A program made the translations under genes and the position numbers. The notes under the pieces were generated by a model. It saw nothing but the letters and a program-made list of their open reading frames with translations, did no database searches and was not told the DNA's origin. This document shows, piece by piece, positions 1 to 64,000 of a DNA stretch of 64,000 nucleotides. Source of the DNA: an uncultured virus (IMG/VR IMGVR_UViG_3300020256_000017). Its lineage: Duplodnaviria > Heunggongvirae > Uroviricota > Caudoviricetes. How positions within the stretch are numbered: position 1 is the stretch's first letter; every line of letters starts with the position of its first letter. Location of the stretch: IMG/VR virus record IMGVR_UViG_3300020256_000017; one strand, 5' to 3'.

Positions 1-644
1 GCCTGAGTGTCAGAAAACAGCAAGCGAGCGGCGTTGTATTCCTCTACCGTAGGTTTATCTGGAAAATAAGGGCAATCCTCGTCATCTTCACAGCGTTCCG
101 AGAAGGCACCGAGCTTAGTTAACAGTGGTGAATCACCAAATTGGTCGGTGTCAATGGTAATTTTTTCGCCGTTTAGGTAAACTCCCGCGTGTTCACAGTT
201 GAATTGAGATACCTCAAGATTATAACCGTGCACATCCCGCTCGTAAAAAATAACACCCAACAGTTCCACCGTGGTGTCGCCGGACGCGGTGCTGGTGAAG
301 CGAAGGATGTTGGCATAATGGTCATTGCCATTGGTGTCATTGTCGATGCGCTTTCGGATAAGTTTGACCGCTTGGTCTTTACCATCGGCAAACTCAGCAA
401 TGCCTTCAGAAATAGTGTTAAGCACAGTATCTAAAATGGCGGCATCTTTGATTTCTTTTTTTATCAGTGAGGTGATGGTTTTCAAGCCCACATATGAAAT
501 GAAGTTTTTCAGGTGTATTGGCGCTTCACTCTGAACAAAAGAGTTGTACGTATCTAAGGTGGTGCGTGCAGCATGTAATTTCTTGGTCATATCAGAGAGT
601 GCGTTGATGTTCTCGCGAGACCAAAGGGTATTTAATGATGGCAT
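1..644 (-). CDS. Hypothetical protein, partial (runs off the left edge)
   Basis: ATG at 644 follows a GGAG RBS and a box promoter; frame MPSLNTLWSREN... is open to base 1; absent from the ORF track. Confidence 0.8.
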   Translation of the reverse strand, partial: MPSLNTLWSRENINALSDMTKKLHAARTTLDTYNSFVQSEAPIHLKNFISYVGLKTITSLIKKEIKDAAILDTVLNTISEGIAEFADGKDQAVKLIRKRIDNDTNGNDHYANILRFTSTASGDTTVELLGVIFYERDVHGYNLEVSQFNCEHAGVYLNGEKITIDTDQFGDSPLLTKLGAFSERCEDDEDCPYFPDKPTVEEYNAARLLFSDTQ

Positions 645-660
645 GGATGACTCCGTTAGT

Positions 661-704
661 TGTGTTGACGGAGCTAGTATCTCAAAAGCTGTGAGTGAAG
701 TCAA
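661..704 (-). promoter_or_regulatory. GTCAACACA-box promoter
   Basis: TTGACT-N17-GATACT-N6-GTCAACACA. Confidence 0.85.
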
Positions 705-812
705 TAAATTTAGTGCAGCTTTTTGTTTTGATGATATAATAAACAATATATTACTTGTCCCGCAGTATCACAATGCACGTCCACCATTGTTAAGCGGGCT
801 CCTATAAGAAAG

Positions 813-1658
813 ATGATGATGTTAAAAAAAATAGACGAGACGATAACACAGTACCTTGTTGACCGCTACGGTGAAGCGGTGCGCGATGACGTAGGGTTGC
901 TGCTGGGTGGGAAATTCCAATTACACCATCTCTTCAATTTAAGAACGATGATACGCAAAGACTGTGACCTGAGCGGCGGGAGAAACATGTTAAAAGTCGT
1001 CTCTGACAGTCTGTCTAAAAAAGATTTTGCCGGGGTCTGTCTCGATGGATGCAAAAACGCACGTATTCTTTTTGTCAATGGGGTGATGACACCCTATAGC
1101 TTAGCCCAATGGCAGCGCGACTGCCTACAAATGCTGTTTAAGCAACCTGTCGGCCTGGTTTATAACCCTACTGAAAGCCTCATTGCTGATTTGCTCGAAT
1201 GCCACCAAGATCGTTATGGCGAGCCGACAATGCTTGCACATGGATTGGTCGCGCAAATCGAATACACACTGAAAACATCCCCCTATCCGGTGACCGTAGT
1301 TGGTTATTCACAGGGTGCAATTATTGCGACGAGGGCGCTAAGCATATTGACAGCGCGTTTAGGCCGTGCGCAGTTGCAGCGCGTAAGATACATCACGTTT
1401 GGGGCAGGTTTTAGAGAAAATCAACTGCATGAGGCGATAGTGCAAGAGCATTTCGCTAATCTACGTGATCCGGTTGTTCACTTGGGACTGCTTCGTCCGG
1501 GTAGCGAGCACACCGGGGTTATTCATACCCGGGATGCGCAAGGTCATATGCTGGTCGCTGATTATTTGTCGAAAGGTGCCCGGCATGGGTTTGATTTGAG
1601 CAAAAGCCCTGTCTTTGCAAGGCTTATTGGTGAGGATATTAAGAACGCTGCTGGCTAA
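813..1658 (+). CDS. Alpha/beta-hydrolase-fold protein (lipase/esterase-like)
   Basis: GYSQG nucleophile elbow, N-terminal FVNGV, downstream DPV and His. Confidence 0.65.
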   Translation: MMMLKKIDETITQYLVDRYGEAVRDDVGLLLGGKFQLHHLFNLRTMIRKDCDLSGGRNMLKVVSDSLSKKDFAGVCLDGCKNARILFVNGVMTPYSLAQWQRDCLQMLFKQPVGLVYNPTESLIADLLECHQDRYGEPTMLAHGLVAQIEYTLKTSPYPVTVVGYSQGAIIATRALSILTARLGRAQLQRVRYITFGAGFRENQLHEAIVQEHFANLRDPVVHLGLLRPGSEHTGVIHTRDAQGHMLVADYLSKGARHGFDLSKSPVFARLIGEDIKNAAG

Positions 1659-2947
1659 CAGCCGTATCGCCTATTGCTGATAGCGCTAAGCTCTTCAATA
1701 AGCGCATGAAACTGCGCTTTAGGCTCTTGATTGCCGTCAGCACCTTGTTCAAACAAGCTGTAGCACACCGCGGCGTGTGCATCACATTGTCGCGCCATTC
1801 TTATGATATCAACAAGAGTGTTGACCATTAGGCGCTTAATGACTTCTTTCACTGTTTCACGTTGTTTTGGCGCTGCATTGCTTCCACCTGCACGAGCCTC
1901 AAAGTTGAGTGTGGAAGAAAGCATTTGAGGCTCGTACTGCGCATGCCGTTGAGATTCCGTGTGCGCATGAATAGTGCGCATTGCGCTAAGCAAATGTTCG
2001 GAGAAATTTTCATACCCCGCCGAAAGCATACCAATAAACGGTGTTTTAAACGCACCTGTCATTAAAGGCTCAAACCCAACAGTTATATCTTTGATCAGCA
2101 CCTCGATAGCGTCGTCAATCTCCTTGGGTAAGGTGGGTAAAAAGAGCTGCGTAATTATCTCTGTAGGGGCAAAGCTAACATCTAAATCCAATGAATTATG
2201 GTCATTAAATACATGTTGGCGATAAGCATTCAGCAGTGTCCACATATCACTATTATTGCAGCCATCACCAAGTAGGGATGTCATTTCCTGTGTGCACCAG
2301 GGTAACATCGATGACATGATGTCAAGTACAGCATCAAGAGGAAAGGAGATAAACCCTTCACACATAAGTGTTGCCACATTGTTGCAGCGAGCAGAAAAGC
2401 TGTGCTGTTGCGCTATCTGTGCATTGATATGGTCGCACTGGCGTTGCGCAATAAGACGGTGAGCGATACTGATGCGCTTGTTGTCAATGTTGTCAACTCT
2501 ATGCTTGATGAACACGGCTGCTTCGTCGGGCGTGGTAACCGAACGGTGAAGCGCGCCATCAAGATGGGTGAAGTCAATATCACTTAGCGTAGCGGCCTGT
2601 GTCGCTGTTGAGAGGAATGTTGAGGTGTCTTTAAAGGTCTCTTTATCTGTAAACACCTCGCTGAACACCTCGCGCTTAGCCTTCTGTATGAGAGAACGCA
2701 TGACGGTGACAGCGTTGGCATCAGCAAAATACCAATGCGCAGCCAACCCATAGCCAGACCCCGGGTAAAGGATCGCTATTTGCTCCTTGTGAAATAGTAC
2801 AACCCCCGTTTCTTTTAGCATCGAAAGTAACCATGAGGCAACCGACGTGTCGGGGCAGTACACCTCAACAAGGTGTGCTGTATCTAGCGACACTGATGAG
2901 GAAGGGGTAATGTTTAACTTGTTAAGGCGTTTGCCAAGTGGGTTCAT
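1655..2947 (-). CDS. Hypothetical protein
   Basis: Long ORF; likely start MNPLGKR with AAGGA RBS just after the upstream gene's stop. Confidence 0.75.
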   Translation of the reverse strand: MNPLGKRLNKLNITPSSSVSLDTAHLVEVYCPDTSVASWLLSMLKETGVVLFHKEQIAILYPGSGYGLAAHWYFADANAVTVMRSLIQKAKREVFSEVFTDKETFKDTSTFLSTATQAATLSDIDFTHLDGALHRSVTTPDEAAVFIKHRVDNIDNKRISIAHRLIAQRQCDHINAQIAQQHSFSARCNNVATLMCEGFISFPLDAVLDIMSSMLPWCTQEMTSLLGDGCNNSDMWTLLNAYRQHVFNDHNSLDLDVSFAPTEIITQLFLPTLPKEIDDAIEVLIKDITVGFEPLMTGAFKTPFIGMLSAGYENFSEHLLSAMRTIHAHTESQRHAQYEPQMLSSTLNFEARAGGSNAAPKQRETVKEVIKRLMVNTLVDIIRMARQCDAHAAVCYSLFEQGADGNQEPKAQFHALIEELSAISNRRYGC

Positions 2948-2951
2948 GCTT

Positions 2952-3587
2952 TTATCCTTGCAGTTCATCTGCCGCATCAAGTAAAGCGCGGTATTTACGT
3001 AGCGTGTTTTGCGCCTCCACAAGTTCATCATCAGTGACAGTCAGAGGGAATGAGAGGTCGCTGAAGACAATGCGGTTAAGGAGTGTAGTAAAAAAATCAA
3101 GGGTCGCGGCCGATGGCGTACCTAACGTTGAGTAAGGGTGAGACACTTCACCATCACGGTCTATTTCGTAATGATGCTCGCTAAACGCAGCTACGCGCTT
3201 AACAGAAAACGCAACACGCATTTCTTTATCACCATTCACGCTTGGGAATGAAAAACACACAGTTCGCTTGTCCGGGAGTGTGCCAAACGACGCTTTTTGA
3301 AACTCCGGTTCTTGAAGCGTTAAGCGAAACTCTGTCGATGCGATGGTACCTGCGACAATCCGAGGCAGAACGGCCTGAATGGCCTCGATTTCAGGACACG
3401 GGAAAGCGTTGGCCAGAGTTGCCGTCTCTTCTAGCACCTCAGAAGCTGCGAGCGTAACAAATGAAGGATCAAATGACTCTTCACGTGCACTGATAATACT
3501 ATTGGCATGCATAATGGCATGAAGTGCGCGTTGTAAGTTGTCGGTTGACTCTGTTTGACCTGTGTAACTTTTGGTTAGGGTTCGCAT
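2952..3587 (-). CDS. Hypothetical protein
   Basis: Start MRTLTK after AAGGA RBS and box promoter. Confidence 0.8.
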   Translation of the reverse strand: MRTLTKSYTGQTESTDNLQRALHAIMHANSIISAREESFDPSFVTLAASEVLEETATLANAFPCPEIEAIQAVLPRIVAGTIASTEFRLTLQEPEFQKASFGTLPDKRTVCFSFPSVNGDKEMRVAFSVKRVAAFSEHHYEIDRDGEVSHPYSTLGTPSAATLDFFTTLLNRIVFSDLSFPLTVTDDELVEAQNTLRKYRALLDAADELQG

Positions 3588-3599
3588 GGTTTTTCCTTG

Positions 3600-3644
3600 T
3601 GTGTTGACATAATTAAGTATGCCAAAAATGGACTCAAAAAGCAA
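3600..3644 (-). promoter_or_regulatory. GTCAACACA-box promoter
   Basis: TTGCTT-N17-CATACT-N7-GTCAACACA. Confidence 0.75.
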
Positions 3645-3694
3645 TCGTTTTGTGATAGTATAGAGGTGACATTAAACAACGCGAAGGGATATTT

Positions 3695-3997
3695 ATGAGT
3701 CAATCTAAATCCGAATGGGATTGGATGGTGGCGATGGCAAAAGCCTCAAATAGCGGTGATAAGCAAGCTGTCTCGCGTATCATTTGCGATGCACCATTGG
3801 CTGAGATGCCAAGATTGCAGCACATGGCAATAAGTGTGTTTGAAATAACAAAAGAAAACATGAGCACTTACCCAGACGCTGCTGAGCGCCTGGCTGAGCT
3901 CGAAGATGACGGGACGTGGGATGCGCGTGCGGCCTTCCGTCACAGCCTAATAAAAGAGCAATCCTCTATGTTATTGAGTGGGTCGGATCCTGGGTAG
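3695..3997 (+). CDS. Hypothetical protein
   Basis: 100 aa ORF with AAGGGA RBS. Confidence 0.65.
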   Translation: MSQSKSEWDWMVAMAKASNSGDKQAVSRIICDAPLAEMPRLQHMAISVFEITKENMSTYPDAAERLAELEDDGTWDARAAFRHSLIKEQSSMLLSGSDPG

Positions 3998-4252
3998 CGC
4001 TCGTCTTGTACGCAAAGGAACCGAGGACGCGAGAGTGGCGTAAAACCCATTCAATCTGTGTACGTAAACGGCACAAAGATAGGGGAGAGCGTTACCCTCT
4101 TCGTCCATGACGTTAACGTTTAGCGTAGGCATAAGGAAGCCCGAGAGCTTAATGAAAAGAGAGGGTGAGACCTCCTTCTCAAGTGCATCAATTATCGCAT
4201 TGATATCAGACTTATACAAGGCGACAACGCCATCGAGGTTGCTATCAGCCAC
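3971..4252 (-). CDS. Hypothetical protein
   Basis: GTG start with GGAGG RBS. Confidence 0.65.
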   Translation of the reverse strand: MADSNLDGVVALYKSDINAIIDALEKEVSPSLFIKLSGFLMPTLNVNVMDEEGNALPYLCAVYVHRLNGFYATLASSVPLRTRRALPRIRPTQ

Positions 4253-4308
4253 GCTCCCTCCAATACAGTGAAATCGCCAGATTAAGAAACGCCATAATAC
4301 CAGGCCTT

Positions 4309-4599
4309 CTAGTCAAACATAGAAATCCGTTTGCTTGCCGGTTTATCTTCAAGGTCTTCTAAACTAAGCGAAGCTGCCCAATCAGAGAACGCCGTTAGCT
4401 GAGAACGCTTCTTAAGTTCATCATTACTAAAATCAGAGGGGGTGATAAACTTCTCACGAATAGCGTCCACTTCTGCCCGTCCAAAGTTCTCAGTGATTCC
4501 GCTTTTCTTTGCGCGCTTAACAAGTACCTCTTTGGCTTTTTTAATGGCCGTGTCGATACGCGATACGTTTAGGATCGCTTTAGAAACTTTCTGTGTCAT
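4309..4599 (-). CDS. Hypothetical protein
   Basis: Start MTQKVSK with GGAG RBS; preceded by a ~150 nt structured leader. Confidence 0.75.
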   Translation of the reverse strand: MTQKVSKAILNVSRIDTAIKKAKEVLVKRAKKSGITENFGRAEVDAIREKFITPSDFSNDELKKRSQLTAFSDWAASLSLEDLEDKPASKRISMFD

Positions 4600-4741
4600 A
4601 ATAGACTCCAATAAATACGTTGTTCAGCTCAAGCTTTATCCCGACGTATAATCGAGTTATCGCAGCATGAGCGTAGTGATTGTTTGCGTGGCAAGTTGTA
4701 GAATAATGATCTACGGTTGCCTAAAGTGTGCGACATGTACG

Positions 4742-4785
4742 TGTGTTGACGATGGCATTATCTCAATGAGATGGCCTCTTGTCAA
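4742..4785 (-). promoter_or_regulatory. GTCAACACA-box promoter
   Basis: TTGACA-N17-GATAAT-N6-GTCAACACA. Confidence 0.85.
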
Positions 4786-4791
4786 CAACAA

Positions 4792-4996
4792 TCAGCGCAT
4801 CTGTGCGCGCTGACTGTTAAGATTAATGGCATCCAGCTCTTTTCGTGCCAGCGCCTCGTTGCCGTTAGGCGCAACGTGCACCGCAGCTTTTACCGTGCCT
4901 GATGACATCCGATACACTAAAGAACCGATGCATTTGCCTAGGCCTTCAGGTTTTTTTGTCTACGCCTGGCACAAATGTAACAATATTTGGATACAT
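4792..4996 (-). pseudogene. Small gene frameshifted in an A7 run
   Basis: ATG after AGGA RBS and box promoter stops after 16 codons; removing one base of the T7 run at 4951-4957 gives a 67 aa ORF ending at 4792. Confidence 0.55.
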
Positions 4997-5011
4997 AACA
5001 TTTTCCTGTGT

Positions 5012-5056
5012 TGTGTTGACAGGAATAAGTATCTCAAAACTTGAGTAGGTTGTCAA
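5012..5056 (-). promoter_or_regulatory. GTCAACACA-box promoter
   Basis: TTGACA..TGAGATACT..GTCAACACA. Confidence 0.85.
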
Positions 5057-5083
5057 TAGGCGACTTTACGCCGCCCTCATAAA

Positions 5084-5566
5084 CTAGTTGTCTTCATCAT
5101 CACTAACATCAGTAATCAAAAGACAAGCGTCCATCACGCCTTCGTTCTTTAGTGCATGGTAGGTTTGAACTACTGACTCAGCAAGGTCAGGCCATCCATC
5201 TTCGTCCCAACCTTCGACCGTATCAAAGTTGCCGTTACGTTCATAAAGTCCACCCGCCACATTGATGTCGTTGAGTAACGATAACGCAGCCCGCTGCAAA
5301 ATCGTAAGGTCAGCACCTGCTAAATACGGCACAATAAGCTTAACGGGGTCATCCGCATCCATCACCTTGAAGTGTTCATCGTTATTGATGAGAATGGCGA
5401 AGTCAGTTGGCGAATCCGGTGACTCGCCGCCTACGTGCACATTGGATACCTCACCTGTAACCACGGAACCGTCGTCGTTTTCAATAGCAATGGTTAGACC
5501 GGGTTTAATCGCCTTTGCTGGTAAGAAATGAAGTGTTACCGAACTGCTTTTAAGTAAAGACATCAT
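5084..5566 (-). CDS. Hypothetical acidic protein
   Basis: Start MMSLLK after GAGGA RBS and box. Confidence 0.8.
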   Translation of the reverse strand: MMSLLKSSSVTLHFLPAKAIKPGLTIAIENDDGSVVTGEVSNVHVGGESPDSPTDFAILINNDEHFKVMDADDPVKLIVPYLAGADLTILQRAALSLLNDINVAGGLYERNGNFDTVEGWDEDGWPDLAESVVQTYHALKNEGVMDACLLITDVSDDEDN

Positions 5567-5576
5567 ATTTCCTCGT

Positions 5577-5624
5577 TGTGTTGACATGTTAATTATCTCA
5601 AAAGTAAGTGTTCAAGTCAACACA
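5577..5624 (-). promoter_or_regulatory. GTCAACACA-box promoter with full inverted repeat
   Basis: TTGTGTTGAC-N30-GTCAACACAA; TTGACT-N17-GATAAT. Confidence 0.85.
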
Positions 5625-5643
5625 AAGAATGTGGGTTAGGGAG

Positions 5644-6288
5644 TTAAAGTTGGTTGTGTAGCACAGCGAGAACATCATCTACACAATCAAAAAGCGGCAC
5701 GTTGCTGGCATCGTAAACGCTGCCATCGTTACCCACCATGGTAGTAAAGTCATCGCCAGAAATCGCGCAATACAACCACTTCATAGTGTGATAGCAAATA
5801 AGTCGATAGTCATCAATCAAGTCGAGCTCACTAGTGGAAAAAGTTGAGCGTTCTGGGCTGACAAGTTCGATGAATTTAGCCAGCATAACATTGCTGACGT
5901 CTTGGTAATGGTTAGGTGTGTGGTTACCAAGAAACTGACGTGCGTGAGAAGGATTATCAACGGTGAGTGATGCTTGCTCATGATCAAAGGCGGTTTGACA
6001 TGCCGTGATGTAAGTGATCACGCTGCGAATAAACGTCTCATTCGAGCCGTCGGTATGGTAACCCGTCGCGGGCGCGCTGAACTGAACTACAAATTCATTT
6101 TCACGTTCTTCGCTAGAAAGATAATTGTCCATGACGTACTGATTCATAGCGCTAAACGTCATGCATAATCGCGATGTGCTTACGCGCTCTGGATTAGGCA
6201 TATCACCTACAACTGAATCGTTATCAGAAGTGATAGGCGATAGTGTAAGTGTAATATCTTTACACGAAAATGGCGTAGGTGATTTCAT
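5644..6288 (-). CDS. Hypothetical protein
   Basis: 214 aa ORF after box promoter. Confidence 0.8.
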   Translation of the reverse strand: MKSPTPFSCKDITLTLSPITSDNDSVVGDMPNPERVSTSRLCMTFSAMNQYVMDNYLSSEERENEFVVQFSAPATGYHTDGSNETFIRSVITYITACQTAFDHEQASLTVDNPSHARQFLGNHTPNHYQDVSNVMLAKFIELVSPERSTFSTSELDLIDDYRLICYHTMKWLYCAISGDDFTTMVGNDGSVYDASNVPLFDCVDDVLAVLHNQL

Positions 6289-6309
6289 TGACAGAATGGT
6301 TCCTGTTGC

Positions 6310-6353
6310 TGTGTTGACGTACCCATTCTCGCAGCAAAAGCACTCACCGTCAA
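6310..6353 (-). promoter_or_regulatory. GTCAACACA-box promoter
   Basis: TTGAC-N30-GTCAACACA with TGCGAGAAT -10. Confidence 0.8.
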
Positions 6354-6387
6354 GGGTAACTTGCTGCGAGAGAAGGTGAAATTTAGG

Positions 6388-6741
6388 CTACGCGGCTTGT
6401 ATGCGCTTACGCCCTATTTCATTCGCCATCAATGTGGCCACGAAACCTTCTTCGGGGGAATAAAAACCAATTTCAGTATTGTTGCGAATGCGATCTTCAG
6501 ACATAACGCGAGCATGCCCCGGCAAGCCCTTAAGCGCCTCTGATAGCGTTTTCAGCGTAATGCCGTCTTCCGCCATATCGACGTCGCGCTGACAATCAAG
6601 GATATAGTGGTTGGCCACTTTGATAAAAAAAGGGTTTGCAGGTTCCGGACGGACTACAACAGGCGCATCACCATAAAGGCAGCGCTGACTTTCAATAACA
6701 TCACGTAATTTATCTACCGTAATCGGGATGTTTTTAGGCAT
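6388..6741 (-). CDS. Hypothetical protein
   Basis: Start MPKNIP after GGAG RBS and box. Confidence 0.75.
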   Translation of the reverse strand: MPKNIPITVDKLRDVIESQRCLYGDAPVVVRPEPANPFFIKVANHYILDCQRDVDMAEDGITLKTLSEALKGLPGHARVMSEDRIRNNTEIGFYSPEEGFVATLMANEIGRKRIQAA

Positions 6742-6757
6742 AAGGATCTCCAAAGAG

Positions 6758-6801
6758 TGTGTTGACAAGGTTATTCTCTCAAGAACTGTGTTTATTGTCA
6801 A
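6758..6801 (-). promoter_or_regulatory. GTCAACACA-box promoter
   Basis: TTGACA..TGAGAGAAT..GTCAACACA. Confidence 0.85.
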
Positions 6802-6840
6802 CAGAATATTTGACTTATGTTGGTTATGTGGTTAATATAA

Positions 6841-6999
6841 AACGGTCTCTTTGAGATGTGGTTTTGCACCACGCCGCCCCTTGGCGCAACGCACTATGAA
6901 TAGTTACATCAACTTTTTTTATGACACCGTTTGTCGTTACATCGTCAAGCAGTGTGATGGAAACGGGGCACAACACACTGCTATCAAGAGGATGATATC
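6841..6999 (+). ncRNA. Candidate structured 5' leader (pseudoknot-like)
   Basis: Two adjacent hairpins at 6858-6886 and a distal hairpin at 6949-6981 whose loop GGGGC complements upstream loop GCCCC. Confidence 0.45.
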
Positions 7000-8022
7000 A
7001 TGTCAAACGAAATACCATTAAGAAAAGTAATCCAAAACGAAAAAGACCTAGCTGCGTTAAGAGAAAGTTTACGAGCGTCACTGACGTTAGAGCAAGTTGT
7101 CGGTCTATTTAAGCATACCATTAAAAAGGAATCGCTGGGTGACAGTGTTGCGCGTGCGGTAGGCCAAAAAGCGCGTGATAGCATAAAGCAAAGCGCAGCC
7201 GATAAGCTCGCCGCTGACATGTTGGGGTTTCACAACACTAATGAAATGTTTGCGCATTACCAAGTCCAATACTTCAATGTTTCTCTGTTTCGTCACCATC
7301 GTGAGTATGATGACGCAAGCGTCAATGTAGTACGTGAACAAGGTGTAGAAGTTGGCGTACTTGATATGCTTTACATGTATCCAGACATCTTTCATTACAA
7401 GTTTGAAAAAGAACTGCATGCTTTTGAGTATGAGGCAGAGATTAAAAAGGATCTTCGCCGTGATGAAGTTGAAGGCTACCGTTATTTCTTCGACGCCACA
7501 TCACCATTGACAGGCGCGGCCTTCAATTTAAGCAGTGTCCCTGATTTGCTGGATAGGATCCCATCGTATTTTAGTTTTACCCGAAAAACAAAAGATTTAC
7601 CTGAACTAATGAGCCATTTGGTGGTTCAGGCAGGAGTAGGAGTCAACTTTGAGGGCATGGGTGATCCGCTGGCCGTTAATTTTGGTGAAGGTGACTGTAA
7701 GGTTATTGGCATTGACCATGATGCATCCGACCCGCGTGAGACGCTAAAGTCTCTGAGTGACGTGATGATGAAGGCGCATCCTGAACTGTTCGAAAAAGAC
7801 CTGAATGAAACGGTGGTGGAGACCCTCATATCCCGAGCAGGCTTTAATAAAAAGGGGAATGCGACTGCGTTTTATGAACCTTATGATTTATACTACGACC
7901 ACTATAATGCGAGCGTGATAATCACTAGATTAGGCGTGCCTTATGTGGGCGCAGGGTTGTACCTTGATGCAAGTGACATTCGCTGTAAAGCGCACTACGA
8001 GAGCTGCAAGCGCAAGGATTGA
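7000..8022 (+). CDS. Hypothetical protein with a Glyoxalase_8-like N-terminal helical segment
   Basis: IKQSAADKLAADMLGFHNTNEMFAH motif; GAGGA RBS. Confidence 0.7.
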   Translation: MSNEIPLRKVIQNEKDLAALRESLRASLTLEQVVGLFKHTIKKESLGDSVARAVGQKARDSIKQSAADKLAADMLGFHNTNEMFAHYQVQYFNVSLFRHHREYDDASVNVVREQGVEVGVLDMLYMYPDIFHYKFEKELHAFEYEAEIKKDLRRDEVEGYRYFFDATSPLTGAAFNLSSVPDLLDRIPSYFSFTRKTKDLPELMSHLVVQAGVGVNFEGMGDPLAVNFGEGDCKVIGIDHDASDPRETLKSLSDVMMKAHPELFEKDLNETVVETLISRAGFNKKGNATAFYEPYDLYYDHYNASVIITRLGVPYVGAGLYLDASDIRCKAHYESCKRKD

Positions 8023-8031
8023 TGGTAGCGT

Positions 8032-8075
8032 AAAAAAACAAAAACCTCGCTAATCAGCGAGGTTTTTTTGTTTTT
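8032..8075. terminator. Bidirectional intrinsic terminator
   Basis: AAAAACCTCGCT-AATC-AGCGAGGTTTTT flanked by A and T runs, between convergent genes. Confidence 0.85.
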
Positions 8076-8177
8076 GGTTGTGTGGTTTATCGATTGTTTA
8101 GCGAGAAAACCCAGTGATAAGTGATAGGTAATAAGTGAAAAGCAATATCACCGGTTTCTCACTATGGCAACAAGTCG

Positions 8178-9200
8178 TTAATTAAACCACTGACGCTCAT
8201 TAAGGAATTCGGCGTCATCTTCCTCCGTGTAGCCATCATTGATAAGCTTGAGGCGGTTTGATGCGCGTCGAGACTCTATTTCTCCGGCTACAATGTGCGT
8301 AAACATAGCTTTGGTTTCCATGTTGGCTCTTATCATTTGAGGCAAGAAGGTACGCCCGAGTTTATGGTAAAGCGCATAAATGGATGACAGGGTGGCTATA
8401 GATGTAAGTAGTGGGCTGATTTTGTCCTTCATCTCCGCCACAGGGGCTTGGGTTTGCAATCCATCGAATAAGACCTCTCTCAACGAAGACTTAATGAGCT
8501 CGTCAACACCAGTGTTGACAAAAATACGCTTAGCTTCGAAAAACTCACTACCTGTAAGGGCTTTTTCCAAGGTTATCCAATGTTTGTCTTTCTCTGATGC
8601 GCTTGCGACCTCGTAGGCATTCATTGCCAACGATAACATCACTTGCGTAGACGCTTTAGGAACGTCACCGAGGATCATGGAAGAGGTTTTCTCAAAAAAA
8701 GCCGCGTCAATGATAATGTAGGTTAAAAAGGTAGGCGTTCGACCAAGTTTAATCAAGCTGCCGTTCATCATCACGTTAAGCAAAGCATCGCACGTGTCGA
8801 ATTCGTTGTCCGTGTGGAAGTAGTTTGCCCGTGTCTCCGCTGACTCTATATTGTCAAACGCACGATGTGGGATCCACTCTCCTCGTTCAACGCCTCCGTC
8901 ATTGCTTTTGACCGTTGCAAAAAGCTCACTGCCAAGCGCAAACGGGGACAGGCCTTTAAACCAATCTGTTTTGTTGGCCATGTTTTCGTTGACATAATTC
9001 AACAGCGCGTGACCTTCATCAGTAGTTACACTGCCATACTCACCCATGGTGCCCTTAAAGGGAAAGTGAAACATGTCCGCAGCTTTATTGGCTACGCTTG
9101 TATAGCCGTGGCTGGTTGCAGAACTCAACAGTAAAGGTAAAACGATAACGGGCTCACCTTCTTTTATAGGTAAGCCGGAAAGGTGGCATAGTGTGCTCAT
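8178..9200 (-). CDS. Hypothetical protein
   Basis: 340 aa ORF after box promoter. Confidence 0.8.
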   Translation of the reverse strand: MSTLCHLSGLPIKEGEPVIVLPLLLSSATSHGYTSVANKAADMFHFPFKGTMGEYGSVTTDEGHALLNYVNENMANKTDWFKGLSPFALGSELFATVKSNDGGVERGEWIPHRAFDNIESAETRANYFHTDNEFDTCDALLNVMMNGSLIKLGRTPTFLTYIIIDAAFFEKTSSMILGDVPKASTQVMLSLAMNAYEVASASEKDKHWITLEKALTGSEFFEAKRIFVNTGVDELIKSSLREVLFDGLQTQAPVAEMKDKISPLLTSIATLSSIYALYHKLGRTFLPQMIRANMETKAMFTHIVAGEIESRRASNRLKLINDGYTEEDDAEFLNERQWFN

Positions 9201-9212
9201 AACAATGTTCGC

Positions 9213-9262
9213 TGTGTTGACAATATAGACTTAATATTACTAGGTTTAATAAAATGAGTCAA
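9213..9262 (-). promoter_or_regulatory. GTCAACACA-box promoter (longer spacing)
   Basis: TTGAC-N36-GTCAACACA. Confidence 0.65.
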
Positions 9263-9353
9263 CGAAAATAAAAGGCGGAATGGTGCGTTTGCCGATGTTT
9301 TTTCTGCGATGTGATAACCTCAATGTAAATGAAAGCTTGGTGGTGAGGCTACA

Positions 9354-10370
9354 ATGAGTAATATTTTCTTTTATGATCCAGAGGGCGACAATGAAAGCGA
9401 TAGTGGCGTGGACTTGTCGGGTATTGATGACTTAGTGAAGTCAGCCGGCATATACGTAGAGAGCGGAAAGTCATTGTTTGCTTACAGCGCAGATGACAAC
9501 GGTGTGTTAACGGGGGCCGTATTTATAAGCACAGATCCTTTCGATGCGGATATCGCCATCAGTCCTGAGGCGCAATCGCAAGGTGTGGGACGTAAGTTGT
9601 TTGAGGTGGCGATGGACGAATGCGATATGTACAGCGCAGAGATGGATATGCCAGCCTTAATTCATGCCACGAACCCCATTATACAGCGATGGTTGTTTCA
9701 GCGTGATTTTGTCGTCGCTGACAGCCTGCTCGACGGCGATAGGATCATGTCTCGGGACAGTCGGTTAACTCCAAGTGAACGCCTATCTCGTTTTACGGCG
9801 TTGCTCAGCAATGATGCCAAGTGGCAAAAGCAGTATCTTCGTAATGCGTTGGGAGACATGACGTTTGGTGAATTTCAACAAGCCCTGGCGGATGTTGCTA
9901 ACCACCGTCCTATAGCAACAGCACATGCTGATGTGATAGCTGCGTTTGCGCGTTCGCTTACTCGTTCACAATCAGATAGAGAGTACCTGTTGGCGCAATT
10001 AAGTGTTGCGCAACGAGAGCGCTATCTTTGCCCGCCGTCTTTTGAGCATGTGCTAAATGAGATGATGACGAGTGCACCAGAGGATGTACTGGAGGTGTGC
10101 ATGAATGCGCTTCGGGAAAAAATGCCAGACGCTGATGTTGAAACCGGTGTGCCGCGTTTACAAGCGTTGACTTATCATTGGTTAAGAAATGGTGGGGCGC
10201 CATGTGGTGGCAGTGAGCGGGATGCTGTTAGTCATGTCATCGATAGCCTGCCTTTATCACCTGATGCGAAAAGCGCATTGTTGTCGGTGAGAAGTGAATC
10301 GAAAGAGGTCATCGAGCATGAAAATAGCCACAGTGTTTCAGTGGAACCTCACTCAATGAAGTTAAGGTAG
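9354..10370 (+). CDS. Protein with N-terminal GNAT-like acetyltransferase domain
   Basis: DIAISPEAQSQGVGRKL acetyl-CoA-binding motif A. Confidence 0.6.
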   Translation: MSNIFFYDPEGDNESDSGVDLSGIDDLVKSAGIYVESGKSLFAYSADDNGVLTGAVFISTDPFDADIAISPEAQSQGVGRKLFEVAMDECDMYSAEMDMPALIHATNPIIQRWLFQRDFVVADSLLDGDRIMSRDSRLTPSERLSRFTALLSNDAKWQKQYLRNALGDMTFGEFQQALADVANHRPIATAHADVIAAFARSLTRSQSDREYLLAQLSVAQRERYLCPPSFEHVLNEMMTSAPEDVLEVCMNALREKMPDADVETGVPRLQALTYHWLRNGGAPCGGSERDAVSHVIDSLPLSPDAKSALLSVRSESKEVIEHENSHSVSVEPHSMKLR

Positions 10371-10431
10371 TTGGCACACGTATTGCAAAGTTTTATGTTA
10401 TTTTTAAGACATGTTGAATAGGAACAATTTC

Positions 10432-11199
10432 ATGTTAAAGGCAACATTTAAAGCCATCGGCGCGCTAGCAATAGGGATGGCTATGAGCGCCAACGCGGCT
10501 AACCTAATAGAAACAGAAAATTTGGTTGAAAACGGCTTGTTTTTGGACGATAACGGAAGTTATGCCGGGAACATTAGCACAGAGCCAACAGGCTGGCAGT
10601 TTGCCGCTGGAACACAAACGCAGTTTATCGACACTACGACGTTAGCCAATCATCCCTTTGATAAAGAGGGACGTTATTTTTATGGTGGTCGTAGTGCGTT
10701 TAATAGTATCACGCAGTCATTCGATTTAACGTCTTTGTCTGAATACAACGAGTCATTTTTCCGCAGTGGCGCGGTAACCATCAAATTAGATGTGTGGATG
10801 TGGTCAGGTGCAACAGATGACGCGCGCGCGCGTGTGTATCAAAAAGATGCGGCGGGTAATTATATTGGTGACGTTGTTAACACTGGCTTTACGCAAATCA
10901 ATGACCCCTATCGCTATACTGCTTCAGGGATGCTGCATGAAGACGCGGTGTCTTTGCATATATTTTTGGACTCTGATCGTGATTATGGTACGGCCAACAA
11001 CGGTTATGTTTTTGACCCGACCATGACATTGTTGATTGAGGACAATGAAGCAAATCGCAATCTGTTAAACATCGACACATCGCTTTCCTTACAGGAAGCT
11101 CAAAATGTCGCGCAAGCTCAGTTCACCAATGTACCATTGGTAGGCGCATTCGGTGCACTGATGGTGTTTGCTGGCGCAACAATGCGTCGCAAGAAATAG
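10432..11199 (+). CDS. PEP-CTERM-like sorted surface protein
   Basis: Signal peptide ..ANA; C-terminal VPLVGAFG, TM helix, RRKK. Confidence 0.75.
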   Translation: MLKATFKAIGALAIGMAMSANAANLIETENLVENGLFLDDNGSYAGNISTEPTGWQFAAGTQTQFIDTTTLANHPFDKEGRYFYGGRSAFNSITQSFDLTSLSEYNESFFRSGAVTIKLDVWMWSGATDDARARVYQKDAAGNYIGDVVNTGFTQINDPYRYTASGMLHEDAVSLHIFLDSDRDYGTANNGYVFDPTMTLLIEDNEANRNLLNIDTSLSLQEAQNVAQAQFTNVPLVGAFGALMVFAGATMRRKK

Positions 11200-11216
11200 A
11201 AAAAGGCCGTCAAGGA

Positions 11217-11246
11217 AAACGCTAGATGATTATCTAGCGTTTTTTT
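11217..11246. terminator. Intrinsic terminator
   Basis: AAAACGCTAGAT..ATCTAGCGTTTTTTT. Confidence 0.8.
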
Positions 11247-11256
11247 GCCTGTTGAT

Positions 11257-11724
11257 TTACACTAAAAGCGACCACTCACCTGTTGTTTCATCTTTATGTG
11301 CAACCGCATCAAGGTCAGCACCTCCGTAGTAAGATATACTCTCCGCGTCGAGTGCAAGATGCAAATCACCGAAATTTGTTAAGTGGTTTCGAAGTATCGA
11401 TGAAAAACATCGCATTAAATCAACAGGTTTCGTGTACCCGTCCGAGCACATGGCTACTTCATAAGTTTCAATAAAGGTGCCTGGGTCGTCTATATCGGCG
11501 GTTCCCACTGTGGCAACAATGAGAGAGCACTCCGGCTCTTCCATAATGATATCGCAGGCTTGAGTAAGTCCGTACACCTTCTCGCGCGCATTATTGGCGA
11601 CGCCGCGAAGGTATTCATGCGCCTCGCCATCGAGATTTTTTTCCTTTATGAAATCGTCGAGCAAATTAAGTGCCGTTTCAGCACTCAATCCCAGCGAATT
11701 GCAAAGTGAACTCAGTGTCGTCAT
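11257..11724 (-). CDS. Hypothetical protein
   Basis: 155 aa ORF, GAGAG RBS. Confidence 0.75.
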   Translation of the reverse strand: MTTLSSLCNSLGLSAETALNLLDDFIKEKNLDGEAHEYLRGVANNAREKVYGLTQACDIIMEEPECSLIVATVGTADIDDPGTFIETYEVAMCSDGYTKPVDLMRCFSSILRNHLTNFGDLHLALDAESISYYGGADLDAVAHKDETTGEWSLLV

Positions 11725-11767
11725 ACTATTCTCTCTTTATCGTTAATAGAGGTTGATGTGACCGTGT

Positions 11768-12148
11768 CTAAGGATATGTTTTTTCAGGCATACCATTAGC
11801 AACATTAAGGACAAGCGCGCCATTTGATGATGCATCTGTGCTCATGTAAGTAGGGCACGTTTTTTTGTTGTGGCGGAGACGCAAGTGCAAGCGTTCTGCG
11901 CCCGTTTGATGGCGTGAAATCATCCACGTAAGCGTCCAGTTTTTCAGCGTATGCTCTTGAGGCGCGCTGGGCGTGTAGCCCGACAAAGGGTCACTATCCT
12001 TGCCGATAACAAGAGTGAGCCCATTACACGTTTCTTCATCTTCAAGTACATCAAGGTCAGCTTGCTGTTCACGTGAAAAGCGTGCGATAAAAACATCTTC
12101 TTGTTCAGCTACATCAAAAGATACAGCCATTGAGGTTGCGTTTGCCAT
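11768..12148 (-). CDS. Hypothetical protein
   Basis: 126 aa ORF, AAGG RBS. Confidence 0.7.
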   Translation of the reverse strand: MANATSMAVSFDVAEQEDVFIARFSREQQADLDVLEDEETCNGLTLVIGKDSDPLSGYTPSAPQEHTLKNWTLTWMISRHQTGAERLHLRLRHNKKTCPTYMSTDASSNGALVLNVANGMPEKTYP

Positions 12149-12224
12149 AAGAAATGCCTTTTTGTGTTGTTTTACGTTGTTGAGACATGGCGAGATGGCG
12201 CAGTGGCCACCTCAATAAAAAATA

Positions 12225-12512
12225 TTAACCTGCAAGCTTACTCATGATGCGGCGAAGGTCATGTTCCGCAATAAGGTAAAATGGGGTTTCCATTTCTACA
12301 CGTTCGCCAGTTTTCATATTGCGTAATACATCGGGTGTATTACCAGAACCATACGTGATACGGATATCTTCAGTGTCCAAATCGCGCATGATGTTGCGAA
12401 TACGAAGGTTTAGCTTATGGTTAGGTTGAGAGTTCTTTCTTGCTAGTGACTTGCCGCGCATCTTGATGTTGTTTGGGATGCGACGCAGACCTGTATGAGT
12501 AATGATTTCCAT
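12225..12512 (-). CDS. Small basic hypothetical protein
   Basis: Start MEIITH after box and GAGA RBS. Confidence 0.75.
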   Translation of the reverse strand: MEIITHTGLRRIPNNIKMRGKSLARKNSQPNHKLNLRIRNIMRDLDTEDIRITYGSGNTPDVLRNMKTGERVEMETPFYLIAEHDLRRIMSKLAG

Positions 12513-12528
12513 TGTTTTTTCTCGTTGT

Positions 12529-12572
12529 TGTGTTGACAGGATTAGTATCTCAATAAGTGAGGGCGTTGTCAA
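12529..12572 (-). promoter_or_regulatory. GTCAACACA-box promoter
   Basis: TTGACA..TGAGATACT..GTCAACACA. Confidence 0.85.
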
Positions 12573-12630
12573 TAGAAATGTGCAGAAATGGCGTTTTTAG
12601 GGCGGCGCTCGCCCTAAAAAGAGTAAGTTC

Positions 12631-12954
12631 TCAGTCGCCTTTAATATCGAGAATGGCCTTTACCATGGCATTGGGATCGTTCGTTTTCAGACCATGTATG
12701 AACGTGCCATTTTTCATGTCGATGGTAAGGCGATAGCGTGGATCTTCATACTCTGAGTGTTCATTAGGAACAGCTACAGAAAGCTCGCCGCCATCCTGGT
12801 TGACGACACTGGTAACCAAGCAATCATCAAGGAGCGTCGGCTCTGCGTTGTCAGTAAGTGTCACGTCAACGCCTGCGGCGTGCAGCGCTAAAGCCAGCGT
12901 GCGAATGTGTGGATTAGTTTCTTTTTTTAAGTTTTCAAGTGGTGTTGGTTGCAT
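12631..12954 (-). CDS. Hypothetical protein
   Basis: 107 aa ORF, AAGGA RBS. Confidence 0.75.
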   Translation of the reverse strand: MQPTPLENLKKETNPHIRTLALALHAAGVDVTLTDNAEPTLLDDCLVTSVVNQDGGELSVAVPNEHSEYEDPRYRLTIDMKNGTFIHGLKTNDPNAMVKAILDIKGD

Positions 12955-13033
12955 TAGGTGTCCTTTCCGTTGAGGAAAATTGATAGCGAGGGCGGGTTAC
13001 GCCCTCAGGATAATGATGTTGAACGGACAGTTT

Positions 13034-13408
13034 TTAGGCTGCCGCTTCATTAAAAACAGGGAGGTGATAGCTCAGGGTGGCCAATGCATTAAACATGTGG
13101 GCGCGCTCCATGTTGGCGCTTAAGCATTGAACAGGATAGCCGTCGTTAGGTACGTCTGTTGGAAGTAGCGGCTCACTAATGCGTACGTTCTTTGACAGTA
13201 GTGCCCTTGCGTCGTCTTCGTCCTTAGCAAAGACTAAGCCCAACGCATTAACCCCAAGGTACGTTGCACTAAAGACCCACATACGATTACCTAGCCCTTT
13301 GCTCATGCCTTCCCAAGCAAAGTCAATTAATGAATCGAACTGAACTTTGCGGTCGGCGATATCGTTTCCCGTGTTAGGACGGATATTAAAGCTAATTGGT
13401 GATTGCAT
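13034..13408 (-). CDS. Hypothetical protein
   Basis: Start MQSPISF after GGAG RBS and box. Confidence 0.75.
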   Translation of the reverse strand: MQSPISFNIRPNTGNDIADRKVQFDSLIDFAWEGMSKGLGNRMWVFSATYLGVNALGLVFAKDEDDARALLSKNVRISEPLLPTDVPNDGYPVQCLSANMERAHMFNALATLSYHLPVFNEAAA

Positions 13409-13426
13409 GGTAATATTACTCCGAGT

Positions 13427-13470
13427 TGTGTTGACAGGGACAGTATTACAAACACTGTGAGTATTGTCAA
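13427..13470 (-). promoter_or_regulatory. GTCAACACA-box promoter
   Basis: TTGAC-N30-GTCAACACA. Confidence 0.8.
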
Positions 13471-14012
13471 TCAATTTCATCATCATTGTCCGCGTTAACA
13501 GCAGCGACACTGTCTTTAAACCCCTTCTGAGTCAGCGGGTAACGAAATCCCTTATGCTCCAACATAATGCGCTCCTCAAAATTAGACAACGTGTCTGTAA
13601 TCTCGTCATGATCCATATCCCATGGCACCTCGACACGAGTGATGAGGAGTTGAATGTTATCACGGTGTACGTTGTTGTGATTGAAGTTCATCATGGAGCT
13701 TAACTCGGCCATAATGCCTTTCTTGTTCTCATTCCATACGTAGCCTGATGATGTGTGTCTTAGCGTTTCATAGCAGATCAGGTATACAATTTTCCCTCCG
13801 CCAATACGATAAGGCGGTATGGCGTCAACATCCTGCGCTTCGAAAAGCGAAAGTTGAGCCTCGTAGGGTTCAATGCCTTTGAAACCGTGTCGATTGGCAA
13901 TTTTCTTTCTCAGTTTGTTTAAGGGGATGTTGAGATGTTCTGACAGCTTTTTTGTTTCATCTCGAAAGTGGGCCACCGAAAGGAAGCCAAGAATAGGTGG
14001 GCAATGCATCAT
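13467..14012 (-). CDS. Hypothetical protein with a Glyoxalase_8-like N-terminal helical segment
   Basis: IPLNKLRKKIANRHGFKGIEPYEAQL motif; GGAG RBS. Confidence 0.7.
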   Translation of the reverse strand: MMHCPPILGFLSVAHFRDETKKLSEHLNIPLNKLRKKIANRHGFKGIEPYEAQLSLFEAQDVDAIPPYRIGGGKIVYLICYETLRHTSSGYVWNENKKGIMAELSSMMNFNHNNVHRDNIQLLITRVEVPWDMDHDEITDTLSNFEERIMLEHKGFRYPLTQKGFKDSVAAVNADNDDEID

Positions 14013-14024
14013 ATAACACTCCAA

Positions 14025-14180
14025 AAACGTTGTCTTTTTACTTTACGGGTTACCTCACTCACCACCACGACAACGCATGTTGTGTTTATACTATGTGCTG
14101 TTGTTGTGTACTCTTTTGCCAGTGTGAGGCGGCGGGCTGAGTGCCCATTCAAGATTTTACGGCCATGCCAACTCGAAGTA
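14025..14180 (-). ncRNA. Candidate structured 5' leader (pseudoknot-like)
   Basis: Adjacent hairpins at 14118-14146 (loops ACUCA, CCUCAC) and distal hairpin 14028-14075 with loop GUGAGUGAGG complementary to them; shares CGCCGCC with the 6841 leader. Confidence 0.45.
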
Positions 14181-14372
14181 ATTAAATAATACCACAGTAG
14201 GGGATAAAGGCAAGCTATTTAAAATGTTGTGCAGGTGAAGAGAGTAAGTTAATTTGTTGCCTTATTCTAAAGTAGTGTTGTTATTTACTTGAAAGTATGA
14301 AAGAATTCATGTCATTGCTGTCAACGCAATATAAAATCATTTTCAAACACAACCCTGTAAGAAGGAATAATA

Positions 14373-14786
14373 ATGCTTAAAAAAGTAGTATTAGCGTTAT
14401 CGCTTAGTGCGAGTGTTGCCGTCTCTGCATTTGCTGAAGTGGCTGTCATTGTTCACCCTGAAAACACAGCAGAAATTACTGCTGAAGATGTAGCGCGTAT
14501 GTTCTTGGGTAAGGCGGGCCAATTTAGCGATGGTAAGGAGGTGCTCCCTATCACGCAAGAAACAGCGACGACGACGGATGCTTTTAATACGGGGTTGCTA
14601 AATCGTAGCAGCTCACAGGTCGCCAGCTATTGGGCAAAACAGGTGTTTACCGGAAAAGGATCGGCGCCAAAACAAGTAAGTGATGACGCCGCCGTCATCA
14701 ATCTCGTTAAAGACAATAAAAACGCCATCTCTTACGTCGATGCATCAAGCGTCACGGGTGATGTTAAAGTCGTATTGACCAAGTAG
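14373..14786 (+). CDS. Small periplasmic-binding-protein-like protein (phosphate ABC SBP-like family)
   Basis: Signal peptide; VAVIVHP..FLGK..YWAKQVFTGKG..P..AISYVD pattern. Confidence 0.8.
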   Translation: MLKKVVLALSLSASVAVSAFAEVAVIVHPENTAEITAEDVARMFLGKAGQFSDGKEVLPITQETATTTDAFNTGLLNRSSSQVASYWAKQVFTGKGSAPKQVSDDAAVINLVKDNKNAISYVDASSVTGDVKVVLTK

Positions 14787-14797
14787 GGGACAGCAAA

Positions 14798-15967
14798 ATG
14801 AAGAACATGAAAAAATCATTGTTAGCAGCGAGTGTTATGTTGGCCGCAGCGGGTGCGCAGGCGGATGTGACGATCAATGGATTCGGTAACGTTGTTGGCG
14901 GTATCGCCAGCAGTGATGATGTTGTGTTGAATTTTGATGACAATATCGATTTTCAAAACGACAGCTTGTTTGCGTTACAATTTTCATCAGACGTATCAGA
15001 CAAGATAACGGCAACAGCCCAGGTGTTATCGCGTGGTGAAGATGACTTTGATGTGGCGTTTGAGTGGGCTTACCTCTCTTACGAAGTTAACAACAACTGG
15101 ACCGTAACCGCGGGCCGCTCTCGTCTTCCTTTATTTGCCTATTCGGCGTCACTGGATGTGGGTTATACCTATCATTGGGTAACCGCACCGAATGCAATCT
15201 ACAATGTGCCTTTCAATAACCTTGATGGTGTAAAAGTGAGCTACAGCAACATGCTGGGCGGTTGGGATATCCTGACTGATGTGGCGGCAGGGCAATTTAA
15301 AGGTGACGCCTTTGGTGCGGACCTTCGTGGAGAAAACACGCTGTTAGTATCATTGCAGGCGAGTAATGAAAGCTTGACCGTCCGTGGGGTGGTTGGGCGA
15401 ACAGATGCCACCCTTGATCTTGCAGGTTCAAGTGATGAGCAGGCGGCCTTGCTGGCAGGTGGCTTCTCAACTATGCGAGAGCTGGGTTTAGTCGCGCTAT
15501 CGGACTCGCTTGAAATGGAAGATGATGAAGGTCAATTCCTGGGCGCTAGCGTGATGTGGGACAACTATCAGTATTTTGTAGGCGCAGAGCTAACTAAAGT
15601 GATGATTGATGATAGTTTTAGCAATGATGATACGGCATACTATGTCACCGCCGGTGCGCGTTATGGTAAGTGGACACCGTCTATTACGTATGAACGCTTC
15701 GAGTCTGAGTTGTCTATCAATAACGCGTCACTTATCAATGATATCGCTGGTTCAGGGCTACCAGACAGCGTGGCTGCAACCTTAACAAGCGTCGCATTAG
15801 GTGCGCAGGCTTCTCAGGTTGAAGATTACAGTATTACATCTGTGGCATTGCGCTATGATTTGGATAGCGGTGTGGCATTAAAGGCTGATGTGTCTCGATA
15901 CAATGATGATGTGTCAGACGATAATGATGGCACATTGGCGCGCGTTGCGGTTAATTTTGTATTCTAG
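14798..15967 (+). CDS. Outer-membrane porin (beta-barrel)
   Basis: Signal peptide, INGFG start, EWAYLSY, C-terminal aromatic ..VNFVF; paired with the binding-protein gene. Confidence 0.8.
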   Translation: MKNMKKSLLAASVMLAAAGAQADVTINGFGNVVGGIASSDDVVLNFDDNIDFQNDSLFALQFSSDVSDKITATAQVLSRGEDDFDVAFEWAYLSYEVNNNWTVTAGRSRLPLFAYSASLDVGYTYHWVTAPNAIYNVPFNNLDGVKVSYSNMLGGWDILTDVAAGQFKGDAFGADLRGENTLLVSLQASNESLTVRGVVGRTDATLDLAGSSDEQAALLAGGFSTMRELGLVALSDSLEMEDDEGQFLGASVMWDNYQYFVGAELTKVMIDDSFSNDDTAYYVTAGARYGKWTPSITYERFESELSINNASLINDIAGSGLPDSVAATLTSVALGAQASQVEDYSITSVALRYDLDSGVALKADVSRYNDDVSDDNDGTLARVAVNFVF

Positions 15968-15982
15968 ATTTACAGTTGAACC

Positions 15983-16010
15983 AAAAAGGGCAGTATAACC
16001 TGCCCTTTTT
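15983..16010 (+). terminator. Intrinsic terminator
   Basis: AAAAAGGGCAG..CTGCCCTTTTT. Confidence 0.8.
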
Positions 16011-16069
16011 ATTTATTGTATTTTGACACATTGGTGTTATAATAATTAAAGTTTAAGTAAGGAGGCATT

Positions 16070-16120
16070 ATGCCGATTAAGTACCATGCCATACAGGGGC
16101 GCATGACATTCCGAATGTGA
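16070..16120 (+). CDS. Candidate 16 aa leader peptide MPIKYHAIQGRMTFRM
   Basis: Perfect TAAGGAGG SD before the ATG; stop lies 23 nt before the next gene. Confidence 0.45.
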   Translation: MPIKYHAIQGRMTFRM

Positions 16121-16143
16121 AGTTTTACATTAGGAGATAAATC

Positions 16144-16863
16144 ATGTACGAGGTTCCTGTTTATGAGCCTAAAATTATAGAGCGCACGCCGACACGGGTT
16201 CGCATTTTTGAAAACTTGGCAGCATACATTGCTTCCCCGGTGAAACGGAAAGCAACCGCTTCAGAAGCCTATGTGTGTCGTCACTGTGACGCAAGATACT
16301 TAACGCTCGAACAGGCGATAGGTAGCGATTGCAAGCATCGTCTTAGGAAGCGAGAGACACCTTTAAGGCCGCGAGAAGGTGAGTCTGAAAGGATGTATTA
16401 TTTTCGTTTAAGAGCAAGGGAGTTCGTGCCTCATGCGCGCGAAGACTTCTATGAAGTCGCCAAGGTAACCACTGAGTTTGGTGATCCCTTGCCTGAGCCT
16501 ACTAAGCCGCGTCCATGGGGGCCGCGAGGTCACTTAACGTCAGTGGCTGCATGGATGGAAAGCGATTGTTCGCCTTATAATCGCGGCGTGCTCCCTGGAG
16601 AACGGGAGTCTGGTTTTAACCGTTGGTTAAGTAAGTTCAAGCATCAACCTGGCTATGTGAGAACAGGGTACTGTTATCGCCGCCCTAAGGTAATGGCAGA
16701 GCGCCGGAGCCTTGAGGCCCTTAAGATGGAGCCTGATGCGCCAAACGTTCGCGGTAAGCGCGGTGCTTCAGCGTTGCCAAATGAGTTTAATGAAAAGTAC
16801 GTGTGCTTAGAACGAACTTGGAAAAGGAAAAAAGTGCGTAAGCAGTGGATGGTAAATGCCTAA
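16144..16863 (+). CDS. Basic hypothetical protein
   Basis: AGGAG RBS; Arg/Lys-rich, CxxC, C-terminal RTWKRKKVRKQW. Confidence 0.75.
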   Translation: MYEVPVYEPKIIERTPTRVRIFENLAAYIASPVKRKATASEAYVCRHCDARYLTLEQAIGSDCKHRLRKRETPLRPREGESERMYYFRLRAREFVPHAREDFYEVAKVTTEFGDPLPEPTKPRPWGPRGHLTSVAAWMESDCSPYNRGVLPGERESGFNRWLSKFKHQPGYVRTGYCYRRPKVMAERRSLEALKMEPDAPNVRGKRGASALPNEFNEKYVCLERTWKRKKVRKQWMVNA

Positions 16864-16865
16864 AA

Positions 16866-16892
16866 CAAAAACCACGCATAAGCGTGGTTTTT
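16866..16892. terminator. Bidirectional intrinsic terminator
   Basis: AAAACCACGC-ATAA-GCGTGGTTTTTT. Confidence 0.8.
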
Positions 16893-16899
16893 TGTCTGG

Positions 16900-17724
16900 T
16901 TACATTTGCATGAGACTTTTTCGTCGTCTCACCCAAGAAGCGCCCAGCATCAGCAGCCCCGCAGAGGCGAGCATAGGCGCGCCGACATTCGTTGGATTTT
17001 CAATGATGTTACCTGTTTCATCAATGGGGATGTCTGCGTCGTTGCCTGGCGACGTGTAGTCTGCGCCAAGGTAGTCATAGCCTTTGAAGTACATAGCAAG
17101 GCGGCCGTTGGGAGATTTCTCTTTCCAATGGTAATATGAATAATAATCTTTGACGTTCCAGTGAAACGTTGCGGTACCAGAAACTGACTCAATCCACTGC
17201 TCATCGCTGTCAGTAAACTCCATGAATTTTGTCTTACCAAGTTTTGACTTGTAAGAGATAGGATCGATGAGTGCCGTTTCATTCCATGTATCTAACGTCA
17301 TGTTGATGTAGGCATTATCAAAGAAATAGCCTGACCAGCCAGAGGTGTTAAAATAAATACCAAGCGCGTCCCAATCCCCTTCCAGAGACTGTGTTTGCAC
17401 TGTTGTCCCACCAAATGAATAAGTGGTGTCAGTTCCATCACGCGTGATAGACCAATCAAACGTATGTTTGAACCAATCAAGATTGTGGTTCCCATCGTAG
17501 CTCAACCAATTTAAATTGGATGAATCGCCGTGACTGCCATTTCCGGTACGAACCGCAATATCATGCCCACGTTGTCCACCATTAGGTAGAGAGTGATCAA
17601 CCTTGGTTTCCGTATAAAAAAGCTTTTTTGCTTCAGGATAGTCGTGTACCAGGATCGGCTCTGCATTCACTGATGATACGAACGCGACCGAGCTTAAAAT
17701 AAGCGTACAGAGTGTGTTTTTCAT
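16900..17724 (-). CDS. PEP-CTERM-like sorted surface protein
   Basis: Signal peptide; C-terminal VGAP, TM helix, RRRK. Confidence 0.75.
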   Translation of the reverse strand: MKNTLCTLILSSVAFVSSVNAEPILVHDYPEAKKLFYTETKVDHSLPNGGQRGHDIAVRTGNGSHGDSSNLNWLSYDGNHNLDWFKHTFDWSITRDGTDTTYSFGGTTVQTQSLEGDWDALGIYFNTSGWSGYFFDNAYINMTLDTWNETALIDPISYKSKLGKTKFMEFTDSDEQWIESVSGTATFHWNVKDYYSYYHWKEKSPNGRLAMYFKGYDYLGADYTSPGNDADIPIDETGNIIENPTNVGAPMLASAGLLMLGASWVRRRKSLMQM

Positions 17725-17995
17725 AATATTCCATTTTTATTAGTGGTGGATTTTCTCGCTATAGGAGGAGAATACACAATTATATGTTGTGGGTCAAATA
17801 ATGTACATTAGACATTGGTTTAGTTTTTTTTGGCCATGCGAAGTCTTAGGTGGTGCGGGTTAGCGAGCATTCGTTAAATTTTCACAAAATAAGATGTTGA
17901 CTTAAATGAAAATTCTCCGTACTGTAAATTTACTCCTGTCAAGGAGCGCAGTACATTTCAACCCATTGATACAATTCGTAGAAAGGATGAAGGAT

Positions 17996-18208
17996 ATGCG
18001 AAAAGCAACACTAAAGGTTTCACTTTTAGCTTCAGCGTTAATGATGAGTATGGCGGCCAGTGCGGCGTCAGAAAAAATCGTAGTCTCTGAAGATGTCCAA
18101 GTTAAAGATGTTGCGTCTGCTGGATTTAGCTTGGATATAAGTGCTCCTCCAGCCGAGCAAAAAACCAAGCCTAAAGGACCTAGGCTTCCACCTGCGTCTA
18201 AAAAGTAG
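17996..18208 (+). CDS. Small secreted protein
   Basis: MRKATLK signal peptide; LDISAPP motif and Lys-rich tail. Confidence 0.65.
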   Translation: MRKATLKVSLLASALMMSMAASAASEKIVVSEDVQVKDVASAGFSLDISAPPAEQKTKPKGPRLPPASKK

Positions 18209-18278
18209 TAAGGCGTAGTTTCATCTATCCACTTTATGTTATTGTAAATATTAAATCCAAAAAGAAGGAAATATCATC

Positions 18279-18533
18279 ATGCGAACGCGTTTAGTTAAAA
18301 ATACTCTTTTGGTTGCAGCCGTCGCTTTTGCTTCAACCGCAGCAAGTGCCGCCACCTCTGTAAATGGTGGAGATTTGGCCGCAGATGCTATGAATGACGG
18401 CGCGCCAGTCGTTATTGACATGGGCTCAGCAGAAACGCAGATGAATAAGTCGATGCTCATCGATGTTGCGCCGCCTCCGCCAAAAAGCGATACGGTTACA
18501 ACCCAAGGTAAATCGAGAACAAAAAAGAAATAG
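18279..18533 (+). CDS. Small secreted protein
   Basis: Signal peptide; IDVAPPPP motif and Lys-rich tail. Confidence 0.7.
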   Translation: MRTRLVKNTLLVAAVAFASTAASAATSVNGGDLAADAMNDGAPVVIDMGSAETQMNKSMLIDVAPPPPKSDTVTTQGKSRTKKK

Positions 18534-18552
18534 CCTTGCGTAAATAATAACG

Positions 18553-18580
18553 AAAAAAGCCGCTTTAAAAGCGGCTTTTT
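18553..18580. terminator. Intrinsic terminator
   Basis: AAAAAAGCCGCTT-TA-AAAGCGGCTTTTT. Confidence 0.8.
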
Positions 18581-18619
18581 GTTATGATTCCTCTAATTGA
18601 TTGAGAAAAAGCGCTCGAC

Positions 18620-18734
18620 TTGAAGCCTCCGACGAGTCATTCGAAGAATCGACTCGCGGAATCCAGACACTAACCTGCTTTAGACTGTTGCAACAACCAT
18701 AAAGAGGATAGCACTAGAATGCGGCTGACAAATG
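18620..18734 (-). mobile_element. Miniature internally deleted derivative of the IS200/IS605 element
   Basis: 18620-18716 matches 57901-57997 (right end); 18715-18734 matches 59762-59781 (left tip); same TTGAA flank. Confidence 0.9.
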
Positions 18735-18884
18735 TTCAACAAGCGATTACCCATTCTTGCTGCTGCCCGTATTTCGGAGCGAGCGCTTTTGTGAACGAGT
18801 TAATGTTAACAGGATTGGTGAGTTAAATCAACGATGAAAAGGTGTTCTTGGTGTGGAAGGCTTTCGCCTTCCATCATGCCAAGG

Positions 18885-19730
18885 TTAGAGCTTAAGCTCA
18901 TCGGCGTAAACAACATCGTCAATGTCATCGTAACGCCAGAAGGTGTGTGCATGATAGCCATCATCCGTTTTGATAAAGTCGACCGCAACACTTGACTCTG
19001 AACGCATGGCATCAATAAGCGCACTAACGTCAAAATCTTTCAGTGCTAAAGCCCGCTTTGCCATAGCGCTCTTGAAGGTTTTGGGACCAAACGCCATGAT
19101 AGTTTGTTGGTCGCTCATGTATAAACGAATGCAATGCCCAGGGACAGGAGAGTGCATGGATAGCCATTCAGCCTTACGAAAGGCAAGTCCTTTGCTCGCA
19201 TAGAGCTTTATGTTGTTGTTCTCGTCAGGGATAGGGTTAGCGGCAAGGTGCATGTCGCCATGAAGAATATCATTGTCTTCAACGCATTTTATTAACCACT
19301 CATCTAGCGTTAGTGTGCTGGGCAACTGTTCGCAATTAAAGCTTATTGGAGACAGAACAATGTCATCTTTAGGTGCAGGGACAGAGTAAATTTCATAGTC
19401 TCTCTTGTCGGAGAACTCTCTGAATTCACCACGCGTAGGATAGACGGGACGTCCTTCTTTCCACCACGCCGGAATGTTGTCATCGACGATGGTGTCTTTG
19501 AGCGTTGATAATGCTTGGAGGCTATCATTATCGGCGGCGCCATCTGCAATGTGATAGACCCACCCATTTAAGCCTTGTACGCGCTGTGTGCTTGGATCGA
19601 AGGCGATAGCGGTGATCATTGAGCCTGTGCGGCCAAGAGGGTCATCAGATAGCGTGCTCATAATATGAAGGCGACCAGGTTTACGTAATGGGTTAATGCG
19701 TTGAACGCACGTTATTGTGCTGAGGTGCAT
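18885..19730 (-). CDS. Hypothetical protein
   Basis: 281 aa ORF after GGAG RBS and box. Confidence 0.8.
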   Translation of the reverse strand: MHLSTITCVQRINPLRKPGRLHIMSTLSDDPLGRTGSMITAIAFDPSTQRVQGLNGWVYHIADGAADNDSLQALSTLKDTIVDDNIPAWWKEGRPVYPTRGEFREFSDKRDYEIYSVPAPKDDIVLSPISFNCEQLPSTLTLDEWLIKCVEDNDILHGDMHLAANPIPDENNNIKLYASKGLAFRKAEWLSMHSPVPGHCIRLYMSDQQTIMAFGPKTFKSAMAKRALALKDFDVSALIDAMRSESSVAVDFIKTDDGYHAHTFWRYDDIDDVVYADELKL

Positions 19731-19743
19731 GTGTTTCTCCGTT

Positions 19744-19788
19744 TGTGTTGACAGGTGACATTATGCCTGAGGCTGTGTGCTTTGTCAA
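19744..19788 (-). promoter_or_regulatory. GTCAACACA-box promoter
   Basis: TTGACA..CATAAT..GTCAACACA. Confidence 0.8.
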
Positions 19789-19879
19789 TGGCTTTTTGAA
19801 ACTTTGATTTAAATAATGGAATAAGTTTTGCTTTATTTAAGGAAAGTGGCTTAGGTATGCCGAAAAAAGGAATGAGAAT

Positions 19880-20557
19880 ATGAGAAAGTGGTTAGTGGGC
19901 GCAGTGTTTACCGTATTATCCTGTGCCAGCCAAGCAGGATTTATTGATACTGATTGGAAAGTGTCAGGTGATGGGTTGGCAACGCTGCATGAAGAAACCG
20001 GTATTGAGTGGCTTAAGGTGACAAACACATTAGGGCAAAGTGTCGATGATGTTCAGGCTGATCTGGCTCCTGGTGGAAGTCTTGAGGGGTGGCGTATTCC
20101 TACGTCAGAGGAAATAGTCACATTATGGGAAGCGAATTTTGCAGGCAGCTCTGTGCTGAACAATCCTCAGGGGACCCGTCGAAACTATTCGCTTTACACA
20201 CAGCAAGCACAGGATTGGGTTTCGAACATGGGTGAGGTAACCCCCTCCCCGACAATCCGGTCTTATGGCCTAGGATACAAAGAGAACGGGCAGCTTGGTT
20301 TTTTTGGTGTGTCGCGCGCATCGGGACAGACGTCGTATTGGTACGGGTATGGTGACAACACAACTGATTATACAAACCAGTACATGGGCGTGTTGTTGGT
20401 GTCCGATGGCGGCGTTACATTAAGCTCCATCAATGACCCATCATTAAACATTCAAAATCCTCAGGCGCCGATTAACCAAGTGTCAGCACCTTTGCTTGGA
20501 GGCTTTGGCCTGATGACAATTGGACTAATGCTGCGTCGAAGAACAGCAAAGGGTTGA
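19880..20557 (+). CDS. PEP-CTERM-like sorted surface protein
   Basis: Signal peptide; C-terminal VSAP, TM helix, RRR; paralog of 30931. Confidence 0.8.
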   Translation: MRKWLVGAVFTVLSCASQAGFIDTDWKVSGDGLATLHEETGIEWLKVTNTLGQSVDDVQADLAPGGSLEGWRIPTSEEIVTLWEANFAGSSVLNNPQGTRRNYSLYTQQAQDWVSNMGEVTPSPTIRSYGLGYKENGQLGFFGVSRASGQTSYWYGYGDNTTDYTNQYMGVLLVSDGGVTLSSINDPSLNIQNPQAPINQVSAPLLGGFGLMTIGLMLRRRTAKG

Positions 20558-20571
20558 GCTATCCACAGATA

Positions 20572-20601
20572 CAAAAAAAGCGCCTTTATGGCGCTTTTTT
20601 G
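20572..20601. terminator. Bidirectional intrinsic terminator
   Basis: AAAAAAAGCGCC-TTTAT-GGCGCTTTTTT. Confidence 0.85.
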
Positions 20602-20825
20602 TTTAGGAGCTGCACGCTGAGAAGGCGTCAACACAACAGAGCGTGCAGCGAAGGGGGGCCTAGCACCAAGAGGGCGTCAACACAACAGGTGCCAGGCAAA
20701 TAAACTGGGCGGTTATATAGGCATTAAGTGTTGACGTTCTTAGTGCCCCGCGGCTAACAGACCGAGTAATCTCAAGGCGTTGTTAGCATTGTCGTCAGGT
20801 TTGAACCTGTGTTCTCCCTGTCGAC
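20572..20825 (-). ncRNA. Candidate multi-hairpin sRNA carrying two anti-box loops
   Basis: Promoter at 20832-20860, no plausible ORF, several hairpins, two loops with CUGUUGUGUUGACGCC, ends at a terminator with a U run. Confidence 0.7.
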
Positions 20826-20860
20826 ATGTGTATCCTCTCACAACATTTAGATCCTGTCAA
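20819..20860 (-). promoter_or_regulatory. Box-family promoter of the candidate sRNA (variant +1 GTCGACA)
   Basis: TTGACA-N17-GAGGAT with extended TG, N6, GTCGACA. Confidence 0.7.
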
Positions 20861-20897
20861 CACTTTTTCTGTTTTTTTTCGATCTTTTTTTACGTGA

Positions 20898-21290
20898 CTA
20901 CAAATAGCCGCGACAAGCTTTGATAAATGATGACGTAGCGATGCTAATGCGCTGGTTTGTCATGTCCAATGACAACGGCATTAGTTTATCGTTATTACAG
21001 GTTTCTCTCACCTGCATGTTGTAGTCGCCAATATAATGGGCAACAGTAATAATCTCATTCTCATCGAAGTGTGTGTAAAGCGCCGTGTCCCGTGGGAGGT
21101 CGGCCGCTTTGTTTCGTATCGCAGATAGTGCGTTAAATCCAAGTGTAATGCGCTCTGTTGGTGTTACGTATGCAGTGGACGCCTCAGCAACAGAATCCAC
21201 TTTTGCTAAGTTAAGCGCAGCCGCATTTGCACCAATGATAAAACCTGCAATTAAAACCGCTAAGCGAGGTGAGGTATGGGTTGTTGACAT
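20898..21290 (-). CDS. Hypothetical exported or membrane-anchored protein
   Basis: N-terminal hydrophobic segment, GGAG RBS, box promoter. Confidence 0.75.
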   Translation of the reverse strand: MSTTHTSPRLAVLIAGFIIGANAAALNLAKVDSVAEASTAYVTPTERITLGFNALSAIRNKAADLPRDTALYTHFDENEIITVAHYIGDYNMQVRETCNNDKLMPLSLDMTNQRISIATSSFIKACRGYL

Positions 21291-21304
21291 GATGTTCTCC
21301 GTAC

Positions 21305-21348
21305 TGTGTTGACAAAGCTATTATCTCAAAAGCTGTGTTTGTAGTCAA
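21305..21348 (-). promoter_or_regulatory. GTCAACACA-box promoter
   Basis: TTGACT..TGAGATAAT..GTCAACACA. Confidence 0.85.
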
Positions 21349-21362
21349 GTGTGGAACTGACT

Positions 21363-21716
21363 TTAGGTCAACAAAATAGGATTGTTCATTTTTAAAATGC
21401 GTGACTCTTCATCAGGATAATAGAACTGAAAGTCCACCTGCCTTCCTCCAAAGTGAGGCTTTTGGTGGTCAGCGGTAAATCTTGCATGATAATGCTCTGA
21501 CACGCTAATTGACCGCTTGCCTTTTACCGGATTTATCACTAAAAGGATATCCAGATCGCTGTCAGGACGAGCTTCCCCTCTGGAGGTGCTGCCAGCCAGA
21601 TAGGCACGTACAATAGGGTATTGTCGCTTAACCCATAGGTTACGACGAAGCAGACGCGTTGCCTCTATGAGTGTAGGTATAGCAATGGTGTCTCCAGATG
21701 TATCTTGGAAGTGCAT
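21363..21716 (-). CDS. Minimal nucleotidyltransferase (Pol beta superfamily)
   Basis: AGSTSRGEARPDSDLDIL motif and a third Asp in VDF. Confidence 0.8.
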   Translation of the reverse strand: MHFQDTSGDTIAIPTLIEATRLLRRNLWVKRQYPIVRAYLAGSTSRGEARPDSDLDILLVINPVKGKRSISVSEHYHARFTADHQKPHFGGRQVDFQFYYPDEESRILKMNNPILLT

Positions 21717-21731
21717 AGTAAATCTCTACGT

Positions 21732-21775
21732 TGTGTTGACAATTATATTGTCACACACGCGAAAGGGGCTGTCAA
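21732..21775 (-). promoter_or_regulatory. GTCAACACA-box promoter
   Basis: TTGACA..TGTGACAAT..GTCAACACA. Confidence 0.8.
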
Positions 21776-21844
21776 AAGGAGAATATTACAGTTTAAAAAA
21801 AAGGTGCTATCATCATTTTCGCCATGGAGTGATTGGAGATTATC

Positions 21845-22180
21845 ATGTTATATGTCACCGTTATGCAAGGTTACCGCGCGATATTTCGAACCAAAAAAGA
21901 TGCTGTAGAAGCCGGTTTAGTAGACGACGTCATTGAGGACTGTAGGGAAAAAGGCCTGGTTGTGCTGTGTGATATGGACAGTAAGATGAGGTACCATTAT
22001 TTTGTTGGACTGCCAATAACAGAAGATGCGTGTCTCTGTGATGGAAAAATGGTATCAGCCAAAGCACCAAAAAAGAATAAGCGGGAAATTAAGGCCGCTT
22101 GGGACAAATTACAGCGCGCGCTAAACGCGCCTATAAAGAAAAAATACGGTTACGGTGTACATGCTTTGGCTAGGGCGTAA
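21845..22180 (+). CDS. Hypothetical protein
   Basis: GGAG RBS; followed by a terminator hairpin at about 22180-22205. Confidence 0.65.
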   Translation: MLYVTVMQGYRAIFRTKKDAVEAGLVDDVIEDCREKGLVVLCDMDSKMRYHYFVGLPITEDACLCDGKMVSAKAPKKNKREIKAAWDKLQRALNAPIKKKYGYGVHALARA

Positions 22181-22206
22181 AAAAAGGAGGCTAGCCTCCT
22201 TTTTGA

Positions 22207-22806
22207 TCATTTTGGTAAATTTTCCATATACTTCTCAGCTCGAACAATATCCGCTTCTGAGTGAGTGAAACCGCGATTGATATCGATATAATAGGTGCAG
22301 GCTTCACGCTCGGTCTCGAAAACGAAGCACTGAAGGTGACAGCGCACATGGTTAAGCAATGACAAGCTCTTAATGTCATCGAAACTCAATCCATTAAATA
22401 CCGTAAATTTATTTTCAGTAAAGTCTACCCATGCTGTTGATCGCTGCAACCCATCAAGCACTTTGCTGTGAAGCGGTATGCTGTTGCTGTAAGTAGTGTC
22501 ACTGGCAAGCCCAAAGATTTGCAGTGTCGACCGAAAACCGGATAGTGAATTTTCTATGAATTTAACCTGCTTTTCTCTGGACCACTTGTCAGCATCACGC
22601 TGAAAACCAGGTGTCATTAGTTGCAGTGCGGACCTCAGGTCGCCATGCTCCTCGAAGTGCGCCTCAGCATCGACATTCATAGCAAGAAATTGACTTGCGA
22701 AGCGACGGGGAGAAAAGGTGATTTCTTCTAATGGTGCGCGCGAAAAAGGGTTGCCTCCAATGCCGGAAAGTAATCGTTCTTCTATGTTATGCATGTAATG
22801 CCTCAT
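22207..22806 (-). CDS. DUF262/ParB-like domain protein
   Basis: PGFQR...W and VLDGLQR motifs. Confidence 0.7.
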   Translation of the reverse strand: MRHYMHNIEERLLSGIGGNPFSRAPLEEITFSPRRFASQFLAMNVDAEAHFEEHGDLRSALQLMTPGFQRDADKWSREKQVKFIENSLSGFRSTLQIFGLASDTTYSNSIPLHSKVLDGLQRSTAWVDFTENKFTVFNGLSFDDIKSLSLLNHVRCHLQCFVFETEREACTYYIDINRGFTHSEADIVRAEKYMENLPK

Positions 22807-23426
22807 CTTTTTTTGATAAGAGAAAGAAAAGCGATTGAGCTCTCCTCTTGCGACGGCGTCGCTGAAGAAAGAGCACCAGAGGTCATCATTGTGGCAAGTA
22901 GCTCATCATGAAGCGACGCTGCCGACAGGCTGTCCCCAAACACAAGGATAGGGGAATCCTCCGACTCGCCTTGTGCCAGCGCGTTACCCCATGCGTCAAG
23001 CGAGCCACCATTGTCCAAGATAAGATAAACCGGCATCGTGTTGAGTTCAGGTAAAAGCGCATACAGGGGAGTGGCAAGCATGGACAGTATGATCTCCACT
23101 CGTTCGATATCAGTGGCGTGCGTGAACCGTGCAATGTCGTCTGGTTCGCCTTCCATTCCCGAAGTGTCAATATCCAGTAGCGCTTCAGCTTTATCGCAAA
23201 TATTGTTTAAGAGCGTGTGCTCTTCTGCCCAGTCACCTAACGCATCCGCTGTGACGTCATTTTTATTCGGATGAGTTTCATATAGCATACGATACAATAA
23301 GCATAGCGCCATTACATTAAGCGCTTCACTTGTCATTACATTGCTGTAGACACATTGTTCATCTCGCACGCGTGCAATAATGTCATCACGCGACGCAAGC
23401 GGTGTTAAAATCGTTGCTGTGTTCAT
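22803..23426 (-). CDS. Hypothetical protein
   Basis: Start MNTATIL after AGGA RBS and box. Confidence 0.75.
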   Translation of the reverse strand: MNTATILTPLASRDDIIARVRDEQCVYSNVMTSEALNVMALCLLYRMLYETHPNKNDVTADALGDWAEEHTLLNNICDKAEALLDIDTSGMEGEPDDIARFTHATDIERVEIILSMLATPLYALLPELNTMPVYLILDNGGSLDAWGNALAQGESEDSPILVFGDSLSAASLHDELLATMMTSGALSSATPSQEESSIAFLSLIKKR

Positions 23427-23444
23427 GGTGTTGTTTCCTGTAAT

Positions 23445-23489
23445 TGTGTTGACGAAAATCAGTATCGCATTATGTGAGGGCGTTGTCAA
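23445..23489 (-). promoter_or_regulatory. GTCAACACA-box promoter
   Basis: TTGACA..TGCGATACT..GTCAACACA. Confidence 0.85.
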
Positions 23490-23561
23490 CATGAGGAATA
23501 TAGTGAAATGCCAAGCAACTAGAGATCACGGAGTTTACTCGCTAAATAATCGGCAAAAGAG

Positions 23562-23960
23562 GTGGATATGGGTATGTACATTAACTCATCGTATAGTGAT
23601 CGTGACCGTTCGCGTATGTATGTGACGTTTTTTGATGAGGCTGGAGCGCAAGCTGGCGCTATTACACAGTTAGGCTATTACGATTTGAGTTCATGGGGGT
23701 ATCGCGAAGTCAATGATGTAAAAGTGCCGGAGCTCGCGCGTGACTTCAGGATTGTTATTCACAATGACAGGTTGGACGGTACAGGCAATAGCACAGGCGT
23801 TGCGTTGCCGTCGATGACATTTTCCCTGGAGGATAACGAAGAGTCACGCCAGGCGCTAAACACTTTTGGTTATTTACAACAAAGCGTTAGCGATGTGCCT
23901 GTTGGCATGCTGGGTGGATTCGGGTTTGGTATGCTGTTGCTGGCGCGTCGTAAGCGATAG
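23562..23960 (+). pseudogene. 5'-truncated PEP-CTERM-like gene
   Basis: VPVG, TM helix, RRKR tail but no signal peptide; resembles the C-terminal half of the 10432 protein. Confidence 0.6.
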
Positions 23961-23985
23961 CAACAGCCTTAGTCAAGATACAACA

Positions 23986-24816
23986 CTAAAGTGAAAAAAT
24001 ATCAGAGACAGACATAACCCTAGGCGATAAGCCTTTTGCGGCTCCAGTGTCCATATACACAGTGTTCCCGCTTAACAAGGGACGATGTGTTGGTGTGATG
24101 CAATGACCTACCACCACCCTGTCTATATTGGCAACATAGGTTGGTGAAGGCGACCTGTCGTTGAACGCAAGTTTGGCAGCATGCTTGTCCCAGAGATGGT
24201 AGGCATCAACATCCACAGCGAGTCTGTCTGTACCTGACCAATCCCCATCAGGGACCGCTGCATGAACAAGACCTAGCTTGCCCAGTGGGGTATTAAGCTC
24301 AATGGCTTGATGAAAGTCGATCTGTTTGGCGTATTCAATCGCCTCCCATTGTATAGCAGGTCGACGATTGGCATCGACAAAGAACCATGCCCCGCCGTTA
24401 TACAGCCAGCTCACCATAAGCATATTGGCCTGCAACACTTCAGGTAGATGCGAGCGATACTTCACCCTTGCCTTCTCATCATTCACAAATTCAATAATAA
24501 GCGCCATACCGCCTTCATGAATAAATGTTGCGATGTCAATGGCATCCTCAGGTGACAAGTTGTCCAACAACGCTAGAAAGATGGCTTCATGGTTGCCAAG
24601 GGTCGTATGGTAACCAGGTTGTGTAAATCGATACAGCACATCAGTGTTTTGAGGCCCCCTGTCAATCAGATCGCCTAAACCATAAAGCACATCGCCATTC
24701 GCCGCTGAAAAACCAACCTCACCTAGCGCCTTTTCAAGTAAGGCGTCTTGGCCATGGATATCCGCGACAATAAACGTGCGTTCAGGGTTAGTGATGGTGA
24801 CGGTATGTCGTGTCAT
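23986..24816 (-). CDS. Metallophosphoesterase (PphA / lambda phosphatase-like)
   Basis: DIHG, GDLIDRG, GNHE, HA, GH and DTG motifs. Confidence 0.9.
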   Translation of the reverse strand: MTRHTVTITNPERTFIVADIHGQDALLEKALGEVGFSAANGDVLYGLGDLIDRGPQNTDVLYRFTQPGYHTTLGNHEAIFLALLDNLSPEDAIDIATFIHEGGMALIIEFVNDEKARVKYRSHLPEVLQANMLMVSWLYNGGAWFFVDANRRPAIQWEAIEYAKQIDFHQAIELNTPLGKLGLVHAAVPDGDWSGTDRLAVDVDAYHLWDKHAAKLAFNDRSPSPTYVANIDRVVVGHCITPTHRPLLSGNTVYMDTGAAKGLSPRVMSVSDIFSL

Positions 24817-24840
24817 TTTGCATTCTCTTTGTTGTGACAG

Positions 24841-25164
24841 TTAAACAATGCCTAAGTAATTGTGACTTTTGTGTTCGGTAACAGCTGAGTGCTCATACTG
24901 TTTGTGAAGCATCACTTTGTTCTTTTTAAGTAGATACTTCACGTCTTTATCTTTGCTGCTCCAAGAGCCACCATGAGAAAAATCGAGGCAGACTCTGAAT
25001 CCGCGCTTAAGCAGCTCAAGAAGGCGTTCTCGCCTCGCTACGCCATAGTTCATCTTGCGAACCGTCTCACTTTCCGCCTTAAGCGCAGAAAGTGTCGTAT
25101 GATCAAAGCGGCACTCCCACTGCGATGTGGATGCTACACGTGCCCCCGCATTGTCGTAATTCAT
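24841..25164 (-). CDS. Hypothetical protein
   Basis: GAGGGGAGG RBS; in an operon. Confidence 0.7.
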   Translation of the reverse strand: MNYDNAGARVASTSQWECRFDHTTLSALKAESETVRKMNYGVARRERLLELLKRGFRVCLDFSHGGSWSSKDKDVKYLLKKNKVMLHKQYEHSAVTEHKSHNYLGIV

Positions 25165-25184
25165 GATGCCTCCCCTCTAAATAA

Positions 25185-25595
25185 TTAATGGTTTAACGCA
25201 TTCAAAAGAGCGTCGGCTGTGGTCGACAATGGCAGTGTTATGCGAAAGTTTTTACTGCTGTCGACACTGCTTTCGAAATCAGCCACAATAAACAAGCGAT
25301 ATGGATCACAGTCACTTTCAAGCGAAAATGTTAATGTCGCATCAGGGCTGTCTTTAAGCACTAACGGGGCAACGTCACACGCTGAATTGGCAACCGAGGC
25401 ACTTTGAACAAAAGAGGAAAGGTCGATATTTTCCTTCATGCTTAAGTCCACAACCAGCAGCGATGAAGATGTAGTATCAGGTACGAGCATGAGCGACGTC
25501 TCTTTCGTGAATTGCGCGCTGGGTGTAATGATCAATTGCGCATTGTTATCTTCGTCCGACAGTAACTGGTACGCATTGTTAAATTGAGAATTCAT
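25185..25595 (-). CDS. Hypothetical protein
   Basis: ORF after box promoter. Confidence 0.75.
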   Translation of the reverse strand: MNSQFNNAYQLLSDEDNNAQLIITPSAQFTKETSLMLVPDTTSSSLLVVDLSMKENIDLSSFVQSASVANSACDVAPLVLKDSPDATLTFSLESDCDPYRLFIVADFESSVDSSKNFRITLPLSTTADALLNALNH

Positions 25596-25610
25596 ATTAA
25601 AGCTCGCTTT

Positions 25611-25654
25611 TGTGTTGACGGTGATATCATCTCACGCGCTGTGGGCGTTGTCAA
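25611..25654 (-). promoter_or_regulatory. GTCAACACA-box promoter
   Basis: TTGACA..TGAGATGAT..GTCAACACA. Confidence 0.85.
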
Positions 25655-25688
25655 TGATTTTGTAATTGCAGTGTGAAGTGATGGCGCG

Positions 25689-26060
25689 CTACAACTGAGA
25701 GCGCGCCTCTTCTGCCAATTCAACCTCACATTGCAGTGCCTCTTTGGCCTCATCGTCAAGAATGAAACCTTGCGCAAAAACGGCATCATAGATTGTGTGC
25801 CAGTTAGATGCAGAAGGGTAGATGTTCTCAAGCGTTTTTGATGAATAACGAGAAACTCGACGAAGCACGATTTTTGTACCAACGCTGTTTTTCCCAACAA
25901 CGATAATAGTGCTATCTAAACCATCTCGCTTGTTTTTAGGCTGAAGCACCATGCGGTACTGTCCCTCGAAATAATCAACCACAATATCAACATGCGTGAT
26001 ATCGCTATGGATAGGGTGAGTGGCTTGAACAGACAGAAGTGCTTTTTCTCTTGTTGGCAT
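25689..26060 (-). CDS. Hypothetical protein
   Basis: Start MPTREK after box. Confidence 0.75.
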   Translation of the reverse strand: MPTREKALLSVQATHPIHSDITHVDIVVDYFEGQYRMVLQPKNKRDGLDSTIIVVGKNSVGTKIVLRRVSRYSSKTLENIYPSASNWHTIYDAVFAQGFILDDEAKEALQCEVELAEEARSQL

Positions 26061-26075
26061 AACGCTTACTCTTGT

Positions 26076-26120
26076 TGTGTTGACAGATTTCATTATCTCA
26101 GCAATGAGGTGAAATGTCAA
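26076..26120 (-). promoter_or_regulatory. GTCAACACA-box promoter
   Basis: TTGACA..TGAGATAAT..GTCAACACA. Confidence 0.85.
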
Positions 26121-26301
26121 CAAAAAAAACGCGCTTATCAAACACATTGCGATGCTCATCAGGCGAATATAGCTGTAAGAAGTCTTTCACTTTAAGGTGT
26201 AACCCAATGCCACGGCAAGCGTTTTTTCGAACAAAGTCTCGCGCATAGCCTTAAAAAAGATAAGGCATACTGTGTATGCCTATGAGATTGCCTGATTGAT
26301 G

Positions 26302-26796
26302 TTACCTTACTGGTGTGTTGCTCAATGGTAGCTTGGGTGCAACAATCTTTACATTTTCCAAATGCTTTGAATAAGGTCGACTGGACAGTTTGACCGTTGA
26401 AATTTCTTTGCGCATAGTAAGAGGATCGATAAAGCTGACCTTGGCTATATAAAAGTTGTCATTGCAGCGCTGACGACCATAAGGTTCACGTGAGCTAGCA
26501 CCTGAAGAGATAGCCCCACCTGCTGCACCACCAAGAAGCGCAAAACCTGCTTTTGCCCTGTCGCTGCCGCCAAAATGAGCCCCCAACGCTGCGCCGCCGA
26601 TGATGGCCAAAAGTGACGGGCCGTTGCTACTTCCATTTCCGCTGCAACGAGTGGCTGTCTCTAATGAAATAATCGTGGCGTCTGTATAAAACACGCGCAC
26701 ATTGTCGTTCTTAGGTGTTGACTCACAGCCGCTAAGCGTGATCACGCTAACTGCGGCAACAAGTAGTGCTGAGGTTTTTTTAATAAGGTTTCGCAT
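26302..26796 (-). CDS. Glycine-zipper lipoprotein
   Basis: Lipobox LSGC; GGAALG..GG and LGGAAGGAI zippers. Confidence 0.75.
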   Translation of the reverse strand: MRNLIKKTSALLVAAVSVITLSGCESTPKNDNVRVFYTDATIISLETATRCSGNGSSNGPSLLAIIGGAALGAHFGGSDRAKAGFALLGGAAGGAISSGASSREPYGRQRCNDNFYIAKVSFIDPLTMRKEISTVKLSSRPYSKHLENVKIVAPKLPLSNTPVR

Positions 26797-26809
26797 GGTT
26801 AATCTCCTG

Positions 26810-26853
26810 TGTGTTGACATGGTTATTATCTCAACAACCCGGTGATATGTCAA
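26810..26853 (-). promoter_or_regulatory. GTCAACACA-box promoter
   Basis: TTGACA..TGAGATAAT..GTCAACACA, then AGGAG. Confidence 0.85.
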
Positions 26854-26988
26854 GCGCTCCAAGTTTAAAGTTGAAAATAAGCATGGTTAAGAAGGCGGTT
26901 TTTTACTTGCTTATAGCTGGTGTTTGAATTCCTCGGTAATTATTTCTAATGTGATATTATCAATTGCACGACGCAATGCATAAAGGAT

Positions 26989-28122
26989 ATGACTATGCCA
27001 CTCTCTCCGAACAGAGATCTTGATGTAACGATAAGCCACAACAATGAAACATTTAATGCCAAACTGCCTCTGCGTGTGTTGGAAAGTGAGGGGGATTACC
27101 GTATTGTCCCGGGTGTCCTTGAGCTGCCTGTAGAGGCGTTTGTCCACGAAAACGACACACAGCTGCATGTGCCCGATGTAAGAAAAAGCCTGGCGGCCAA
27201 GGTCAATGCGGCGCTAAAAACTATCGACCCCGCACACCCTTCGACAGAAAAGACGGTAGCATTAGAGGGCGTTAGCGGTGATATATCCATTAACTTTAAA
27301 AACTTAAATCCTGACTGGCGCAAGCCGGAAAACTATCGCTATACACACTATGAAGTAGCAGGCCCAAGTATGCTGAGCGGAAATATGCCTTCTATGAAGT
27401 TTGAAAGCGGTAGAGAGGCGACAGCGGTTGCATCCTATCTTGAAGACATGATTGTTATGGCACATCGTTCAAAACCATTTAATGAATTGCTTCAGCAAGA
27501 CTTGAACACGGAATCTGTTCCAGCGGTAGTGTTTCGAGCAATGGCCGAGCAAACCCGACAAGAACACGGCATAACCAGTGATAATATGGACGACATTTGG
27601 CCGTTCATGAAAGAGCGTATCGAAGCCAATCCGAACCACCGGCGCTTAGCTTCATTGTTCCCTGCAATCACTCCGCTTCAGCATAGCACGATAGATGAAG
27701 CCGCAACAGTGATGCGTTCTAACAGTCAACTTGATTCTCTATCTGATATGATGCAAATGAAAACGGTTGCGGATGCGATGCAAAATTCAATTCTCTCTGC
27801 TATATCGCGAGACGCAACCATCCCCAATCCGCTGTCTAGACTCCCTACAGTGCCAGCAAATGAAAGTGTAGGCTTGAAATTCGATATTGCCGCTCAGGCC
27901 GGTAACAAATGGGTAGAGGGTATGGCGGTTATACGCGGTGATGGGTCTCTGGTGGGCGTAATTTCACCAAGTGAAGAGAATGCAAGTAGAGTGATAAAGG
28001 CAGACCCCACCTTTCGCGCAAGCGCTGCTAATTTGATCGAGACGGATGCCAGAACGATTGATAATTTGCTGGGCCGTGAACCAGAGCCTGAACAGCCTGA
28101 CTCGCCTAAAGTGTCAAGGTAA
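26989..28122 (+). CDS. Hypothetical protein
   Basis: 377 aa ORF, AAGGA RBS. Confidence 0.8.
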   Translation: MTMPLSPNRDLDVTISHNNETFNAKLPLRVLESEGDYRIVPGVLELPVEAFVHENDTQLHVPDVRKSLAAKVNAALKTIDPAHPSTEKTVALEGVSGDISINFKNLNPDWRKPENYRYTHYEVAGPSMLSGNMPSMKFESGREATAVASYLEDMIVMAHRSKPFNELLQQDLNTESVPAVVFRAMAEQTRQEHGITSDNMDDIWPFMKERIEANPNHRRLASLFPAITPLQHSTIDEAATVMRSNSQLDSLSDMMQMKTVADAMQNSILSAISRDATIPNPLSRLPTVPANESVGLKFDIAAQAGNKWVEGMAVIRGDGSLVGVISPSEENASRVIKADPTFRASAANLIETDARTIDNLLGREPEPEQPDSPKVSR

Positions 28123-28234
28123 ACTCAATGCCCTTTACACTCAAATGAGCAATAGAAGGGCAGATGTAAAAAAAGTTGACACTTGCCCTTTCATCTAATT
28201 GTGAGGCGGAAATTGCCGCCTCAACAACGTTAGT

Positions 28235-28705
28235 CTAATGCTTGTTTTTAAACAGAGAGACTACACGCCCATCGGCGGGTTCGCTCTCATTTTTAGGCGC
28301 AGTTGGCTCACTTCCCAATGCTCGCTCGGAAGCGATAAAAACAGGGGAGTATGACTCGGTTGCTTGAAGTTGCATGCCGTTGTTAAACGCACCAACAAAA
28401 ACAATATTGCCATAAGGGACAAGCACCTCAACGGGTTTACCTTTAAAAGACAGGGCGACGGCAAGTCCGTGCTCACCAAAGTTGCGATAACCGACCGCTG
28501 AAGACACGATGTTTAATGTAACTGTGCCTTTTTGGGCATCAACCATGTCGACAGGCACATCAAATAACATTGGTACGTTAGGATCTTTGGACATGCAGGC
28601 TACAGCGACAATGTGTATGGCGCGTGGAGATAATTGTGCCTCATAAAAATTAACCCACTGTTCAAGATATGCGCCTTTGGCTTTAAAAAACGTATTATGT
28701 TCCAT
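28235..28705 (-). CDS. SspB-like ClpXP adaptor (stringent starvation protein B family)
   Basis: VP..V..GTVTLNIVSSAV..FKGKPVEVLVPY core, flexible tail ending RVVSLFK. Confidence 0.7.
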   Translation of the reverse strand: MEHNTFFKAKGAYLEQWVNFYEAQLSPRAIHIVAVACMSKDPNVPMLFDVPVDMVDAQKGTVTLNIVSSAVGYRNFGEHGLAVALSFKGKPVEVLVPYGNIVFVGAFNNGMQLQATESYSPVFIASERALGSEPTAPKNESEPADGRVVSLFKNKH

Positions 28706-28725
28706 GTTTTTCCTTATTCGTTAAC

Positions 28726-29211
28726 CTACAGCGACGTGTCACTGTGTAGTGAAAATTGTGTGAAAAAGTCGTCGAGCCATTCTGAAACTGTGCAATCCAC
28801 AGCCTCTCTAGCATCATAAAGCGCGTCTTCCAAAGAAGGGCTAGAAGGCATGCTTTCATAAACATCTGAAGATGACGATGTGTAAACCATCTCAGGTCCA
28901 CCAAACTGCGCGGCCGTCAAATCAATGATATAGTCATCATCGGCAGTTATCCAATGATGACTAAAGCGCTCCCCTCTCTCGTTGACGACATGTCCCATTG
29001 CTAATTCGGCATCCACAAGACCAAGTGCAGGTAGCGCCGTTTCCAGAAAGACGGAGGTGAACTTGCACATGCTTTTATCTGGCGTGGCGAAAGGGCCTCC
29101 TTTAACCGCAACACCTAGTTTTTCATACATGGCATGCTTTTCTTGCCAGCGAGGCAACAAGAAACGACGTATCGCACTTAGCTCTTTATCTAATGCCTTG
29201 TTATGTTGCAT
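28726..29211 (-). CDS. Transglutaminase/papain-like fold protein
   Basis: Candidate Cys-His-Asp triad: SMCKF..HHW..IIDLTAAQF. Confidence 0.55.
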   Translation of the reverse strand: MQHNKALDKELSAIRRFLLPRWQEKHAMYEKLGVAVKGGPFATPDKSMCKFTSVFLETALPALGLVDAELAMGHVVNERGERFSHHWITADDDYIIDLTAAQFGGPEMVYTSSSSDVYESMPSSPSLEDALYDAREAVDCTVSEWLDDFFTQFSLHSDTSL

Positions 29212-29254
29212 GGAAAGCGACACAGCCAAGGTAGGGCGCAGTGCGCCCTTGTCA

Positions 29255-29509
29255 TTAAATGATTTCAACGCGATCGACGTCTTCAAGATCAAGATCCCAG
29301 CTGATAAGCATTCCTTTGATGAACTTACCATCATCAAAATCAGGGTCGTCACTCAGCATGTTGTTAAGTTCTTCCATGTCAATGACCATGTAGCCATTAT
29401 CATTAGTGGTTGTAAACGGGTAGCCTAGCGCTTTGGACAGTTCGTCTTTTTGCTTAGCGTTCAAGTCGCTGATGACAGCGGTGGTCAAAGTGTGAATATG
29501 TAAATTCAT
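29255..29509 (-). CDS. Small acidic hypothetical protein
   Basis: GAGGA RBS and box promoter. Confidence 0.75.
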   Translation of the reverse strand: MNLHIHTLTTAVISDLNAKQKDELSKALGYPFTTTNDNGYMVIDMEELNNMLSDDPDFDDGKFIKGMLISWDLDLEDVDRVEII

Positions 29510-29523
29510 GGCGTTTCCTCAGT

Positions 29524-29567
29524 TGTGTTGACGCTTTTATTGTCTCAAAAGTGCGTTATATTGTCAA
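29524..29567 (-). promoter_or_regulatory. GTCAACACA-box promoter
   Basis: TTGACA..TGAGACAAT..GTCAACACA. Confidence 0.85.
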
Positions 29568-29638
29568 CAAAAATTCAAGAGGTGTGGTGTCCTGATGCAA
29601 AACAGAAGAAGGGGACTGGGAGAAGATAATTGGTGCTG

Positions 29639-29833
29639 CTATACCATGGAACAAAGGACAAAAAAATAACCGCCTGGGTTTTTCTCCCAAGCGGTTTTGT
29701 GTTTACGTTTGCCCATCTTTGCTTCCTTACGTTTGTCGGCGTGGAACTCACCTTTGTTAAACGCAAGGCCGTGAAGATGAACAAAGTTTCGGGGCGCAGT
29801 TTCAGGGCGCTTACCTCTTTTCTTTGCCATCAT
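29639..29833 (-). CDS. Small basic protein, ArfA-like ribosome-rescue factor candidate
   Basis: AGGAGAG RBS; Lys/Arg-rich with GKRKHK..W; terminator inside the 3' end of the ORF. Confidence 0.5.
   Translation of the reverse strand: MMAKKRGKRPETAPRNFVHLHGLAFNKGEFHADKRKEAKMGKRKHKTAWEKNPGGYFFVLCSMV
29660..29696 (-). terminator. Intragenic intrinsic terminator upstream of the stop codon
   Basis: AACCGCUUGGG-loop-CCCAGGCGGUU followed by A and U7. Confidence 0.7.
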
Positions 29834-29981
29834 TCTCTCCTGACAGATTATCAAATTGTATTGCCTTCATTTAGAGAGTTCTCTCTTAGTGAAGGCCCAC
29901 ATTCTAATGGACTCTGTGAGCAAAGTAAAGTGGGTGCAAGTAAATAAACGTAGTGGTTGTGCTATCTCGGTGTTGATGTCG

Positions 29982-30782
29982 CTATGTACTCAGCAACTCT
30001 GACATTCTCTGGATTGACTGCTTAGCATAAGCGACAGCAGACTCGTGGGAAGTGAAAACCCTCACATTAGAGGCGTGGTAAGGCAATGGTTCTTTATCAT
30101 CAACATAAAACCCAAGAGGGAGGGTGACGGTATGACTTCCTGCTTGATACGTAATGTCAACGGTGAGGGCATCCCCTTCTCGATTAAAGGAAATGCCATC
30201 TACACCGACAGGAAAGCACTCGAAGTGAAATCCCGAGTCAAAGCTTGGTGCATAAACAAAGGTAAGTTCGCTGCCATAGCTAAGCGGGGCTGTGTCATTG
30301 ATACAAGGTAATTGCTTGCGCTCAATTGCTGTGGCCGGATCGTTAAGTAATGCGCGAAGGCGCGGGAGTGACTCCTCACAAAGCTCAATAGTAAAATCAT
30401 CCCGAAAAAACTTAATTCGTTTTTTCTTCTCATGGCGCAAAAGTCTCTCAAACTCTTCAATGGTTTTGTTTATGCCACTCTCGCTATCTTTGACCCATGC
30501 CATCAGCACACCCGTCGCCGTATTCCTTTCTATATAAGAAATCTTTGTTCTTGTGGTTTCCATGTCTGGCGAGGGATAGATTATTTGTCCTTTGCGTTTG
30601 TCGCGCAGAACAGGAGTAATACTAAAATTGTAGGGCGTTGGTATGTTTTCACCTAGCCGGCATGAATAATGTGGTCTAGGTGAAAATTCTTGTATGCGAT
30701 AAGACAGCGCCAAGTTGAGTGTATCAAGAAACGCTGTTTGTGCCGCGTCACTCTTTTTCTGTAATTTTAATGGAGAAGTCAT
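29982..30782 (-). CDS. Hypothetical protein
   Basis: 266 aa ORF. Confidence 0.75.
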   Translation of the reverse strand: MTSPLKLQKKSDAAQTAFLDTLNLALSYRIQEFSPRPHYSCRLGENIPTPYNFSITPVLRDKRKGQIIYPSPDMETTRTKISYIERNTATGVLMAWVKDSESGINKTIEEFERLLRHEKKKRIKFFRDDFTIELCEESLPRLRALLNDPATAIERKQLPCINDTAPLSYGSELTFVYAPSFDSGFHFECFPVGVDGISFNREGDALTVDITYQAGSHTVTLPLGFYVDDKEPLPYHASNVRVFTSHESAVAYAKQSIQRMSELLST

Positions 30783-30930
30783 ATAAGTTCATCTTGCTGT
30801 TTTAGTGAATTATAACAATTCCAGCTTTTTTATTCAACCATAAAATACAACGGGGAGAGTGGCATCTTATTTGCAGGAAACATAACAATAGATATTGCAA
30901 CAAATGTAGATAAAGAAAACAGGATTTCCA

Positions 30931-31641
30931 ATGCGATACAAATTACTAATGGCGGCAATGATTTTCGCATCAGGCGCAGTTAATGCCGAGACGTTTATAT
31001 CCAATTCGGGCGATGAGTTTATGGCAACAGATGTTGCTATGGCAGGTGATGCCAAGGCGACGCTGCATAGAGAAACAGGGATAGAGTGGCTTGATTTGAC
31101 AGAAACGCGCAACTATTCCATTAATCAAATTGAAAGCCTGTTAGCGAGTGACACGCCGAATGCATTTACGGGATGGCGTTTGGCGCTAAACAGCGAAGTG
31201 GAAACGATGATGGCGGCTTTTTTTAGCGGTTATGCATATGATGGCACTCAGAGCACCGTGAGAGAACACGAGGCAACGAACCCTATGTATGACTTTGCTG
31301 ATTTGTTTGGGGACGGGTCTCGCAGCGTCAATTACACGCTCGGCAAGTATATTGATGAAAACGATAGCGTGGCGCTGGCAGGTTCTTATGTTAACTCAAG
31401 TGTTTACAGTTTACTGTATGGAACGGAATACAATGCAGCTGGCTATTCGAGATCATCAACGCCATACGGTGTGTTTTTAGTATCAGATGGCGGTGTGACA
31501 TTAAGCTCAATTAACGACCCTACGCTGAATGCAAGAAACCCTAACTCGCCTTCAGCAGCAAATGTTTCTGTTAGTGGCGTTTCGATGTTGGGTTTAATGT
31601 GCCTGGGCGCGGGCGCATGGGCCAGACGCAGAAAGGCATAA
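30931..31641 (+). CDS. PEP-CTERM-like sorted surface protein
   Basis: Signal peptide, TM helix with RRRK tail; shares ATLHxETGIEWL and LVSDGGVTLSSINDP with 19880. Confidence 0.8.
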   Translation: MRYKLLMAAMIFASGAVNAETFISNSGDEFMATDVAMAGDAKATLHRETGIEWLDLTETRNYSINQIESLLASDTPNAFTGWRLALNSEVETMMAAFFSGYAYDGTQSTVREHEATNPMYDFADLFGDGSRSVNYTLGKYIDENDSVALAGSYVNSSVYSLLYGTEYNAAGYSRSSTPYGVFLVSDGGVTLSSINDPTLNARNPNSPSAANVSVSGVSMLGLMCLGAGAWARRRKA

Positions 31642-31664
31642 GCAACACCTCATCGAAGGCCGTC

Positions 31665-31946
31665 TTACGGAATAAGGCGGCCTCTCTCTTTCATGGATGC
31701 ATAGCGCATGTGGCAAAAGTCAACAATGCGTTCAGGCAGTGATGCTGACGGCATACCATCTTTCATGCCTTTCTTCCACTGCTTCTCTGAAGACGTGTAC
31801 GCAACAACTTCAACGCGACAGGCCGAGTTATCACCGCTAGGCGAAAGCAACAGTTCATACTGAACCTCATCGCTTTCAATCTTAACTTTTACTGTTTGAT
31901 TGGGTGCGGGTGTACACTTTCCGCTAAACGCATTAAGCTCTTTCAT
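31665..31946 (-). CDS. Hypothetical protein
   Basis: 93 aa ORF. Confidence 0.6.
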   Translation of the reverse strand: MKELNAFSGKCTPAPNQTVKVKIESDEVQYELLLSPSGDNSACRVEVVAYTSSEKQWKKGMKDGMPSASLPERIVDFCHMRYASMKERGRLIP

Positions 31947-32025
31947 TGTTTATCTTATCCTATCTTTGATGCCTGTAATCATACGCAAAAGCGGCCCTAA
32001 AGTCAATGGCGTTAAGTCTTTCTGG

Positions 32026-32475
32026 CTACTCGCCTGCAATGCGAGAGTCAATTGTATCGCAACCTACTCGTACTGTTTCTAAAAGCTCATCGTCAGGTAG
32101 CGTCAGCAGTGCTGCAAGCTGAGAACGTATAGCCCATGCAGAGGCATGCTTCCCGTCTTCATCAACAGTAAAAAGCGCAACATCTACCGTCGCGTCGTGC
32201 TCCCACAAAGGGGCGTCTTCGCACTTCCAAGACACTTGCTCACCAGCAAGCATAAAGTGTAACATGTAGGTGTCATGCAGGCCTTTTAGGGTATGAAGTA
32301 CCGCTTCTTTATCTTTCATCGAATCTATGACTGAAAACACTTCATTTTTCAGCATGGCAAGGCGGTTCGCTTCAGGTACGTCTTTTGATGGGTACGCGCT
32401 TTTTTTGATTAATTGAGTGGCCGCAAGTTTCATTGCGCACCATAGTGCTTGGATATCTAAGGTGTAATGTTTCAT
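32026..32475 (-). CDS. Hypothetical protein
   Basis: GAGGAG RBS directly after box. Confidence 0.75.
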   Translation of the reverse strand: MKHYTLDIQALWCAMKLAATQLIKKSAYPSKDVPEANRLAMLKNEVFSVIDSMKDKEAVLHTLKGLHDTYMLHFMLAGEQVSWKCEDAPLWEHDATVDVALFTVDEDGKHASAWAIRSQLAALLTLPDDELLETVRVGCDTIDSRIAGE

Positions 32476-32488
32476 CGTCATCTCCTCA

Positions 32489-32532
32489 TGTGTTGACGAT
32501 GTTAGTATACCTTTATGAGGCGATATGTCTGT
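32489..32532 (-). promoter_or_regulatory. GTCAACACA-box promoter (weak -35)
   Basis: TATACT -10, then GTCAACACA; -35 degenerate. Confidence 0.7.
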
Positions 32533-32713
32533 AGACGATAAGTCTCATTTGCTGTTATCTCATCTACTTAATTCGAGAACGTCTAAAAAGAATGGCGCGC
32601 TGGTGATGGGGATTTTACTTGTGGCTGGTTGGTGGAATAAACGCAAAAAAAAGCCCCTGCACGAGTCAGAGGCAACCAGGGAAGCAGCATACCTTGCTGC
32701 CAGAGGTTTTCGG

Positions 32714-33154
32714 TTAGGTCTCGTTGTCAGAGACCACAGATTTGTCGATGAATGTTTGCAATGCGCTTAATGAAAGTATACTCCATACGCCGGTAATTGC
32801 AACAACAAGCATGAGTGGTGTCGTGTAAGATAAGTGTAAGCTCCACCCCGTCACTAACGCAAAAAAACCAAAGTGATACGCGCTAGGTCGAGCATTAACG
32901 TATTTTATTAGCTGCTCTCTGTCTAACGTGTTACGACATGTTATGTGATCAAATAGGCTACCAAGCTGATGGTTTGCCCCGTTGTTTCCGAACGTTAGAA
33001 TTATGCCAAGTATTGCCCATAAGCTGACAAATAAAGTCATACCAAAAAGCGTGATAAGCATGACATAATAAAAAACGGCAAAACCAACACTTTGCGTAAA
33101 AGAGAGGTAGCGGTCTGTGTCTTTGATATAAGATGGCAGTTCGTTTTGTTTCAC
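32714..33154 (-). CDS. Hypothetical membrane protein
   Basis: Several hydrophobic helices; box promoter. Confidence 0.75.
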   Translation of the reverse strand: MKQNELPSYIKDTDRYLSFTQSVGFAVFYYVMLITLFGMTLFVSLWAILGIILTFGNNGANHQLGSLFDHITCRNTLDREQLIKYVNARPSAYHFGFFALVTGWSLHLSYTTPLMLVVAITGVWSILSLSALQTFIDKSVVSDNET

Positions 33155-33170
33155 AGTTAAAGCCTATTGT

Positions 33171-33214
33171 TGTGTTGACGTGGTTATTGTCTCAAACAAT
33201 GAGAGCGTTGTCAA
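33171..33214 (-). promoter_or_regulatory. GTCAACACA-box promoter
   Basis: TTGACA..TGAGACAAT..GTCAACACA. Confidence 0.85.
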
Positions 33215-33244
33215 TGTGTTTGACAATCGCTCATCGTCGGCAAA

Positions 33245-33844
33245 CTACAGTGCTGTCACGTCGCTGAAGGGGGAGGCCCATAGTTCATTTTTACTAACAA
33301 TGACACCATCGTCTCCCAAGGCTTTGATAACGCGCTCAAATGCGTCATCTTCCGTTTCGCAATCTTTAATATTAAAGAACTGTTGAGTTAGCGTTTCAAC
33401 CACCACGAAGCCCTTTGTCGCAGGTTGTTCGGACTCCACCTTGAAGTTGTCGGGGTCAAAAACTTCACCGTTGCCCTCAAATAATCCATTGAGGTAAGCT
33501 GAAAAACGAAAAGCTTTGTTTTTCTCACTGTCGGAGGTCTGTTGCGTTAGTTGATAGACCTCAACAACACCGGTGTCGAACGATTGTTCAGGTTCAAAGT
33601 AAACGCCTTGCATAGACCATGTTTGTTTCTGGACAGAACCATTCTCCAACCAAACCGGTATAAGCGATATCGTCTGCTGCACAAGTTCATTGAACTCTTC
33701 GCCTTCGAAAAAACCCTCAGCAACATCATCACCAAAGATGTTGTTAAGTCGGGAGGCGAGCTTTTTCTGCGCCTCTTTTGAGTTATCGGCAAGCATGCTG
33801 GCGATAATAAAGTCATTGACTGTGATATGATCAAGAAGGTGCAT
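33245..33844 (-). CDS. Hypothetical acidic protein
   Basis: Start MHLLDH after GGAG RBS and box. Confidence 0.75.
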   Translation of the reverse strand: MHLLDHITVNDFIIASMLADNSKEAQKKLASRLNNIFGDDVAEGFFEGEEFNELVQQTISLIPVWLENGSVQKQTWSMQGVYFEPEQSFDTGVVEVYQLTQQTSDSEKNKAFRFSAYLNGLFEGNGEVFDPDNFKVESEQPATKGFVVVETLTQQFFNIKDCETEDDAFERVIKALGDDGVIVSKNELWASPFSDVTAL

Positions 33845-33859
33845 AAATTTCTCCATTGT

Positions 33860-33904
33860 TGTGTTGACGCGTTACATCCTCTCATAAGAGGCGGAATAAA
33901 TCAA
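33860..33904 (-). promoter_or_regulatory. GTCAACACA-box promoter
   Basis: TTGATT..TGAGAGGAT..GTCAACACA. Confidence 0.8.
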
Positions 33905-34770
33905 GCGCATTGGCGTTGCGTGAAAACAACAGGATATTCTGCGGCTTCCAGGTAGTTAACGGCACTGTCTTTTGAAGTTTTATTGTTGGTATAAGCGTCA
34001 AGTCCCTCGCGAAAAACAAAGCAGGTTAATTCTGACGAACTAGGTTGCTTGTGCGTCATGCGGTGTTGATTTGATAATTTAACAAATAGCGCAAGGTTAA
34101 TTTTCATAAACCGTGAGGTGCTTCTTTCTTCACGAGTCAGTGTTGAAGCGCCGAAAATATCAGAAGATGCATTATTTGGGTGCATGTATGGCGTTATGTA
34201 CTGCAATCCAACAGAAGCGCACTGTTTATCCCAACTCCACCACAATGCTGCCATATCACGCTCAACGTCCAGCGGAAGAAGGTGATCATTATTTTCTTGT
34301 GAACCAAAATACAAGAGAAACCCACTGTGAAGCGCAAGCAGAGAGGCTTCTGTAGTGTGGGCATCACTGCGAGACATATCATAGCGATACGCTTGATAGA
34401 GTTGTTCTGGTTGCGTTACGTTGCTTGCCACCCAAGACAAGGCTCGGAATGCGTCGTTAACCGTCGAAGCCATATTATTTCGCATACCCTCACTATCAAA
34501 CACCGTAAGGGCGCGAGTGAACTCTTCATGATGATAAGCAAGCGCGTCGCGGAGCTCGTCTACGCTTCTGTTGACTAGGTATGCATCAATGATGATGCGG
34601 GTGAGGTATGTTGATGCGAGCGACATGTTTTGTGGCGTCAAACTTTCTGGCTTAGCCGTAAAGAAAAGATATTGCCCTGAACGCATCGACTCCTTGGCGT
34701 TGGCGATGAACGCGAGAAGTTGCTCCGGCAGTGAGTGTTTTTTAGGGAGTGGGAACGGTGTTGTGTTCAT
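33901..34770 (-). CDS. Hypothetical protein
   Basis: Likely start MNTTPFP. Confidence 0.7.
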   Translation of the reverse strand: MNTTPFPLPKKHSLPEQLLAFIANAKESMRSGQYLFFTAKPESLTPQNMSLASTYLTRIIIDAYLVNRSVDELRDALAYHHEEFTRALTVFDSEGMRNNMASTVNDAFRALSWVASNVTQPEQLYQAYRYDMSRSDAHTTEASLLALHSGFLLYFGSQENNDHLLPLDVERDMAALWWSWDKQCASVGLQYITPYMHPNNASSDIFGASTLTREERSTSRFMKINLALFVKLSNQHRMTHKQPSSSELTCFVFREGLDAYTNNKTSKDSAVNYLEAAEYPVVFTQRQCA

Positions 34771-34795
34771 AGTTTTTCGCTCAATGGTGGTGTTA

Positions 34796-34978
34796 TTAAT
34801 GGCATTCACGTTGATAAGTGTCTCGGGCCTCTTCGTAGCGCATGGGTGGTACAACCGTACTCATGCAAGCATTACACGTAGCATTTCCATCTTCATGAAC
34901 GGTGGTGCTTGTGTCTCGATGGCAATAAGGGCAATGAAAGTCTAAAATGACAAAATTTGGGTCATTGAAAAAACGCAT
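34796..34978 (-). CDS. Small zinc-ribbon-like protein
   Basis: CPYC..CNAC..C; GAGGGA RBS. Confidence 0.55.
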   Translation of the reverse strand: MRFFNDPNFVILDFHCPYCHRDTSTTVHEDGNATCNACMSTVVPPMRYEEARDTYQRECH

Positions 34979-35043
34979 GGTTTATCCCTCTAGCTGTGAA
35001 TGTGTAAACAATAACAAGTCGAGAGGGCTAAATCAACTTTTAA

Positions 35044-35361
35044 TTAAATGTTGTAATCTGGGAGGCTGGCGGCTTGGATAGCAACAAAGGCAACACTTTC
35101 CTCAACGGGTGTTGCAATGCACTCCACACGCAACAGGGGGGTGTTGGAGAGCCAGCGCAGGTGTTCATCGTCTTCCAAAGTAACAGAAACGCCGACAATG
35201 GCGTCTGAGCCAGCTATCCCCTTAACTTTGACTTGCGACGCGTCAACGCCAAAGATGAATCCATCGCACTGCCCCCACGCGTCAGGTTGCATTTTCACCT
35301 GCAAGCAAAATCCATCTTTACGTTTTAATAGCGCCATATAAGAAACGTTTTCATATATCAT
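35044..35361 (-). CDS. Hypothetical protein
   Basis: AAGGA RBS just after the upstream stop. Confidence 0.7.
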   Translation of the reverse strand: MIYENVSYMALLKRKDGFCLQVKMQPDAWGQCDGFIFGVDASQVKVKGIAGSDAIVGVSVTLEDDEHLRWLSNTPLLRVECIATPVEESVAFVAIQAASLPDYNI

Positions 35362-35373
35362 AACAACTTCCTT

Positions 35374-37374
35374 TTATCGTGATAATTTGTGCTGTAACGA
35401 CGCGTCCAAATCCGGTGTATTTTGTGATACCGCGTGCGGAGAAGGAACGTCAAAGAGTCTCATTGTATCACCAAAACTCTGCAATAGCACATCTTTCGCG
35501 TAACTGTCAGCGTCGATGCCATCGTATTTGCGAGTTGCCAGGTATGTGTGATCAAAAAGTCGGGCCGTGCTTTTGTTAAGCGAAAAGAATCCACCTTCAT
35601 AAGATGGTTGGGGGGATAGTTTAATCTCGTTAAGCCAGTCGCCTACGGTGTCCATAGCAACACTTAACTGACCCGGCTTTGTAAGTGTAATTGACAATAC
35701 GCTAGATGAAGCCTCTGAGCGTCGTTGGCCTTCCATGTGGGTTGAAATATGCATCATAGCGATTCCGTGTTCGCTTAATTTATCGCTCAGCAACTGGTTC
35801 TGTTCGTTAGTGCTAGAGATGCCATTTTCGCTGTTGTTAGTTAATGGGATGAGGAGTCTGTCGTGTTCTCGTGTGGCTGATTTAGGCGTTACAATTGCGG
35901 TCTTGATAGGCCCATCACCACCATTAAGGACCAATGACGCCTTAACAGGCATTCGAGGGTTGTATAATGATTGTCTTTCAACTTCAATAAACCCGTTTTG
36001 TAGATACTCGACACCATCAACGGCTAAGGGCATTACCGAACGGAGTGCCGATGGTGCGTTAATGTTAAGTTCTGAGGCCATGTCCTTTGCTAGGTCAAGG
36101 GCTGCGTTTGCAAACTCAGTGTCACTCATGTTAGAAAAAGTCATCAAATCATCGCGCTGAGATAACTCCTTTTGTATGTAAGGTGAGTGTTCAAGCGCGT
36201 GGTAAAATGCATCCATGACTTTTCCTTTCTGAGCGAAATCCCATGTTTTTGCTTGCTCCGCATTTGCACTGATAAGCGCATCCATAGCGTATATGCCTAG
36301 GGTCGTATCATGCTTAACTCTTGAAAGTAAAGCGCCATCTGTACCAGGGGCGTTAGGGTCACTTAGCGTGATCTTATGCGTTTCAGTATCGACCTTTAAA
36401 GGAAGCTCTGAAGCAACCGATTGAATGATTTTTTTATTCAATGATGCGGCTATTTCTTCCCGCATACGAATGATGCCGTCTGTATAAGCATCTATGGTCT
36501 CCTGAGGCTCACCATTAGCTAGCATAGTGGACTGCACAGCGAGGATCATTTGAGCGTCGCTGTGCGTTTCCATTTTTATTTTAGTGGAGCTTAATGTTTG
36601 TAAAGGATTGTTTGATGTAGATCCTGCATACACAAGGTTGTCCTGTGAGATATCTTGATGGTGATGACTGTGCCCAATCTCGTGCACAATCCAACCAGAC
36701 CGCCAATAGCGGGAGACACTTTCGTAATGTTGAGGTGAGACAAAACTAAGAATCTCTTTCTCCATTATATTAGAGGCTTCATTGAGATTGACAATGTTGG
36801 CGTTTTTAGTCGCCATAAGCCCTATTTCCATCGTCATTTGATGTGCAAATAAGGGTGATGTAGACATGAGGGAACGCGATATTCGCTCTTTTGTATGTTT
36901 CAAAGAAAGGTTTGTCATGTCTTTCCCTTCATGAACGGAGTGGTCCGTCATCCCCCCTAATTCAAGGGTTGCCCTGTCCAGCGTCGTTTTGTCGTGGTGG
37001 ATGTCGTTCCAGCCGGGGTAGTTAGAAAACAAAGAGGGGATGTCGTCTTTGTAGTCATCGGTTTTAATATTGCCTACGTACCCATCCTGATGCACAACAA
37101 TGACACCTTCCAGCCACTCCTCTTTAGGCATCCTGGTGTCGATAAGAACCCCACCATTGTTTTCTTGGATGTCAGTGGTAGTAAGAAGTACACTAGGGTT
37201 GCTGATGTCAGCATAAGGCGTGGGGATGCCCTCTTCAAGGGTTTGCGATATCGCGACAACCTGTTCAAGATTGTCGGGTGTTGTTGGTTCATGCATGGAG
37301 GCGACAGCGGCATTGGGTAACAGCATGCTTGCAATTAGTGCAGAGGTGATGATTTTGTTCGAGATTGTGTTCAT
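35374..37374 (-). CDS. Exported HExxH (zincin-like) metallopeptidase candidate, tandem paralog
   Basis: Signal peptide, HEIGH and downstream ETHSD. Confidence 0.7.
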   Translation of the reverse strand: MNTISNKIITSALIASMLLPNAAVASMHEPTTPDNLEQVVAISQTLEEGIPTPYADISNPSVLLTTTDIQENNGGVLIDTRMPKEEWLEGVIVVHQDGYVGNIKTDDYKDDIPSLFSNYPGWNDIHHDKTTLDRATLELGGMTDHSVHEGKDMTNLSLKHTKERISRSLMSTSPLFAHQMTMEIGLMATKNANIVNLNEASNIMEKEILSFVSPQHYESVSRYWRSGWIVHEIGHSHHHQDISQDNLVYAGSTSNNPLQTLSSTKIKMETHSDAQMILAVQSTMLANGEPQETIDAYTDGIIRMREEIAASLNKKIIQSVASELPLKVDTETHKITLSDPNAPGTDGALLSRVKHDTTLGIYAMDALISANAEQAKTWDFAQKGKVMDAFYHALEHSPYIQKELSQRDDLMTFSNMSDTEFANAALDLAKDMASELNINAPSALRSVMPLAVDGVEYLQNGFIEVERQSLYNPRMPVKASLVLNGGDGPIKTAIVTPKSATREHDRLLIPLTNNSENGISSTNEQNQLLSDKLSEHGIAMMHISTHMEGQRRSEASSSVLSITLTKPGQLSVAMDTVGDWLNEIKLSPQPSYEGGFFSLNKSTARLFDHTYLATRKYDGIDADSYAKDVLLQSFGDTMRLFDVPSPHAVSQNTPDLDASLQHKLSR

Positions 37375-37449
37375 AAAGCCATGTCTTTATTAGTTATAAT
37401 TTAACAGCGCCATATAAGAAACGTTTTCATATGCCACAACAACGTCCTT

Positions 37450-39441
37450 TTATCGTGATAATTTGTGCTGTAACGCTGCATCCAATTCAGGTGTGTTTTG
37501 TGATGCTTCGTGTGGAGAAGGCGCATCAAAGAGTGTCATTGAGTCGCCAAAACTCTGTAATAGCACCTCTTTGGCGTAACTGTCAGCGTCAATACCTTCG
37601 TAGTCAAGTGTTGCCAAGTACGTATGATCGAACACACTTGCTGTTCTTTTATTTAATGCAAAATGCCCCCCTTCATAAGCCGGGGATGGTGATGTTGACA
37701 TGTCATTTAACCATTCGCTAACAACCGTCATCGCAACACTTGCTTTTTCGGGGGTTCTCAGTGTTATCAATAGTAAGCTAGATGACGGGTCATGTTCTGA
37801 TTCCATAGGCGTCGACATGTGTATTGCTGTTATGCCGTTTTCCTTTAGCTTAGTGTCTAATGCGCTACGAACGCGAGTTGCTTCCTCTAAAGTAGCGTCG
37901 TTATTAGATAAGGGGATAAGAAGCCTTTCATGTTTTCTTGTTGCTGATGTTGGCGTTATCATTGCTGTCTTTATAGGACCTTCTCCGCCATCAAAAACCA
38001 ATGCATTTTTCACCGGCGCGCGGGGGTGAAACAAAGAGCTGCCCTCAACCTCTTTGAAACCATTTTTTAAATGCATTTCGACATCATTTTTGAGGGGGGC
38101 CGTTAGCGAGATATCGGAGGGTGCGTTTAAGTGCAGCGTCGCTGCCATGGACTTCGAAATAGCAAGTGCTGTAGCGGTAAACTCAGCATTGTTCATTTTC
38201 GAGAAAAACGTGAGTTCGCGCTCACTCTTGATAATGTCCTGCACAACATCAGAATCGTCTAACGCATGTACGAACGCAGACATAACATTGTCCCGCATGG
38301 CATCATCCCATTTCTTCGCCTGCTCTGGATTTGCGTCCAGTAGACTTTTGATAGCATACAGCCCTAGTGTTGTATCATGATTAGGCCTGGTGAGCAGGGC
38401 TGCATCAGCACCTCGCATGGAGGGGTCTTCCAATGTGATGTCATGGGTAGATATGTCTACCTCTATGGGTAGCGCATAGGAGGTTGATTTTATTTGGTCA
38501 AGGTTATACTTGGCAATATTGGACTCTCTCATACGAACAATGGTATCAAAATAAGCATCAATAAGCGTGCTAGGCTCATTATTTTTAAGCATTGTTGTTT
38601 GTACAGCAAGCAGCATTTGTGCATCACTATGGACCTCTTGGTTGATGAGACCCATGCTCATCGCTTGGCAGGAGGACGTTCCATCTATAGTGGAGTGAAC
38701 AAGACCGTCATGGATGTCATCTTGGTGAGGATCACTGTGTCCTATCTCATGGATTAACCAGCCTGCACGAAGATAACGCGCAACGCCTTCGTAGTGCTCT
38801 GGTGAGGTGAAATTTAGAAGCTCATTAACGGTGATGCTTTTGTCCTCATTAATGTTAACCACGTTTCCATCTTTAGTTGGCATTTGTGATATCTGTTCCG
38901 CTGTCCATTTTGCCGTAATGCGAGACTTTGATACCATTGCGTTTACAATCTGGCTCTTGTGATTTTTCATTGTATCAGCTGACATGTCTATATCGTTGTC
39001 GAGAGATTTTTTTAGCATAGAGCTTAGCTGCAAAGAGGCTTTACCCAGAGTAACTTTGTCATTTGACATAACGTCCCATCCTGGGTAATCAGAAAATAGG
39101 GAGGGGATATTTTCTTTATAGCTGGTTACGTCCAAATTTCCAATGTGTTCATTTTGGTGGACGACAATGACATTAGAGAGCCACTCGTTTTTAGGAAGCC
39201 TGGAGTCGATAAATACCCCGCCGTTGTTTTTTTCAATATCAGCGGTGGTGAGCTTTTTGCCTGGGTTGCTAATGTCAGCGTAAGGTGTGGGCACACCTTC
39301 GCTATGTGATTGAGCCATCGTGACAATCTCATCAAGGTTGTCCATCGTTGTAGGCTCATGCATGGAGGCGACAGCTGCATTGGGCAGCAACATACTGGCG
39401 ATGAGTGCAGAAGTAATGATTTTGTTGGAGAGGGTTTTCAT
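37450..39441 (-). CDS. Exported HExxH (zincin-like) metallopeptidase candidate, tandem paralog
   Basis: Signal peptide, HEIGH and EVHSD; full-length similarity to 35374. Confidence 0.7.
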   Translation of the reverse strand: MKTLSNKIITSALIASMLLPNAAVASMHEPTTMDNLDEIVTMAQSHSEGVPTPYADISNPGKKLTTADIEKNNGGVFIDSRLPKNEWLSNVIVVHQNEHIGNLDVTSYKENIPSLFSDYPGWDVMSNDKVTLGKASLQLSSMLKKSLDNDIDMSADTMKNHKSQIVNAMVSKSRITAKWTAEQISQMPTKDGNVVNINEDKSITVNELLNFTSPEHYEGVARYLRAGWLIHEIGHSDPHQDDIHDGLVHSTIDGTSSCQAMSMGLINQEVHSDAQMLLAVQTTMLKNNEPSTLIDAYFDTIVRMRESNIAKYNLDQIKSTSYALPIEVDISTHDITLEDPSMRGADAALLTRPNHDTTLGLYAIKSLLDANPEQAKKWDDAMRDNVMSAFVHALDDSDVVQDIIKSERELTFFSKMNNAEFTATALAISKSMAATLHLNAPSDISLTAPLKNDVEMHLKNGFKEVEGSSLFHPRAPVKNALVFDGGEGPIKTAMITPTSATRKHERLLIPLSNNDATLEEATRVRSALDTKLKENGITAIHMSTPMESEHDPSSSLLLITLRTPEKASVAMTVVSEWLNDMSTSPSPAYEGGHFALNKRTASVFDHTYLATLDYEGIDADSYAKEVLLQSFGDSMTLFDAPSPHEASQNTPELDAALQHKLSR

Positions 39442-39499
39442 AAAGCCATGACCTTTTTTTCATGGCTTTATGATATCACATGGATGTGATTTTAATGGA

Positions 39500-39958
39500 T
39501 TAGAATTGGTTGGCCGGCGCTCCCCACCGATTAGTGTCCTTGGAGTCAATGACGCCAATGTAAATAGGGTAACACAAGGCGGCAATATAAAGTGCGACAC
39601 TCACGATATAAAGTCCGGACCAGTAAACACCTTGGTCAAAGGATGTGCTTGCGTAGTAGGCAAAGCCTGTTATGCCTAGCATCATTACAGACAAACCCAG
39701 CGGGATGAAAAAATGCCATCCTGAACGGCCGGTGTCGTGAAGGCGTCTTACGAAGAGGGTGATGCTGGGGATTAAGATCAACAGCTGATATCCCACCGCA
39801 ATATACCCTAAGGCGGTTACGCCCGTAAGGGCATCTAAGAAACCAATCACTAAGCCAAAGATGAAGTTTACGGCCATGAAGGACCAGTATTCTTTTCTCC
39901 TGGAACGCCCAGAGAAAGTGAAATATTTAGATAGCGCCTCGATATAATAATGAAACAT
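39500..39958 (-). CDS. DUF805 (YhaH/YhaI-like) inner-membrane protein
   Basis: FSGRSRRKEYW, VRRLHDTGRSGW and NRWG motifs. Confidence 0.9.
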   Translation of the reverse strand: MFHYYIEALSKYFTFSGRSRRKEYWSFMAVNFIFGLVIGFLDALTGVTALGYIAVGYQLLILIPSITLFVRRLHDTGRSGWHFFIPLGLSVMMLGITGFAYYASTSFDQGVYWSGLYIVSVALYIAALCYPIYIGVIDSKDTNRWGAPANQF

Positions 39959-40010
39959 AACATTCCTTTTTCTGTTGTTTTGCTCTAGCCTGAAAAGCAA
40001 GTAGCATGCC

Positions 40011-40601
40011 TTAGTTTGTCATCGACAGCATGCGTTTGATGTGCTCATGATAGGCCATTTTGCACATTACTTTAACGGCGCGAGGAACATCAGGCCGAGT
40101 TGTGTGATCATCGACATTAAGCGCCCATGTTCTTCCTTCACATAAATAACGCGTCAAGGTTAATTCCAGCCACGCGCTCGTAATATCAGGTTGGTAGTTC
40201 ACCTTAAACATGTATTTTGCGTTTAAAAATTGGCAAATTACCATGTTGTAACTGTGGACGTAAGCGTGACAAGGTGAGCTTTGTAATGCTTCATCATTAA
40301 TCGAAGCACGAAGTAACGTCGTTTCAACATCCATTTGCGGGACAAAGAGGGAGGCAGTGAAGTCGCCTTGACGAAATTCAACCCCGCGATCAATAATGTA
40401 AACGCTGTGGGTTTTCTTTTCTTCATCAAAGGGGGTTGATAGTGCGACCCGCAAGATGCTTCCTTCTGCATCGCGCAGAAAAAAAGCGGCTTTTTCTAAT
40501 GCGAGAAAAAGCGCATTTCGTCCTGCGGCATGCGGGGGGAATTGCTGAATATCATTTTCTGTTATTACATCCATCATAGTTTCCTTGCTGTCCGTAATCA
40601 T
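40011..40601 (-). CDS. Hypothetical protein
   Basis: ORF in a minus-strand operon. Confidence 0.7.
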   Translation of the reverse strand: MITDSKETMMDVITENDIQQFPPHAAGRNALFLALEKAAFFLRDAEGSILRVALSTPFDEEKKTHSVYIIDRGVEFRQGDFTASLFVPQMDVETTLLRASINDEALQSSPCHAYVHSYNMVICQFLNAKYMFKVNYQPDITSAWLELTLTRYLCEGRTWALNVDDHTTRPDVPRAVKVMCKMAYHEHIKRMLSMTN

Positions 40602-40609
40602 GTGTCACA

Positions 40610-40930
40610 TCATGAGACCTGTCGAGCGATAATTTTATCAATATCTTGCGCCTCGACCCATAGGTGTTCAACAGGTACGTTGTCCAGCACTTTGCAGTAG
40701 TGATGAACCCAGCGATTCAGGAAATACTCGGTATTTATGTACTTCCACTCTGAGTTTAGCGTTAAGTTAACGTCACTCATTAAAGTTTCAGATTCGAAGT
40801 CGGCAACCGCTTTACAGTTGACAGATGTGGTATCATCCAGCGCTGATTTAGTCAGAAAGTTAGGCGCGTGGCATAAGCGCGTCTCGGGGCGTTTGCCTTT
40901 AGTGTATATGTAAATGGCGCGTTGAAGCAT
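40610..40930 (-). CDS. Hypothetical protein
   Basis: AAGG RBS, start MLQRAIY. Confidence 0.65.
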   Translation of the reverse strand: MLQRAIYIYTKGKRPETRLCHAPNFLTKSALDDTTSVNCKAVADFESETLMSDVNLTLNSEWKYINTEYFLNRWVHHYCKVLDNVPVEHLWVEAQDIDKIIARQVS

Positions 40931-40962
40931 ATTTTTTACCTTTGAGTTGTTTGTTTTGAGTA

Positions 40963-41343
40963 TTAGTAAGGTAAGTCTACCCATCTAATGCCGTAGGTGA
41001 AAATGAGTGCGATGACGAAAGATAGCGCAAATGTCATCAGTGAAAAAGCGCCCCAGCGAACAAAGCCAGATGCCTCATTGTCATGATCGACCATCTTATA
41101 GGCAACGCGCATGGTGAATATGGCGGTGGCAGCGATGATTGCCGAGTAAATAGGCTCCCATTTAAACGCGAGAAGCACAGCGCCTAGCACGCTCCCAAAA
41201 AAGACGACATCAATAAGGTGAGAAAGCCATTTCCATTTAACGCGAAGTCCAAAGGGGGGTGATGTTACTAAGCCCTTAAAGAGCCGCGTGCACCCTACTG
41301 CAAAGAGTAAGATGGCGCAGAGTTTAAATGTATATCCTATCAT
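40963..41343 (-). CDS. Hypothetical membrane protein
   Basis: About four hydrophobic helices. Confidence 0.7.
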   Translation of the reverse strand: MIGYTFKLCAILLFAVGCTRLFKGLVTSPPFGLRVKWKWLSHLIDVVFFGSVLGAVLLAFKWEPIYSAIIAATAIFTMRVAYKMVDHDNEASGFVRWGAFSLMTFALSFVIALIFTYGIRWVDLPY

Positions 41344-41408
41344 AATACGAAATTGTGTCTTCTTAATGTTTTTGCATTGATTTATCTACGTATCAGATAA
41401 TATCACAA

Positions 41409-41699
41409 TTACACTGACACGCTGTCATCTGATTGCTGTTTTTCGAGCTGCGCATCAATCATTTCACGGCTAATAAATACCTCTAACCGGTTGGTGTTAA
41501 GCGCCGTGGGCATACCTTTATTGGGGCCTGACTTTAATGGACGTGTATCCGAACCTATTGCCATGATGCCATTAGCGACATGTCTGAAATCATACGCCAT
41601 CCAGCTATCGCTGAGATTAGGATTGATCTTTTCTGCTTCGATACGCGCAGCATCGGCCATCGCTTTGCCTGAGTCAAGTTTATCTGGGGTTGTGTTCAT
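41409..41699 (-). CDS. Hypothetical protein
   Basis: GAGG RBS, start MNTTPDK. Confidence 0.7.
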   Translation of the reverse strand: MNTTPDKLDSGKAMADAARIEAEKINPNLSDSWMAYDFRHVANGIMAIGSDTRPLKSGPNKGMPTALNTNRLEVFISREMIDAQLEKQQSDDSVSV

Positions 41700-41716
41700 A
41701 AAGTACCTCATATAAA

Positions 41717-41974
41717 TTATTGATTGTCTGAGTGACAGAGCGAACAAGTGAGTTGATGGTCGTCTTTTATTGACTCTTCAATATCAAACACTTGTTGACA
41801 TCTCTCACAACGAAAGAGGTCGTCATCCGCAAGAGGGTATGCCTCCATCGCGGCGACAATAGCGCGCTTCTCATCGATGAGGTGGGTGCGCTTTGATGCA
41901 CCTTGCGTTTTCTCAATATCATCATTAGTCCTGGCGAGGGCAGTGACTAAATCATCATAGGTGTTATATTCCAT
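41717..41974 (-). CDS. Small zinc-ribbon protein
   Basis: CERC..CSLC; coupled to the upstream stop. Confidence 0.65.
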   Translation of the reverse strand: MEYNTYDDLVTALARTNDDIEKTQGASKRTHLIDEKRAIVAAMEAYPLADDDLFRCERCQQVFDIEESIKDDHQLTCSLCHSDNQ

Positions 41975-42330
41975 TATTGGCCCTCGAAGTTAATTTCGTA
42001 GTAAGCCTCGCAGATTAAAAAAGCAAATTCTTCAATATCATTACGACACTCATCCATCAGTGCTTTTTCAGACTCGTAAAATGATTCGGCCGTGTCGCTG
42101 ATTTCATCAGCGTTTAGGTGGCTAAAGTTAACCTCGGCGACCGTTTCACCAACATCTATATCGTTCCCCTCAACAATGGCACCATATCCCTCGTAGCCCG
42201 TCTTGAAGATCCACGCCAACGAGCCCTCTATCCGCTTTGCACGCTGAAAGCCGGTGTCTGGGTCAGTAAGGAAAAAGCCGTCATCCAAATCACGTTGGAC
42301 ATCAGCAGGGTATGTAGTATCGATAGACAT
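41974..42330 (-). CDS. Hypothetical acidic protein
   Basis: GAGGA RBS, start MSIDTTY; box promoter upstream. Confidence 0.75.
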   Translation of the reverse strand: MSIDTTYPADVQRDLDDGFFLTDPDTGFQRAKRIEGSLAWIFKTGYEGYGAIVEGNDIDVGETVAEVNFSHLNADEISDTAESFYESEKALMDECRNDIEEFAFLICEAYYEINFEGQ

Positions 42331-42377
42331 TAGCGTTCCTCTTTTCGAGCGCTCTCGTGTGGATAACGAAAGTGCAT

Positions 42378-42422
42378 TGTGTTGACATGAAGTATTGTCC
42401 CAAAAGTTAAGAGGGTTGTCAA
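42378..42422 (-). promoter_or_regulatory. GTCAACACA-box promoter
   Basis: TTGACA..TGGGACAAT..GTCAACACA. Confidence 0.8.
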
Positions 42423-42553
42423 GACTCATGAGTTAAGCAAGATAAGTTTGGGTATGGTAAGTTCGACATTCGGCACGTTCTTTTACGCTGCCGTTGTGTG
42501 CCGCTTTTTCTTTTTTAACAACATCAGAAGGAGGTGTGAATATCAATTTAAAT

Positions 42554-42597
42554 TTGATTAAAGGTTATGTTTGTAGTAGATTAGACACGTCAAAACA
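42554..42597 (+). promoter_or_regulatory. Box promoter variant (GTCAAAACA)
   Basis: TTGATT-N17-TAGATT-N6-GTCAAAACA; an exact box overlaps the ATG at 42619. Confidence 0.65.
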
Positions 42598-42618
42598 ACA
42601 AACTTAAATAGGTGAATA

Positions 42619-43116
42619 ATGTCAACACAAACAGGTTTCAATGTTAACAGAGAAACGTTATTTGAAAGTGAATTGCGGTTCAGTAACGTTATAATTATGG
42701 ATTTAGTGACCTCCGAAGAAACGGCGCCGCAGTCTTTAAAAGACGCGTTGTATGACATTGACGAAATAAAGCCTGCATTAGATCAAATGGGGGTGAAAGG
42801 TGTCGAAGACTACGATGACACTAGTGAGTTGATTTATCTTATTGCCAACGAAATGAATGTGTGTGGTGTGTTGGCGCAAGTGGAAACGCCGCTGCCAAAT
42901 GATTTTATGACCAAGCTAAACTCTGACGAGCTCGATAGACACAGCTATGGTTACTCCTGGGGAAGATATACATCGACATGGATATACGCAAAAGATATCC
43001 AATCGTTAACAGAAAAAGCCGAGAAATGGCGAGCAAACGTGATTAATGAGGCATATAATGCCGCGTGTGAACAAAAATCGCAGTCTGCGGATAATCAACA
43101 AAAGGGTGAAGAGTGA
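42619..43116 (+). CDS. Hypothetical acidic protein
   Basis: AGGTG RBS, 165 aa. Confidence 0.8.
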
Positions 43117-43184
43117 GTACGAATACAAAAGGAAATGTAAGCTGTGTTAGGGTATCTGAAACCCTACCGAGAGGTAAAGATGGT

Positions 43185-44354
43185 ATGTTTAATATCGCTG
43201 TTGCAGGTACGGGTTATGTGGGGTTGTCTAACGCCATGTTGCTCGCGCAGCACAATGTGGTAACAGCAGTAGATATTGTTGCCAGTAAAGTTGAATTGCT
43301 TAATCAAAAGACGTCGCCTATCGAAGATAAAGAGATAAGTGCGTTTCTAAAAAGAGAATCATTGCATTTTGAGGCTACGCTCGATGCAAAATCTGCTTAC
43401 AAAGATGCCGATTTTGTTATCATTGCGACGCCAACGGATTATGATCCGACAACAAATTACTTTGATACAAGCAGCGTCGATGCCGTTATCAACGATGTGA
43501 TGGCTGTTAACCCTGATGCGACAATGATCATTAAGTCAACGGTTCCCGTCGGTTTTACCAGGCACGCAAGGGAGCGATTTAATACCCCCAACCTCATTTT
43601 CTCTCCTGAGTTTTTACGTGAAGGGAGTGCGTTGTATGATAACCTTCATCCAAGTCGAATTATCGTCGGTGAGCGCAGTGAGAGAGCCACGGTGTTTGCT
43701 GGGTTGCTACAGCAAGGCGCCGTAAAACAAAATGTCGACGTGCTCTTTACTGATAACACAGAGGCAGAGGCTATCAAGCTTTTTGCTAACACCTACTTGG
43801 CGATGCGGGTTGCTTACTTCAATGAATTAGACAGCTACGCAGAACGCAATCAATTAGACACTAAGCAGATTATCGAAGGTGTGGGGCTTGACCCGCGTAT
43901 TGGTAAGCACTACAACAACCCTAGTTTCGGTTACGGCGGGTATTGCCTGCCTAAAGATACCAAACAGCTGTTGGCCAATTACAGCGATGTGCCTAACAAC
44001 ATGATTCAGGCCATTGTGGAGGCAAATCGGACCCGTAAGGATTTTGTTGCAGATTCAATTGTAAGTCGTGCCCCCAGAGTAGTTGGTGTGTATAGACTTA
44101 TCATGAAATCAGGGTCGGACAATTTCCGAGCAAGCGCCATCCAGGGGATAATGAAGCGCATAAAGGCTAAAGGCATTGAAGTGATTGTCTATGAGCCTGT
44201 GTTGGAGGAAGAAAGCTTCTATAATTCGCGCGTGGTAAATGACCTGGCCGTGTTTAAGGCGCAATCTGATGTGATTGTTGCCAACCGAGTAACGGACGAA
44301 ATCAGTGATGTGTTAGATAAGGTCTATAGTCGAGATTTGTTCAACGCAAATTAA
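43185..44354 (+). CDS. ugd: UDP-glucose 6-dehydrogenase
   Basis: GTGYVG Rossmann motif, [27 protein letters not shown] catalytic Cys motif. Confidence 0.97.
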
Positions 44355-44375
44355 GAACGCGCTTTACGTGATAAA

Positions 44376-44402
44376 CAAAACCCGCTTATTGCGGGTTTTT
44401 TG
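44376..44402. terminator. Intrinsic terminator
   Basis: AAAACCCGC-TTATT-GCGGGTTTTTT. Confidence 0.75.
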
Positions 44403-44877
44403 ATAGCGTCATAGAGAACGTGGGGGTCTCATCGCCGCAATGCTCTCGCCATGTCAACACATGGTCGGTAGATGTAATCCAAGTCGTCTCTGAGTTTTTT
44501 GGGGCGAGCGACTCGTTGTGCACTTTAGCGTAGCGGCGGTATAGTGCTGAGAATTCAGATTGACAATATGTTGTAGACGAAAACGTCACAGTAATACTAG
44601 ACTCAACAGCAATATCGCTATCGTCAGTGAGGTATTCTGCAAGCACAATGTGATATTCTTCATCACTAGTGAAACGCTGAGGAACCTGTTGGTAACGGAC
44701 GCCGCCGTTATTTTCAGGGGTCATCACCCATCCTCGCGCATCAGGGTTGACTTTACCCAACGTTATACCTCCAAGCGTGTCGATGATAGGCAGCACAGCG
44801 GGAGGTTTCTTTGCATGGGTTAGCATAGGCGTGATTGCAAGCATTGTTGCGAGAGTAGAGCAGATAACATATTTCAT
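44386..44877 (-). CDS. Hypothetical exported protein
   Basis: Signal peptide ..THA. Confidence 0.7.
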   Translation of the reverse strand: MKYVICSTLATMLAITPMLTHAKKPPAVLPIIDTLGGITLGKVNPDARGWVMTPENNGGVRYQQVPQRFTSDEEYHIVLAEYLTDDSDIAVESSITVTFSSTTYCQSEFSALYRRYAKVHNESLAPKNSETTWITSTDHVLTWREHCGDETPTFSMTLSKNPQ

Positions 44878-45262
44878 CCAAAAATCCTTTTTTGAGCTTA
44901 GATAAACACTATTGTTGGGTTGGTAACCATCACTTAGTTTAAATTTTACACGAGATGGTGTGCAGGGGCAAGTTCATCATCTACTCTGAACGTCCAAATG
45001 TCGGAGAGTAATAAAGTCTCATACTAAGTATTAAAGTGTCATAATGAGTAATATAGATTCGCACTCACATCAAACGTTTCCTATTACCGATTGAAAAATA
45101 AGGTTTCCAACGCGATGGTGGTTTTTTGGCCATCCCCATGGGAAATTGATTTTCCTATCATGATATGTTAAATTCCAATCAGGCATATTTGATAGGCGAA
45201 TACACAGAAAATATAATTGGGCAATCTCTGATTTCTTAAGTGTATTGAAGTGAATAATAGCC

Positions 45263-45556
45263 ATGCATGGAAATATGATGGGAAATATTGTTACAGAAAA
45301 TAAATATCAAAATGCGCTTAGATTATGTGTAGTGAGCGTATCAGTATACATTTTGGCATCAACATTTATAGCAGTGTACGACTACTTCCCCTTACAACCG
45401 ACCAACAAGATCTTAGGATTCGAATTACTAGAAGCCAGTCGCTTCGTGGCATTAGTTCGAGTGTTTTTAGCTGCGTCCTTTGCTTTAATAATTACTCTTC
45501 TCCCCCTCCTATACGCTTGGGCGTGGATAGAAGATAAATGTTTTTCTGAGGTATAG
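45263..45556 (+). CDS. Small membrane protein in an AT-rich patch
   Basis: Two hydrophobic segments; start uncertain. Confidence 0.5.
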   Translation: MHGNMMGNIVTENKYQNALRLCVVSVSVYILASTFIAVYDYFPLQPTNKILGFELLEASRFVALVRVFLAASFALIITLLPLLYAWAWIEDKCFSEV

Positions 45557-45564
45557 GAAATATA

Positions 45565-45756
45565 ATGTTTGGGAGAAAAGAAGTTTACGGCATGTTTACA
45601 TGTGTTTTCGCGTCGTTAGTCGTAGCTGAATATTCGCATGGGGGAAGCCAATCTCTGTTTTACAATTGGGTTTTGGGGATGATGATATTCGCTGGGTTAC
45701 TTATTGGTGAATTATGCGAGTCGAAAAGGTTAAAAGCTAGTAAAAACGCTAAATAG
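45565..45756 (+). CDS. Small membrane protein in an AT-rich patch
   Basis: AGGA RBS, two hydrophobic segments. Confidence 0.45.
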   Translation: MFGRKEVYGMFTCVFASLVVAEYSHGGSQSLFYNWVLGMMIFAGLLIGELCESKRLKASKNAK

Positions 45757-46161
45757 GAAAAATCAGGTGAGTTTGAAAACCCGCATAATCGACTATTGAA
45801 AGGCGACACCAAACGGCTTTTCGTCTGACAGGACGATTATGCTTGCGCTTTATCCAGAGGTGAAAAGGGGTTAGATGTTGATATTAATTCAATCGTTGAA
45901 TTAGCAGATGCACTATGTCAGGAAATTTGTAGTGAACACGTAGAGTTGAGGCAACTTAGGTACGAAAGAGTTGCAGATCTCGATTTATCTAAACGCCGTA
46001 AGTCGACATAGGAAAAAGTCGAGTAAAAAATAAAGTTGGGTAAAAGTGAGTTTCAACACGCTGTTAAGTCATTCGGTTATCCCAATTACGATAAAAGAGC
46101 TGACTTAGTCAGAGGAAAGTTCACTCTGCTTTCTACTCTTATAATACTGATGCCGCTTGCC

Positions 46162-46803
46162 TTATTCAGACACACTTTCCTCGTGATACTCTCCCACGCC
46201 AAACCGATGCTCCCAGAACGCACGCACCAACTCTTGATCTTCTGCACTCATAGCACTCTCCTCTATAACACTTGAAAAGGCGCCTAAAAGTTGCGATGAA
46301 GCTTCAAAGCCAATGTTAAACACGTGAGGCGTGAGGTGTTGTGATGAGATTTTATTGTTAATCTTATCGTTGTCCCAATCTAACCAATCGTCACTCAAAG
46401 ACAGTGAGGGGTTGGTCCACAGTAAATCCTCATAGAGCTCAAGGTTGTATTCGTGCTGCTGCATTTCAAACGGCAGTGGTTGTCGTGGTATGGCTGCATC
46501 GTCCCATATTTTTCGCCATAATGAGACGCTGTGGCCAATAACAGTTTCGCTGTCTGCGCGAAGTTTTTTGCCGTGTTGTTTGGCGACAACAAGAGCGGCG
46601 GCGTAAAGAATGTGTCCGAGTCCGGCCCTTCCCCCGATCGTCGCTGCGTTAACCACCTCCATGTACTCTGTAGAGGTGTGCACTCTCAATATTCCCACCA
46701 GCGCTGAATCGTCATTGATAAGGCGGAGTGTATGTTGGTCACACCACAAGCACTGAAAGCGTTGTGATGCAAAAGCAGAGATGGCCTTTTCGGTGAATGT
46801 CAT
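46162..46803 (-). CDS. GNAT-like fold hypothetical protein
   Basis: GRAGLGHILY resembles GNAT motif A. Confidence 0.5.
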   Translation of the reverse strand: MTFTEKAISAFASQRFQCLWCDQHTLRLINDDSALVGILRVHTSTEYMEVVNAATIGGRAGLGHILYAAALVVAKQHGKKLRADSETVIGHSVSLWRKIWDDAAIPRQPLPFEMQQHEYNLELYEDLLWTNPSLSLSDDWLDWDNDKINNKISSQHLTPHVFNIGFEASSQLLGAFSSVIEESAMSAEDQELVRAFWEHRFGVGEYHEESVSE

Positions 46804-46873
46804 TTACTCATAATCAATACACTAAACCAAGATTAAATTGTATCAATATTTGCTTTGGTTGACAATGATTAAA

Positions 46874-48772
46874 CTAGGGTCGCGGGCGCATCTTGTCAAT
46901 AAGCTCTCGTTTCTCATCAAGCCATTCATTGCGTAGCTCTTTCGCCTCATTAATCAAAAACAATGGAGGCCCAGGCATACGACTTGACGCGGGCTCTGGC
47001 GCACCTTTGTCGGGTTGCACGAAGGTGATTTGTTTATCGTCAGGGAAAAGAACGCGGGCTGCTTCTGATAGCAATTCGGGGTCATTAAGTATACTGCTAT
47101 CAATATGCCTTCCATTATCCAATAAGCGCATCGTTAACGGGCTTGCAGTGGGGGATATTGAGGGGGTGATATCAGGATGTTTGCTGATATGTTTAAGCGC
47201 CTCAGCCATACGGGGTAATGCGGAAGCGTCATCAAATGTGGCCGGCATAGTGAGCGTTGCATGAACATGACCTTCAATAGATTTATCAATCATAATTGAG
47301 GGTGCGGCGAGCCCTTGTGCGACAAATGCATCTCGAATGTGCTTCTCGAACGCCTTTCTTTCTTTAGGTAACTCACCGCCCGCATTGGCATCAACAATAG
47401 TGTTATGCAGGGTTTGGCTATCGTGGGCAATCTCCAATGATGTCATAACGTTGCCACTGTCATTAATCAGGTGATTTTCCACCAGCATATAGGGCTGCTC
47501 CTGGTCGCCTTTTCGATAGTGAACCCGCCCCGGATCGGCAGGATTGTTAGGGTTATGTGACGTCAAATGTGTGAAACCGAGGTTGTCGAGTGTGACAATC
47601 GATTCTTGCATAATATCAGGCATTGTCGGTGTGGAGGTGATGACAAGGTTATATTTTTCCGCTATCGTCGCCACCGCCTGTTTAGCCAAGTCTTCACGCT
47701 CACTGGCAGTGAGGCTTAAAAATGCGGTGCGATTGCCTTTTTTGTAGTCTTGCCTTGCTATGTTAACCACTTCTTGAGCGAGGTCATCAGCCACTGACAT
47801 ACGCGCTTTGTCACTCATTGCAACAAATACATCTGGGTTGTCATTAAACAACGTGGTGGTCGCGAGAATAGTGATATCCGCATCGTGTGTATGATATGCG
47901 TTTTCGCTGTCGCTGCGCAACGTTATTAAGCCTCCCGTATTACGAAGCTCAATAATGGATGTGGTGAGGTCATCCCTCTCCTTCTTTGATATGCCGTTGC
48001 TGTACATTTTGCACAGCGTGTCTAATAAGCCATAGCCATCCGCATAGTTTTCAAGTTCAAGGCTTGCAAGAGGGTTAAATCCACGGGTAAGGTTTTTTTC
48101 TGTGTTGAGATGCGTATGTGCAAACTCGTGAGCGTGCCTGAAATGTCGGTGGTATGATTGTGCTGGCGACGACAAAGAGGTATAGCTTGGTACCCCAGCG
48201 ACATGATGATGAAGGCCTGACTCATTAGACAAGTTCATCATATTAATAACATTGCCCGTCTCAGGGATTCTTAGACGAGCTGCGGAGTAGGGTATGGCGA
48301 TGATAGGGTTGAATTCAGAGTAGCTTCCTTTAGGTTTAATAACTGACGTAGTGTTGTCAATATAATCACGTAATGCAGTTCGTGACCCCATCAGCGCTTT
48401 TAACCCTGGTTGTTCCCAAAGAAAATCGCGTATTTTGTCAGCATCTCCCGCGCCTCCCGTCACAGGAAGGTCTTCCTGTTTGTGAATGATAACCAGCGTT
48501 TCCGGTCGAGGTTCACCATCTGCCATATTGAAAAACACCCCCGGCAGATTGTTTTTAATTTGCTCAAATGTCAGTGGTGTATCAGGATTGTTGATACTGG
48601 CATAGGATGTAACATCGTCTGGTAGTGGTGGGAGTGAGGTGCCACCAGACAAAACGATGCCGTGAGCAGGTTCTGAAAGAGACATGGCTGCATGGTTTAG
48701 CTCGGCGCCATCGGCATTAGCCATGGATAGCGCGAGCGCTGATGATAAAAGAGCATTTTTTAGAAGGCGCAT
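46874..48772 (-). CDS. Exported HExxH (zincin-like) metallopeptidase candidate
   Basis: Signal peptide, HEFAH and ENYAD; distant paralog of 35374/37450 (shared YAxIxNP and HD motifs). Confidence 0.7.
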   Translation of the reverse strand: MRLLKNALLSSALALSMANADGAELNHAAMSLSEPAHGIVLSGGTSLPPLPDDVTSYASINNPDTPLTFEQIKNNLPGVFFNMADGEPRPETLVIIHKQEDLPVTGGAGDADKIRDFLWEQPGLKALMGSRTALRDYIDNTTSVIKPKGSYSEFNPIIAIPYSAARLRIPETGNVINMMNLSNESGLHHHVAGVPSYTSLSSPAQSYHRHFRHAHEFAHTHLNTEKNLTRGFNPLASLELENYADGYGLLDTLCKMYSNGISKKERDDLTTSIIELRNTGGLITLRSDSENAYHTHDADITILATTTLFNDNPDVFVAMSDKARMSVADDLAQEVVNIARQDYKKGNRTAFLSLTASEREDLAKQAVATIAEKYNLVITSTPTMPDIMQESIVTLDNLGFTHLTSHNPNNPADPGRVHYRKGDQEQPYMLVENHLINDSGNVMTSLEIAHDSQTLHNTIVDANAGGELPKERKAFEKHIRDAFVAQGLAAPSIMIDKSIEGHVHATLTMPATFDDASALPRMAEALKHISKHPDITPSISPTASPLTMRLLDNGRHIDSSILNDPELLSEAARVLFPDDKQITFVQPDKGAPEPASSRMPGPPLFLINEAKELRNEWLDEKRELIDKMRPRP

Positions 48773-48849
48773 AGGTAGCTCGTGATTTATTGTGATAGAA
48801 TCGAATGGATGTTATCACATTTTGTAAATGCTATTTGTAGCGAGGGATT

Positions 48850-49152
48850 ATGAGTACGAGTGCAGTTGTTGAGATAAAAGATGAGAACGGTGTTGTGTTT
48901 TACTTGCGTCGTGGTCATGATGGTGATCCCGATACCGTGATGAAAGATTTAGACAGGGCTGTTTGCGAAGCAAATATTTTATGGTCTGGCTCTGAGATAG
49001 GACTTTTTGTGGCACGTTTTCTAGGGATAACGTACACACCTGGGGATAGACTTCACGAATACGAGATGTTGCCACATAATATCGACGATGTTGCCTATCG
49101 TTACCTCGTGACTTTTGAGGGCGGCAAATGGCAGGCCGGTGAGCATCAGTAA
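48850..49152 (+). CDS. Hypothetical protein
   Basis: GAGGG RBS; MST..Y..HDGxP pattern. Confidence 0.75.
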   Translation: MSTSAVVEIKDENGVVFYLRRGHDGDPDTVMKDLDRAVCEANILWSGSEIGLFVARFLGITYTPGDRLHEYEMLPHNIDDVAYRYLVTFEGGKWQAGEHQ

Positions 49153-49179
49153 AAAAAGTAAAATGCTACTTATAGTCTG

Positions 49180-49224
49180 TAGTCTGTCATGATGTGATTT
49201 AGTATTATTGTTTCCGTCAACATA
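49180..49224 (+). promoter_or_regulatory. Box promoter variant (GTCAACATA)
   Basis: TATTAT-N7-GTCAACATA, then GAGGA RBS. Confidence 0.6.
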
Positions 49225-49240
49225 AAAGAGGAAACAGAAA

Positions 49241-49732
49241 ATGCAAAATAACACATACACTCCCATCGTCGTTCACTATGACAATGCTAGCGTTGTGATG
49301 ATTAATGGCGTCATTGTTGCGACCACGGACCCTGATGATGGTGCTATGATGGACAGAGAGGCATTTGATGAGGTCGTCAATAGACTTGCATCATCAAGTG
49401 GAAAGTCACCGGTGGTGATGGAGTTAAGCAGTGAAGAGATAATGCATGCGATCGGCGTCGCTGGCGACGATGTCAGTTTTGATGATATGGCGCTGCTTGC
49501 AGAACAACGGTTGAATGAAAAACACTTAGGTGACATTATGCCTGATGCTGCGGTTCTCATTGTTGACGGAGACGCTTTTCGCGTGTCCAGTTATGATGAT
49601 GACGAGAGGGTCGTTGACGTGCGAGAGGAAGAGTCAGGCGTTGAACGTACGTTCGACATTAAGGTGCTCGCAAAGGAAGGCTGTAAAGTGATGGGATTTA
49701 TCACGCTGCACGACTCCGTACGCCGAACGTAA
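49241..49732 (+). CDS. Hypothetical acidic protein
   Basis: 163 aa ORF with GAGGA RBS. Confidence 0.8.
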   Translation: MQNNTYTPIVVHYDNASVVMINGVIVATTDPDDGAMMDREAFDEVVNRLASSSGKSPVVMELSSEEIMHAIGVAGDDVSFDDMALLAEQRLNEKHLGDIMPDAAVLIVDGDAFRVSSYDDDERVVDVREEESGVERTFDIKVLAKEGCKVMGFITLHDSVRRT

Positions 49733-49821
49733 GCGGTATAGAGAGTGACAGAAAGAAGGAGACTATATAACTTAAGTCTCCTTCTTTCGTTAATAACCGT
49801 ATAGTGACTGTCGTGTAACGA

Positions 49822-50019
49822 TTATGCAGCAAGATCCATAGTTTCATCTGTGCTAAGTGTGATCTGATCCGCGCGTAGTTGGAAATTATTCGCAACTTCC
49901 TCGATCAAGAAGGTTTTCTTTTGTTCAATAAAATCAGGATGAAATACGGTGGTTGAGGCTAATTTTAGACCGGTGCGTCGCTCAATGGCGGTGATGTTTA
50001 CGTGTTTGCTCTTGTCCAT
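49822..50019 (-). CDS. Small hypothetical protein
   Basis: AAGGAG RBS after a box variant. Confidence 0.7.
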   Translation of the reverse strand: MDKSKHVNITAIERRTGLKLASTTVFHPDFIEQKKTFLIEEVANNFQLRADQITLSTDETMDLAA

Positions 50020-50032
50020 GTCAAGCTCCTTT

Positions 50033-50079
50033 GGTGTTGACGTTGTAGAGATGATAGTAATTTGTGATCAGGGAGTCAA
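50033..50079 (-). promoter_or_regulatory. Box promoter variant (GTCAACACC)
   Basis: TTGAC-N33-GTCAACACC. Confidence 0.65.
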
Positions 50080-50084
50080 AGATG

Positions 50085-50336
50085 TTACGTGTTGGAAACG
50101 GCATAGTCGTGAGCGTTCGACAGTGAGTGCAAAAGCTCGATAAGCTCTGCGTCGCGATTGAGCCCAGCCTTTCGCAGAGCAGCAACAATCGTTGGCTGGT
50201 CAATAGATTGAACCGCGCTGATCATTTGGTTTTCTATCTCACCTACATCAGTTTCTGATTCTACGTCACGCCCCATTGCAGTAATAAATGCGTTTTGACC
50301 ATCGTTTTCAGGTTGGTTTGGTGTTGTGTTTGGCAT
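50085..50336 (-). CDS. Small hypothetical protein
   Basis: AAGGTG RBS after box. Confidence 0.75.
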   Translation of the reverse strand: MPNTTPNQPENDGQNAFITAMGRDVESETDVGEIENQMISAVQSIDQPTIVAALRKAGLNRDAELIELLHSLSNAHDYAVSNT

Positions 50337-50351
50337 AGTTTCACCTTGGTG

Positions 50352-50395
50352 TGTGTTGACAATGTTATTATCTCGCTTTTTGTGAGGGTTGTCAA
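50352..50395 (-). promoter_or_regulatory. GTCAACACA-box promoter
   Basis: TTGACA..GATAAT..GTCAACACA. Confidence 0.85.
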
Positions 50396-50468
50396 TATTT
50401 TTGTTATAGGGTGTTGGTGAAAATGTGATAACATTTTAGGCAACATAGTGAAATCATATTACAAGGAC

Positions 50469-50639
50469 ATGTTTATGGAACAGTTGGAAATAGCTCTGCG
50501 CAGCGTAAGAGGCGGAGCATCTTTACTGGACGCCGCACGAGATCATGGCGTCGATATCATTGAGCTGATAGTGCTAAACGATGTGACGCCATCTAATAAC
50601 AAGAAAATGAATGTTCCTGTTGGTGAGGCTAGCTCGTGA
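50469..50639 (+). CDS. Tiny helix-turn-helix protein candidate
   Basis: ALRSVRGGASLLDAARDHGV resembles a psq-type HTH; AAGGA RBS. Confidence 0.5.
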   Translation: MFMEQLEIALRSVRGGASLLDAARDHGVDIIELIVLNDVTPSNNKKMNVPVGEASS

Positions 50640-51171
50640 TTCGAGGTATCCCCATCATTCTCATCAATGCATCCCCTTTGCGGTGAAATTCCGCAAGCGT
50701 GCCATTATTGTACAAAACACCATCCGCTGCTGATTTTGGGATTTTAAGCGTTTTATCTGGCACGTATGTACCTTCACGAATAAGTCGCTCTTTTGCATCA
50801 ATGTAAAGGACAAAATCAAACGTACCTGCCGCTTGGTTGGCGTAAAACTCTTTGTCAGAACGCATGCCATTGTAAACCGGACGCTGACTTAGCATTGTAT
50901 TCGCCATTTTCGTTCTGTCTGGGTCATTAAAGCGCTCAATTTCTTCAAACCATATTTGACGATGCTCTGGCGACTGGCGATCAGCATAACAGTCTTCAAC
51001 GCTGTCATAAATGATGCCAGTGCGTTCTCTCATCCTCTCCACCATAAAATGGCAGGCTGCAAAATAAGAGCTTGACCATCCAAGGTAGCCGTAGTTTTTG
51101 GCAAGGTATTGCATTAATTCGTCTTTGCCATGTCGTGCCTCACCTATGATGAGAAGCTTAGGTTGGTGCAT
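50629..51171 (-). CDS. P-loop deoxynucleoside monophosphate kinase-like protein
   Basis: IIGEARHGKD Walker A variant, GMR motif, C-terminal NNGTL. Confidence 0.7.
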   Translation of the reverse strand: MHQPKLLIIGEARHGKDELMQYLAKNYGYLGWSSSYFAACHFMVERMRERTGIIYDSVEDCYADRQSPEHRQIWFEEIERFNDPDRTKMANTMLSQRPVYNGMRSDKEFYANQAAGTFDFVLYIDAKERLIREGTYVPDKTLKIPKSAADGVLYNNGTLAEFHRKGDALMRMMGIPRITS

Positions 51172-51327
51172 GTTTAACCTCCTAAATTAGAGTTGTTTCA
51201 TTATACCTAACCCTGCACAAAATACAATAAAAAAACAGAATAAATATTCCTTACTAGTGGTGATATTTTGTTGAGAATGTGGGTTAGCAATGTTAAAATA
51301 AGTCATGCAAAAAGAGGGCGTCGTTTT

Positions 51328-52434
51328 ATGAAAAGTGCATTGCGTGATTACATATCGGAACATTATCTTGACCTGTCTAGCAAATGGATAACTCAGCTTA
51401 CTTTGCTGGATGAAAAAGGAGAAGAAGTAATTGATAGCATCGTGAATATGGTGTTCCCTGGTGTGGACAATATCACGAAAGGCATGCGTCGTTTTGTTCG
51501 GAGTGTAACAAATAACCCTCATACTCTAAGCCACCTATTGATAGCGACACCGCTTTACCGAGCAAAGTTTAGCATCGATAAACTCATTCAGCTGCATACA
51601 CTGTGTAAATGCGACATACCCCTGGATGAAGCAAAGTCATTACGAGTAAAAGACATCACCCTTTTACGACGCTATTACAATGATGATCGTATATTCAAAC
51701 TGCTTACAGAGGCACCGTTAGTCAGCCTTCGTGACACAATGGATATGATGTTTAACATTTACGAACGCCGGTCTGATATCAAGTATTTGCCGAAAAAGCC
51801 TAAGTCATTAACCATGGTCCATGATGCTGCTGTGAGGACCCTGCCTAAGGTGAGCCAAGAAAACTTCCCTCTTAATCAAAGAGAGGACGTTGTTCAGTTA
51901 GATAAAAAAGAACTCACTGAGGGCTTGGTCATAAGGGTGCCTGAAACGCACTATGATATGATTGATCTTGGTGAGGCGCTAAGCTTTTGTATTGGTAACG
52001 GCTCGTACTCACGAAAAGTAGCGAACAGTGAAAGCTCAGTCATAGGGCTTTTTGAAAACGGGAAACCGCGCTATGGCATTGAGTTTAGCCGATACACCAT
52101 TCTAGAAGCGCAAGGTTTTGGTAACCTTCCCCAAAATCGCCCACCAAGAGAAGTGCTGCTTGCATTATTAGACTTGGTGGTCAAGAAACCAGAGTTGCCA
52201 GCAGACTTCTTGCCAATTACTGACTCAGGTTGGGTGCATGGGTACCGATACGATAACACGAACTTATATTTGCTCCTTAAGGACCGAGTTTACATGTACC
52301 ACAATGTGCCAACAGAGGTTTATGAAGATCTCCTGTTGAGTAGCCGTAAGGGGGGGTATGTGAATAGAATCATCAAGCCTAATTATGATTGTGATTTCAT
52401 GGGTCATGTCGAGAATGTCACTGTGGCAGAATGA
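51328..52434 (+). CDS. PcfJ-like domain fused to a C-terminal KTSC domain
   Basis: LGEALSFCIG..Y (PcfJ-like); YMYHNVPTEVYEDLLLSSRKGGYVNRIIK (KTSC). Confidence 0.75.
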   Translation: MKSALRDYISEHYLDLSSKWITQLTLLDEKGEEVIDSIVNMVFPGVDNITKGMRRFVRSVTNNPHTLSHLLIATPLYRAKFSIDKLIQLHTLCKCDIPLDEAKSLRVKDITLLRRYYNDDRIFKLLTEAPLVSLRDTMDMMFNIYERRSDIKYLPKKPKSLTMVHDAAVRTLPKVSQENFPLNQREDVVQLDKKELTEGLVIRVPETHYDMIDLGEALSFCIGNGSYSRKVANSESSVIGLFENGKPRYGIEFSRYTILEAQGFGNLPQNRPPREVLLALLDLVVKKPELPADFLPITDSGWVHGYRYDNTNLYLLLKDRVYMYHNVPTEVYEDLLLSSRKGGYVNRIIKPNYDCDFMGHVENVTVAE

Positions 52435-52668
52435 TAAAATATAGTTGTTTTTTTGTCGATTTGTGTTAATATGTAGTCATCCTGTAAAGCGTTCGATTTG
52501 AAAGACAGTCAACGCGAGGGGGGTGGCTACCCATGGTGCTGCGCAGATATTTTGCGGTCATAGCCGAGTAAGACAAAACACTGAACATTCCAAACATCAT
52601 TAACTGATTAGTGGGATCGAATGTGAACCAGCACGCACAATGTTATGATCTCACAGATTGGAGCAATG

Positions 52669-53730
52669 ATGAATATTTATCAAATTTTCACCCCGAAAGG
52701 GCTAACAACAGCGCTACACGCCCATCACAAAAACTTACACGCGAACTACAATTTCCCGCCGTTGAAGGGCAGAAAAGCCGAGCACCGTTTAGCTGACGTA
52801 TTTATGTTGTCAGGCTCGGAGCAGCTAGCGAATCGTTTAGATGATGCGTGGTACAAGATGACAAGTTCTACGTTATCGCTGACCGATAGCGGCGTAAGCC
52901 AAAATGTTCATGTTGAGATTTATCTTGAAGATGAGTTTGAAGAAGCACGTTACCAGTTGCGTGTTATGCGGGAGAATGAACCGACATTGATGATTTGCGA
53001 TGTAGATCCTAGTCACATGTCGCCACCTTCTGTTCAATACCGTTCACCAAGCAACGTTTCTCTTTACTACGGTGGTTATGCGTTGACCTTGAATGTCGAG
53101 GACAATGTGTTTACCGCCACGTTATTTGATATTGAGGAAAATGGCACGTTTTCAATAAATGAACCCCCGAAGGACAACCAGCAAAGCAGTGTGTTTGATG
53201 AGGTGTCAGAGTCATGGGTTGAGGTGAATCAATATGGCTTTCACGTGCCACATGCCACTGAGCAATATCTTGATGCCATGTTTATCGTAAAACATCGTGG
53301 TGGCGCGTTTCATTCGGGTTCGCCTTATGGTCCAGAGCATTGGGAAAACCATATTCATGAAGTATTGACCTTGCGCCGACAGGATGCATATGCGGTAGCG
53401 GAACAAAAAGGGTTGCCTAGACTTATAGGTGTGCGTGATCTGCCAGCGTTAGATGATGTTGAAATCAAGTCGCTTAAAGACGTGTCCCCAGGACTTTACC
53501 GTATACTGTCCATGTTGGCGTCATCATTAACCGCCGCGCAGGTAGAAGTTAAAGTGTCGGATATGGTTCATGCGCTCGGGAAGGGAGAAAGCCCTGCTGA
53601 GCACTTGTATTGGTCTCGTTCGGATTGGTCAACCGAAGTGGCTAATGGTGACACCAAATTAAGCTACGCAGATTGGATTTGCCATCGTGCAATAGAGTGG
53701 GCACAGGAACATAGCGTACCTAACATATAG
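52669..53730 (+). CDS. Hypothetical multidomain protein with a long 5' leader
   Basis: GGAG RBS; N-terminal LKGRKAEHRLADVFMLSG resembles 7000/13467. Confidence 0.75.
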   Translation: MNIYQIFTPKGLTTALHAHHKNLHANYNFPPLKGRKAEHRLADVFMLSGSEQLANRLDDAWYKMTSSTLSLTDSGVSQNVHVEIYLEDEFEEARYQLRVMRENEPTLMICDVDPSHMSPPSVQYRSPSNVSLYYGGYALTLNVEDNVFTATLFDIEENGTFSINEPPKDNQQSSVFDEVSESWVEVNQYGFHVPHATEQYLDAMFIVKHRGGAFHSGSPYGPEHWENHIHEVLTLRRQDAYAVAEQKGLPRLIGVRDLPALDDVEIKSLKDVSPGLYRILSMLASSLTAAQVEVKVSDMVHALGKGESPAEHLYWSRSDWSTEVANGDTKLSYADWICHRAIEWAQEHSVPNI

Positions 53731-53772
53731 CAAAAAAAAGGCAGCCTTAGTTGGCTGCCTAACCATAAAAAG

Positions 53773-53818
53773 TTGATTCTCGTGCGTATTTTTGCTATTA
53801 TTAATACACGTCAACACA
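53773..53818 (+). promoter_or_regulatory. GTCAACACA-box promoter
   Basis: TTGATT-N17-TATTAT..GTCAACACA. Confidence 0.8.
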
Positions 53819-53837
53819 AGTGGGAAAGAGTTTGAAA

Positions 53838-54167
53838 ATGGACCCTTATCTAAGAAAAACAGCCCGTCAGGAAGTGACTAAATCGAATCAAATGCTTCGC
53901 CAAAAGCTATTTGTCGAAGGTAAATCTTTGGCGAAATATTACCACGCGGTCATGGTGAAAGTGAAAGCGATTGACAACGAGCCGGTGAACCGTGAGTGTC
54001 TTTATGAACTGAAAGGTATGCTGACGCAATACGTGAACATTAGAAAAGCGCTATCGCCTACCATTGGTAGCGACATGTTGACGAAAGATTTAACTGGATT
54101 TCTCAACAATGTGAATAGCATGTTGGGTGAGAAAGGCGGAAAATCAACAGCGGAAGGTAATGCATGA
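53838..54167 (+). CDS. Hypothetical protein
   Basis: Start MDPYLRK after box. Confidence 0.7.
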   Translation: MDPYLRKTARQEVTKSNQMLRQKLFVEGKSLAKYYHAVMVKVKAIDNEPVNRECLYELKGMLTQYVNIRKALSPTIGSDMLTKDLTGFLNNVNSMLGEKGGKSTAEGNA

Positions 54168-54523
54168 GCATTAGCATTAGCATTACCCTTCGGCTTGTCG
54201 CATTCATGCTCTGCGCAGCTTCACCCAATGTATCAATGGCATACTGGGCTAAGTTGGACACCACGAACCTAAAATTCAAACGAGTTCACATTGTCAGTCA
54301 GAGCAATAAAGATTTGCGGTGCTCTATTAAGGCTTTCAGTGACCGCCTCTTTATTGAAGTGAAAGCCAAAAGTTCAACACCCACCTTCAATCTGAAGCGA
54401 AACGTAATACGAACGGACCTGAGCCTTCATTGTAAACCTATAGATAACGCGACAAGGACATTAAAGCCTTGGCGGAGAATACGTCACGTTGTTCCTTTCA
54501 CTGATGTATTTGAATTCATTTAA
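54164..54523 (+). CDS. Hypothetical exported protein
   Basis: ATGA overlap, signal-like N-terminus. Confidence 0.65.
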   Translation: MSISISITLRLVAFMLCAASPNVSMAYWAKLDTTNLKFKRVHIVSQSNKDLRCSIKAFSDRLFIEVKAKSSTPTFNLKRNVIRTDLSLHCKPIDNATRTLKPWRRIRHVVPFTDVFEFI

Positions 54524-54541
54524 CGTTTATTGGGAAGTGTT

Positions 54542-55003
54542 ATGCCAAGCGAATTACACGAGAAGTTATGCGCGAAGGCCGTAGCCTGGCTAAAGCGAAA
54601 TGGGTTCCCGGTCTCCGACAAAAATGTCTCCGGTGCAGGGTGTCGAGAGCGTGTTGATGCAATTGGCTTCAGACAGCAGTGCGCAGTGCTTGTTGAGGTC
54701 AAAGTGAGTCGCGCTGACTTTATGGCAGACCAGCGCAAACCAGAAAGGGCAGAGGGGGGCGTTGGTACCTACCGTTTTTATTTGGCGCCTGAAGGGTTGT
54801 TGCAAGAGGAAGACCTGCCTAAGGGGTGGGGGTTACTTGAGTATAAAGGGAGAAGTATCACCATGCGTCATGGGCCATTAGGAAATTGGTGGCCAAACTT
54901 TCATGCAGCACAAGACAATGAGTGGAGAGAATTCGCACATCGCCCTTGCGAGAAATCAGAGCACGCTTTACTTTATGCTTTAGCAAGAAAGAATATTTGT
55001 TGA
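54542..55003 (+). CDS. PD-(D/E)xK nuclease-like protein (MmcB-like)
   Basis: E.VDAIG..LVEVKVSRADF..D..KP motif. Confidence 0.7.
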   Translation: MPSELHEKLCAKAVAWLKRNGFPVSDKNVSGAGCRERVDAIGFRQQCAVLVEVKVSRADFMADQRKPERAEGGVGTYRFYLAPEGLLQEEDLPKGWGLLEYKGRSITMRHGPLGNWWPNFHAAQDNEWREFAHRPCEKSEHALLYALARKNIC

Positions 55004-55069
55004 TTTTAACTGCAATTGTGGTATTATAGCTAAAGCAAAGACAAAGCAGCAAAAAATAAAGAGGAAGCT

Positions 55070-55222
55070 ATGAAGCCATACACATCTGACACCCATGGTA
55101 GAAATCACTGTTTTAACCGCTCAAAAGACAGCAAGGTGCCTAAACGTGCTAAAAGCCGCAAAGGAACCAAAACCAGCCTTCGTCAGGCTGTAAAGCTGTC
55201 TACAAAGCGCAATGCCGTGTAA
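55070..55222 (+). CDS. 50 aa basic protein (MKPYTSD...)
   Basis: GAGGA RBS; below the ORF-track cutoff. Confidence 0.55.
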   Translation: MKPYTSDTHGRNHCFNRSKDSKVPKRAKSRKGTKTSLRQAVKLSTKRNAV

Positions 55223-55246
55223 AAGCACACGGGGAGAATAACGCCA

Positions 55247-55396
55247 ATGACAGACGATCAAAAGAACTCACAGGCCTATCAAGATTGCCTGGATTGCAAA
55301 GAACCAACGATGCCAGATGATCCAATTTACATGAAAAAGTATAGAGGTTGGCGTAACCTGGCGCAATTCCCCGGTGACGATTACGAAGCCGACTAG
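55247..55396 (+). CDS. 49 aa acidic protein (MTDDQKN...)
   Basis: GGAG RBS; CxxC; followed by a terminator at about 55425-55450. Confidence 0.5.
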   Translation: MTDDQKNSQAYQDCLDCKEPTMPDDPIYMKKYRGWRNLAQFPGDDYEAD

Positions 55397-55454
55397 TACG
55401 CCATTTTGTAAGATGAAAAATCATAAAAACCAGCTTATGCTGGTTTTTTTGTTC

Positions 55455-56090
55455 TTACCGTCGATGTGTTCTTCGTCGTAATGCGATAAAAGCAATAGGC
55501 AATAGGGCGATGACCGCGCTGCCTGACCAAGTAACATCCGTACTGACATTGTCGTTAGGTTGAGAAAGCGAGACATCATCAATAAGGTTGCCTAATGTAC
55601 CTGTCGTGATGCTGGAGAATGACACGGTGACCATTTCATCCGGCGCGGCAAAATTGTAATCAAAACGTGTCCATGTTGAGGTGTCGTTATGAATGATATC
55701 TTGCGAGAAAAAAGCATTACCCGTGCTGTCGAGAAGAGAAAAGGTAAATGCTTCTTCGGTGTTTTGTCGAGCCTGGTAAGCAAAGTTAACGTTGTATAGA
55801 CCACCGGCTTCAACACCAACACTTTGATACAGTGTAAAAGGCGAATAATTCCCTTTATTGACTGAGTTCAATTCGGCAAACTGTTCACCATCGGCGGCCA
55901 CGCGACCGAAAAGCCCATCCCACACTTCTATCCAAGAGCCATCCCAGCCATCAACCTGATCAGGAGAAAATGCTTTCCAGCTGTTATTAGCGACATTCTC
56001 ATCCTCAAAGCTCCCGTTGACGAGTAGATCTGCGGCCACTGGCAAGGAAAGAAGTGCTGCTGTAAAAAATGTCACTGCGTGCTTTATCAT
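55455..56090 (-). CDS. PEP-CTERM-like surface protein with a DUF642/CBM-like domain
   Basis: Signal peptide, NGSFE..GW..AELN..IDDVSL, TM helix with RRR tail. Confidence 0.75.
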   Translation of the reverse strand: MIKHAVTFFTAALLSLPVAADLLVNGSFEDENVANNSWKAFSPDQVDGWDGSWIEVWDGLFGRVAADGEQFAELNSVNKGNYSPFTLYQSVGVEAGGLYNVNFAYQARQNTEEAFTFSLLDSTGNAFFSQDIIHNDTSTWTRFDYNFAAPDEMVTVSFSSITTGTLGNLIDDVSLSQPNDNVSTDVTWSGSAVIALLPIAFIALRRRTHRR

Positions 56091-56278
56091 AATATGAACT
56101 CAATTTGGTTAATGGTGCTGCGAGAGGTTAATCCGCCTATTATTTGTTCAGGGTAGCTTGAGATGAAGTGACTGTAAAGCTTTAATTGGAGAAAGTATCG
56201 CTATAGGGAGGTTTATTTGCGGTTTAGGGGGGTTGCGAATGCGCTCCTATTGAAGCGCATTGAGGTGTGGGTGTTGTG

Positions 56279-56470
56279 TTAGAAACTATGAATAGCTTCA
56301 AATTGCGTCGCTGTAATGCCGGAAGACAGTGTTTTACCGCATGCTGTTTTAACGGTACCGCAGCCTTTAATTGCCGTCACCTTACAGGTGTCTGTCAATT
56401 GCTTTTTCTTACGCAAGGTGTTTAAAACCGCTGATCGCCATTTGCGTTTCATTGTATGGGTCATAGACAT
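56279..56470 (-). CDS. Small basic protein
   Basis: AAGGA RBS; TTGACA promoter with a degenerate box. Confidence 0.6.
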   Translation of the reverse strand: MSMTHTMKRKWRSAVLNTLRKKKQLTDTCKVTAIKGCGTVKTACGKTLSSGITATQFEAIHSF

Positions 56471-56569
56471 CGCGTTATTCCTTTTGTGGTGGTTAACGAG
56501 TGCTATATTAGCAACAAACACAGCGTTTTGTCAATAGGTATGCATCTTTTGTAACTAAATATTCACAAT

Positions 56570-57844
56570 TTACCGCGAGTCTGTAATTTGCTTGACGCTT
56601 GAAAGAATCGCTTTCACCTGGTTCGCCTTCTGTTCTCGAACCTGCTCAGGTAGCGCGTCAATCTCATCATCAAGCTGTGCCGCCGTCTCCACTTCGATAT
56701 CTCGAAGGGCCTTTTCAAGAGTCCTGTGTTTTATAGGGTTGGCAAACTCACCGTACTGCTTAAATAGCTGGAAGATATCGTCGACGTCCGCCTTTAATGC
56801 TGCTATTGCTTTTTTGCCGCCACCACGATGTTGAATGCTCTCGCTAAGCTGAGTTAAGGCCACTATGAGTTCATCGCGTTTACTGCTACCTGTTGCGTCG
56901 GAAACGCGCGCTCTTGGCTCTTGAGTGTGCGATACATCAACACTGTCGATGACTTTTTTCTCTCGGCGCATGATGGTCGCCGGTATATGTTTAATCCTGC
57001 CTTGTATAAGCAGTGCATAAGAATCAAGGCTTACGCCGACAGACAAAAACTCTCTGTCTGCGGTATAGCGATAACGAGTGCGATCAGTCAGCAGGGAGGC
57101 CGTTGCTGTAGAGAGCGTTAAGTTGAAGTAGCGACCATTGCTCATCGTGTCGCCAAACAGTCGTGTTTCACCATGAGTGACGCAACCATAAAGCAGTGCG
57201 CCTGGGTCGCATACCTCGCCTCCGCCATTGTCTAGTGGCAGTGATGGTGTTGATGCATGATTGCTGTTGATCATTCCGCATAAATCAGCAAAGAGTCGTT
57301 GTGCGCGTAGTTTTATTGCAGCTTCAGCCTGCTGCATGTAGTAATCTTCGCTACTCTTTAAGTAAGACGCTATTAGCGACAACGTTTGAGCGACATCATC
57401 TTGTTCTTGCTTTTTCAGGCGACCATTTTCCAACGCTTGGGTTAACGTCATGTTGATGCGTTCAAAAAACTCAATCGCTTGTGGAGAGTCTCCAATGGCG
57501 GCATTGATGGTGTCTTTGAGCGTCTTTTTGATGGCATCGTTTTGTGGGTCGTAATCCCTCAATGAGAACCCTTCCCGGTGCGTTAATGTAACAGGCGAAC
57601 CCTCATGTTCACTCGGGAACATGATGAAGTGACCAAACTGCGCACTGCTCATCACCGCCCTCGCTATCGGTTTGCCTGCAATAGACTGGCGTGTTTCGGC
57701 TTGCCATGTGGCTTCGTGGAAAGTGATTTCCACCAAGTGATGCGCAGGCTCAGGCGAGCCAAAGCACGCCATAGGGGAAGCGGGTGTGATGTGTTTGATG
57801 GATAGTACACCCATGTAGTCTAGCGGCTCTGTTCGGCTCATCAT
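56570..57844 (-). CDS. Hypothetical protein with an internal domain duplication
   Basis: Two FG..(H/Y)..I/L..A..S..(F/Y)..P.T repeats, each followed by helical segments. Confidence 0.75.
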   Translation of the reverse strand: MMSRTEPLDYMGVLSIKHITPASPMACFGSPEPAHHLVEITFHEATWQAETRQSIAGKPIARAVMSSAQFGHFIMFPSEHEGSPVTLTHREGFSLRDYDPQNDAIKKTLKDTINAAIGDSPQAIEFFERINMTLTQALENGRLKKQEQDDVAQTLSLIASYLKSSEDYYMQQAEAAIKLRAQRLFADLCGMINSNHASTPSLPLDNGGGEVCDPGALLYGCVTHGETRLFGDTMSNGRYFNLTLSTATASLLTDRTRYRYTADREFLSVGVSLDSYALLIQGRIKHIPATIMRREKKVIDSVDVSHTQEPRARVSDATGSSKRDELIVALTQLSESIQHRGGGKKAIAALKADVDDIFQLFKQYGEFANPIKHRTLEKALRDIEVETAAQLDDEIDALPEQVREQKANQVKAILSSVKQITDSR

Positions 57845-57950
57845 GTGACCTTTTAGTGTTTTAACGTGGTTTACCAGTCTTCGAAGCGAGGCTCTTCCAT
57901 TTGAAGCCTCCGACGAGTCATTCGAAGAATCGACTCGCGGAATCCAGACA

Positions 57951-59282
57951 CTAACCTGCTTTAGACTGTTGCAACAACCATAAAGAGGATAGCACTAACG
58001 GGTTTCCCGTTGTCGGACAAGCATTCGGCTTGTTTCGACTCCACATTTGCTTACGCAATTGTGGATAATAAATCTTAATAATGCCTCGTGTGGCAATGTT
58101 GTAAGCAGCATTGAGATCCGCGTTATAGCGTTTTCCATTGCTGAACTTCGCATTAGCATAGTTATCTTTATCACGCGATAACTTACCACTACCATCATAA
58201 GCATAGCTTGATGTGCCACGCGCATAAACGCGATGTGTGCGAATACCAACTTCCATAGACTTGCTTTCGACATTATCAGCCAGCCGCGATTTAAACCAGT
58301 TGTGAAACTTCACTTTCATGGTTTTGCTGCGACCTTTTGGCTTCCAGCGTGTTAGGTCTTCGATGATAATCCCGTCGCACTCAAACTGCGTCGCTAAATC
58401 GACGATCTTGCGGCTTATCTGATGACTCATATTGTGGTTGAGCTGGCGCAATCGACGATGCTCACTGGTGCAAAAAGCGTTAGGAAGTTTATTGCCGTGG
58501 CGAGTCGCTTTTTTTGCCTTAGTGCGTATGCGCTGCATGATGCGGTAAACACGGTCTTTATCTGTTCTATCGAAAAATGCACGATGAACAACAGTGCCGT
58601 TTTTATCCACGACAGCGCAGGCTGCGGCTGAGTTAATGCCCATGTCAACGGCCAAGATTTGGCCGCTGAAATCGGTACTCTCTTTTAACGGTATACTTAA
58701 TTTTGTCGGCGTAGACAGTGCCCACTGCTTACCTTTTAGTGTGAGTAATGGTGACATTTCCTTACCTTTACCCAAAAAGCGGGATTTGCCAGATAAGCGA
58801 AACGCTTGCCAGATCCAGTCATTATTCATTCTCACCTTAATAAAGGCAGTTTTATTGTCGTCGCTGAATTTAACGCATTGACCTTTATAAAGACTTGGGA
58901 AGGTGTTTGTTGAGCAAGTGAGCTTTGGCGGCATCTTTTTCATGCCTGCATCTAACCAGTCATTATATCTCGTATGAAATGAACTCACCTGCCCGTAAGC
59001 ATCCATAATAGCGACGCGACGCAAGTAGCTTGGGAATTTGTAGTAGTTTTTATGAAAATGCGGATGCTTGATATCCGGTCGTGACTTTGTTGGGTGAATT
59101 AAATTCTCGACGATTTTAATGCACTCATTACCTTGTGCACGCTGAAGCGTTCGCCATCGAGCATTAATCAACACCATGAGGTCACGCACATACTTTCGGT
59201 AATACGCAAGCGTATCCCCCAGTACCTTACGCTGTTGGGCATCGGTATTGATTTTAAGCTTATCGGAACGTATCATTTTCAT
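57951..59282 (-). CDS. tnpB: TnpB RNA-guided endonuclease
   Basis: RuvC residues AVDMG, IIEDL, NADLNAA. Confidence 0.92.
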   Translation of the reverse strand: MKMIRSDKLKINTDAQQRKVLGDTLAYYRKYVRDLMVLINARWRTLQRAQGNECIKIVENLIHPTKSRPDIKHPHFHKNYYKFPSYLRRVAIMDAYGQVSSFHTRYNDWLDAGMKKMPPKLTCSTNTFPSLYKGQCVKFSDDNKTAFIKVRMNNDWIWQAFRLSGKSRFLGKGKEMSPLLTLKGKQWALSTPTKLSIPLKESTDFSGQILAVDMGINSAAACAVVDKNGTVVHRAFFDRTDKDRVYRIMQRIRTKAKKATRHGNKLPNAFCTSEHRRLRQLNHNMSHQISRKIVDLATQFECDGIIIEDLTRWKPKGRSKTMKVKFHNWFKSRLADNVESKSMEVGIRTHRVYARGTSSYAYDGSGKLSRDKDNYANAKFSNGKRYNADLNAAYNIATRGIIKIYYPQLRKQMWSRNKPNACPTTGNPLVLSSLWLLQQSKAG

Positions 59283-59312
59283 ATTAAATACCTTATCAGT
59301 TACAATTAAATA

Positions 59313-59732
59313 ATGCAACCACAGAACACGCTTAAACCGCTTAATCATAGTGCTTATAGACTTCATTACCATGTTGTTTTTGTAATTAAATACCGTAATA
59401 GAGTAATAAACCGGGATGTGATGGAAAGGATGCGCGATATCTTTAGTCACGTACTTGGGAAGTGGGGGTGTGAATTAAGTGAATTTGGTGCAGAAGAAGA
59501 TCATGTACACCTGCTTATAGAAGCACATCCATCGCTTAATCTATCCAGAATGATAGGAAATCTTAAAACGGTCTCCGCAAGGCATATTCGAAAAGAATAT
59601 GCAGAGCATTTAAGTAAATATTTTTGGAAACCTTATTTCTGGTCAAGAGCGTATGCTGTTACTACAACGGGAGGTGCCAATTTAGAGAAAGTAAAAGATT
59701 ACGTTTTGTCTCAAGAAAAACCGTCAGCCTAG
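59313..59732 (+). CDS. tnpA: IS200-type Y1 HUH transposase
   Basis: YHVVFVIKYR, DHVHLL, FWSRAY and C-terminal YxxxQ. Confidence 0.95.
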   Translation: MQPQNTLKPLNHSAYRLHYHVVFVIKYRNRVINRDVMERMRDIFSHVLGKWGCELSEFGAEEDHVHLLIEAHPSLNLSRMIGNLKTVSARHIRKEYAEHLSKYFWKPYFWSRAYAVTTTGGANLEKVKDYVLSQEKPSA

Positions 59733-59733
59733 A

Positions 59734-60291
59734 CTAGCGACTCATTCGAAGAATCGAGTCGTAGAATGCGGCTGACAAATGTTCAATATGAAGCGTGCCA
59801 CGAGAGCTATTGCATACCCATGTGTTGTATTCAGTATTGAAGGTTGCCTTGTTGAAGTCGTCAACAGTTATTTCTGTTACGCGGTCATCAACAACAAAAT
59901 CCCATAAAGGCGACTCTGCTACCGTATCTGCGTGGTATTTCGCTGTCACTGTCATGTGTGACGACACGGGTTCATCATTAATCCAAACGTCGTCAGGGTG
60001 CTTGCTCATGATATACCAGAAGCTCTTATCGCCTTGTGGCATTAACATAAGGAAGAGGGCCATTATATCCTCTGGCGTTTCACTTTGAGCGACATGAGGC
60101 AAAACCACTGAATCAACGAAGGTGTCATTTTTTGCTGCAATCTTTGTTGCAACAGTAAGCATTTCGTTTAGCGACTCACTAGATGGATTGGTTAACGCAG
60201 AATGCAACTGGCCTTCTGCAACCAAAATGATAGTTTTCCTATAGTAGGCGACAAAGACGCCGCGCGTAAGTGAGTTGGTTTGCGTCATCAC
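59734..60291 (-). CDS. Hypothetical protein whose C-terminus is replaced by IS sequence
   Basis: Reads into the IS left end; original tail lies at 57871-57900. Confidence 0.75.
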   Translation of the reverse strand: MMTQTNSLTRGVFVAYYRKTIILVAEGQLHSALTNPSSESLNEMLTVATKIAAKNDTFVDSVVLPHVAQSETPEDIMALFLMLMPQGDKSFWYIMSKHPDDVWINDEPVSSHMTVTAKYHADTVAESPLWDFVVDDRVTEITVDDFNKATFNTEYNTWVCNSSRGTLHIEHLSAAFYDSILRMSR

Positions 60292-61031
60292 TGTGCTCCA
60301 CGGTCAATGTTGGTGATGCGAACGGGGAAGTGTCCTGCTTCTGATGAGGTCACTCCACTATTAGCAGCGGCCGCAGTGCGAACAACTTCGCGCCAAAAAG
60401 GTTCAGGCATATCACTTGCGTCGCCTTCGCCAGTTAGCCCTGCGTCAACCCATACCACGATGTCCGAATATTCACCTGGCGTATCACCTTTGTTGTGATA
60501 TGTCATGATACCGTCGACGTCATTTAACCAAGAACGGAAGCGAACGTCTTGAAACCAAGAAGGGCGATTAATCGTCGCGAGGTTAACTAGATTTCCATCC
60601 GTAGGTGGCGCATCAAATTTTAGCTTTTCTGTTAGGCATAGGCAGACGGTGATATACAGTTCAGGGAATAGCTTTGGCGTGGTGAGCGTAATAGCGTCTT
60701 GACCGTCTTCCGCCTCACATTTCCCGCCATATCGCTTTGCCGTATCAACAAGCAACCCTGTGATCGTTTCAATATTCCTAGCAGGTGCATCGCTTACGTG
60801 GATCTTAATCGCGGGAGCACCATTGTCCATCATGGCAGTAACCGTAATAGTGCTCGCATCATCGCCGTACGAAAACGTCACGCTGTAATGGTCTGTCTTT
60901 TGAGTAGGCGCCGAGATTGTGACATCCGAATACACGTAAAAGCGTGTTTCAATTTCCTGCACTGCAAGAATAAATGTGTTGATGGTTGATTGCGTGTTTT
61001 GTTTTTTTCTGTTTCGTTCAGATCGTGACAT
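60288..61031 (-). CDS. Hypothetical protein
   Basis: GAGGA RBS after box. Confidence 0.8.
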   Translation of the reverse strand: MSRSERNRKKQNTQSTINTFILAVQEIETRFYVYSDVTISAPTQKTDHYSVTFSYGDDASTITVTAMMDNGAPAIKIHVSDAPARNIETITGLLVDTAKRYGGKCEAEDGQDAITLTTPKLFPELYITVCLCLTEKLKFDAPPTDGNLVNLATINRPSWFQDVRFRSWLNDVDGIMTYHNKGDTPGEYSDIVVWVDAGLTGEGDASDMPEPFWREVVRTAAAANSGVTSSEAGHFPVRITNIDRGAQ

Positions 61032-61043
61032 GTTGAATCCTCT

Positions 61044-61087
61044 TGTGTTGACCTTGTTATCATCTCAAAAACAGCGTGGGGTGTCAA
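61044..61087 (-). promoter_or_regulatory. GTCAACACA-box promoter
   Basis: TTGACA..TGAGATGAT..GTCAACACA. Confidence 0.85.
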
Positions 61088-61157
61088 TTTTATTGATAGT
61101 ATTATTGTCTTATGTGTTAACATAATAGTGAAGACGAAAACGAGTGAGGGAAGGTGT

Positions 61158-61496
61158 ATGAGCAAGGTTGTTGTGCGGTTTCATCCTGCCATGACAATAA
61201 CAGAGGATGACGCGGCGTTTTTTGCTATGGCCGACAAGAACGTGCTCTCTCGCATAGTGGACGCCGTTGAGAATGAAATAGGTCATCATGCCATGATGAG
61301 GCTTATTGACACCTATGCTTTTATGACACCTCATAAAGTCACGCTGCTGACTCCTGTAGACAAGGTTTCTTCGCCTTGCGTGGTAGATGAGAAGAAACTC
61401 AACTTATTCTTAAATGCCGCCATAGAAGCATCTCCAGCGATATTGAAGAAGACGCAAGAGCGCATAACACTGATACCTCTTAAGGTGTTTCGGTGA
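61158..61496 (+). CDS. Hypothetical protein
   Basis: AAGGTG RBS, start MSKVVVR. Confidence 0.7.
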   Translation: MSKVVVRFHPAMTITEDDAAFFAMADKNVLSRIVDAVENEIGHHAMMRLIDTYAFMTPHKVTLLTPVDKVSSPCVVDEKKLNLFLNAAIEASPAILKKTQERITLIPLKVFR

Positions 61497-61512
61497 TATG
61501 CGCATCGCGGCG

Positions 61513-62523
61513 CTATCTGGCCGGTTTGATGAGTTCGGGGTTGGCGTCGAGGTGGTCGTTAATCAAACTGCTGTCATGACCAGTAAGTGCGCCAACATCT
61601 TCGATGAAAAAGTCCTCTTCATAGGCTTCAAGATAGAGGCTTCCTGACGCGGCTTTAGCAAGTTTAGCTGCGCTGGCAAGGTAATCTTGCATCGCATCTT
61701 CTTTCTTAATGTAGTAGTTTTTGCAGTCGTCTTTAACGACGTAGAGCGTCATCATGCCTCGTGATGTCTTTACTTTAAGCGCTTCCCGTGCGCATCTCTG
61801 TGCATTGGGGATTTGATCTTCAGTCAGTTCATCAAGGTAAAGCCTAATGACTTCATCATTTATTGAATGCGACTTAAGGAAGTTGACCACGGCATTATGA
61901 CCGTTGAGTAGCGCTTCGAAGCGCGCGCGTTCTTCGCCAGTGGTATTGTTTGTGCGGCGCTTGATGTATTCAATCTGTTCTGAAATTTCACCGCGCTCTT
62001 CTTCTGTGAGAAGCACCCATAAGACAGGGGCGTATTCTTCGCCACTATCGTCGGTTGGGTACGTCAAAGGTGTGACTTCATTTGGCTTAAACGAAGCGAC
62101 TGTCTTTTCATCGAAATATTCATGCAGGTCACTGATATCTACCATTGAGGGTGACAGTGAAATGTCTCGGCCTGAGGTGAACGTATCGCCTTCCACGGAC
62201 TTTTTCGCCTCTGCTAAAAAAGCATCATTGGCTTCTTTACGGTCGGTAAACCATTGAGAGCGGTAGTCTGTGCCGAACACACCGAAGATACGTACACGTC
62301 CAATTTTCTGACGGTGCTCTTTGAGCATATCGATATAGGTGATAGCGCGCGAGAGCTGTGAGTTAGGAAAAAAAGAAAATACGGCATCAAATCCCTGCCT
62401 TTCTTTAATGAGATTCATGATCAAACGAACGCCGTCTCTCTCTTCGTCATTCAGATTTTCTGCATCAGGGTGAGTCGAGTTGAATTGCTGAATAATAAGC
62501 GATGTGATGGTGCCGTATTGCAT
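61513..62523 (-). CDS. Hypothetical protein
   Basis: GAGGA RBS after box; 336 aa. Confidence 0.8.
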   Translation of the reverse strand: MQYGTITSLIIQQFNSTHPDAENLNDEERDGVRLIMNLIKERQGFDAVFSFFPNSQLSRAITYIDMLKEHRQKIGRVRIFGVFGTDYRSQWFTDRKEANDAFLAEAKKSVEGDTFTSGRDISLSPSMVDISDLHEYFDEKTVASFKPNEVTPLTYPTDDSGEEYAPVLWVLLTEEERGEISEQIEYIKRRTNNTTGEERARFEALLNGHNAVVNFLKSHSINDEVIRLYLDELTEDQIPNAQRCAREALKVKTSRGMMTLYVVKDDCKNYYIKKEDAMQDYLASAAKLAKAASGSLYLEAYEEDFFIEDVGALTGHDSSLINDHLDANPELIKPAR

Positions 62524-62536
62524 GTTAAATCCTCAT

Positions 62537-62580
62537 TGTGTTGACGTATAAATTATCTCAAAAAAATCATTTTAAGTCAA
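62537..62580 (-). promoter_or_regulatory. GTCAACACA-box promoter
   Basis: TTGACT..TGAGATAAT..GTCAACACA. Confidence 0.85.
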
Positions 62581-63325
62581 CATTTATAGCACTCTCAAGC
62601 ATAACGTCAATGAGTCCGTTGTAGTCTACATTTCCCTTTATAACGGGAAGTGTCAGCGTGAATGATTTTAACGTCTCAACATTTATTCGCTCGGGCATGG
62701 CGTAACCTAGCTCAACAGACAGCGTGCGAAATGCAAGCACTTCGTTCGCTAGTTGCTCGCGTTGAACTTCATTAAAGCGCATAACATTCGACAGCATTGT
62801 TATCGCAACAATATCGGCGATGCTCTCTTGCGTTGAATCAGGTGTTTTACTGTACGTTAGGAGCGGTGAAAGGTGTGTGAGTTCATGAAGATAGGCGAAT
62901 AGCTGATGATGCTGAAGCAGCAATGGAAATTTTTTGGTCAAGTCTCGGTACGTTGTAAACGCGGATGATTTTGTGTCTACCAGTACAATACCGTGATAAC
63001 GATTGCGTTTAGGGTAGTATAAAAGCCATGCTTGAGGCTGGCTGTTACGAGAGGTGACAATTTTGTCAACAAAAACCTCGTGGACATGAGCGTCGTTGAA
63101 GAGCTTGGTTTTAGTTATCGCAAAAAAATCTTCTGCTTGACGATATAAGTAGAAACAGGCATCTGGCACAAAGGGGTTACGGTACCATCCTTTTTGGGGT
63201 GCTGTATTGGTAAGGGGGGATGCAGTGCAACGTTCTGGCGTTGTCTCTTCGTTTACATTCACTGGCGTGGTTGTGCAACCCACTACAACAAGTGAAGAAA
63301 ACAGGCATAGTAAGAGGCGCAACAT
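62567..63325 (-). CDS. Lipoprotein with HExxH metallopeptidase motif
   Basis: Lipobox VVGC; HELTH and ESIAD. Confidence 0.7.
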   Translation of the reverse strand: MLRLLLCLFSSLVVVGCTTTPVNVNEETTPERCTASPLTNTAPQKGWYRNPFVPDACFYLYRQAEDFFAITKTKLFNDAHVHEVFVDKIVTSRNSQPQAWLLYYPKRNRYHGIVLVDTKSSAFTTYRDLTKKFPLLLQHHQLFAYLHELTHLSPLLTYSKTPDSTQESIADIVAITMLSNVMRFNEVQREQLANEVLAFRTLSVELGYAMPERINVETLKSFTLTLPVIKGNVDYNGLIDVMLESAINVDLK

Positions 63326-63327
63326 CG

Positions 63328-63636
63328 CTACGGGCCTAACCAGTAGCGAGAATAGGTATCAAGGAAAGCGTTCGCTATATTTTGCTGGTGGCGATGTTTT
63401 TGACTGTAGCGCTTGCGCAATGTTCGAGAGGTTGATGGCGTGATACGCTTCAGTGTTTTTTGAGATGCTTTTCGCCAATGAGAGATTACCGCGCTTGCTA
63501 TCCGTCTTTTTGCATGATGCGATAGCTCACTAGGAAACGCAATGTGTCCTAGCTGAGGTGTTGTGCGAAGCGCCATTTCAGTGCCATCATCGCAAGTGAC
63601 ACTTATTTTCCGTTCAGATATTTCGTTGATAATCAT
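63328..63636 (-). CDS. Basic hypothetical protein
   Basis: ATGA-coupled operon. Confidence 0.6.
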   Translation of the reverse strand: MIINEISERKISVTCDDGTEMALRTTPQLGHIAFPSELSHHAKRRIASAVISHWRKASQKTLKRITPSTSRTLRKRYSQKHRHQQNIANAFLDTYSRYWLGP

Positions 63637-63980
63637 AAGTTAACCGAATTGGTTATATTGTTTGCAAAAGTGTTGTTTTTATTGAGCCAAGCATGTCGAT
63701 TAGCCTTCATGATACGAAGGTTAAGTTGAAGTAACGTGCGGTGGTGACACTTAGGAACAGTGCTGCGCGACGCCCTTAAGTGAGACAAGATGCGTGTTAA
63801 TGCTACCCTTTGCTTCTCTTGTGTCAAGGGGATGCTTGTGTAGAGCACCCCTGTTGATGTATTGATGTCAAAGTCGCACTTTTCATGGTGAAAAGACAGC
63901 GTTTGTGGTAACAAAAAAGCGTTACCTCCCTCTATGAAATGCCCAACAGGGTTACAGGCTTTCACTGAGTTCCAGCTCAC
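63633..63980 (-). CDS. Hypothetical protein
   Basis: GTG start, same operon. Confidence 0.55.
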   Translation of the reverse strand: MSWNSVKACNPVGHFIEGGNAFLLPQTLSFHHEKCDFDINTSTGVLYTSIPLTQEKQRVALTRILSHLRASRSTVPKCHHRTLLQLNLRIMKANRHAWLNKNNTFANNITNSVNL

Positions 63981-64000
63981 TATTGTTATGTAAATAGAGT

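Follow-up and report, generated by a model that had tools for sequence, protein, structure and literature searches.

Why should so many promoters of one replicon carry the same nine letters at the point where their transcripts are predicted to begin? We addressed this question in the window, that is, the whole stretch of 64,000 nucleotides analysed here, in which the 9-mer TGTGTTGAC/GTCAACACA (the box) occurs in 31 exact copies compared to 0.89 expected when both orientations are counted. The maximum reached in 100 dinucleotide-preserving shuffles was 3, and the box was by far the top-ranking 9-mer of the window, with at most 9 copies each for the next unrelated ones. All 25 plus-strand TGTGTTGAC sites of the original prediction were exact, as was the copy in the opposite orientation at 53810, and the variants placed at 42589 (GTCAAAACA), 49216 (GTCAACATA), and 50033-50041 (GTCAACACC) proved to be real one-mismatch copies in a promoter context. 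Five further exact copies, all plus-strand GTCAACACA, were found at 5616, 20627, 20676, 42621, and 44453. The last of these (44453-44461, plus strand) is situated in the 3′-terminal part of an ORF on the minus strand, some 70 nt ahead of a terminator. Its local hairpin is no more than weak (z = −1.8), and this copy may be a chance occurrence. Since the coding strand is C/A-rich in general (reversed-control 7-mers occur 119 versus 35 times), loose counts of C/A motifs are inflated.

Twenty-six exact copies belong to a rigid promoter-leader module composed of TTGACA, 17 bp, TGnGAnAAT, 6-7 nt, Y|GTCAACACA, a Shine-Dalgarno sequence, and ATG, which bears out the proposed TTGAC-N30/31-GTCAA geometry. 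The spacer was 17 bp in 25/26 of these promoters and the TG extension was present in 22/26, while the distance from the −10 to the box was 6 nt in 17 cases, 7 nt in 7, and 8 and 12 nt in one each. A pyrimidine occupied position −1 in 25/26, which fits initiation at the G of the box, and we infer from this arrangement that transcription starts there. The class also displays a specific G at −12 (20/26 promoters), and TG precedes the −35 TTGAC, giving TGTTGAC, in about 7 of the 26. The resulting leaders would be very short and unstructured, with a length of 19-27 nt in 18/26.

On the minus strand, the modules are located at 661-704 (box 661-669; −35 TTGACT, 17 bp, TG-GATACT, gap 6), 3600-3644 (box 3600-3608; −35 TTGCTT, CATACT, gap 7), 4742-4785 (box 4742-4750; TTGACA/TG-GATAAT, gap 6), 5012-5056 (box 5012-5020; gap 7, with a 16-aa ORF downstream), 5577-5624 (box 5577-5585), 6310-6353 (box 6310-6318), 6758-6801 (box 6758-6766), 12529-12572 (box 12529-12537), 13427-13470 (box 13427-13435), 19744-19788 (box 19744-19752; no TG extension), 21305-21348 (box 21305-21313), 21732-21775 (box 21732-21740; preceding an MntA-like nucleotidyltransferase gene), 23445-23489 (box 23445-23453), 25611-25654 (box 25611-25619), 26076-26120 (box 26076-26084), 26810-26853 (box 26810-26818), 29524-29567 (box 29524-29532), 32489-32531 (box 32489-32497; weak −35, spacer 16), 33171-33214 (box 33171-33179), 33860-33904 (box 33860-33868), 42378-42422 (at the head of an 11-ORF operon that spans approximately 8.5 kb, from 42386 down to 33901), 50352-50395 (box 50352-50360; its gene also carries AACACAACA just past the ATG), 61044-61087 (box 61044-61052), and 62537-62580 (box 62537-62545). 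The module at 9213-9262 (minus strand) is atypical: 12 nt separate its −10 (TAATAT) from the box, which is therefore off the predicted +1. The −35 region of the 5577-5624 module is an exact inverted box (5616-5624), so that the two copies, 30 nt apart, make up an inverted repeat whose 9-nt arms match perfectly. The only plus-strand module with an exact box is 53773-53818 (box 53810-53818), which drives genes 53820-55003. Variant modules are found at 50033-50079 (minus strand), 49180-49224 (plus strand), and 42554-42629 (plus strand); the latter combines the variant at 42589 with an exact box (42621-42629), and the ATG of the gene that opens the ugd operon (42619) overlaps this exact box; ugd had thus been wrongly counted among the genes lacking the box. 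Units of the window without a box have ordinary TATAAT-type promoters unrelated to the box class.

To assess conservation, we compared 25 orthologous versions of 13 modules. The box was kept in 25/25, including 14 with differences elsewhere in the module, and it had accumulated no substitutions (0/225), whereas the discriminator of the same modules showed 6/162 and the upstream part 31/513. In L008/L030, the module at 21732 has been replaced by a non-homologous module that retains the box, in front of a gene that is 87% identical. The ordinary promoters of the box-less units, the retention of the box in orthologs, and this promoter swap give good support to the proposal of a distinct co-regulated promoter class. 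The same regulon was detected on metagenome contigs of 486 kb and 230 kb and on Tara-type fragments, and the claim that it extends over the whole replicon held in the examined parts of the 486-kb contig, where modules lie at approximately 80 kb, in the 95-155 kb interval, and at 205 kb. The cultured megaplasmids of Alteromonas (the probable host) that we examined lacked the regulon.

The copies at 20627 and 20676 are oriented antisense and fall within hairpin loops of a candidate minus-strand sRNA (20574-20825), a unit of approximately 250 nt that contains no ORF, has a promoter of the same class, and ends in an intrinsic terminator. Its promoter (20817-20892, minus strand) lies right past the stop codon of the co-directional gene 20898-21290. 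This gene, directly upstream of the candidate sRNA, is driven by the 21305 module and shares the terminator of the sRNA. This promoter comprises A-tracts (20864-20892), a −35 (GTG)TTGACA (20855-20863), a 17-bp spacer, TG, and a −10 GAGGAT (20832-20837) identical to that of the 33860 module, followed after a gap of 6 nt by a +1 region, GTCGACAGG (20817-20825), that differs from the box. The terminator (20573-20601) is bidirectional, with GCGCC-N5-GGCGC between A and T runs, and varies among relatives only in the loop and in run length. A simple scanner missed both the terminator and the promoter, whose −10 matches 3/6. From these signals, we infer that the candidate sRNA is made.

Hairpin A (20609-20649, minus strand) has a 10-bp stem and a 21-nt loop with anti-box 1, the complement of 20627-20635, while hairpin B (20658-20697, minus strand) has a 10-bp stem and a 20-nt loop with anti-box 2, the complement of 20676-20684. 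Stem A exceeded the 99th percentile of 3000 random positions, compared to 0/26 promoter boxes above the 95th, and fold z-scores were −5.35 for the whole sRNA and −5.96 for its 3′ module. The predicted mean unpaired probability for hairpin A was 0.61. Anti-box 2 pairs instead, in the minimum-energy fold, with an internal box-like copy (20727-20735), and its unpaired probability of 0.11 predicts sequestration, a point against targeting of the leader by this sRNA. G·U pairs occur in stems B and C on the anti-box strand only, which for B is the minus strand. The sRNA core was 100% identical in L030 and approximately 99% in L008 (whole-locus BLAST identity 91.4% and 95.8%), and was more conserved than the flanking DNA (91-96% identical in relatives). 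Compensatory changes were seen in 0/80 predicted pairs and one pair was broken, the relatives being too similar for covariation. Elsewhere on the element, on the coding strand of the regulon, L010/L032/L036 carry a third hairpin with an anti-box; its stem is unrelated to the others, and it runs directly into a terminator.

The box core also appears at translation starts without the promoter, as AACACA after the start codon of internal cistrons. We found 5 occurrences of ATGAACACA compared to 1.27 expected, all on the coding strand, and 4/5 are real translation starts. ATG-AACACA stands at 41691-41699, at 37366-37374 (a 666-aa cistron), and at 34762-34770, internal cistrons on the minus strand of which the first belongs to the long operon, and at 23426, the start of the gene downstream of the 23445 module. 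AAC-ACA occupies codons 2-3 in 4/60 ORFs compared to 0.06 expected, in a post hoc test conceived once the pattern was already apparent. The presence of anti-boxes in loops of a terminator-ended, ORF-less predicted transcript, together with the core at internal starts, points to control at the RNA level.

The combination of a common 9-letter mRNA start with complementary sRNA loops suggests one RNA switch over the whole gene class, and we give a probability of roughly 0.5 to the reading that the box forms a shared 5′ leader and that the element's own antisense sRNA targets it. One strong sigma70-type promoter class would then drive the backbone genes of the giant, uncultured marine replicon, with initiation 7-8 nt past the extended −10 at the G of Y|GTCAACACA, so that at least 26 units of the window would yield mRNAs with a common C/A-rich 5′ end, GUCAACACA(AC). 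The ribosome-binding site would follow a few nucleotides past this end, with the start codon about 19-27 nt from it. The element would encode the sRNA of about 250 nt from the same promoter class with a different +1, and its loops would present the exact complement, CUGUUGUGUUGAC. These G/U-rich seeds are predicted to pair with the shared leader within the ribosome footprint and could also pair with AACACA(AC) right past the AUG of internal cistrons, whereby translation or stability of the entire gene class might be tuned together, as by GcvB at C/A-rich enhancer-type sites. The direction of the effect would most likely be repression. The duplex energy was better for the box leader (−28.3 versus −18.6 and −19.5 kcal/mol), a difference that follows from exact complementarity and hence is no independent test.

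The original prediction had implied a DNA operator comparable to that of CUP/ArdK, in which the box at +1 would bind an element-encoded repressor that silences the class after a burst of expression, and the inverted TGTTGAC at −35 may partner the box in some promoters. The position of the box is set relative to the −10 and not to the ribosome-binding site, and its spacing (6-7 nt) is tighter than a pure sRNA target requires, so that a role at the DNA level or in initiation fits too. Likewise, the G at −12 indicates features shared at the DNA level, TGTTGAC and the perfect repeat of the 5585 promoter also speak for an operator, and global plasmid regulons of this type, such as ArdK/CUP and Reg576, are well documented. 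However, the box is a single non-palindromic 9-mer, and neither 89 ORFs of the window (E ≤ 1e-3) nor 25 small ORFs (E ≤ 1) matched a DNA-binding family such as HTH or RHH, although the regulator could be encoded elsewhere in the 486 kb. An operator also leaves unexplained why a unit that lacks an ORF and ends in a terminator has antisense copies in the loops of its hairpins, why the core stands at start codons of internal cistrons, and why the box is retained even where its distance from the −10 is 12 nt (9221) or where it overlaps an ATG (42621). As the loop copies and start-codon cores point to RNA, we disfavour this explanation and regard it as unlikely.

Strong early promoters of phages have conserved initial transcribed regions, and CA-rich elements and downstream boxes are known enhancers. 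The box could in principle be such a cis-acting signal, be it an optimised initial transcribed sequence, a translation enhancer of the C/A-rich kind, or both, that spread along with copies of a successful promoter cassette, without a dedicated trans-acting regulator. C/A-rich elements are described as translation enhancers (cited as Sharma 2007), and the C/A-rich site of GcvB also serves as one; the leaders are short and unstructured, and the AACACA just past the ATG would fit an enhancer that works from either flank of the start codon. The antisense copies could then be relics of inverted promoter fragments, since TGAGAA-GGC-box on the plus strand resembles a truncated module. Enhancers, however, tolerate variation, whereas the 9-mer shows no variation, its GTC included, in modules whose −35, −10, spacer, and discriminator have drifted, and the antisense copies lie in perfect stems better conserved than the flanking genes, unlike relics. 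We consider a purely cis-acting role decidedly unlikely.

The seeds of the candidate anti-leader sRNA recall GcvB, whose published target is AACACAAC(AT) and whose seed is AUGUUGUGUU. Both loops contain a 10-nt stretch that matches, without a mismatch, nucleotides 71-80 of E. coli GcvB, which belong to its R1 seed; the raw chance of a shared 10-mer between two RNAs of these lengths is about 0.05. We found no similarity between these RNAs beyond the 10-mer, no match of the sRNA to Rfam RF00022 (GcvB) at the gathering score or at E ≤ 10, no gcvA-like neighbour of the sRNA, and, in a literature search, no paper linking Alteromonas with GcvB. Judged by these comparisons, the candidate sRNA is not a GcvB family member. 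It is very unlikely that the leaders are chiefly GcvB-type target mimics, be it that a host GcvB-like sRNA controls the element, that the leaders sponge a host sRNA like prophage AgvB, or that the element's G/U-seed sRNA might have host mRNAs as its main targets. In favour of such cross-talk, the core of the box is the same as the published target core, the loops share those 10 nt with the E. coli seed, and AgvB is a precedent for a prophage RNA mimicking a C/A-rich GcvB target. Against it, the GTC of the box has its counterpart (GAC) in the loops of the element and not in E. coli GcvB.

Control by a shared leader and a self-encoded sRNA would have parallels in several known systems. IncP-1 KorA/KorB and T4 RegA/RegB are cases of one factor acting on many promoters or early mRNAs of one replicon, with protein effectors that recognise different sites; none of them is known to use a promoter-encoded common 5′ end. 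DapZ carries a GcvB-like seed. DapZ and MicL-type sRNAs resemble the candidate in being transcribed from promoters of their own at the 3′ end of an mRNA, whereas they are chromosomal, with a small regulon and no known matching uniform leader. CUP/ArdK of IncN pKM101 and Reg576 of p576 likewise have conserved sequences repeated at promoters of a plasmid gene set, for co-ordinated and probably transient expression; these are double-stranded DNA operators with an identified repressor, a handful per plasmid, whereas the 9-mer at +1 is non-palindromic, numbers at least 26 per 64 kb, and has antisense counterparts in RNA. AgvB, the prophage anti-GcvB RNA, and the GcvB sponge SroC share the theme of a mobile-element RNA with a C/A-rich mimic of the GcvB target; AgvB is a single decoy RNA, whereas here the C/A-rich start would stand on dozens of mRNAs alongside an element-encoded complementary seed. 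GcvB itself (Enterobacterales, Pasteurellales, Vibrionales) offers a G/U-rich single-stranded seed, AACACAAC-type sites at or just upstream of the ribosome-binding site of many mRNAs, and, like the candidate sRNA, an intrinsic terminator with a U tail. Its seed lies in a linker and not in hairpin loops, and its targets are scattered, degenerate chromosomal sites, in contrast to the invariant 5′-terminal leader of one promoter class on a mobile replicon.

The 64-kb window contains 31 copies of the 9-mer box, TGTGTTGAC/GTCAACACA, where 0.89 would be expected and no more than 3 appeared in any of 100 dinucleotide-preserving shuffles; in an unbiased count of all its 9-mers, no unrelated word exceeded 9 copies. 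Every site listed in the original prediction proved real: its 25 plus-strand positions, its reverse-orientation copy (53810) and its three variants. Five further copies that it had overlooked, reading GTCAACACA on the plus strand, lie at 5616, 20627, 20676, 42621 and 44453. One type of promoter module accounts for 26 exact copies, 25 directing leftward and 1 rightward transcription; it consists of a -35 element TTGAC(A/T/G), a 17-bp spacer, TG, a -10 element GAnAAT or GAnACT, and then the box. TTGAC is present in 22 of the 26 modules, the 17-bp spacer in 25 and TG (-15/-14) in 22, and A at -11 and T at -7, which the scan itself demanded, are found in all 26. The modules have the features of extended -10 promoters of the sigma70 type (TTGACA-like -35, 17 ± 1 bp, TG, A-11/T-7). 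The gap between the -10 element and the box is 6 nt in 17 modules, 7 nt in 7, 8 nt in 1 and 12 nt in 1 (the box at 9221). C or T precedes the box in 25/26 modules, and A at +10 (17/26) and C at +11 (12/26) tend to follow it. Since sigma70 start sites prefer a pyrimidine at -1 and a purine at +1, initiation is predicted at the box G, a placement compatible with the usual start some 7 nt beyond the -10, given the 6- to 7-nt gap in 24/26 modules, and with the pyrimidine at -1. A crude rule that takes the first start puts the start codon 19 to 27 nt from this G in 18/26 modules, so that the box, the Shine-Dalgarno site and a spacer occupy the entire 5′ UTR.

The sigma70 consensus has T at -12, where G is unusual, and 20 of the 26 modules have G, not T, at this position. 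The -10 elements starting with G (GAnAAT) in 20/26 modules stand against TATAAT-type elements in the box-less promoters of the window; the class could be read by a different sigma factor or could reflect shared promoter ancestry. Units without a box, which include most plus-strand "cargo" genes and approximately 8 minus-strand units, have unrelated promoters with an ordinary TATAAT-type -10, as read by eye. A divergent promoter using the inverted box as its -35 was ruled out by eye, there being no conserved -10 at 17 bp. A single module heads an operon of approximately 8.5 kb and 11 ORFs (33901-42429, minus strand), in which two orphans, 663 and 666 aa long, lie side by side. Other box-headed units, at 22207-22806, 23986-24816 and 28235-28705, include genes for DUF262/GmrSD_N-like, NinI-like Ser/Thr phosphatase and weakly SspB-like proteins, functions that are frequent in phage or plasmid host-interaction regions. 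An MntA-like nucleotidyltransferase gene (21363-21716) is followed on the minus strand by a 130-aa orphan (20898-21290) with no family match, each with its own box module, and the pair (20898-21716) may be a toxin-antitoxin system of the nucleotidyltransferase/HEPN type.

To assess conservation, each window module was aligned to every metagenome locus of the same replicon family, regardless of the box. This yielded 25 distinct orthologous versions of 13 modules, 14 of which differ somewhere between -55 and +40. The exact box was kept in 25/25 versions (0 of 225 positions changed) and the -35 element was unchanged (0/162), with changes at 31/513 positions upstream, 7/405 in the spacer, 4/243 in the extended -10 and 6/162 in the discriminator. 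The single change at a "box position" concerned the non-canonical +1 of the promoter of a candidate small RNA (sRNA). Between the window and the family locus L008, the nucleotidyltransferase gene is 87% identical, and the promoters align only at the functional elements and the exact box. The existence and conservation of this promoter class are near certain.

The composite pattern of -10 and box was found at 46 metagenome loci, 26 of which belong to one family on nine contigs, including Ga0209379_10000010 (486 kb) and Ga0187833_10000011 (230 kb); the remaining 20 were singletons without -35 context. In the viral collection the same scan returned 2 isolated single matches and no family member, and the outcome was identical for the species-representative genomes; protein-based locus searches of the viral collection found nothing. 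The window matches parts of both giant contigs at 89-100% identity in a mosaic pattern, and modules recur beyond its span, at positions of approximately 80 kb and 205 kb on the 486-kb contig. Among annotated records, it resembles only Alteromonas megaplasmids of 300-610 kb, and these in short stretches: the TnpB gene (74% identity), a 292-bp stretch (96%), a 120-bp stretch (88%) and a 100-bp stretch (90%). The TnpB-type RNA-guided nuclease gene (57951-59450, minus strand) matches, at the DNA level, a gene beside a PcfJ-domain gene on the 600-kb A. mediterranea megaplasmids, and the 100-bp stretch (18617-18716) matches the end of that plasmid TnpB locus and could be either a solo IS end or the remnant of a guide RNA. 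The 292-bp stretch (45270-45561), whose counterpart in A. mediterranea plasmid MRG65-300 is unannotated, overlaps a 97-aa ORF (45263-45556).

Three cultured Alteromonas megaplasmids, used as a stand-in for a host-chromosome control, contain the box at background level (1 copy in 302 kb, 7 in 604 kb and 1 in 336 kb), and no over-represented 9-mer that would mark an analogous regulon with a different box was found in the first 50 kb of MRG65-300 (302 kb). Searches of Pfam, PHROGs and NCBIfam with the 89 window ORFs gave few matches and none diagnostic of plasmid or phage. The 666-aa protein had no plasmid or phage match and no usable protein-atlas match, and eight ORFs from loci outside the window were orphans except for one nucleotidyltransferase. 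According to excerpts of PMC5217437, 75% of the coding sequences in a pair of 600-kb Alteromonas megaplasmids lack an assigned function. Between plasmid and phage, our best guess for the replicon is an Alteromonas-type megaplasmid. A literature search for the box motif returned only primers and shRNAs among the matches listed. The box can be used as a marker that detects family members in metagenomes and delimits their transcription units.

The intergenic region at 20575-20900 folds more stably than its shuffles on both strands (z = -3.65, plus; z = -4.75, minus). On the minus strand, a promoter was recognized with A-tracts, (GTG)TTGACA, a 17-bp spacer, TG, the -10 element GAGGAT and a 6-nt gap, with GTCGACAGG in the position of the box; the same -10 is found in the module at 33868. 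No ORF lies downstream, and approximately 250 nt further on there is a terminator, GCGCC-N5-GGCGC, with U/A runs. Both promoter and terminator were identified by eye and escaped a simple scanner. The predicted transcript (20825 to 20574) has a fold z = -5.35, and its 3′ module, a 10-bp stem (stem A, 20609-20649) with a 21-nt loop CUGUUGUGUUGACGCC... followed by the terminator, has z = -5.96. A second 10-bp stem of different sequence (stem B, 20658-20697) has the same 16-nt loop core, and both loops carry an anti-box, an antisense copy of the box; in the minimum-energy fold the second anti-box is paired with an internal box-like GUCAACACU. A third hairpin (stem C), whose stem differs from both of these and whose loop contains UGUGUUGACGC, runs directly into a GGCCGGC-GAAA-GCCGGCC-UUUU terminator and is located on the coding strand of the regulon, at approximately 79 kb on both giant contigs and on one diverged fragment.

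Stem A ranks above the 99th percentile of 3000 random positions, and 0/26 promoter boxes exceed the 95th. G.U pairs in stems B and C occur on the anti-box strand only. The core of the candidate sRNA is 100% identical in locus L030 and approximately 99% identical in L008, where whole-locus BLAST identities to the window are 91.4% and 95.8%, respectively. Compensatory changes were seen in 0/80 predicted pairs, which is uninformative on covariation given the near-identity of the three sequences; the sole structural support is that of three paralogous hairpins with differing stems and a common loop core. With its own promoter, no reading frame, a U-tail terminator, a stable fold and an apparently accessible seed, the candidate has the generic features of a trans-acting base-pairing sRNA. 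It matched no Rfam family, and its weak similarities to RNAI and AgrB (E 0.05-0.15) amount to a stem-loop plus terminator. A decoy RNA from the plus strand is disfavoured by the absence of a promoter, a terminator lying upstream and A.C mismatches in two stems. A Frpo-type single-strand promoter of a leading region was also rejected; the long stem contains a TTGAC-like word and no -10 at 17 bp, and an ordinary duplex promoter, read by eye, is present there. As a fourth anti-box hairpin, the copy at 44453 is weak (z = -1.8). In plus-strand orientation, the sequence of the first sRNA loop (20619-20639) resembles a truncated promoter module (TGAGAA-GGC-box) and that of the second (20668-20687) reads AAGAGGGC-box, hinting that the antisense seeds may derive from inverted copies of the promoter-leader module.

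The coding strand has 17 copies of the box core AACACAAC and the opposite strand 4, where approximately 2.3 would be expected in total; two of these four are the sRNA's own copies. All five copies of ATGAACACA are on the coding strand (1.27 expected; 0/100 shuffles reach five). Genuine start codons are found in 4/5 of these copies, three of them belonging to internal cistrons of the long operon without a promoter of their own. AAC-ACA forms codons 2-3 in 4/60 ORFs compared to 0.06 expected from the in-frame dicodon frequency, in a post hoc test conceived once the pattern was known. The first gene of the ugd operon has an exact box (42621) overlapping its ATG. Loose 7-mer target counts were dropped because they are confounded by the coding strand, which is C/A-rich overall. 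GC skew is positive on the plus strand nearly throughout the window, yet most genes are on the minus strand, so that the mRNAs are C-rich relative to G, the reverse of the usual coding-strand bias. At 14320-14375 (plus strand), a gene weakly similar to PstS-family substrate-binding proteins has a one-mismatch box, GTCAACGCA, and also a AACACAAC core 27 nt ahead of the ATG and just upstream of the Shine-Dalgarno site; both the gene type and the position of the site are typical of GcvB targets.

For GcvB, excerpts of PMC5900567 give the seed as AUGUUGUGUU and the target consensus as CACAACAT in E. coli and Salmonella or AACACAACAT in P. multocida. A G/U-rich R1-type seed complementary to CACAACAT / AACACAAC is present twice in the candidate sRNA, and TGTTGTGTTG, located at nt 71-80 of the annotated E. 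coli K-12 gcvB, is repeated as the same 10 nt in both sRNA loops. Local alignment of the candidate with E. coli gcvB returned this 10-mer alone. The GcvB family RF00022 had no match in the window at the gathering score and was absent from the 12 Rfam matches at E ≤ 10 in 20500-20950, and the genes neighbouring the candidate encode no LysR/GcvA-type domain of the kind expected at a gcvA-divergent locus. Seed identity without an Rfam match makes the candidate GcvB-like at the level of the seed and not a member of the family. A literature search combining GcvB and Alteromonas found no paper.

Together, these results point to one promoter-encoded 5′ leader common to dozens of operons and matched by self-encoded antisense seeds. 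We put at roughly 50% the probability that the element's own G/U-seed sRNA, or sRNAs, co-regulate the box class via this C/A-rich leader, a reading that draws on sequence evidence. The promoter class would stamp the common 5′ end on its mRNAs, and the seeds would pair with it within the ribosome footprint, so that the class would be co-regulated and most likely repressed. Coming from the same promoter class, the sRNA would accumulate alongside its targets, and an expression burst followed by damping could result. Such an arrangement would allow a replicon of more than 480 kb, carrying nearly all orphan genes, to be turned down as a whole at the RNA level; a label of 9-13 nt and an RNA of 250 nt make a compact system in which to study how giant, plasmid-like marine elements keep their cost down or schedule their expression.

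In mobile elements, genes are known to be globally controlled by protein repressors that bind DNA operators, and the original prediction had likened the box genes to CUP-controlled genes or the promoters to phage early promoters. The CUP analogy that it cited is real, with ArdK acting at CUP elements (excerpts of PMC6289460), and Reg576 is a further protein-operator case (excerpts of PMC6294495); both have a known repressor and depart from the box regulon in the symmetry and copy number of their sites. An unseen DNA-binding repressor acting on the box as its operator would suit the fixed position of the box relative to the -10, and we consider it unlikely: the box is a single asymmetric 9-mer, without the symmetry of operators of the CUP/ArdK, Reg576 or KorA/KorB type, and just 1/26 promoters has an exact inverted partner at the -35, with 3 more having one that carries 1 mismatch. 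No cognate DNA-binding repressor was found within the window, and one could be encoded elsewhere on the element. The observation on the box and its promoter was confirmed and extended, the original interpretation is partly supported, and the sRNA reading is preferred over the operator analogy. A purely cis role, with the box as initial transcribed sequence or enhancer and the antisense copies as relics, seems improbable. That the main function is cross-talk with a host GcvB-type sRNA is very doubtful, the 10-nt seed identity notwithstanding.

The self-encoded sRNA reading has a broader and speculative version, to which we give little credence, in which all backbone mRNAs receive one common RNA "address label" from the promoter, this label is controlled by self-encoded sRNAs that mimic the GcvB seed, and the element is connected in both directions to a GcvB-type network of the host for amino acids and nutrients. 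Silencing of the element by a host G/U-seed sRNA, repression of host transporter mRNAs by the sRNA of the element and sponging of the host sRNA by abundant leaders could then all occur. If true, this would amount to a post-transcriptional on/off switch at replicon scale, of a kind undescribed for plasmids or phages. Excerpts of PMC4474525 and PMC9438474 describe parallels for several parts of the proposed system: the C/A-rich site that GcvB targets doubles as a translation enhancer, the prophage RNA AgvB mimics such a site, and the sRNAs DapZ and MicL arise from their own promoters at mRNA 3′ ends. The mobile element may have reinvented or borrowed a GcvB-type pair of seed and target, and we regard the system as a variant of known sRNA regulons and replicon-wide regulons.

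Follow-up and report, generated by a model that had tools for sequence, protein, structure and literature searches.

We have identified a gene-free unit at positions 20572-20860 of the window (the whole 64,000-nt stretch of DNA analyzed, IMG/VR record IMGVR_UViG_3300020256_000017), and we consider it fairly probable that this unit encodes a non-coding, trans-acting, GcvB-like sRNA directed against the leaders of many mRNAs, which it would repress by analogy. As predicted, an RNA with a defined start arises from the minus strand of the unit. It fits the trans-acting sRNA kind in having its own promoter, an intrinsic terminator and no coding frame, and the genes that carry the matching 5' tag are probably controlled together by the sRNA. 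Our finding of RNA 5' ends at 20825 (sRNA) and 21740 (a tagged mRNA), obtained from assembled contigs, is new.

The unit has a minus-strand promoter of the same class as the promoters of the tagged genes, in which a nine-nt box, GTCAACACA, stands at +1. Its features, in the order in which they occur on the minus strand, are as follows.

20855-20860, minus strand: -35 hexamer TTGACA, read from the sequence; hexamer and 17-nt spacing as in the box class; unchanged in the relative L044
20832-20840, minus strand: extended -10 element TGA-GAGGAT, read from the sequence, with GAGGAT at 20832-20837 and TGA at the end of the 17-nt spacer; unchanged in L044
20817-20825, minus strand: transcription start G 20825 (+/-1) and altered +1 box GTCGACAGG, which begins 6 nt past the -10; from an X18 contig end and its label
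20791-20825, minus strand: predicted 5'-terminal stem-loop, RNA 1-35, closing the RNA's own 5' end in the minimum-energy fold
20753-20787, minus strand: predicted second stem-loop, RNA 39-73, from the minimum-energy fold
20728-20736, minus strand: sense copy of the tag inside the sRNA (RNA 90-98), CGUCAACAC, read from the sequence
20658-20697, minus strand: hairpin B, RNA 129-168, 10-bp stem with one G.U pair and loop UGUUGUGUUGACGCCCUCUU, read from the sequence
20609-20649, minus strand: hairpin A, RNA 177-217, 10-bp Watson-Crick stem and 21-nt loop CUGUUGUGUUGACGCCUUCUC, from the sequence and the fold
20572-20601, both directions: two-way intrinsic terminator with a GCGCC/GGCGC stem between A7 and T7, read from the sequence and folded on both strands

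The promoter, altered box, hairpins, loop 16-mers and terminator all lie where the original prediction had placed them. Both loops contain an identical 16-mer, GGCGTCAACACAACAG (20624-20639 and 20673-20688), which has only these two exact copies in the window and is the exact complement of the element's +1 to +13 consensus. The two stems had been described as unrelated; they do differ overall, but GC-UG-CAC / GUGC-AG-C can be recognized by eye in both, and hairpin B has two added pairs. The terminator (AAAAAAAGCGCC-TTTAT-GGCGCTTTTTTT) is symmetric and is common to the sRNA unit and the plus-strand gene 19880-20557; it is known from reading the sequence and was absent from the output of a simple terminator scan. 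No open frame with a ribosome site was found on the sRNA, no gene on the opposite strand of 20558-20897, and no other anti-box hairpins in the window. The neighboring genes 19880-20557 and 20898-21290 belong to no Pfam or NCBIfam family.

The box occurs 31 times in the window against an expectation of 0.91 +/- 0.89, and 31 or more copies were reached in none of 100 shuffles. Twenty-six copies (25 on the minus strand and one on the plus strand) are promoter-linked and occupy the same position, 6-8 nt past a -10-like hexamer in near-consensus sigma-70 promoters, with TTGA(C/T) at the -35 place in 23 of them. The promoter with its start at 33868 has a GAGGAT -10 as well, as in the sRNA promoter. 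The link between tag and promoter was as claimed originally; the claimed number of about 29 tagged mRNAs came down to these 26 promoter-linked boxes. Two of the five remaining copies are the sRNA loops; the copy at 5616+ is a reverse reading of the -35 flank of the 5585 promoter, and those at 42621+ and 44453+ are not of the promoter type. In 22 of the 26 leaders, the tag is followed by a purine-rich ribosome site and a start codon at offsets of 16-32 from the 5' end, the start codon of tagged mRNAs being about 17-33 nt from that end. The tag is an unstructured C/A-rich stretch situated 3-8 nt before the Shine-Dalgarno sequence. Three example targets are listed here.

21732-21740, minus strand: +1 box of gene 21363-21716, with the mRNA 5' end at 21740, from an X18 contig end and 5'-end label
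21305-21313, minus strand: +1 box of gene 20898-21290, at the end of X19 contig 20862-21313 (a weak hint)
19744-19752, minus strand: +1 box of gene 18885-19730, from promoter architecture; box unchanged in L044

Evidence for 5' ends was taken from the assembled contigs of X18, one run of a public oligo-dT RNA library. At 20825 and 21740, window sequence in X18 contigs gives way to the reverse complement of TGGTATCAACGCAGAGTACGGG, which is the Smart-seq2 template-switch start label; a 3' label would have T's instead (PMC9245221, in the excerpted text). From these contig ends and the 5'-end label we take the leading G of the altered box as the start of the minus-strand RNA and the G of GTCAACACA as that of the box mRNA, with a doubt of +/-1 nt from the GGG of the label and with primary and processed ends indistinguishable in contigs. 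Minus-strand transcription from the unit's own promoter had been predicted and is borne out by the label junction at 20825. That box mRNAs begin with GUCAACACA likewise agrees with the junction at 21740 and with the RNA contig end at 21313.

Other contigs offer weaker hints. X19 contigs cover 19874-20818 and 20862-21313 and leave 20819-20861 uncovered, and the second of them ends exactly at the first G of a box; an X19 contig also extends 56 nt past the start of the box at 19744-19752, so contig ends are not always starts. Short X17 contigs within 20210-20825 have mean word depths of 13,000-22,000, compared with 832 and 3,055 for the long contigs flanking this region, which is again a weak hint since contig word depths are unsuitable for ranking genes. 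X17 contigs of high depth are also found at 20210-20300, inside the convergent gene, and therefore RNA may pass the terminator, or the 3' part of the neighbor may itself be abundant. Another X17 contig spans the sRNA promoter (20816 onwards, upstream), so that part of the RNA may be read-through from the upstream gene. X18 and X20 have uncovered bins upstream of 20825, such gaps in contig cover counting as no evidence. The 3' end of the sRNA probably lies near 20575, at the terminator, giving a length of about 250 nt. The sRNA and the tagged mRNAs occur in the same RNA samples, which was counted against repression.

The sRNA has a predicted folding energy of -97.8 kcal/mol (z = -6.0), equalled by none of 200 shuffles, and the plus strand folds at -100.4 kcal/mol (z = -4.5); neither folding energy nor G.U counts separated the strands. 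Stem pair probabilities in hairpin A are 0.96-1.0, and opening its loop costs 2.9-3.8 kcal/mol. Opening the tag costs 0.10-1.64 kcal/mol. Folding and leader interactions had been proposed as a check, and the outcome was divided: the tag is predicted to be single-stranded in all 25 minus-strand leaders and loop A to be open, whereas loop B is predicted to be masked. The net predicted pairing energy of loop A with the leaders is -7.7 to -12.9 kcal/mol (mean -9.7), with an exact loop match of 9 nt in nine leaders, 10 nt in seven, 11 nt in five and 12 nt in five. A 9-nt match is short, and this was counted against anti-leader action for nine of the 26 targets.

Hairpin B competes in the full-length RNA with a longer helix, RNA 77-98 / 143-174, in which the internal sense copy (RNA 90-98) pairs with the loop-B copy at an ensemble probability of about 0.99. 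The conformer with hairpin B lies 2.3 kcal/mol above the minimum, and opening its 13-mer costs 10.2 kcal/mol. Only loop A is thus predicted to be free, loop B being masked by the internal sense tag copy. Nested co-folding of the sRNA with the leaders gave -5.9 kcal/mol compared with -5.2 for controls and did not discriminate between them, in a model that cannot draw a contact between a loop and a tail. The opening energies place an accessible seed in the sRNA and accessible target sites near the ribosome site of several mRNAs. According to the original prediction the unit would not target itself, and the altered box and the closure of the 5' end in its own predicted stem agree with this, but seven pairs with the loop remain available. 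The pyrimidine tract GCCYUCUY of both loops was considered as an anti-Shine-Dalgarno seed and rejected, box leaders behaving like other start regions (duplex energies of -3.7 and -4.1 for box leaders and of -3.7 and -3.7 for 83 other start regions).

Comparative support comes from one relative, L044, which is 94-98% identical. No change separates the window from L044 in 176 nt, made up of the 35-nt promoter and the 141 nt of RNA 77-217, as against 19 changes in 107 flanking nt. RNA 1-76 differs at 3 of 76 nt, the spacer and terminator at 7 of 37, and the flanks at 9 of 39 and 3 of 31. Hairpins A and B are both unchanged, and at the altered +1 box L044 has GTCGAAAGG. L044 has C6->A in the 5'-terminal stem, which costs it one pair and leaves the stem without comparative support; U65->C turns G48.U65 into G-C, consistent with the second stem-loop. 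The terminator keeps its stem in L044, with four of five loop bases different. Conserved loops and covarying stems had been named as a further check: the core is indeed unchanged, but there is no compensatory double change between the window and L044. Counted by eye across eight comparable promoters, the 72 box nt and the 48 nt of -35 sequence show no differences, as against 12 over the spacer, -10 and discriminator together (about 235 nt). The box is as conserved as the -35 hexamer.

We propose the following mechanism. The sRNA and at least 26 window genes share a near-consensus sigma-70 cassette, the first bases of the sRNA differing from the tag. Tagged mRNAs open exactly with 5'-GUCAACACA(AC), and the open 21-nt loop of hairpin A displays the complement CUGUUGUGUUGAC and would pair with the free mRNA 5' end over 9-12 bp, while the second anti-tag copy would either be displayed in hairpin B or be masked by the internal sense tag. 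Because the leaders are so short, the duplex would fall within the stretch bound by the 30S subunit. Pairing would, as with GcvB at its C/A-rich sites, lower the translation, and probably the mRNA stability, of the whole tagged set. The anatomy of the unit, its start site and strand, the tag at mRNA 5' ends, the complementarity and accessibility, and the local conservation are shown, while in-cell pairing, the direction of the effect and a role in timing are inferred.

Several other explanations were weighed. The loops might instead mimic GcvB toward the host, repressing C/A-rich host mRNAs for amino-acid uptake and synthesis, with the match to the element's own tag secondary. This is compatible with our proposal and, as the main function, unlikely. 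The loops contain UGUUGUGUU, which equals nine of the ten bases of the Pasteurella multocida GcvB seed AUGUUGUGUU in the excerpted source, where GcvB targets bear AACACAAC; however, the loops also match the tag-initial GUC, which GcvB sites do not need, and the 16-mer complements exactly the element's own consensus. Paired 5' ends are able to shield mRNAs from RNase E and RppH, and the sRNA might accordingly act positively, its 5'-end duplex protecting tagged mRNAs from 5'-end-dependent decay and leaving the ribosome site free. That pairing covers only +1 to +9..12, with the Shine-Dalgarno sequence 3-8 nt further on, speaks for such protection. We nevertheless regard it as improbable, in that the whole leader falls within the 30S footprint of -39 to +19, and GcvB represses at equivalent C/A-rich sites (PMC5900567, excerpt).

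It is distinctly unlikely that the box is mainly a DNA operator for a regulator protein binding at +1, with the unit's three copies regulating or titrating that protein and the RNA incidental. At very strong promoters the box does overlap the transcription start, where operators typically lie; its GTCAA is the inverse of the -35 TTGAC, and it is conserved like the -35 hexamer. Yet the anti-box copies sit in the loops of 10-bp hairpins whose stems differ in sequence and keep their pairing, which indicates RNA or single strand; moreover, the unit has its own promoter, terminator and mapped 5' end, and a Pfam scan of 86 window proteins, most of them orphans, turned up no DNA-binding family, helix-turn-helix included. 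We are more doubtful still that the unit is a cis-acting part of longer transcripts, either as a 3' UTR of 20898-21290 or as a two-state leader governing terminator read-through into RNA antisense to 19880-20557. The lack of a terminator between gene 20898-21290 and the unit, the X17 contig bridging 20816 and upstream sequence, the high-depth X17 contigs reaching 20210 and the mutually exclusive helices directly before the terminator would suit it. The 5' end exactly at the predicted start of the unit promoter and, as a weak hint, the 20819-20861 gap in X19 cover do not, and the mirroring of loop and tag would be left unexplained. CsrB/RsmZ-type sponges have many GGA motifs in hairpin loops, and the original prediction had named a CsrB-like protein sponge made from the plus strand as the alternative. 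Such an RNA would carry the tag in two loops and soak up a tag-binding protein. The plus strand folds about equally well, but this alternative found no support and is very improbable: there is no plus-strand promoter, the region lies behind the terminator of a plus-strand gene, the 5' end that was mapped belongs to a minus-strand RNA, and neither loop contains GGA on either strand. In addition, hairpin B and the alternative helix each have one pair that reads G.U in minus-strand RNA but A.C in plus-strand RNA, so that the G-U pair of the second stem fits the minus strand as had been predicted.

The preferred anti-leader sRNA resembles several described systems in part. In IS10, RNA-OUT is a stable antisense hairpin whose loop starts pairing at the extreme 5' end of RNA-IN and blocks ribosome binding. 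The likeness is that of a hairpin loop acting against an mRNA 5' end; RNA-OUT, however, is encoded opposite a single target to which it is fully complementary over about 35 bp, while the sRNA is encoded elsewhere, has a 9-12 nt match, would serve dozens of mRNAs and has no Rfam match. The P1/P7 c4 and P4 CI RNAs are also mobile-element RNAs whose loops pair with short repeated sites in their own transcripts and keep blocks of genes down. The c4 RNA has a few sites in one operon and is processed from that operon, and the sRNA does not match the Rfam C4 family. The GcvB gene is divergent from gcvA, and the sRNA, unlike GcvB, is not beside gcvA. No Rfam family reached its gathering score in the whole window, and the GcvB model RF00022 had no match at E <= 10 in 19500-22000. 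ColE1 RNAI (RF00106) reached 22.5 bits, well below its gathering score of 47 (E = 0.29; 20571-20656, minus strand), a chance-level likeness of stem-loop plus terminator.

The layout had been put forward as one without a described precedent. GcvB, by pairing with C/A-rich sites, is a close mechanistic precedent. In enterobacteria, Pasteurella and Vibrio, GcvB uses one G/U-rich seed (AUGUUGUGUU) against a C/A-rich site, AACACAAC(AT), that many mRNAs carry on their ribosome site or a short way before it, and it represses these mRNAs; most of these sites are within the 30S footprint, and pairing was confirmed by compensatory mutants (PMC5900567, excerpt). Seed and target sequences overlap with those described here, and both RNAs end in an intrinsic terminator. 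With regard to the GcvB-type pair of site and seed (AACACAAC / CACAACAT), both loops have UGUUGUGUU; on the target side, all 26 leaders have AACACA within the extended tag, and 10 of them have AACACAAC there. The present system differs from GcvB in that the target is an identical tag at the extreme mRNA 5' end, provided by a shared promoter cassette on one replicon, in that the seed is displayed twice in hairpin loops, and in that the RNA holds a sense copy of its own target.

Three phage systems are related in logic, as far as the excerpted sources describe them. T4 RegB is expressed under an early-type promoter and acts on a short motif in translation initiation regions, by which it inactivates many early mRNAs (PMC3014915); this class-wide shut-off is shared, but RegB is a protein nuclease cutting GGAG, whereas the agent proposed here is an RNA that would recognize a 5' tag. 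PeSL elements of T4-type phages are small, portable, strong sigma-70-like promoter cassettes placed before many orphan genes in plastic regions (PMC2839356), and SAS of Cluster K mycobacteriophages is a 13-bp tag just before many start codons, for which the source leaves open whether RNA or protein reads it (PMC3203893). In these excerpts neither PeSL nor SAS has a known antisense RNA partner, and SAS lies over the ribosome site, while the box tag lies at the mRNA 5' end. Among the papers listed on phage-encoded small RNAs, early genes, antisense RNA and shut-off, none, judged by title and opening lines of the abstract, describes a shared 5' tag with an antisense RNA. Among the matches listed for GTCAACACA with promoter, none dealt with a bacterium or a mobile element.

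An sRNA with many targets normally acquires them gene by gene. If our proposal is true, the target site is issued with the promoter, so a gene gaining the cassette would at once join two regulons, one transcriptional and one post-transcriptional. It would be a very simple, portable design for the control of a whole gene class and would account for the restraint of the many orphan genes with near-consensus promoters on this replicon, which measures at least 486 kb. Given the likeness of the seed to that of GcvB, cross-talk might also arise between the mobile element and a core regulon of its host. More tentatively, the element may possess a post-transcriptional layer of its own, in which the cassette marks a large part of the orphan genes with a 5' barcode, itself an enhancer of the C/A-rich GcvB type, and one or several anti-barcode sRNAs from the same cassette read it. 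The present sRNA, with one of its two seeds masked by an internal barcode copy, would be a two-state threshold or timer that shuts the barcoded set off once the element is active in a cell; the seed would further couple this layer to the host GcvB amino-acid regulon. We hold this wider scheme to be possible rather than probable.

Relatives of the element are few. Searches of plasmid and phage records with DNA 20400-21300 and with a 666-aa protein returned no match. The two-loop pattern was found at 33 genome-contig and three viral-contig loci, which are unrelated repeats or chance, and the promoter-plus-box pattern at two viral-contig and seven genome-contig loci, which are single chance matches (three of the nine, L034, L035 and L040, were inspected). 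A MAG with an 82% TnpB relative has no box promoter. Protein 18885-19730 gave no usable locus in viral and genome contigs, and among 5.8 billion proteins it belongs to only two clusters, at 100% and 87% identity. Most window proteins are left unnamed by Pfam, PHROGs and NCBIfam, and plasmid, phage and island are for this reason not told apart. A metagenome scan returned only L043, which is the same element, and L044. The sRNA is present in public marine RNA data, and the element appears to exist in culture, in at least one isolate.

The gene-free unit at 20572-20860, which encodes the candidate minus-strand sRNA, is real, expressed and conserved, and is not a chance arrangement. No plausible gene was found on either strand between 20558 and 20897, and re-reading of the sequence placed the two hairpins (A, 20609-20649; B, 20658-20697), with the identical 16-mer complementary to the tag in their loops, exactly as originally predicted. 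This 16-mer has two exact copies in the window and none further, and a search of the window for other anti-box hairpin units found none, leaving the unit as the sole one. The features below were read from the sequence, except for the masking helix, which comes from the predicted fold; RNA numbering begins at 20825.

20860-20855, minus: sRNA promoter -35, TTGACA, followed by 17 nt with TGA at the end
20837-20832, minus: sRNA promoter -10, GAGGAT, followed by 6 nt
from 20825, minus: altered +1 box, GTCGACAGG
between altered box and terminator, minus: strongly folding stretch of ~220 nt
20728-20749 with 20652-20683, minus: masking helix (RNA 77-98 with 143-174)
20728-20736, minus: internal sense copy of the tag, CGUCAACAC (RNA 90-98)
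20601-20572, minus reading: symmetric terminator, AAAAAAAGCGCC-ATAAA-GGCGCUUUUUUU, common to the convergent gene 19880-20557

The terminator was absent from the output of a simple terminator scan, probably because its A/T runs lengthen the stem.

The tag, GTCAACACA, occurs 31 times in the window against 0.91 copies expected, a number reached in none of 100 shuffles. Twenty-six copies are of promoter type (all 25 on the minus strand and the plus-strand copy at 53810), lying 6-8 nt behind a -10-like hexamer that is mostly (TGA)GATAAT or GATACT; a -35 element TTGA(C/T) with a 17-nt spacer precedes 23 of these. The other five comprise the two sRNA loops, the copy at 5616 (plus), which results from reading the 5585 promoter's -35 flank in reverse, and the copies at 42621 and 44453 (both plus), which are not promoter-type. 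A purine-rich ribosome site and start codon follow at offsets 16-32 behind the tag in 22 of the 26 leaders; among the remaining four, that at 42386 is long and three were missed by the ribosome-site/start-codon rule. Past the 9-mer, position +10 is A in 17/26 leaders and +11 is C in 12/26, and the exact leader match to the loop sequence therefore varies from 9 nt (nine leaders) through 10 (seven) and 11 (five) to 12 (five). The +1 box GTCAA(CACA) is also the inverse of the -35 TTGAC, which gives each box promoter a short inverted repeat ~30 nt apart, and at 5577-5624 this symmetry is longer, TGTGTTGAC...GTCAACACA; the repeat may reflect an operator or be coincidental.

The region 18800-23500 is present nearly word for word in runs of 14 studies, including marine metagenomes, one organism-labelled run and six RNA runs, and assembled contigs from four RNA runs served as evidence for transcription. 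In the oligo-dT library X18, one contig covers 19700-20825 and continues with 22 letters foreign to the window, and a second covers 21711-21740, after which 19 of these letters follow. Reverse-complemented, the letters read TGGTATCAACGCAGAGTACGGG, the Smart-seq2-type 5'-end ('start') label; according to PMC9245221, the corresponding 3' label has T's where the start label has GGG. In each contig the label follows the plus-strand end, so the two RNAs belong to the minus strand, and their 5' ends fall at 20825 and 21740, to within +/-1 nt since the label itself has G's. The former is the first G of the altered box, and the latter the first G of the tag of gene 21363-21716. Thus, the predicted promoter drives transcription of the unit, and the tag forms the very 5' end of a box-promoter mRNA, which bears out two central points of the original prediction. 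Weaker hints come from the RNA run X19, in which one contig has its end precisely on the box G (21313) of gene 20898-21290 and another spans 19874-20818.

RNA over the unit may alternatively be read-through from upstream, as a contig from a further RNA run, X17, bridges the unit's promoter; an X19 contig overruns the start at 19752 by 56 nt. As a further weak hint of transcription, short X17 contigs within 20210-20825 have mean word depths of 13,000-22,000 versus 832 and 3,055 for the long flanking contigs, figures that cannot rank genes. Those at 20210-20300, in the 3' half of the convergent gene 19880-20557, reach ~21,000-22,000, matching the depth over the 5' end of the sRNA. The sRNA may therefore read through its terminator into RNA antisense to this gene, in keeping with the extension of high-depth contigs to 20210, or a stable piece from the 3' part of the gene's mRNA may build up separately.

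For the RNA initiated at 20825, a minus-strand fold of -97.8 kcal/mol (z = -6.0) was predicted; folding energy did not separate the minus from the plus strand. Hairpin A (RNA 177-217) has pair probabilities of 0.96-1.0 and a 21-nt loop predicted to be largely open. Hairpin B is missing from the minimum-energy fold, and the conformer containing it is 2.3 kcal/mol worse. In the predicted fold, the loop-B copy GUGUUGACG pairs with the internal sense tag, and the neighbouring UCUUGGUGC with GCACUAAGA, which together with C's paired to G's gives a masking helix of ~22 bp (probability ~0.99). This helix and hairpin B use the same 3' arm and are mutually exclusive; each contains one pair that is G.U here and would become A.C in a plus-strand RNA. 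As modelled, the sense tag and exclusive helices look like a deliberate two-state design, and the masking helix would possibly be a substrate for a double-strand RNase.

Pairing with the leaders was estimated by combining accessibility (opening energy) with duplex energy. Opening costs 2.9-3.8 kcal/mol for loop A, 5.7-10.2 kcal/mol for loop B and 0.10-1.64 kcal/mol for the tag in 25/25 minus-strand leaders, and the net predicted pairing energy is -7.7 to -12.9 kcal/mol (mean -9.7). The pyrimidine tract behind the seed in both loops was considered as a partner for ribosome sites and rejected, having no special fit to those of the leaders. On balance, we favor the reading that the unit is a trans-acting anti-leader sRNA that reduces expression of the tagged genes; we infer the effect on these genes, its sign and any timing role.

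No Rfam family reached threshold anywhere in the window, and at E <= 10 the unit's matches were limited to a chance-level likeness to RNAI and to hits of terminator type. There are parallels in IS10 RNA-OUT, whose loop pairs with a 5' end, and in P1/P7 c4, where a mobile element's RNA acts against repeated sites. In mechanism, the nearest system is GcvB, whose targets, as described in PMC5900567, have AACACAAC(AT) or CACAACAT and whose seed is AUGUUGUGUU; its sites lie mostly within the 30S footprint, and compensatory mutants proved the pairing. Similarly, UGUUGUGUU is present in the loops of the unit, and AACACAAC in the tag with its extension. In contrast to GcvB, every leader has the identical tag as its site, placed at the 5' terminus by a promoter cassette and confined to a single giant replicon; the seed is present twice, in loops, and the RNA contains a copy of its own target. 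It is on these differences that the interest of the unit rests. T4 RegB is a functional parallel, as early mRNAs are inactivated class-wide (PMC3014915). Comparable portable promoters exist in PeSL cassettes (PMC2839356), and comparable shared tags, without a known reader, in SAS (PMC3203893). No description of a shared 5' tag with an antisense sRNA was found in the literature searched.

No DNA or protein matches were found in plasmid and phage records, pattern-based scanning of genomes and viral contigs turned up chance matches only, and a neighbouring protein gave two protein clusters; the element is rare in the searched collections. A metagenome scan returned a 486-kb contig of the same element and, on a 230-kb contig, one relative, L044 (94-98% DNA identity), and no others.

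Nucleotide differences between the window and L044
promoter: 0/35
RNA 1-76: 3/76
RNA 77-217 (sense box and both hairpins): 0/141
spacer and terminator: 7/37, including 4/5 terminator-loop bases
upstream flank: 9/39
downstream flank: 3/31

The hairpin loops are thus conserved, as anticipated, in this one relative. In L044, a G.U pair becomes G-C through U65->C, and one pair is lost through C6->A; no double compensatory change separates the two sequences, so covariation cannot be judged from them. Across eight comparable box promoters, none of the 72 box nt or 48 -35 nt is changed, versus 12 changes (counted by eye) in about 235 nt between box and -35. At 7123-8032, L044 has another gene, on a stretch of ~900 nt that replaces the window's 136 nt at 21696-21831, which hold the nucleotidyltransferase gene's promoter. 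The replacement also starts with a box promoter and tag, and the cassette is therefore portable; the arrangement points to gene shuffling via cassettes, by analogy with the PeSLs of T4-type phages.

The element is a marine replicon of very large size (a 486-kb contig) and wide occurrence (14 studies), and it is almost entirely uncharacterised. Its G+C is about 45%, the window holds no tRNA, and most window proteins are without a family, with few Pfam matches among those scanned. A TnpB relative was found in the MAG of a marine gammaproteobacterium. A direct repeat of 97 nt, exact in both copies, occurs at 18620-18716, isolated and intergenic, and at 57901-57997, where it spans the 3' terminus of a TnpB-like gene (57951-59450) and extends into the adjacent DNA beyond it; in IS200/605-type elements, the guide-RNA and right-end sequence is located at or behind the 3' end of the TnpB gene. 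Three secreted-looking proteins, encoded at 16900-17724 (minus), 19880-20557 (plus) and 23562-23960 (plus), received no name from Pfam or NCBIfam, and the two plus-strand genes lack a box promoter. In all three, a C-terminal hydrophobic stretch is followed by RRR/RRK, which in sequence resembles a PEP-CTERM-type sorting signal.
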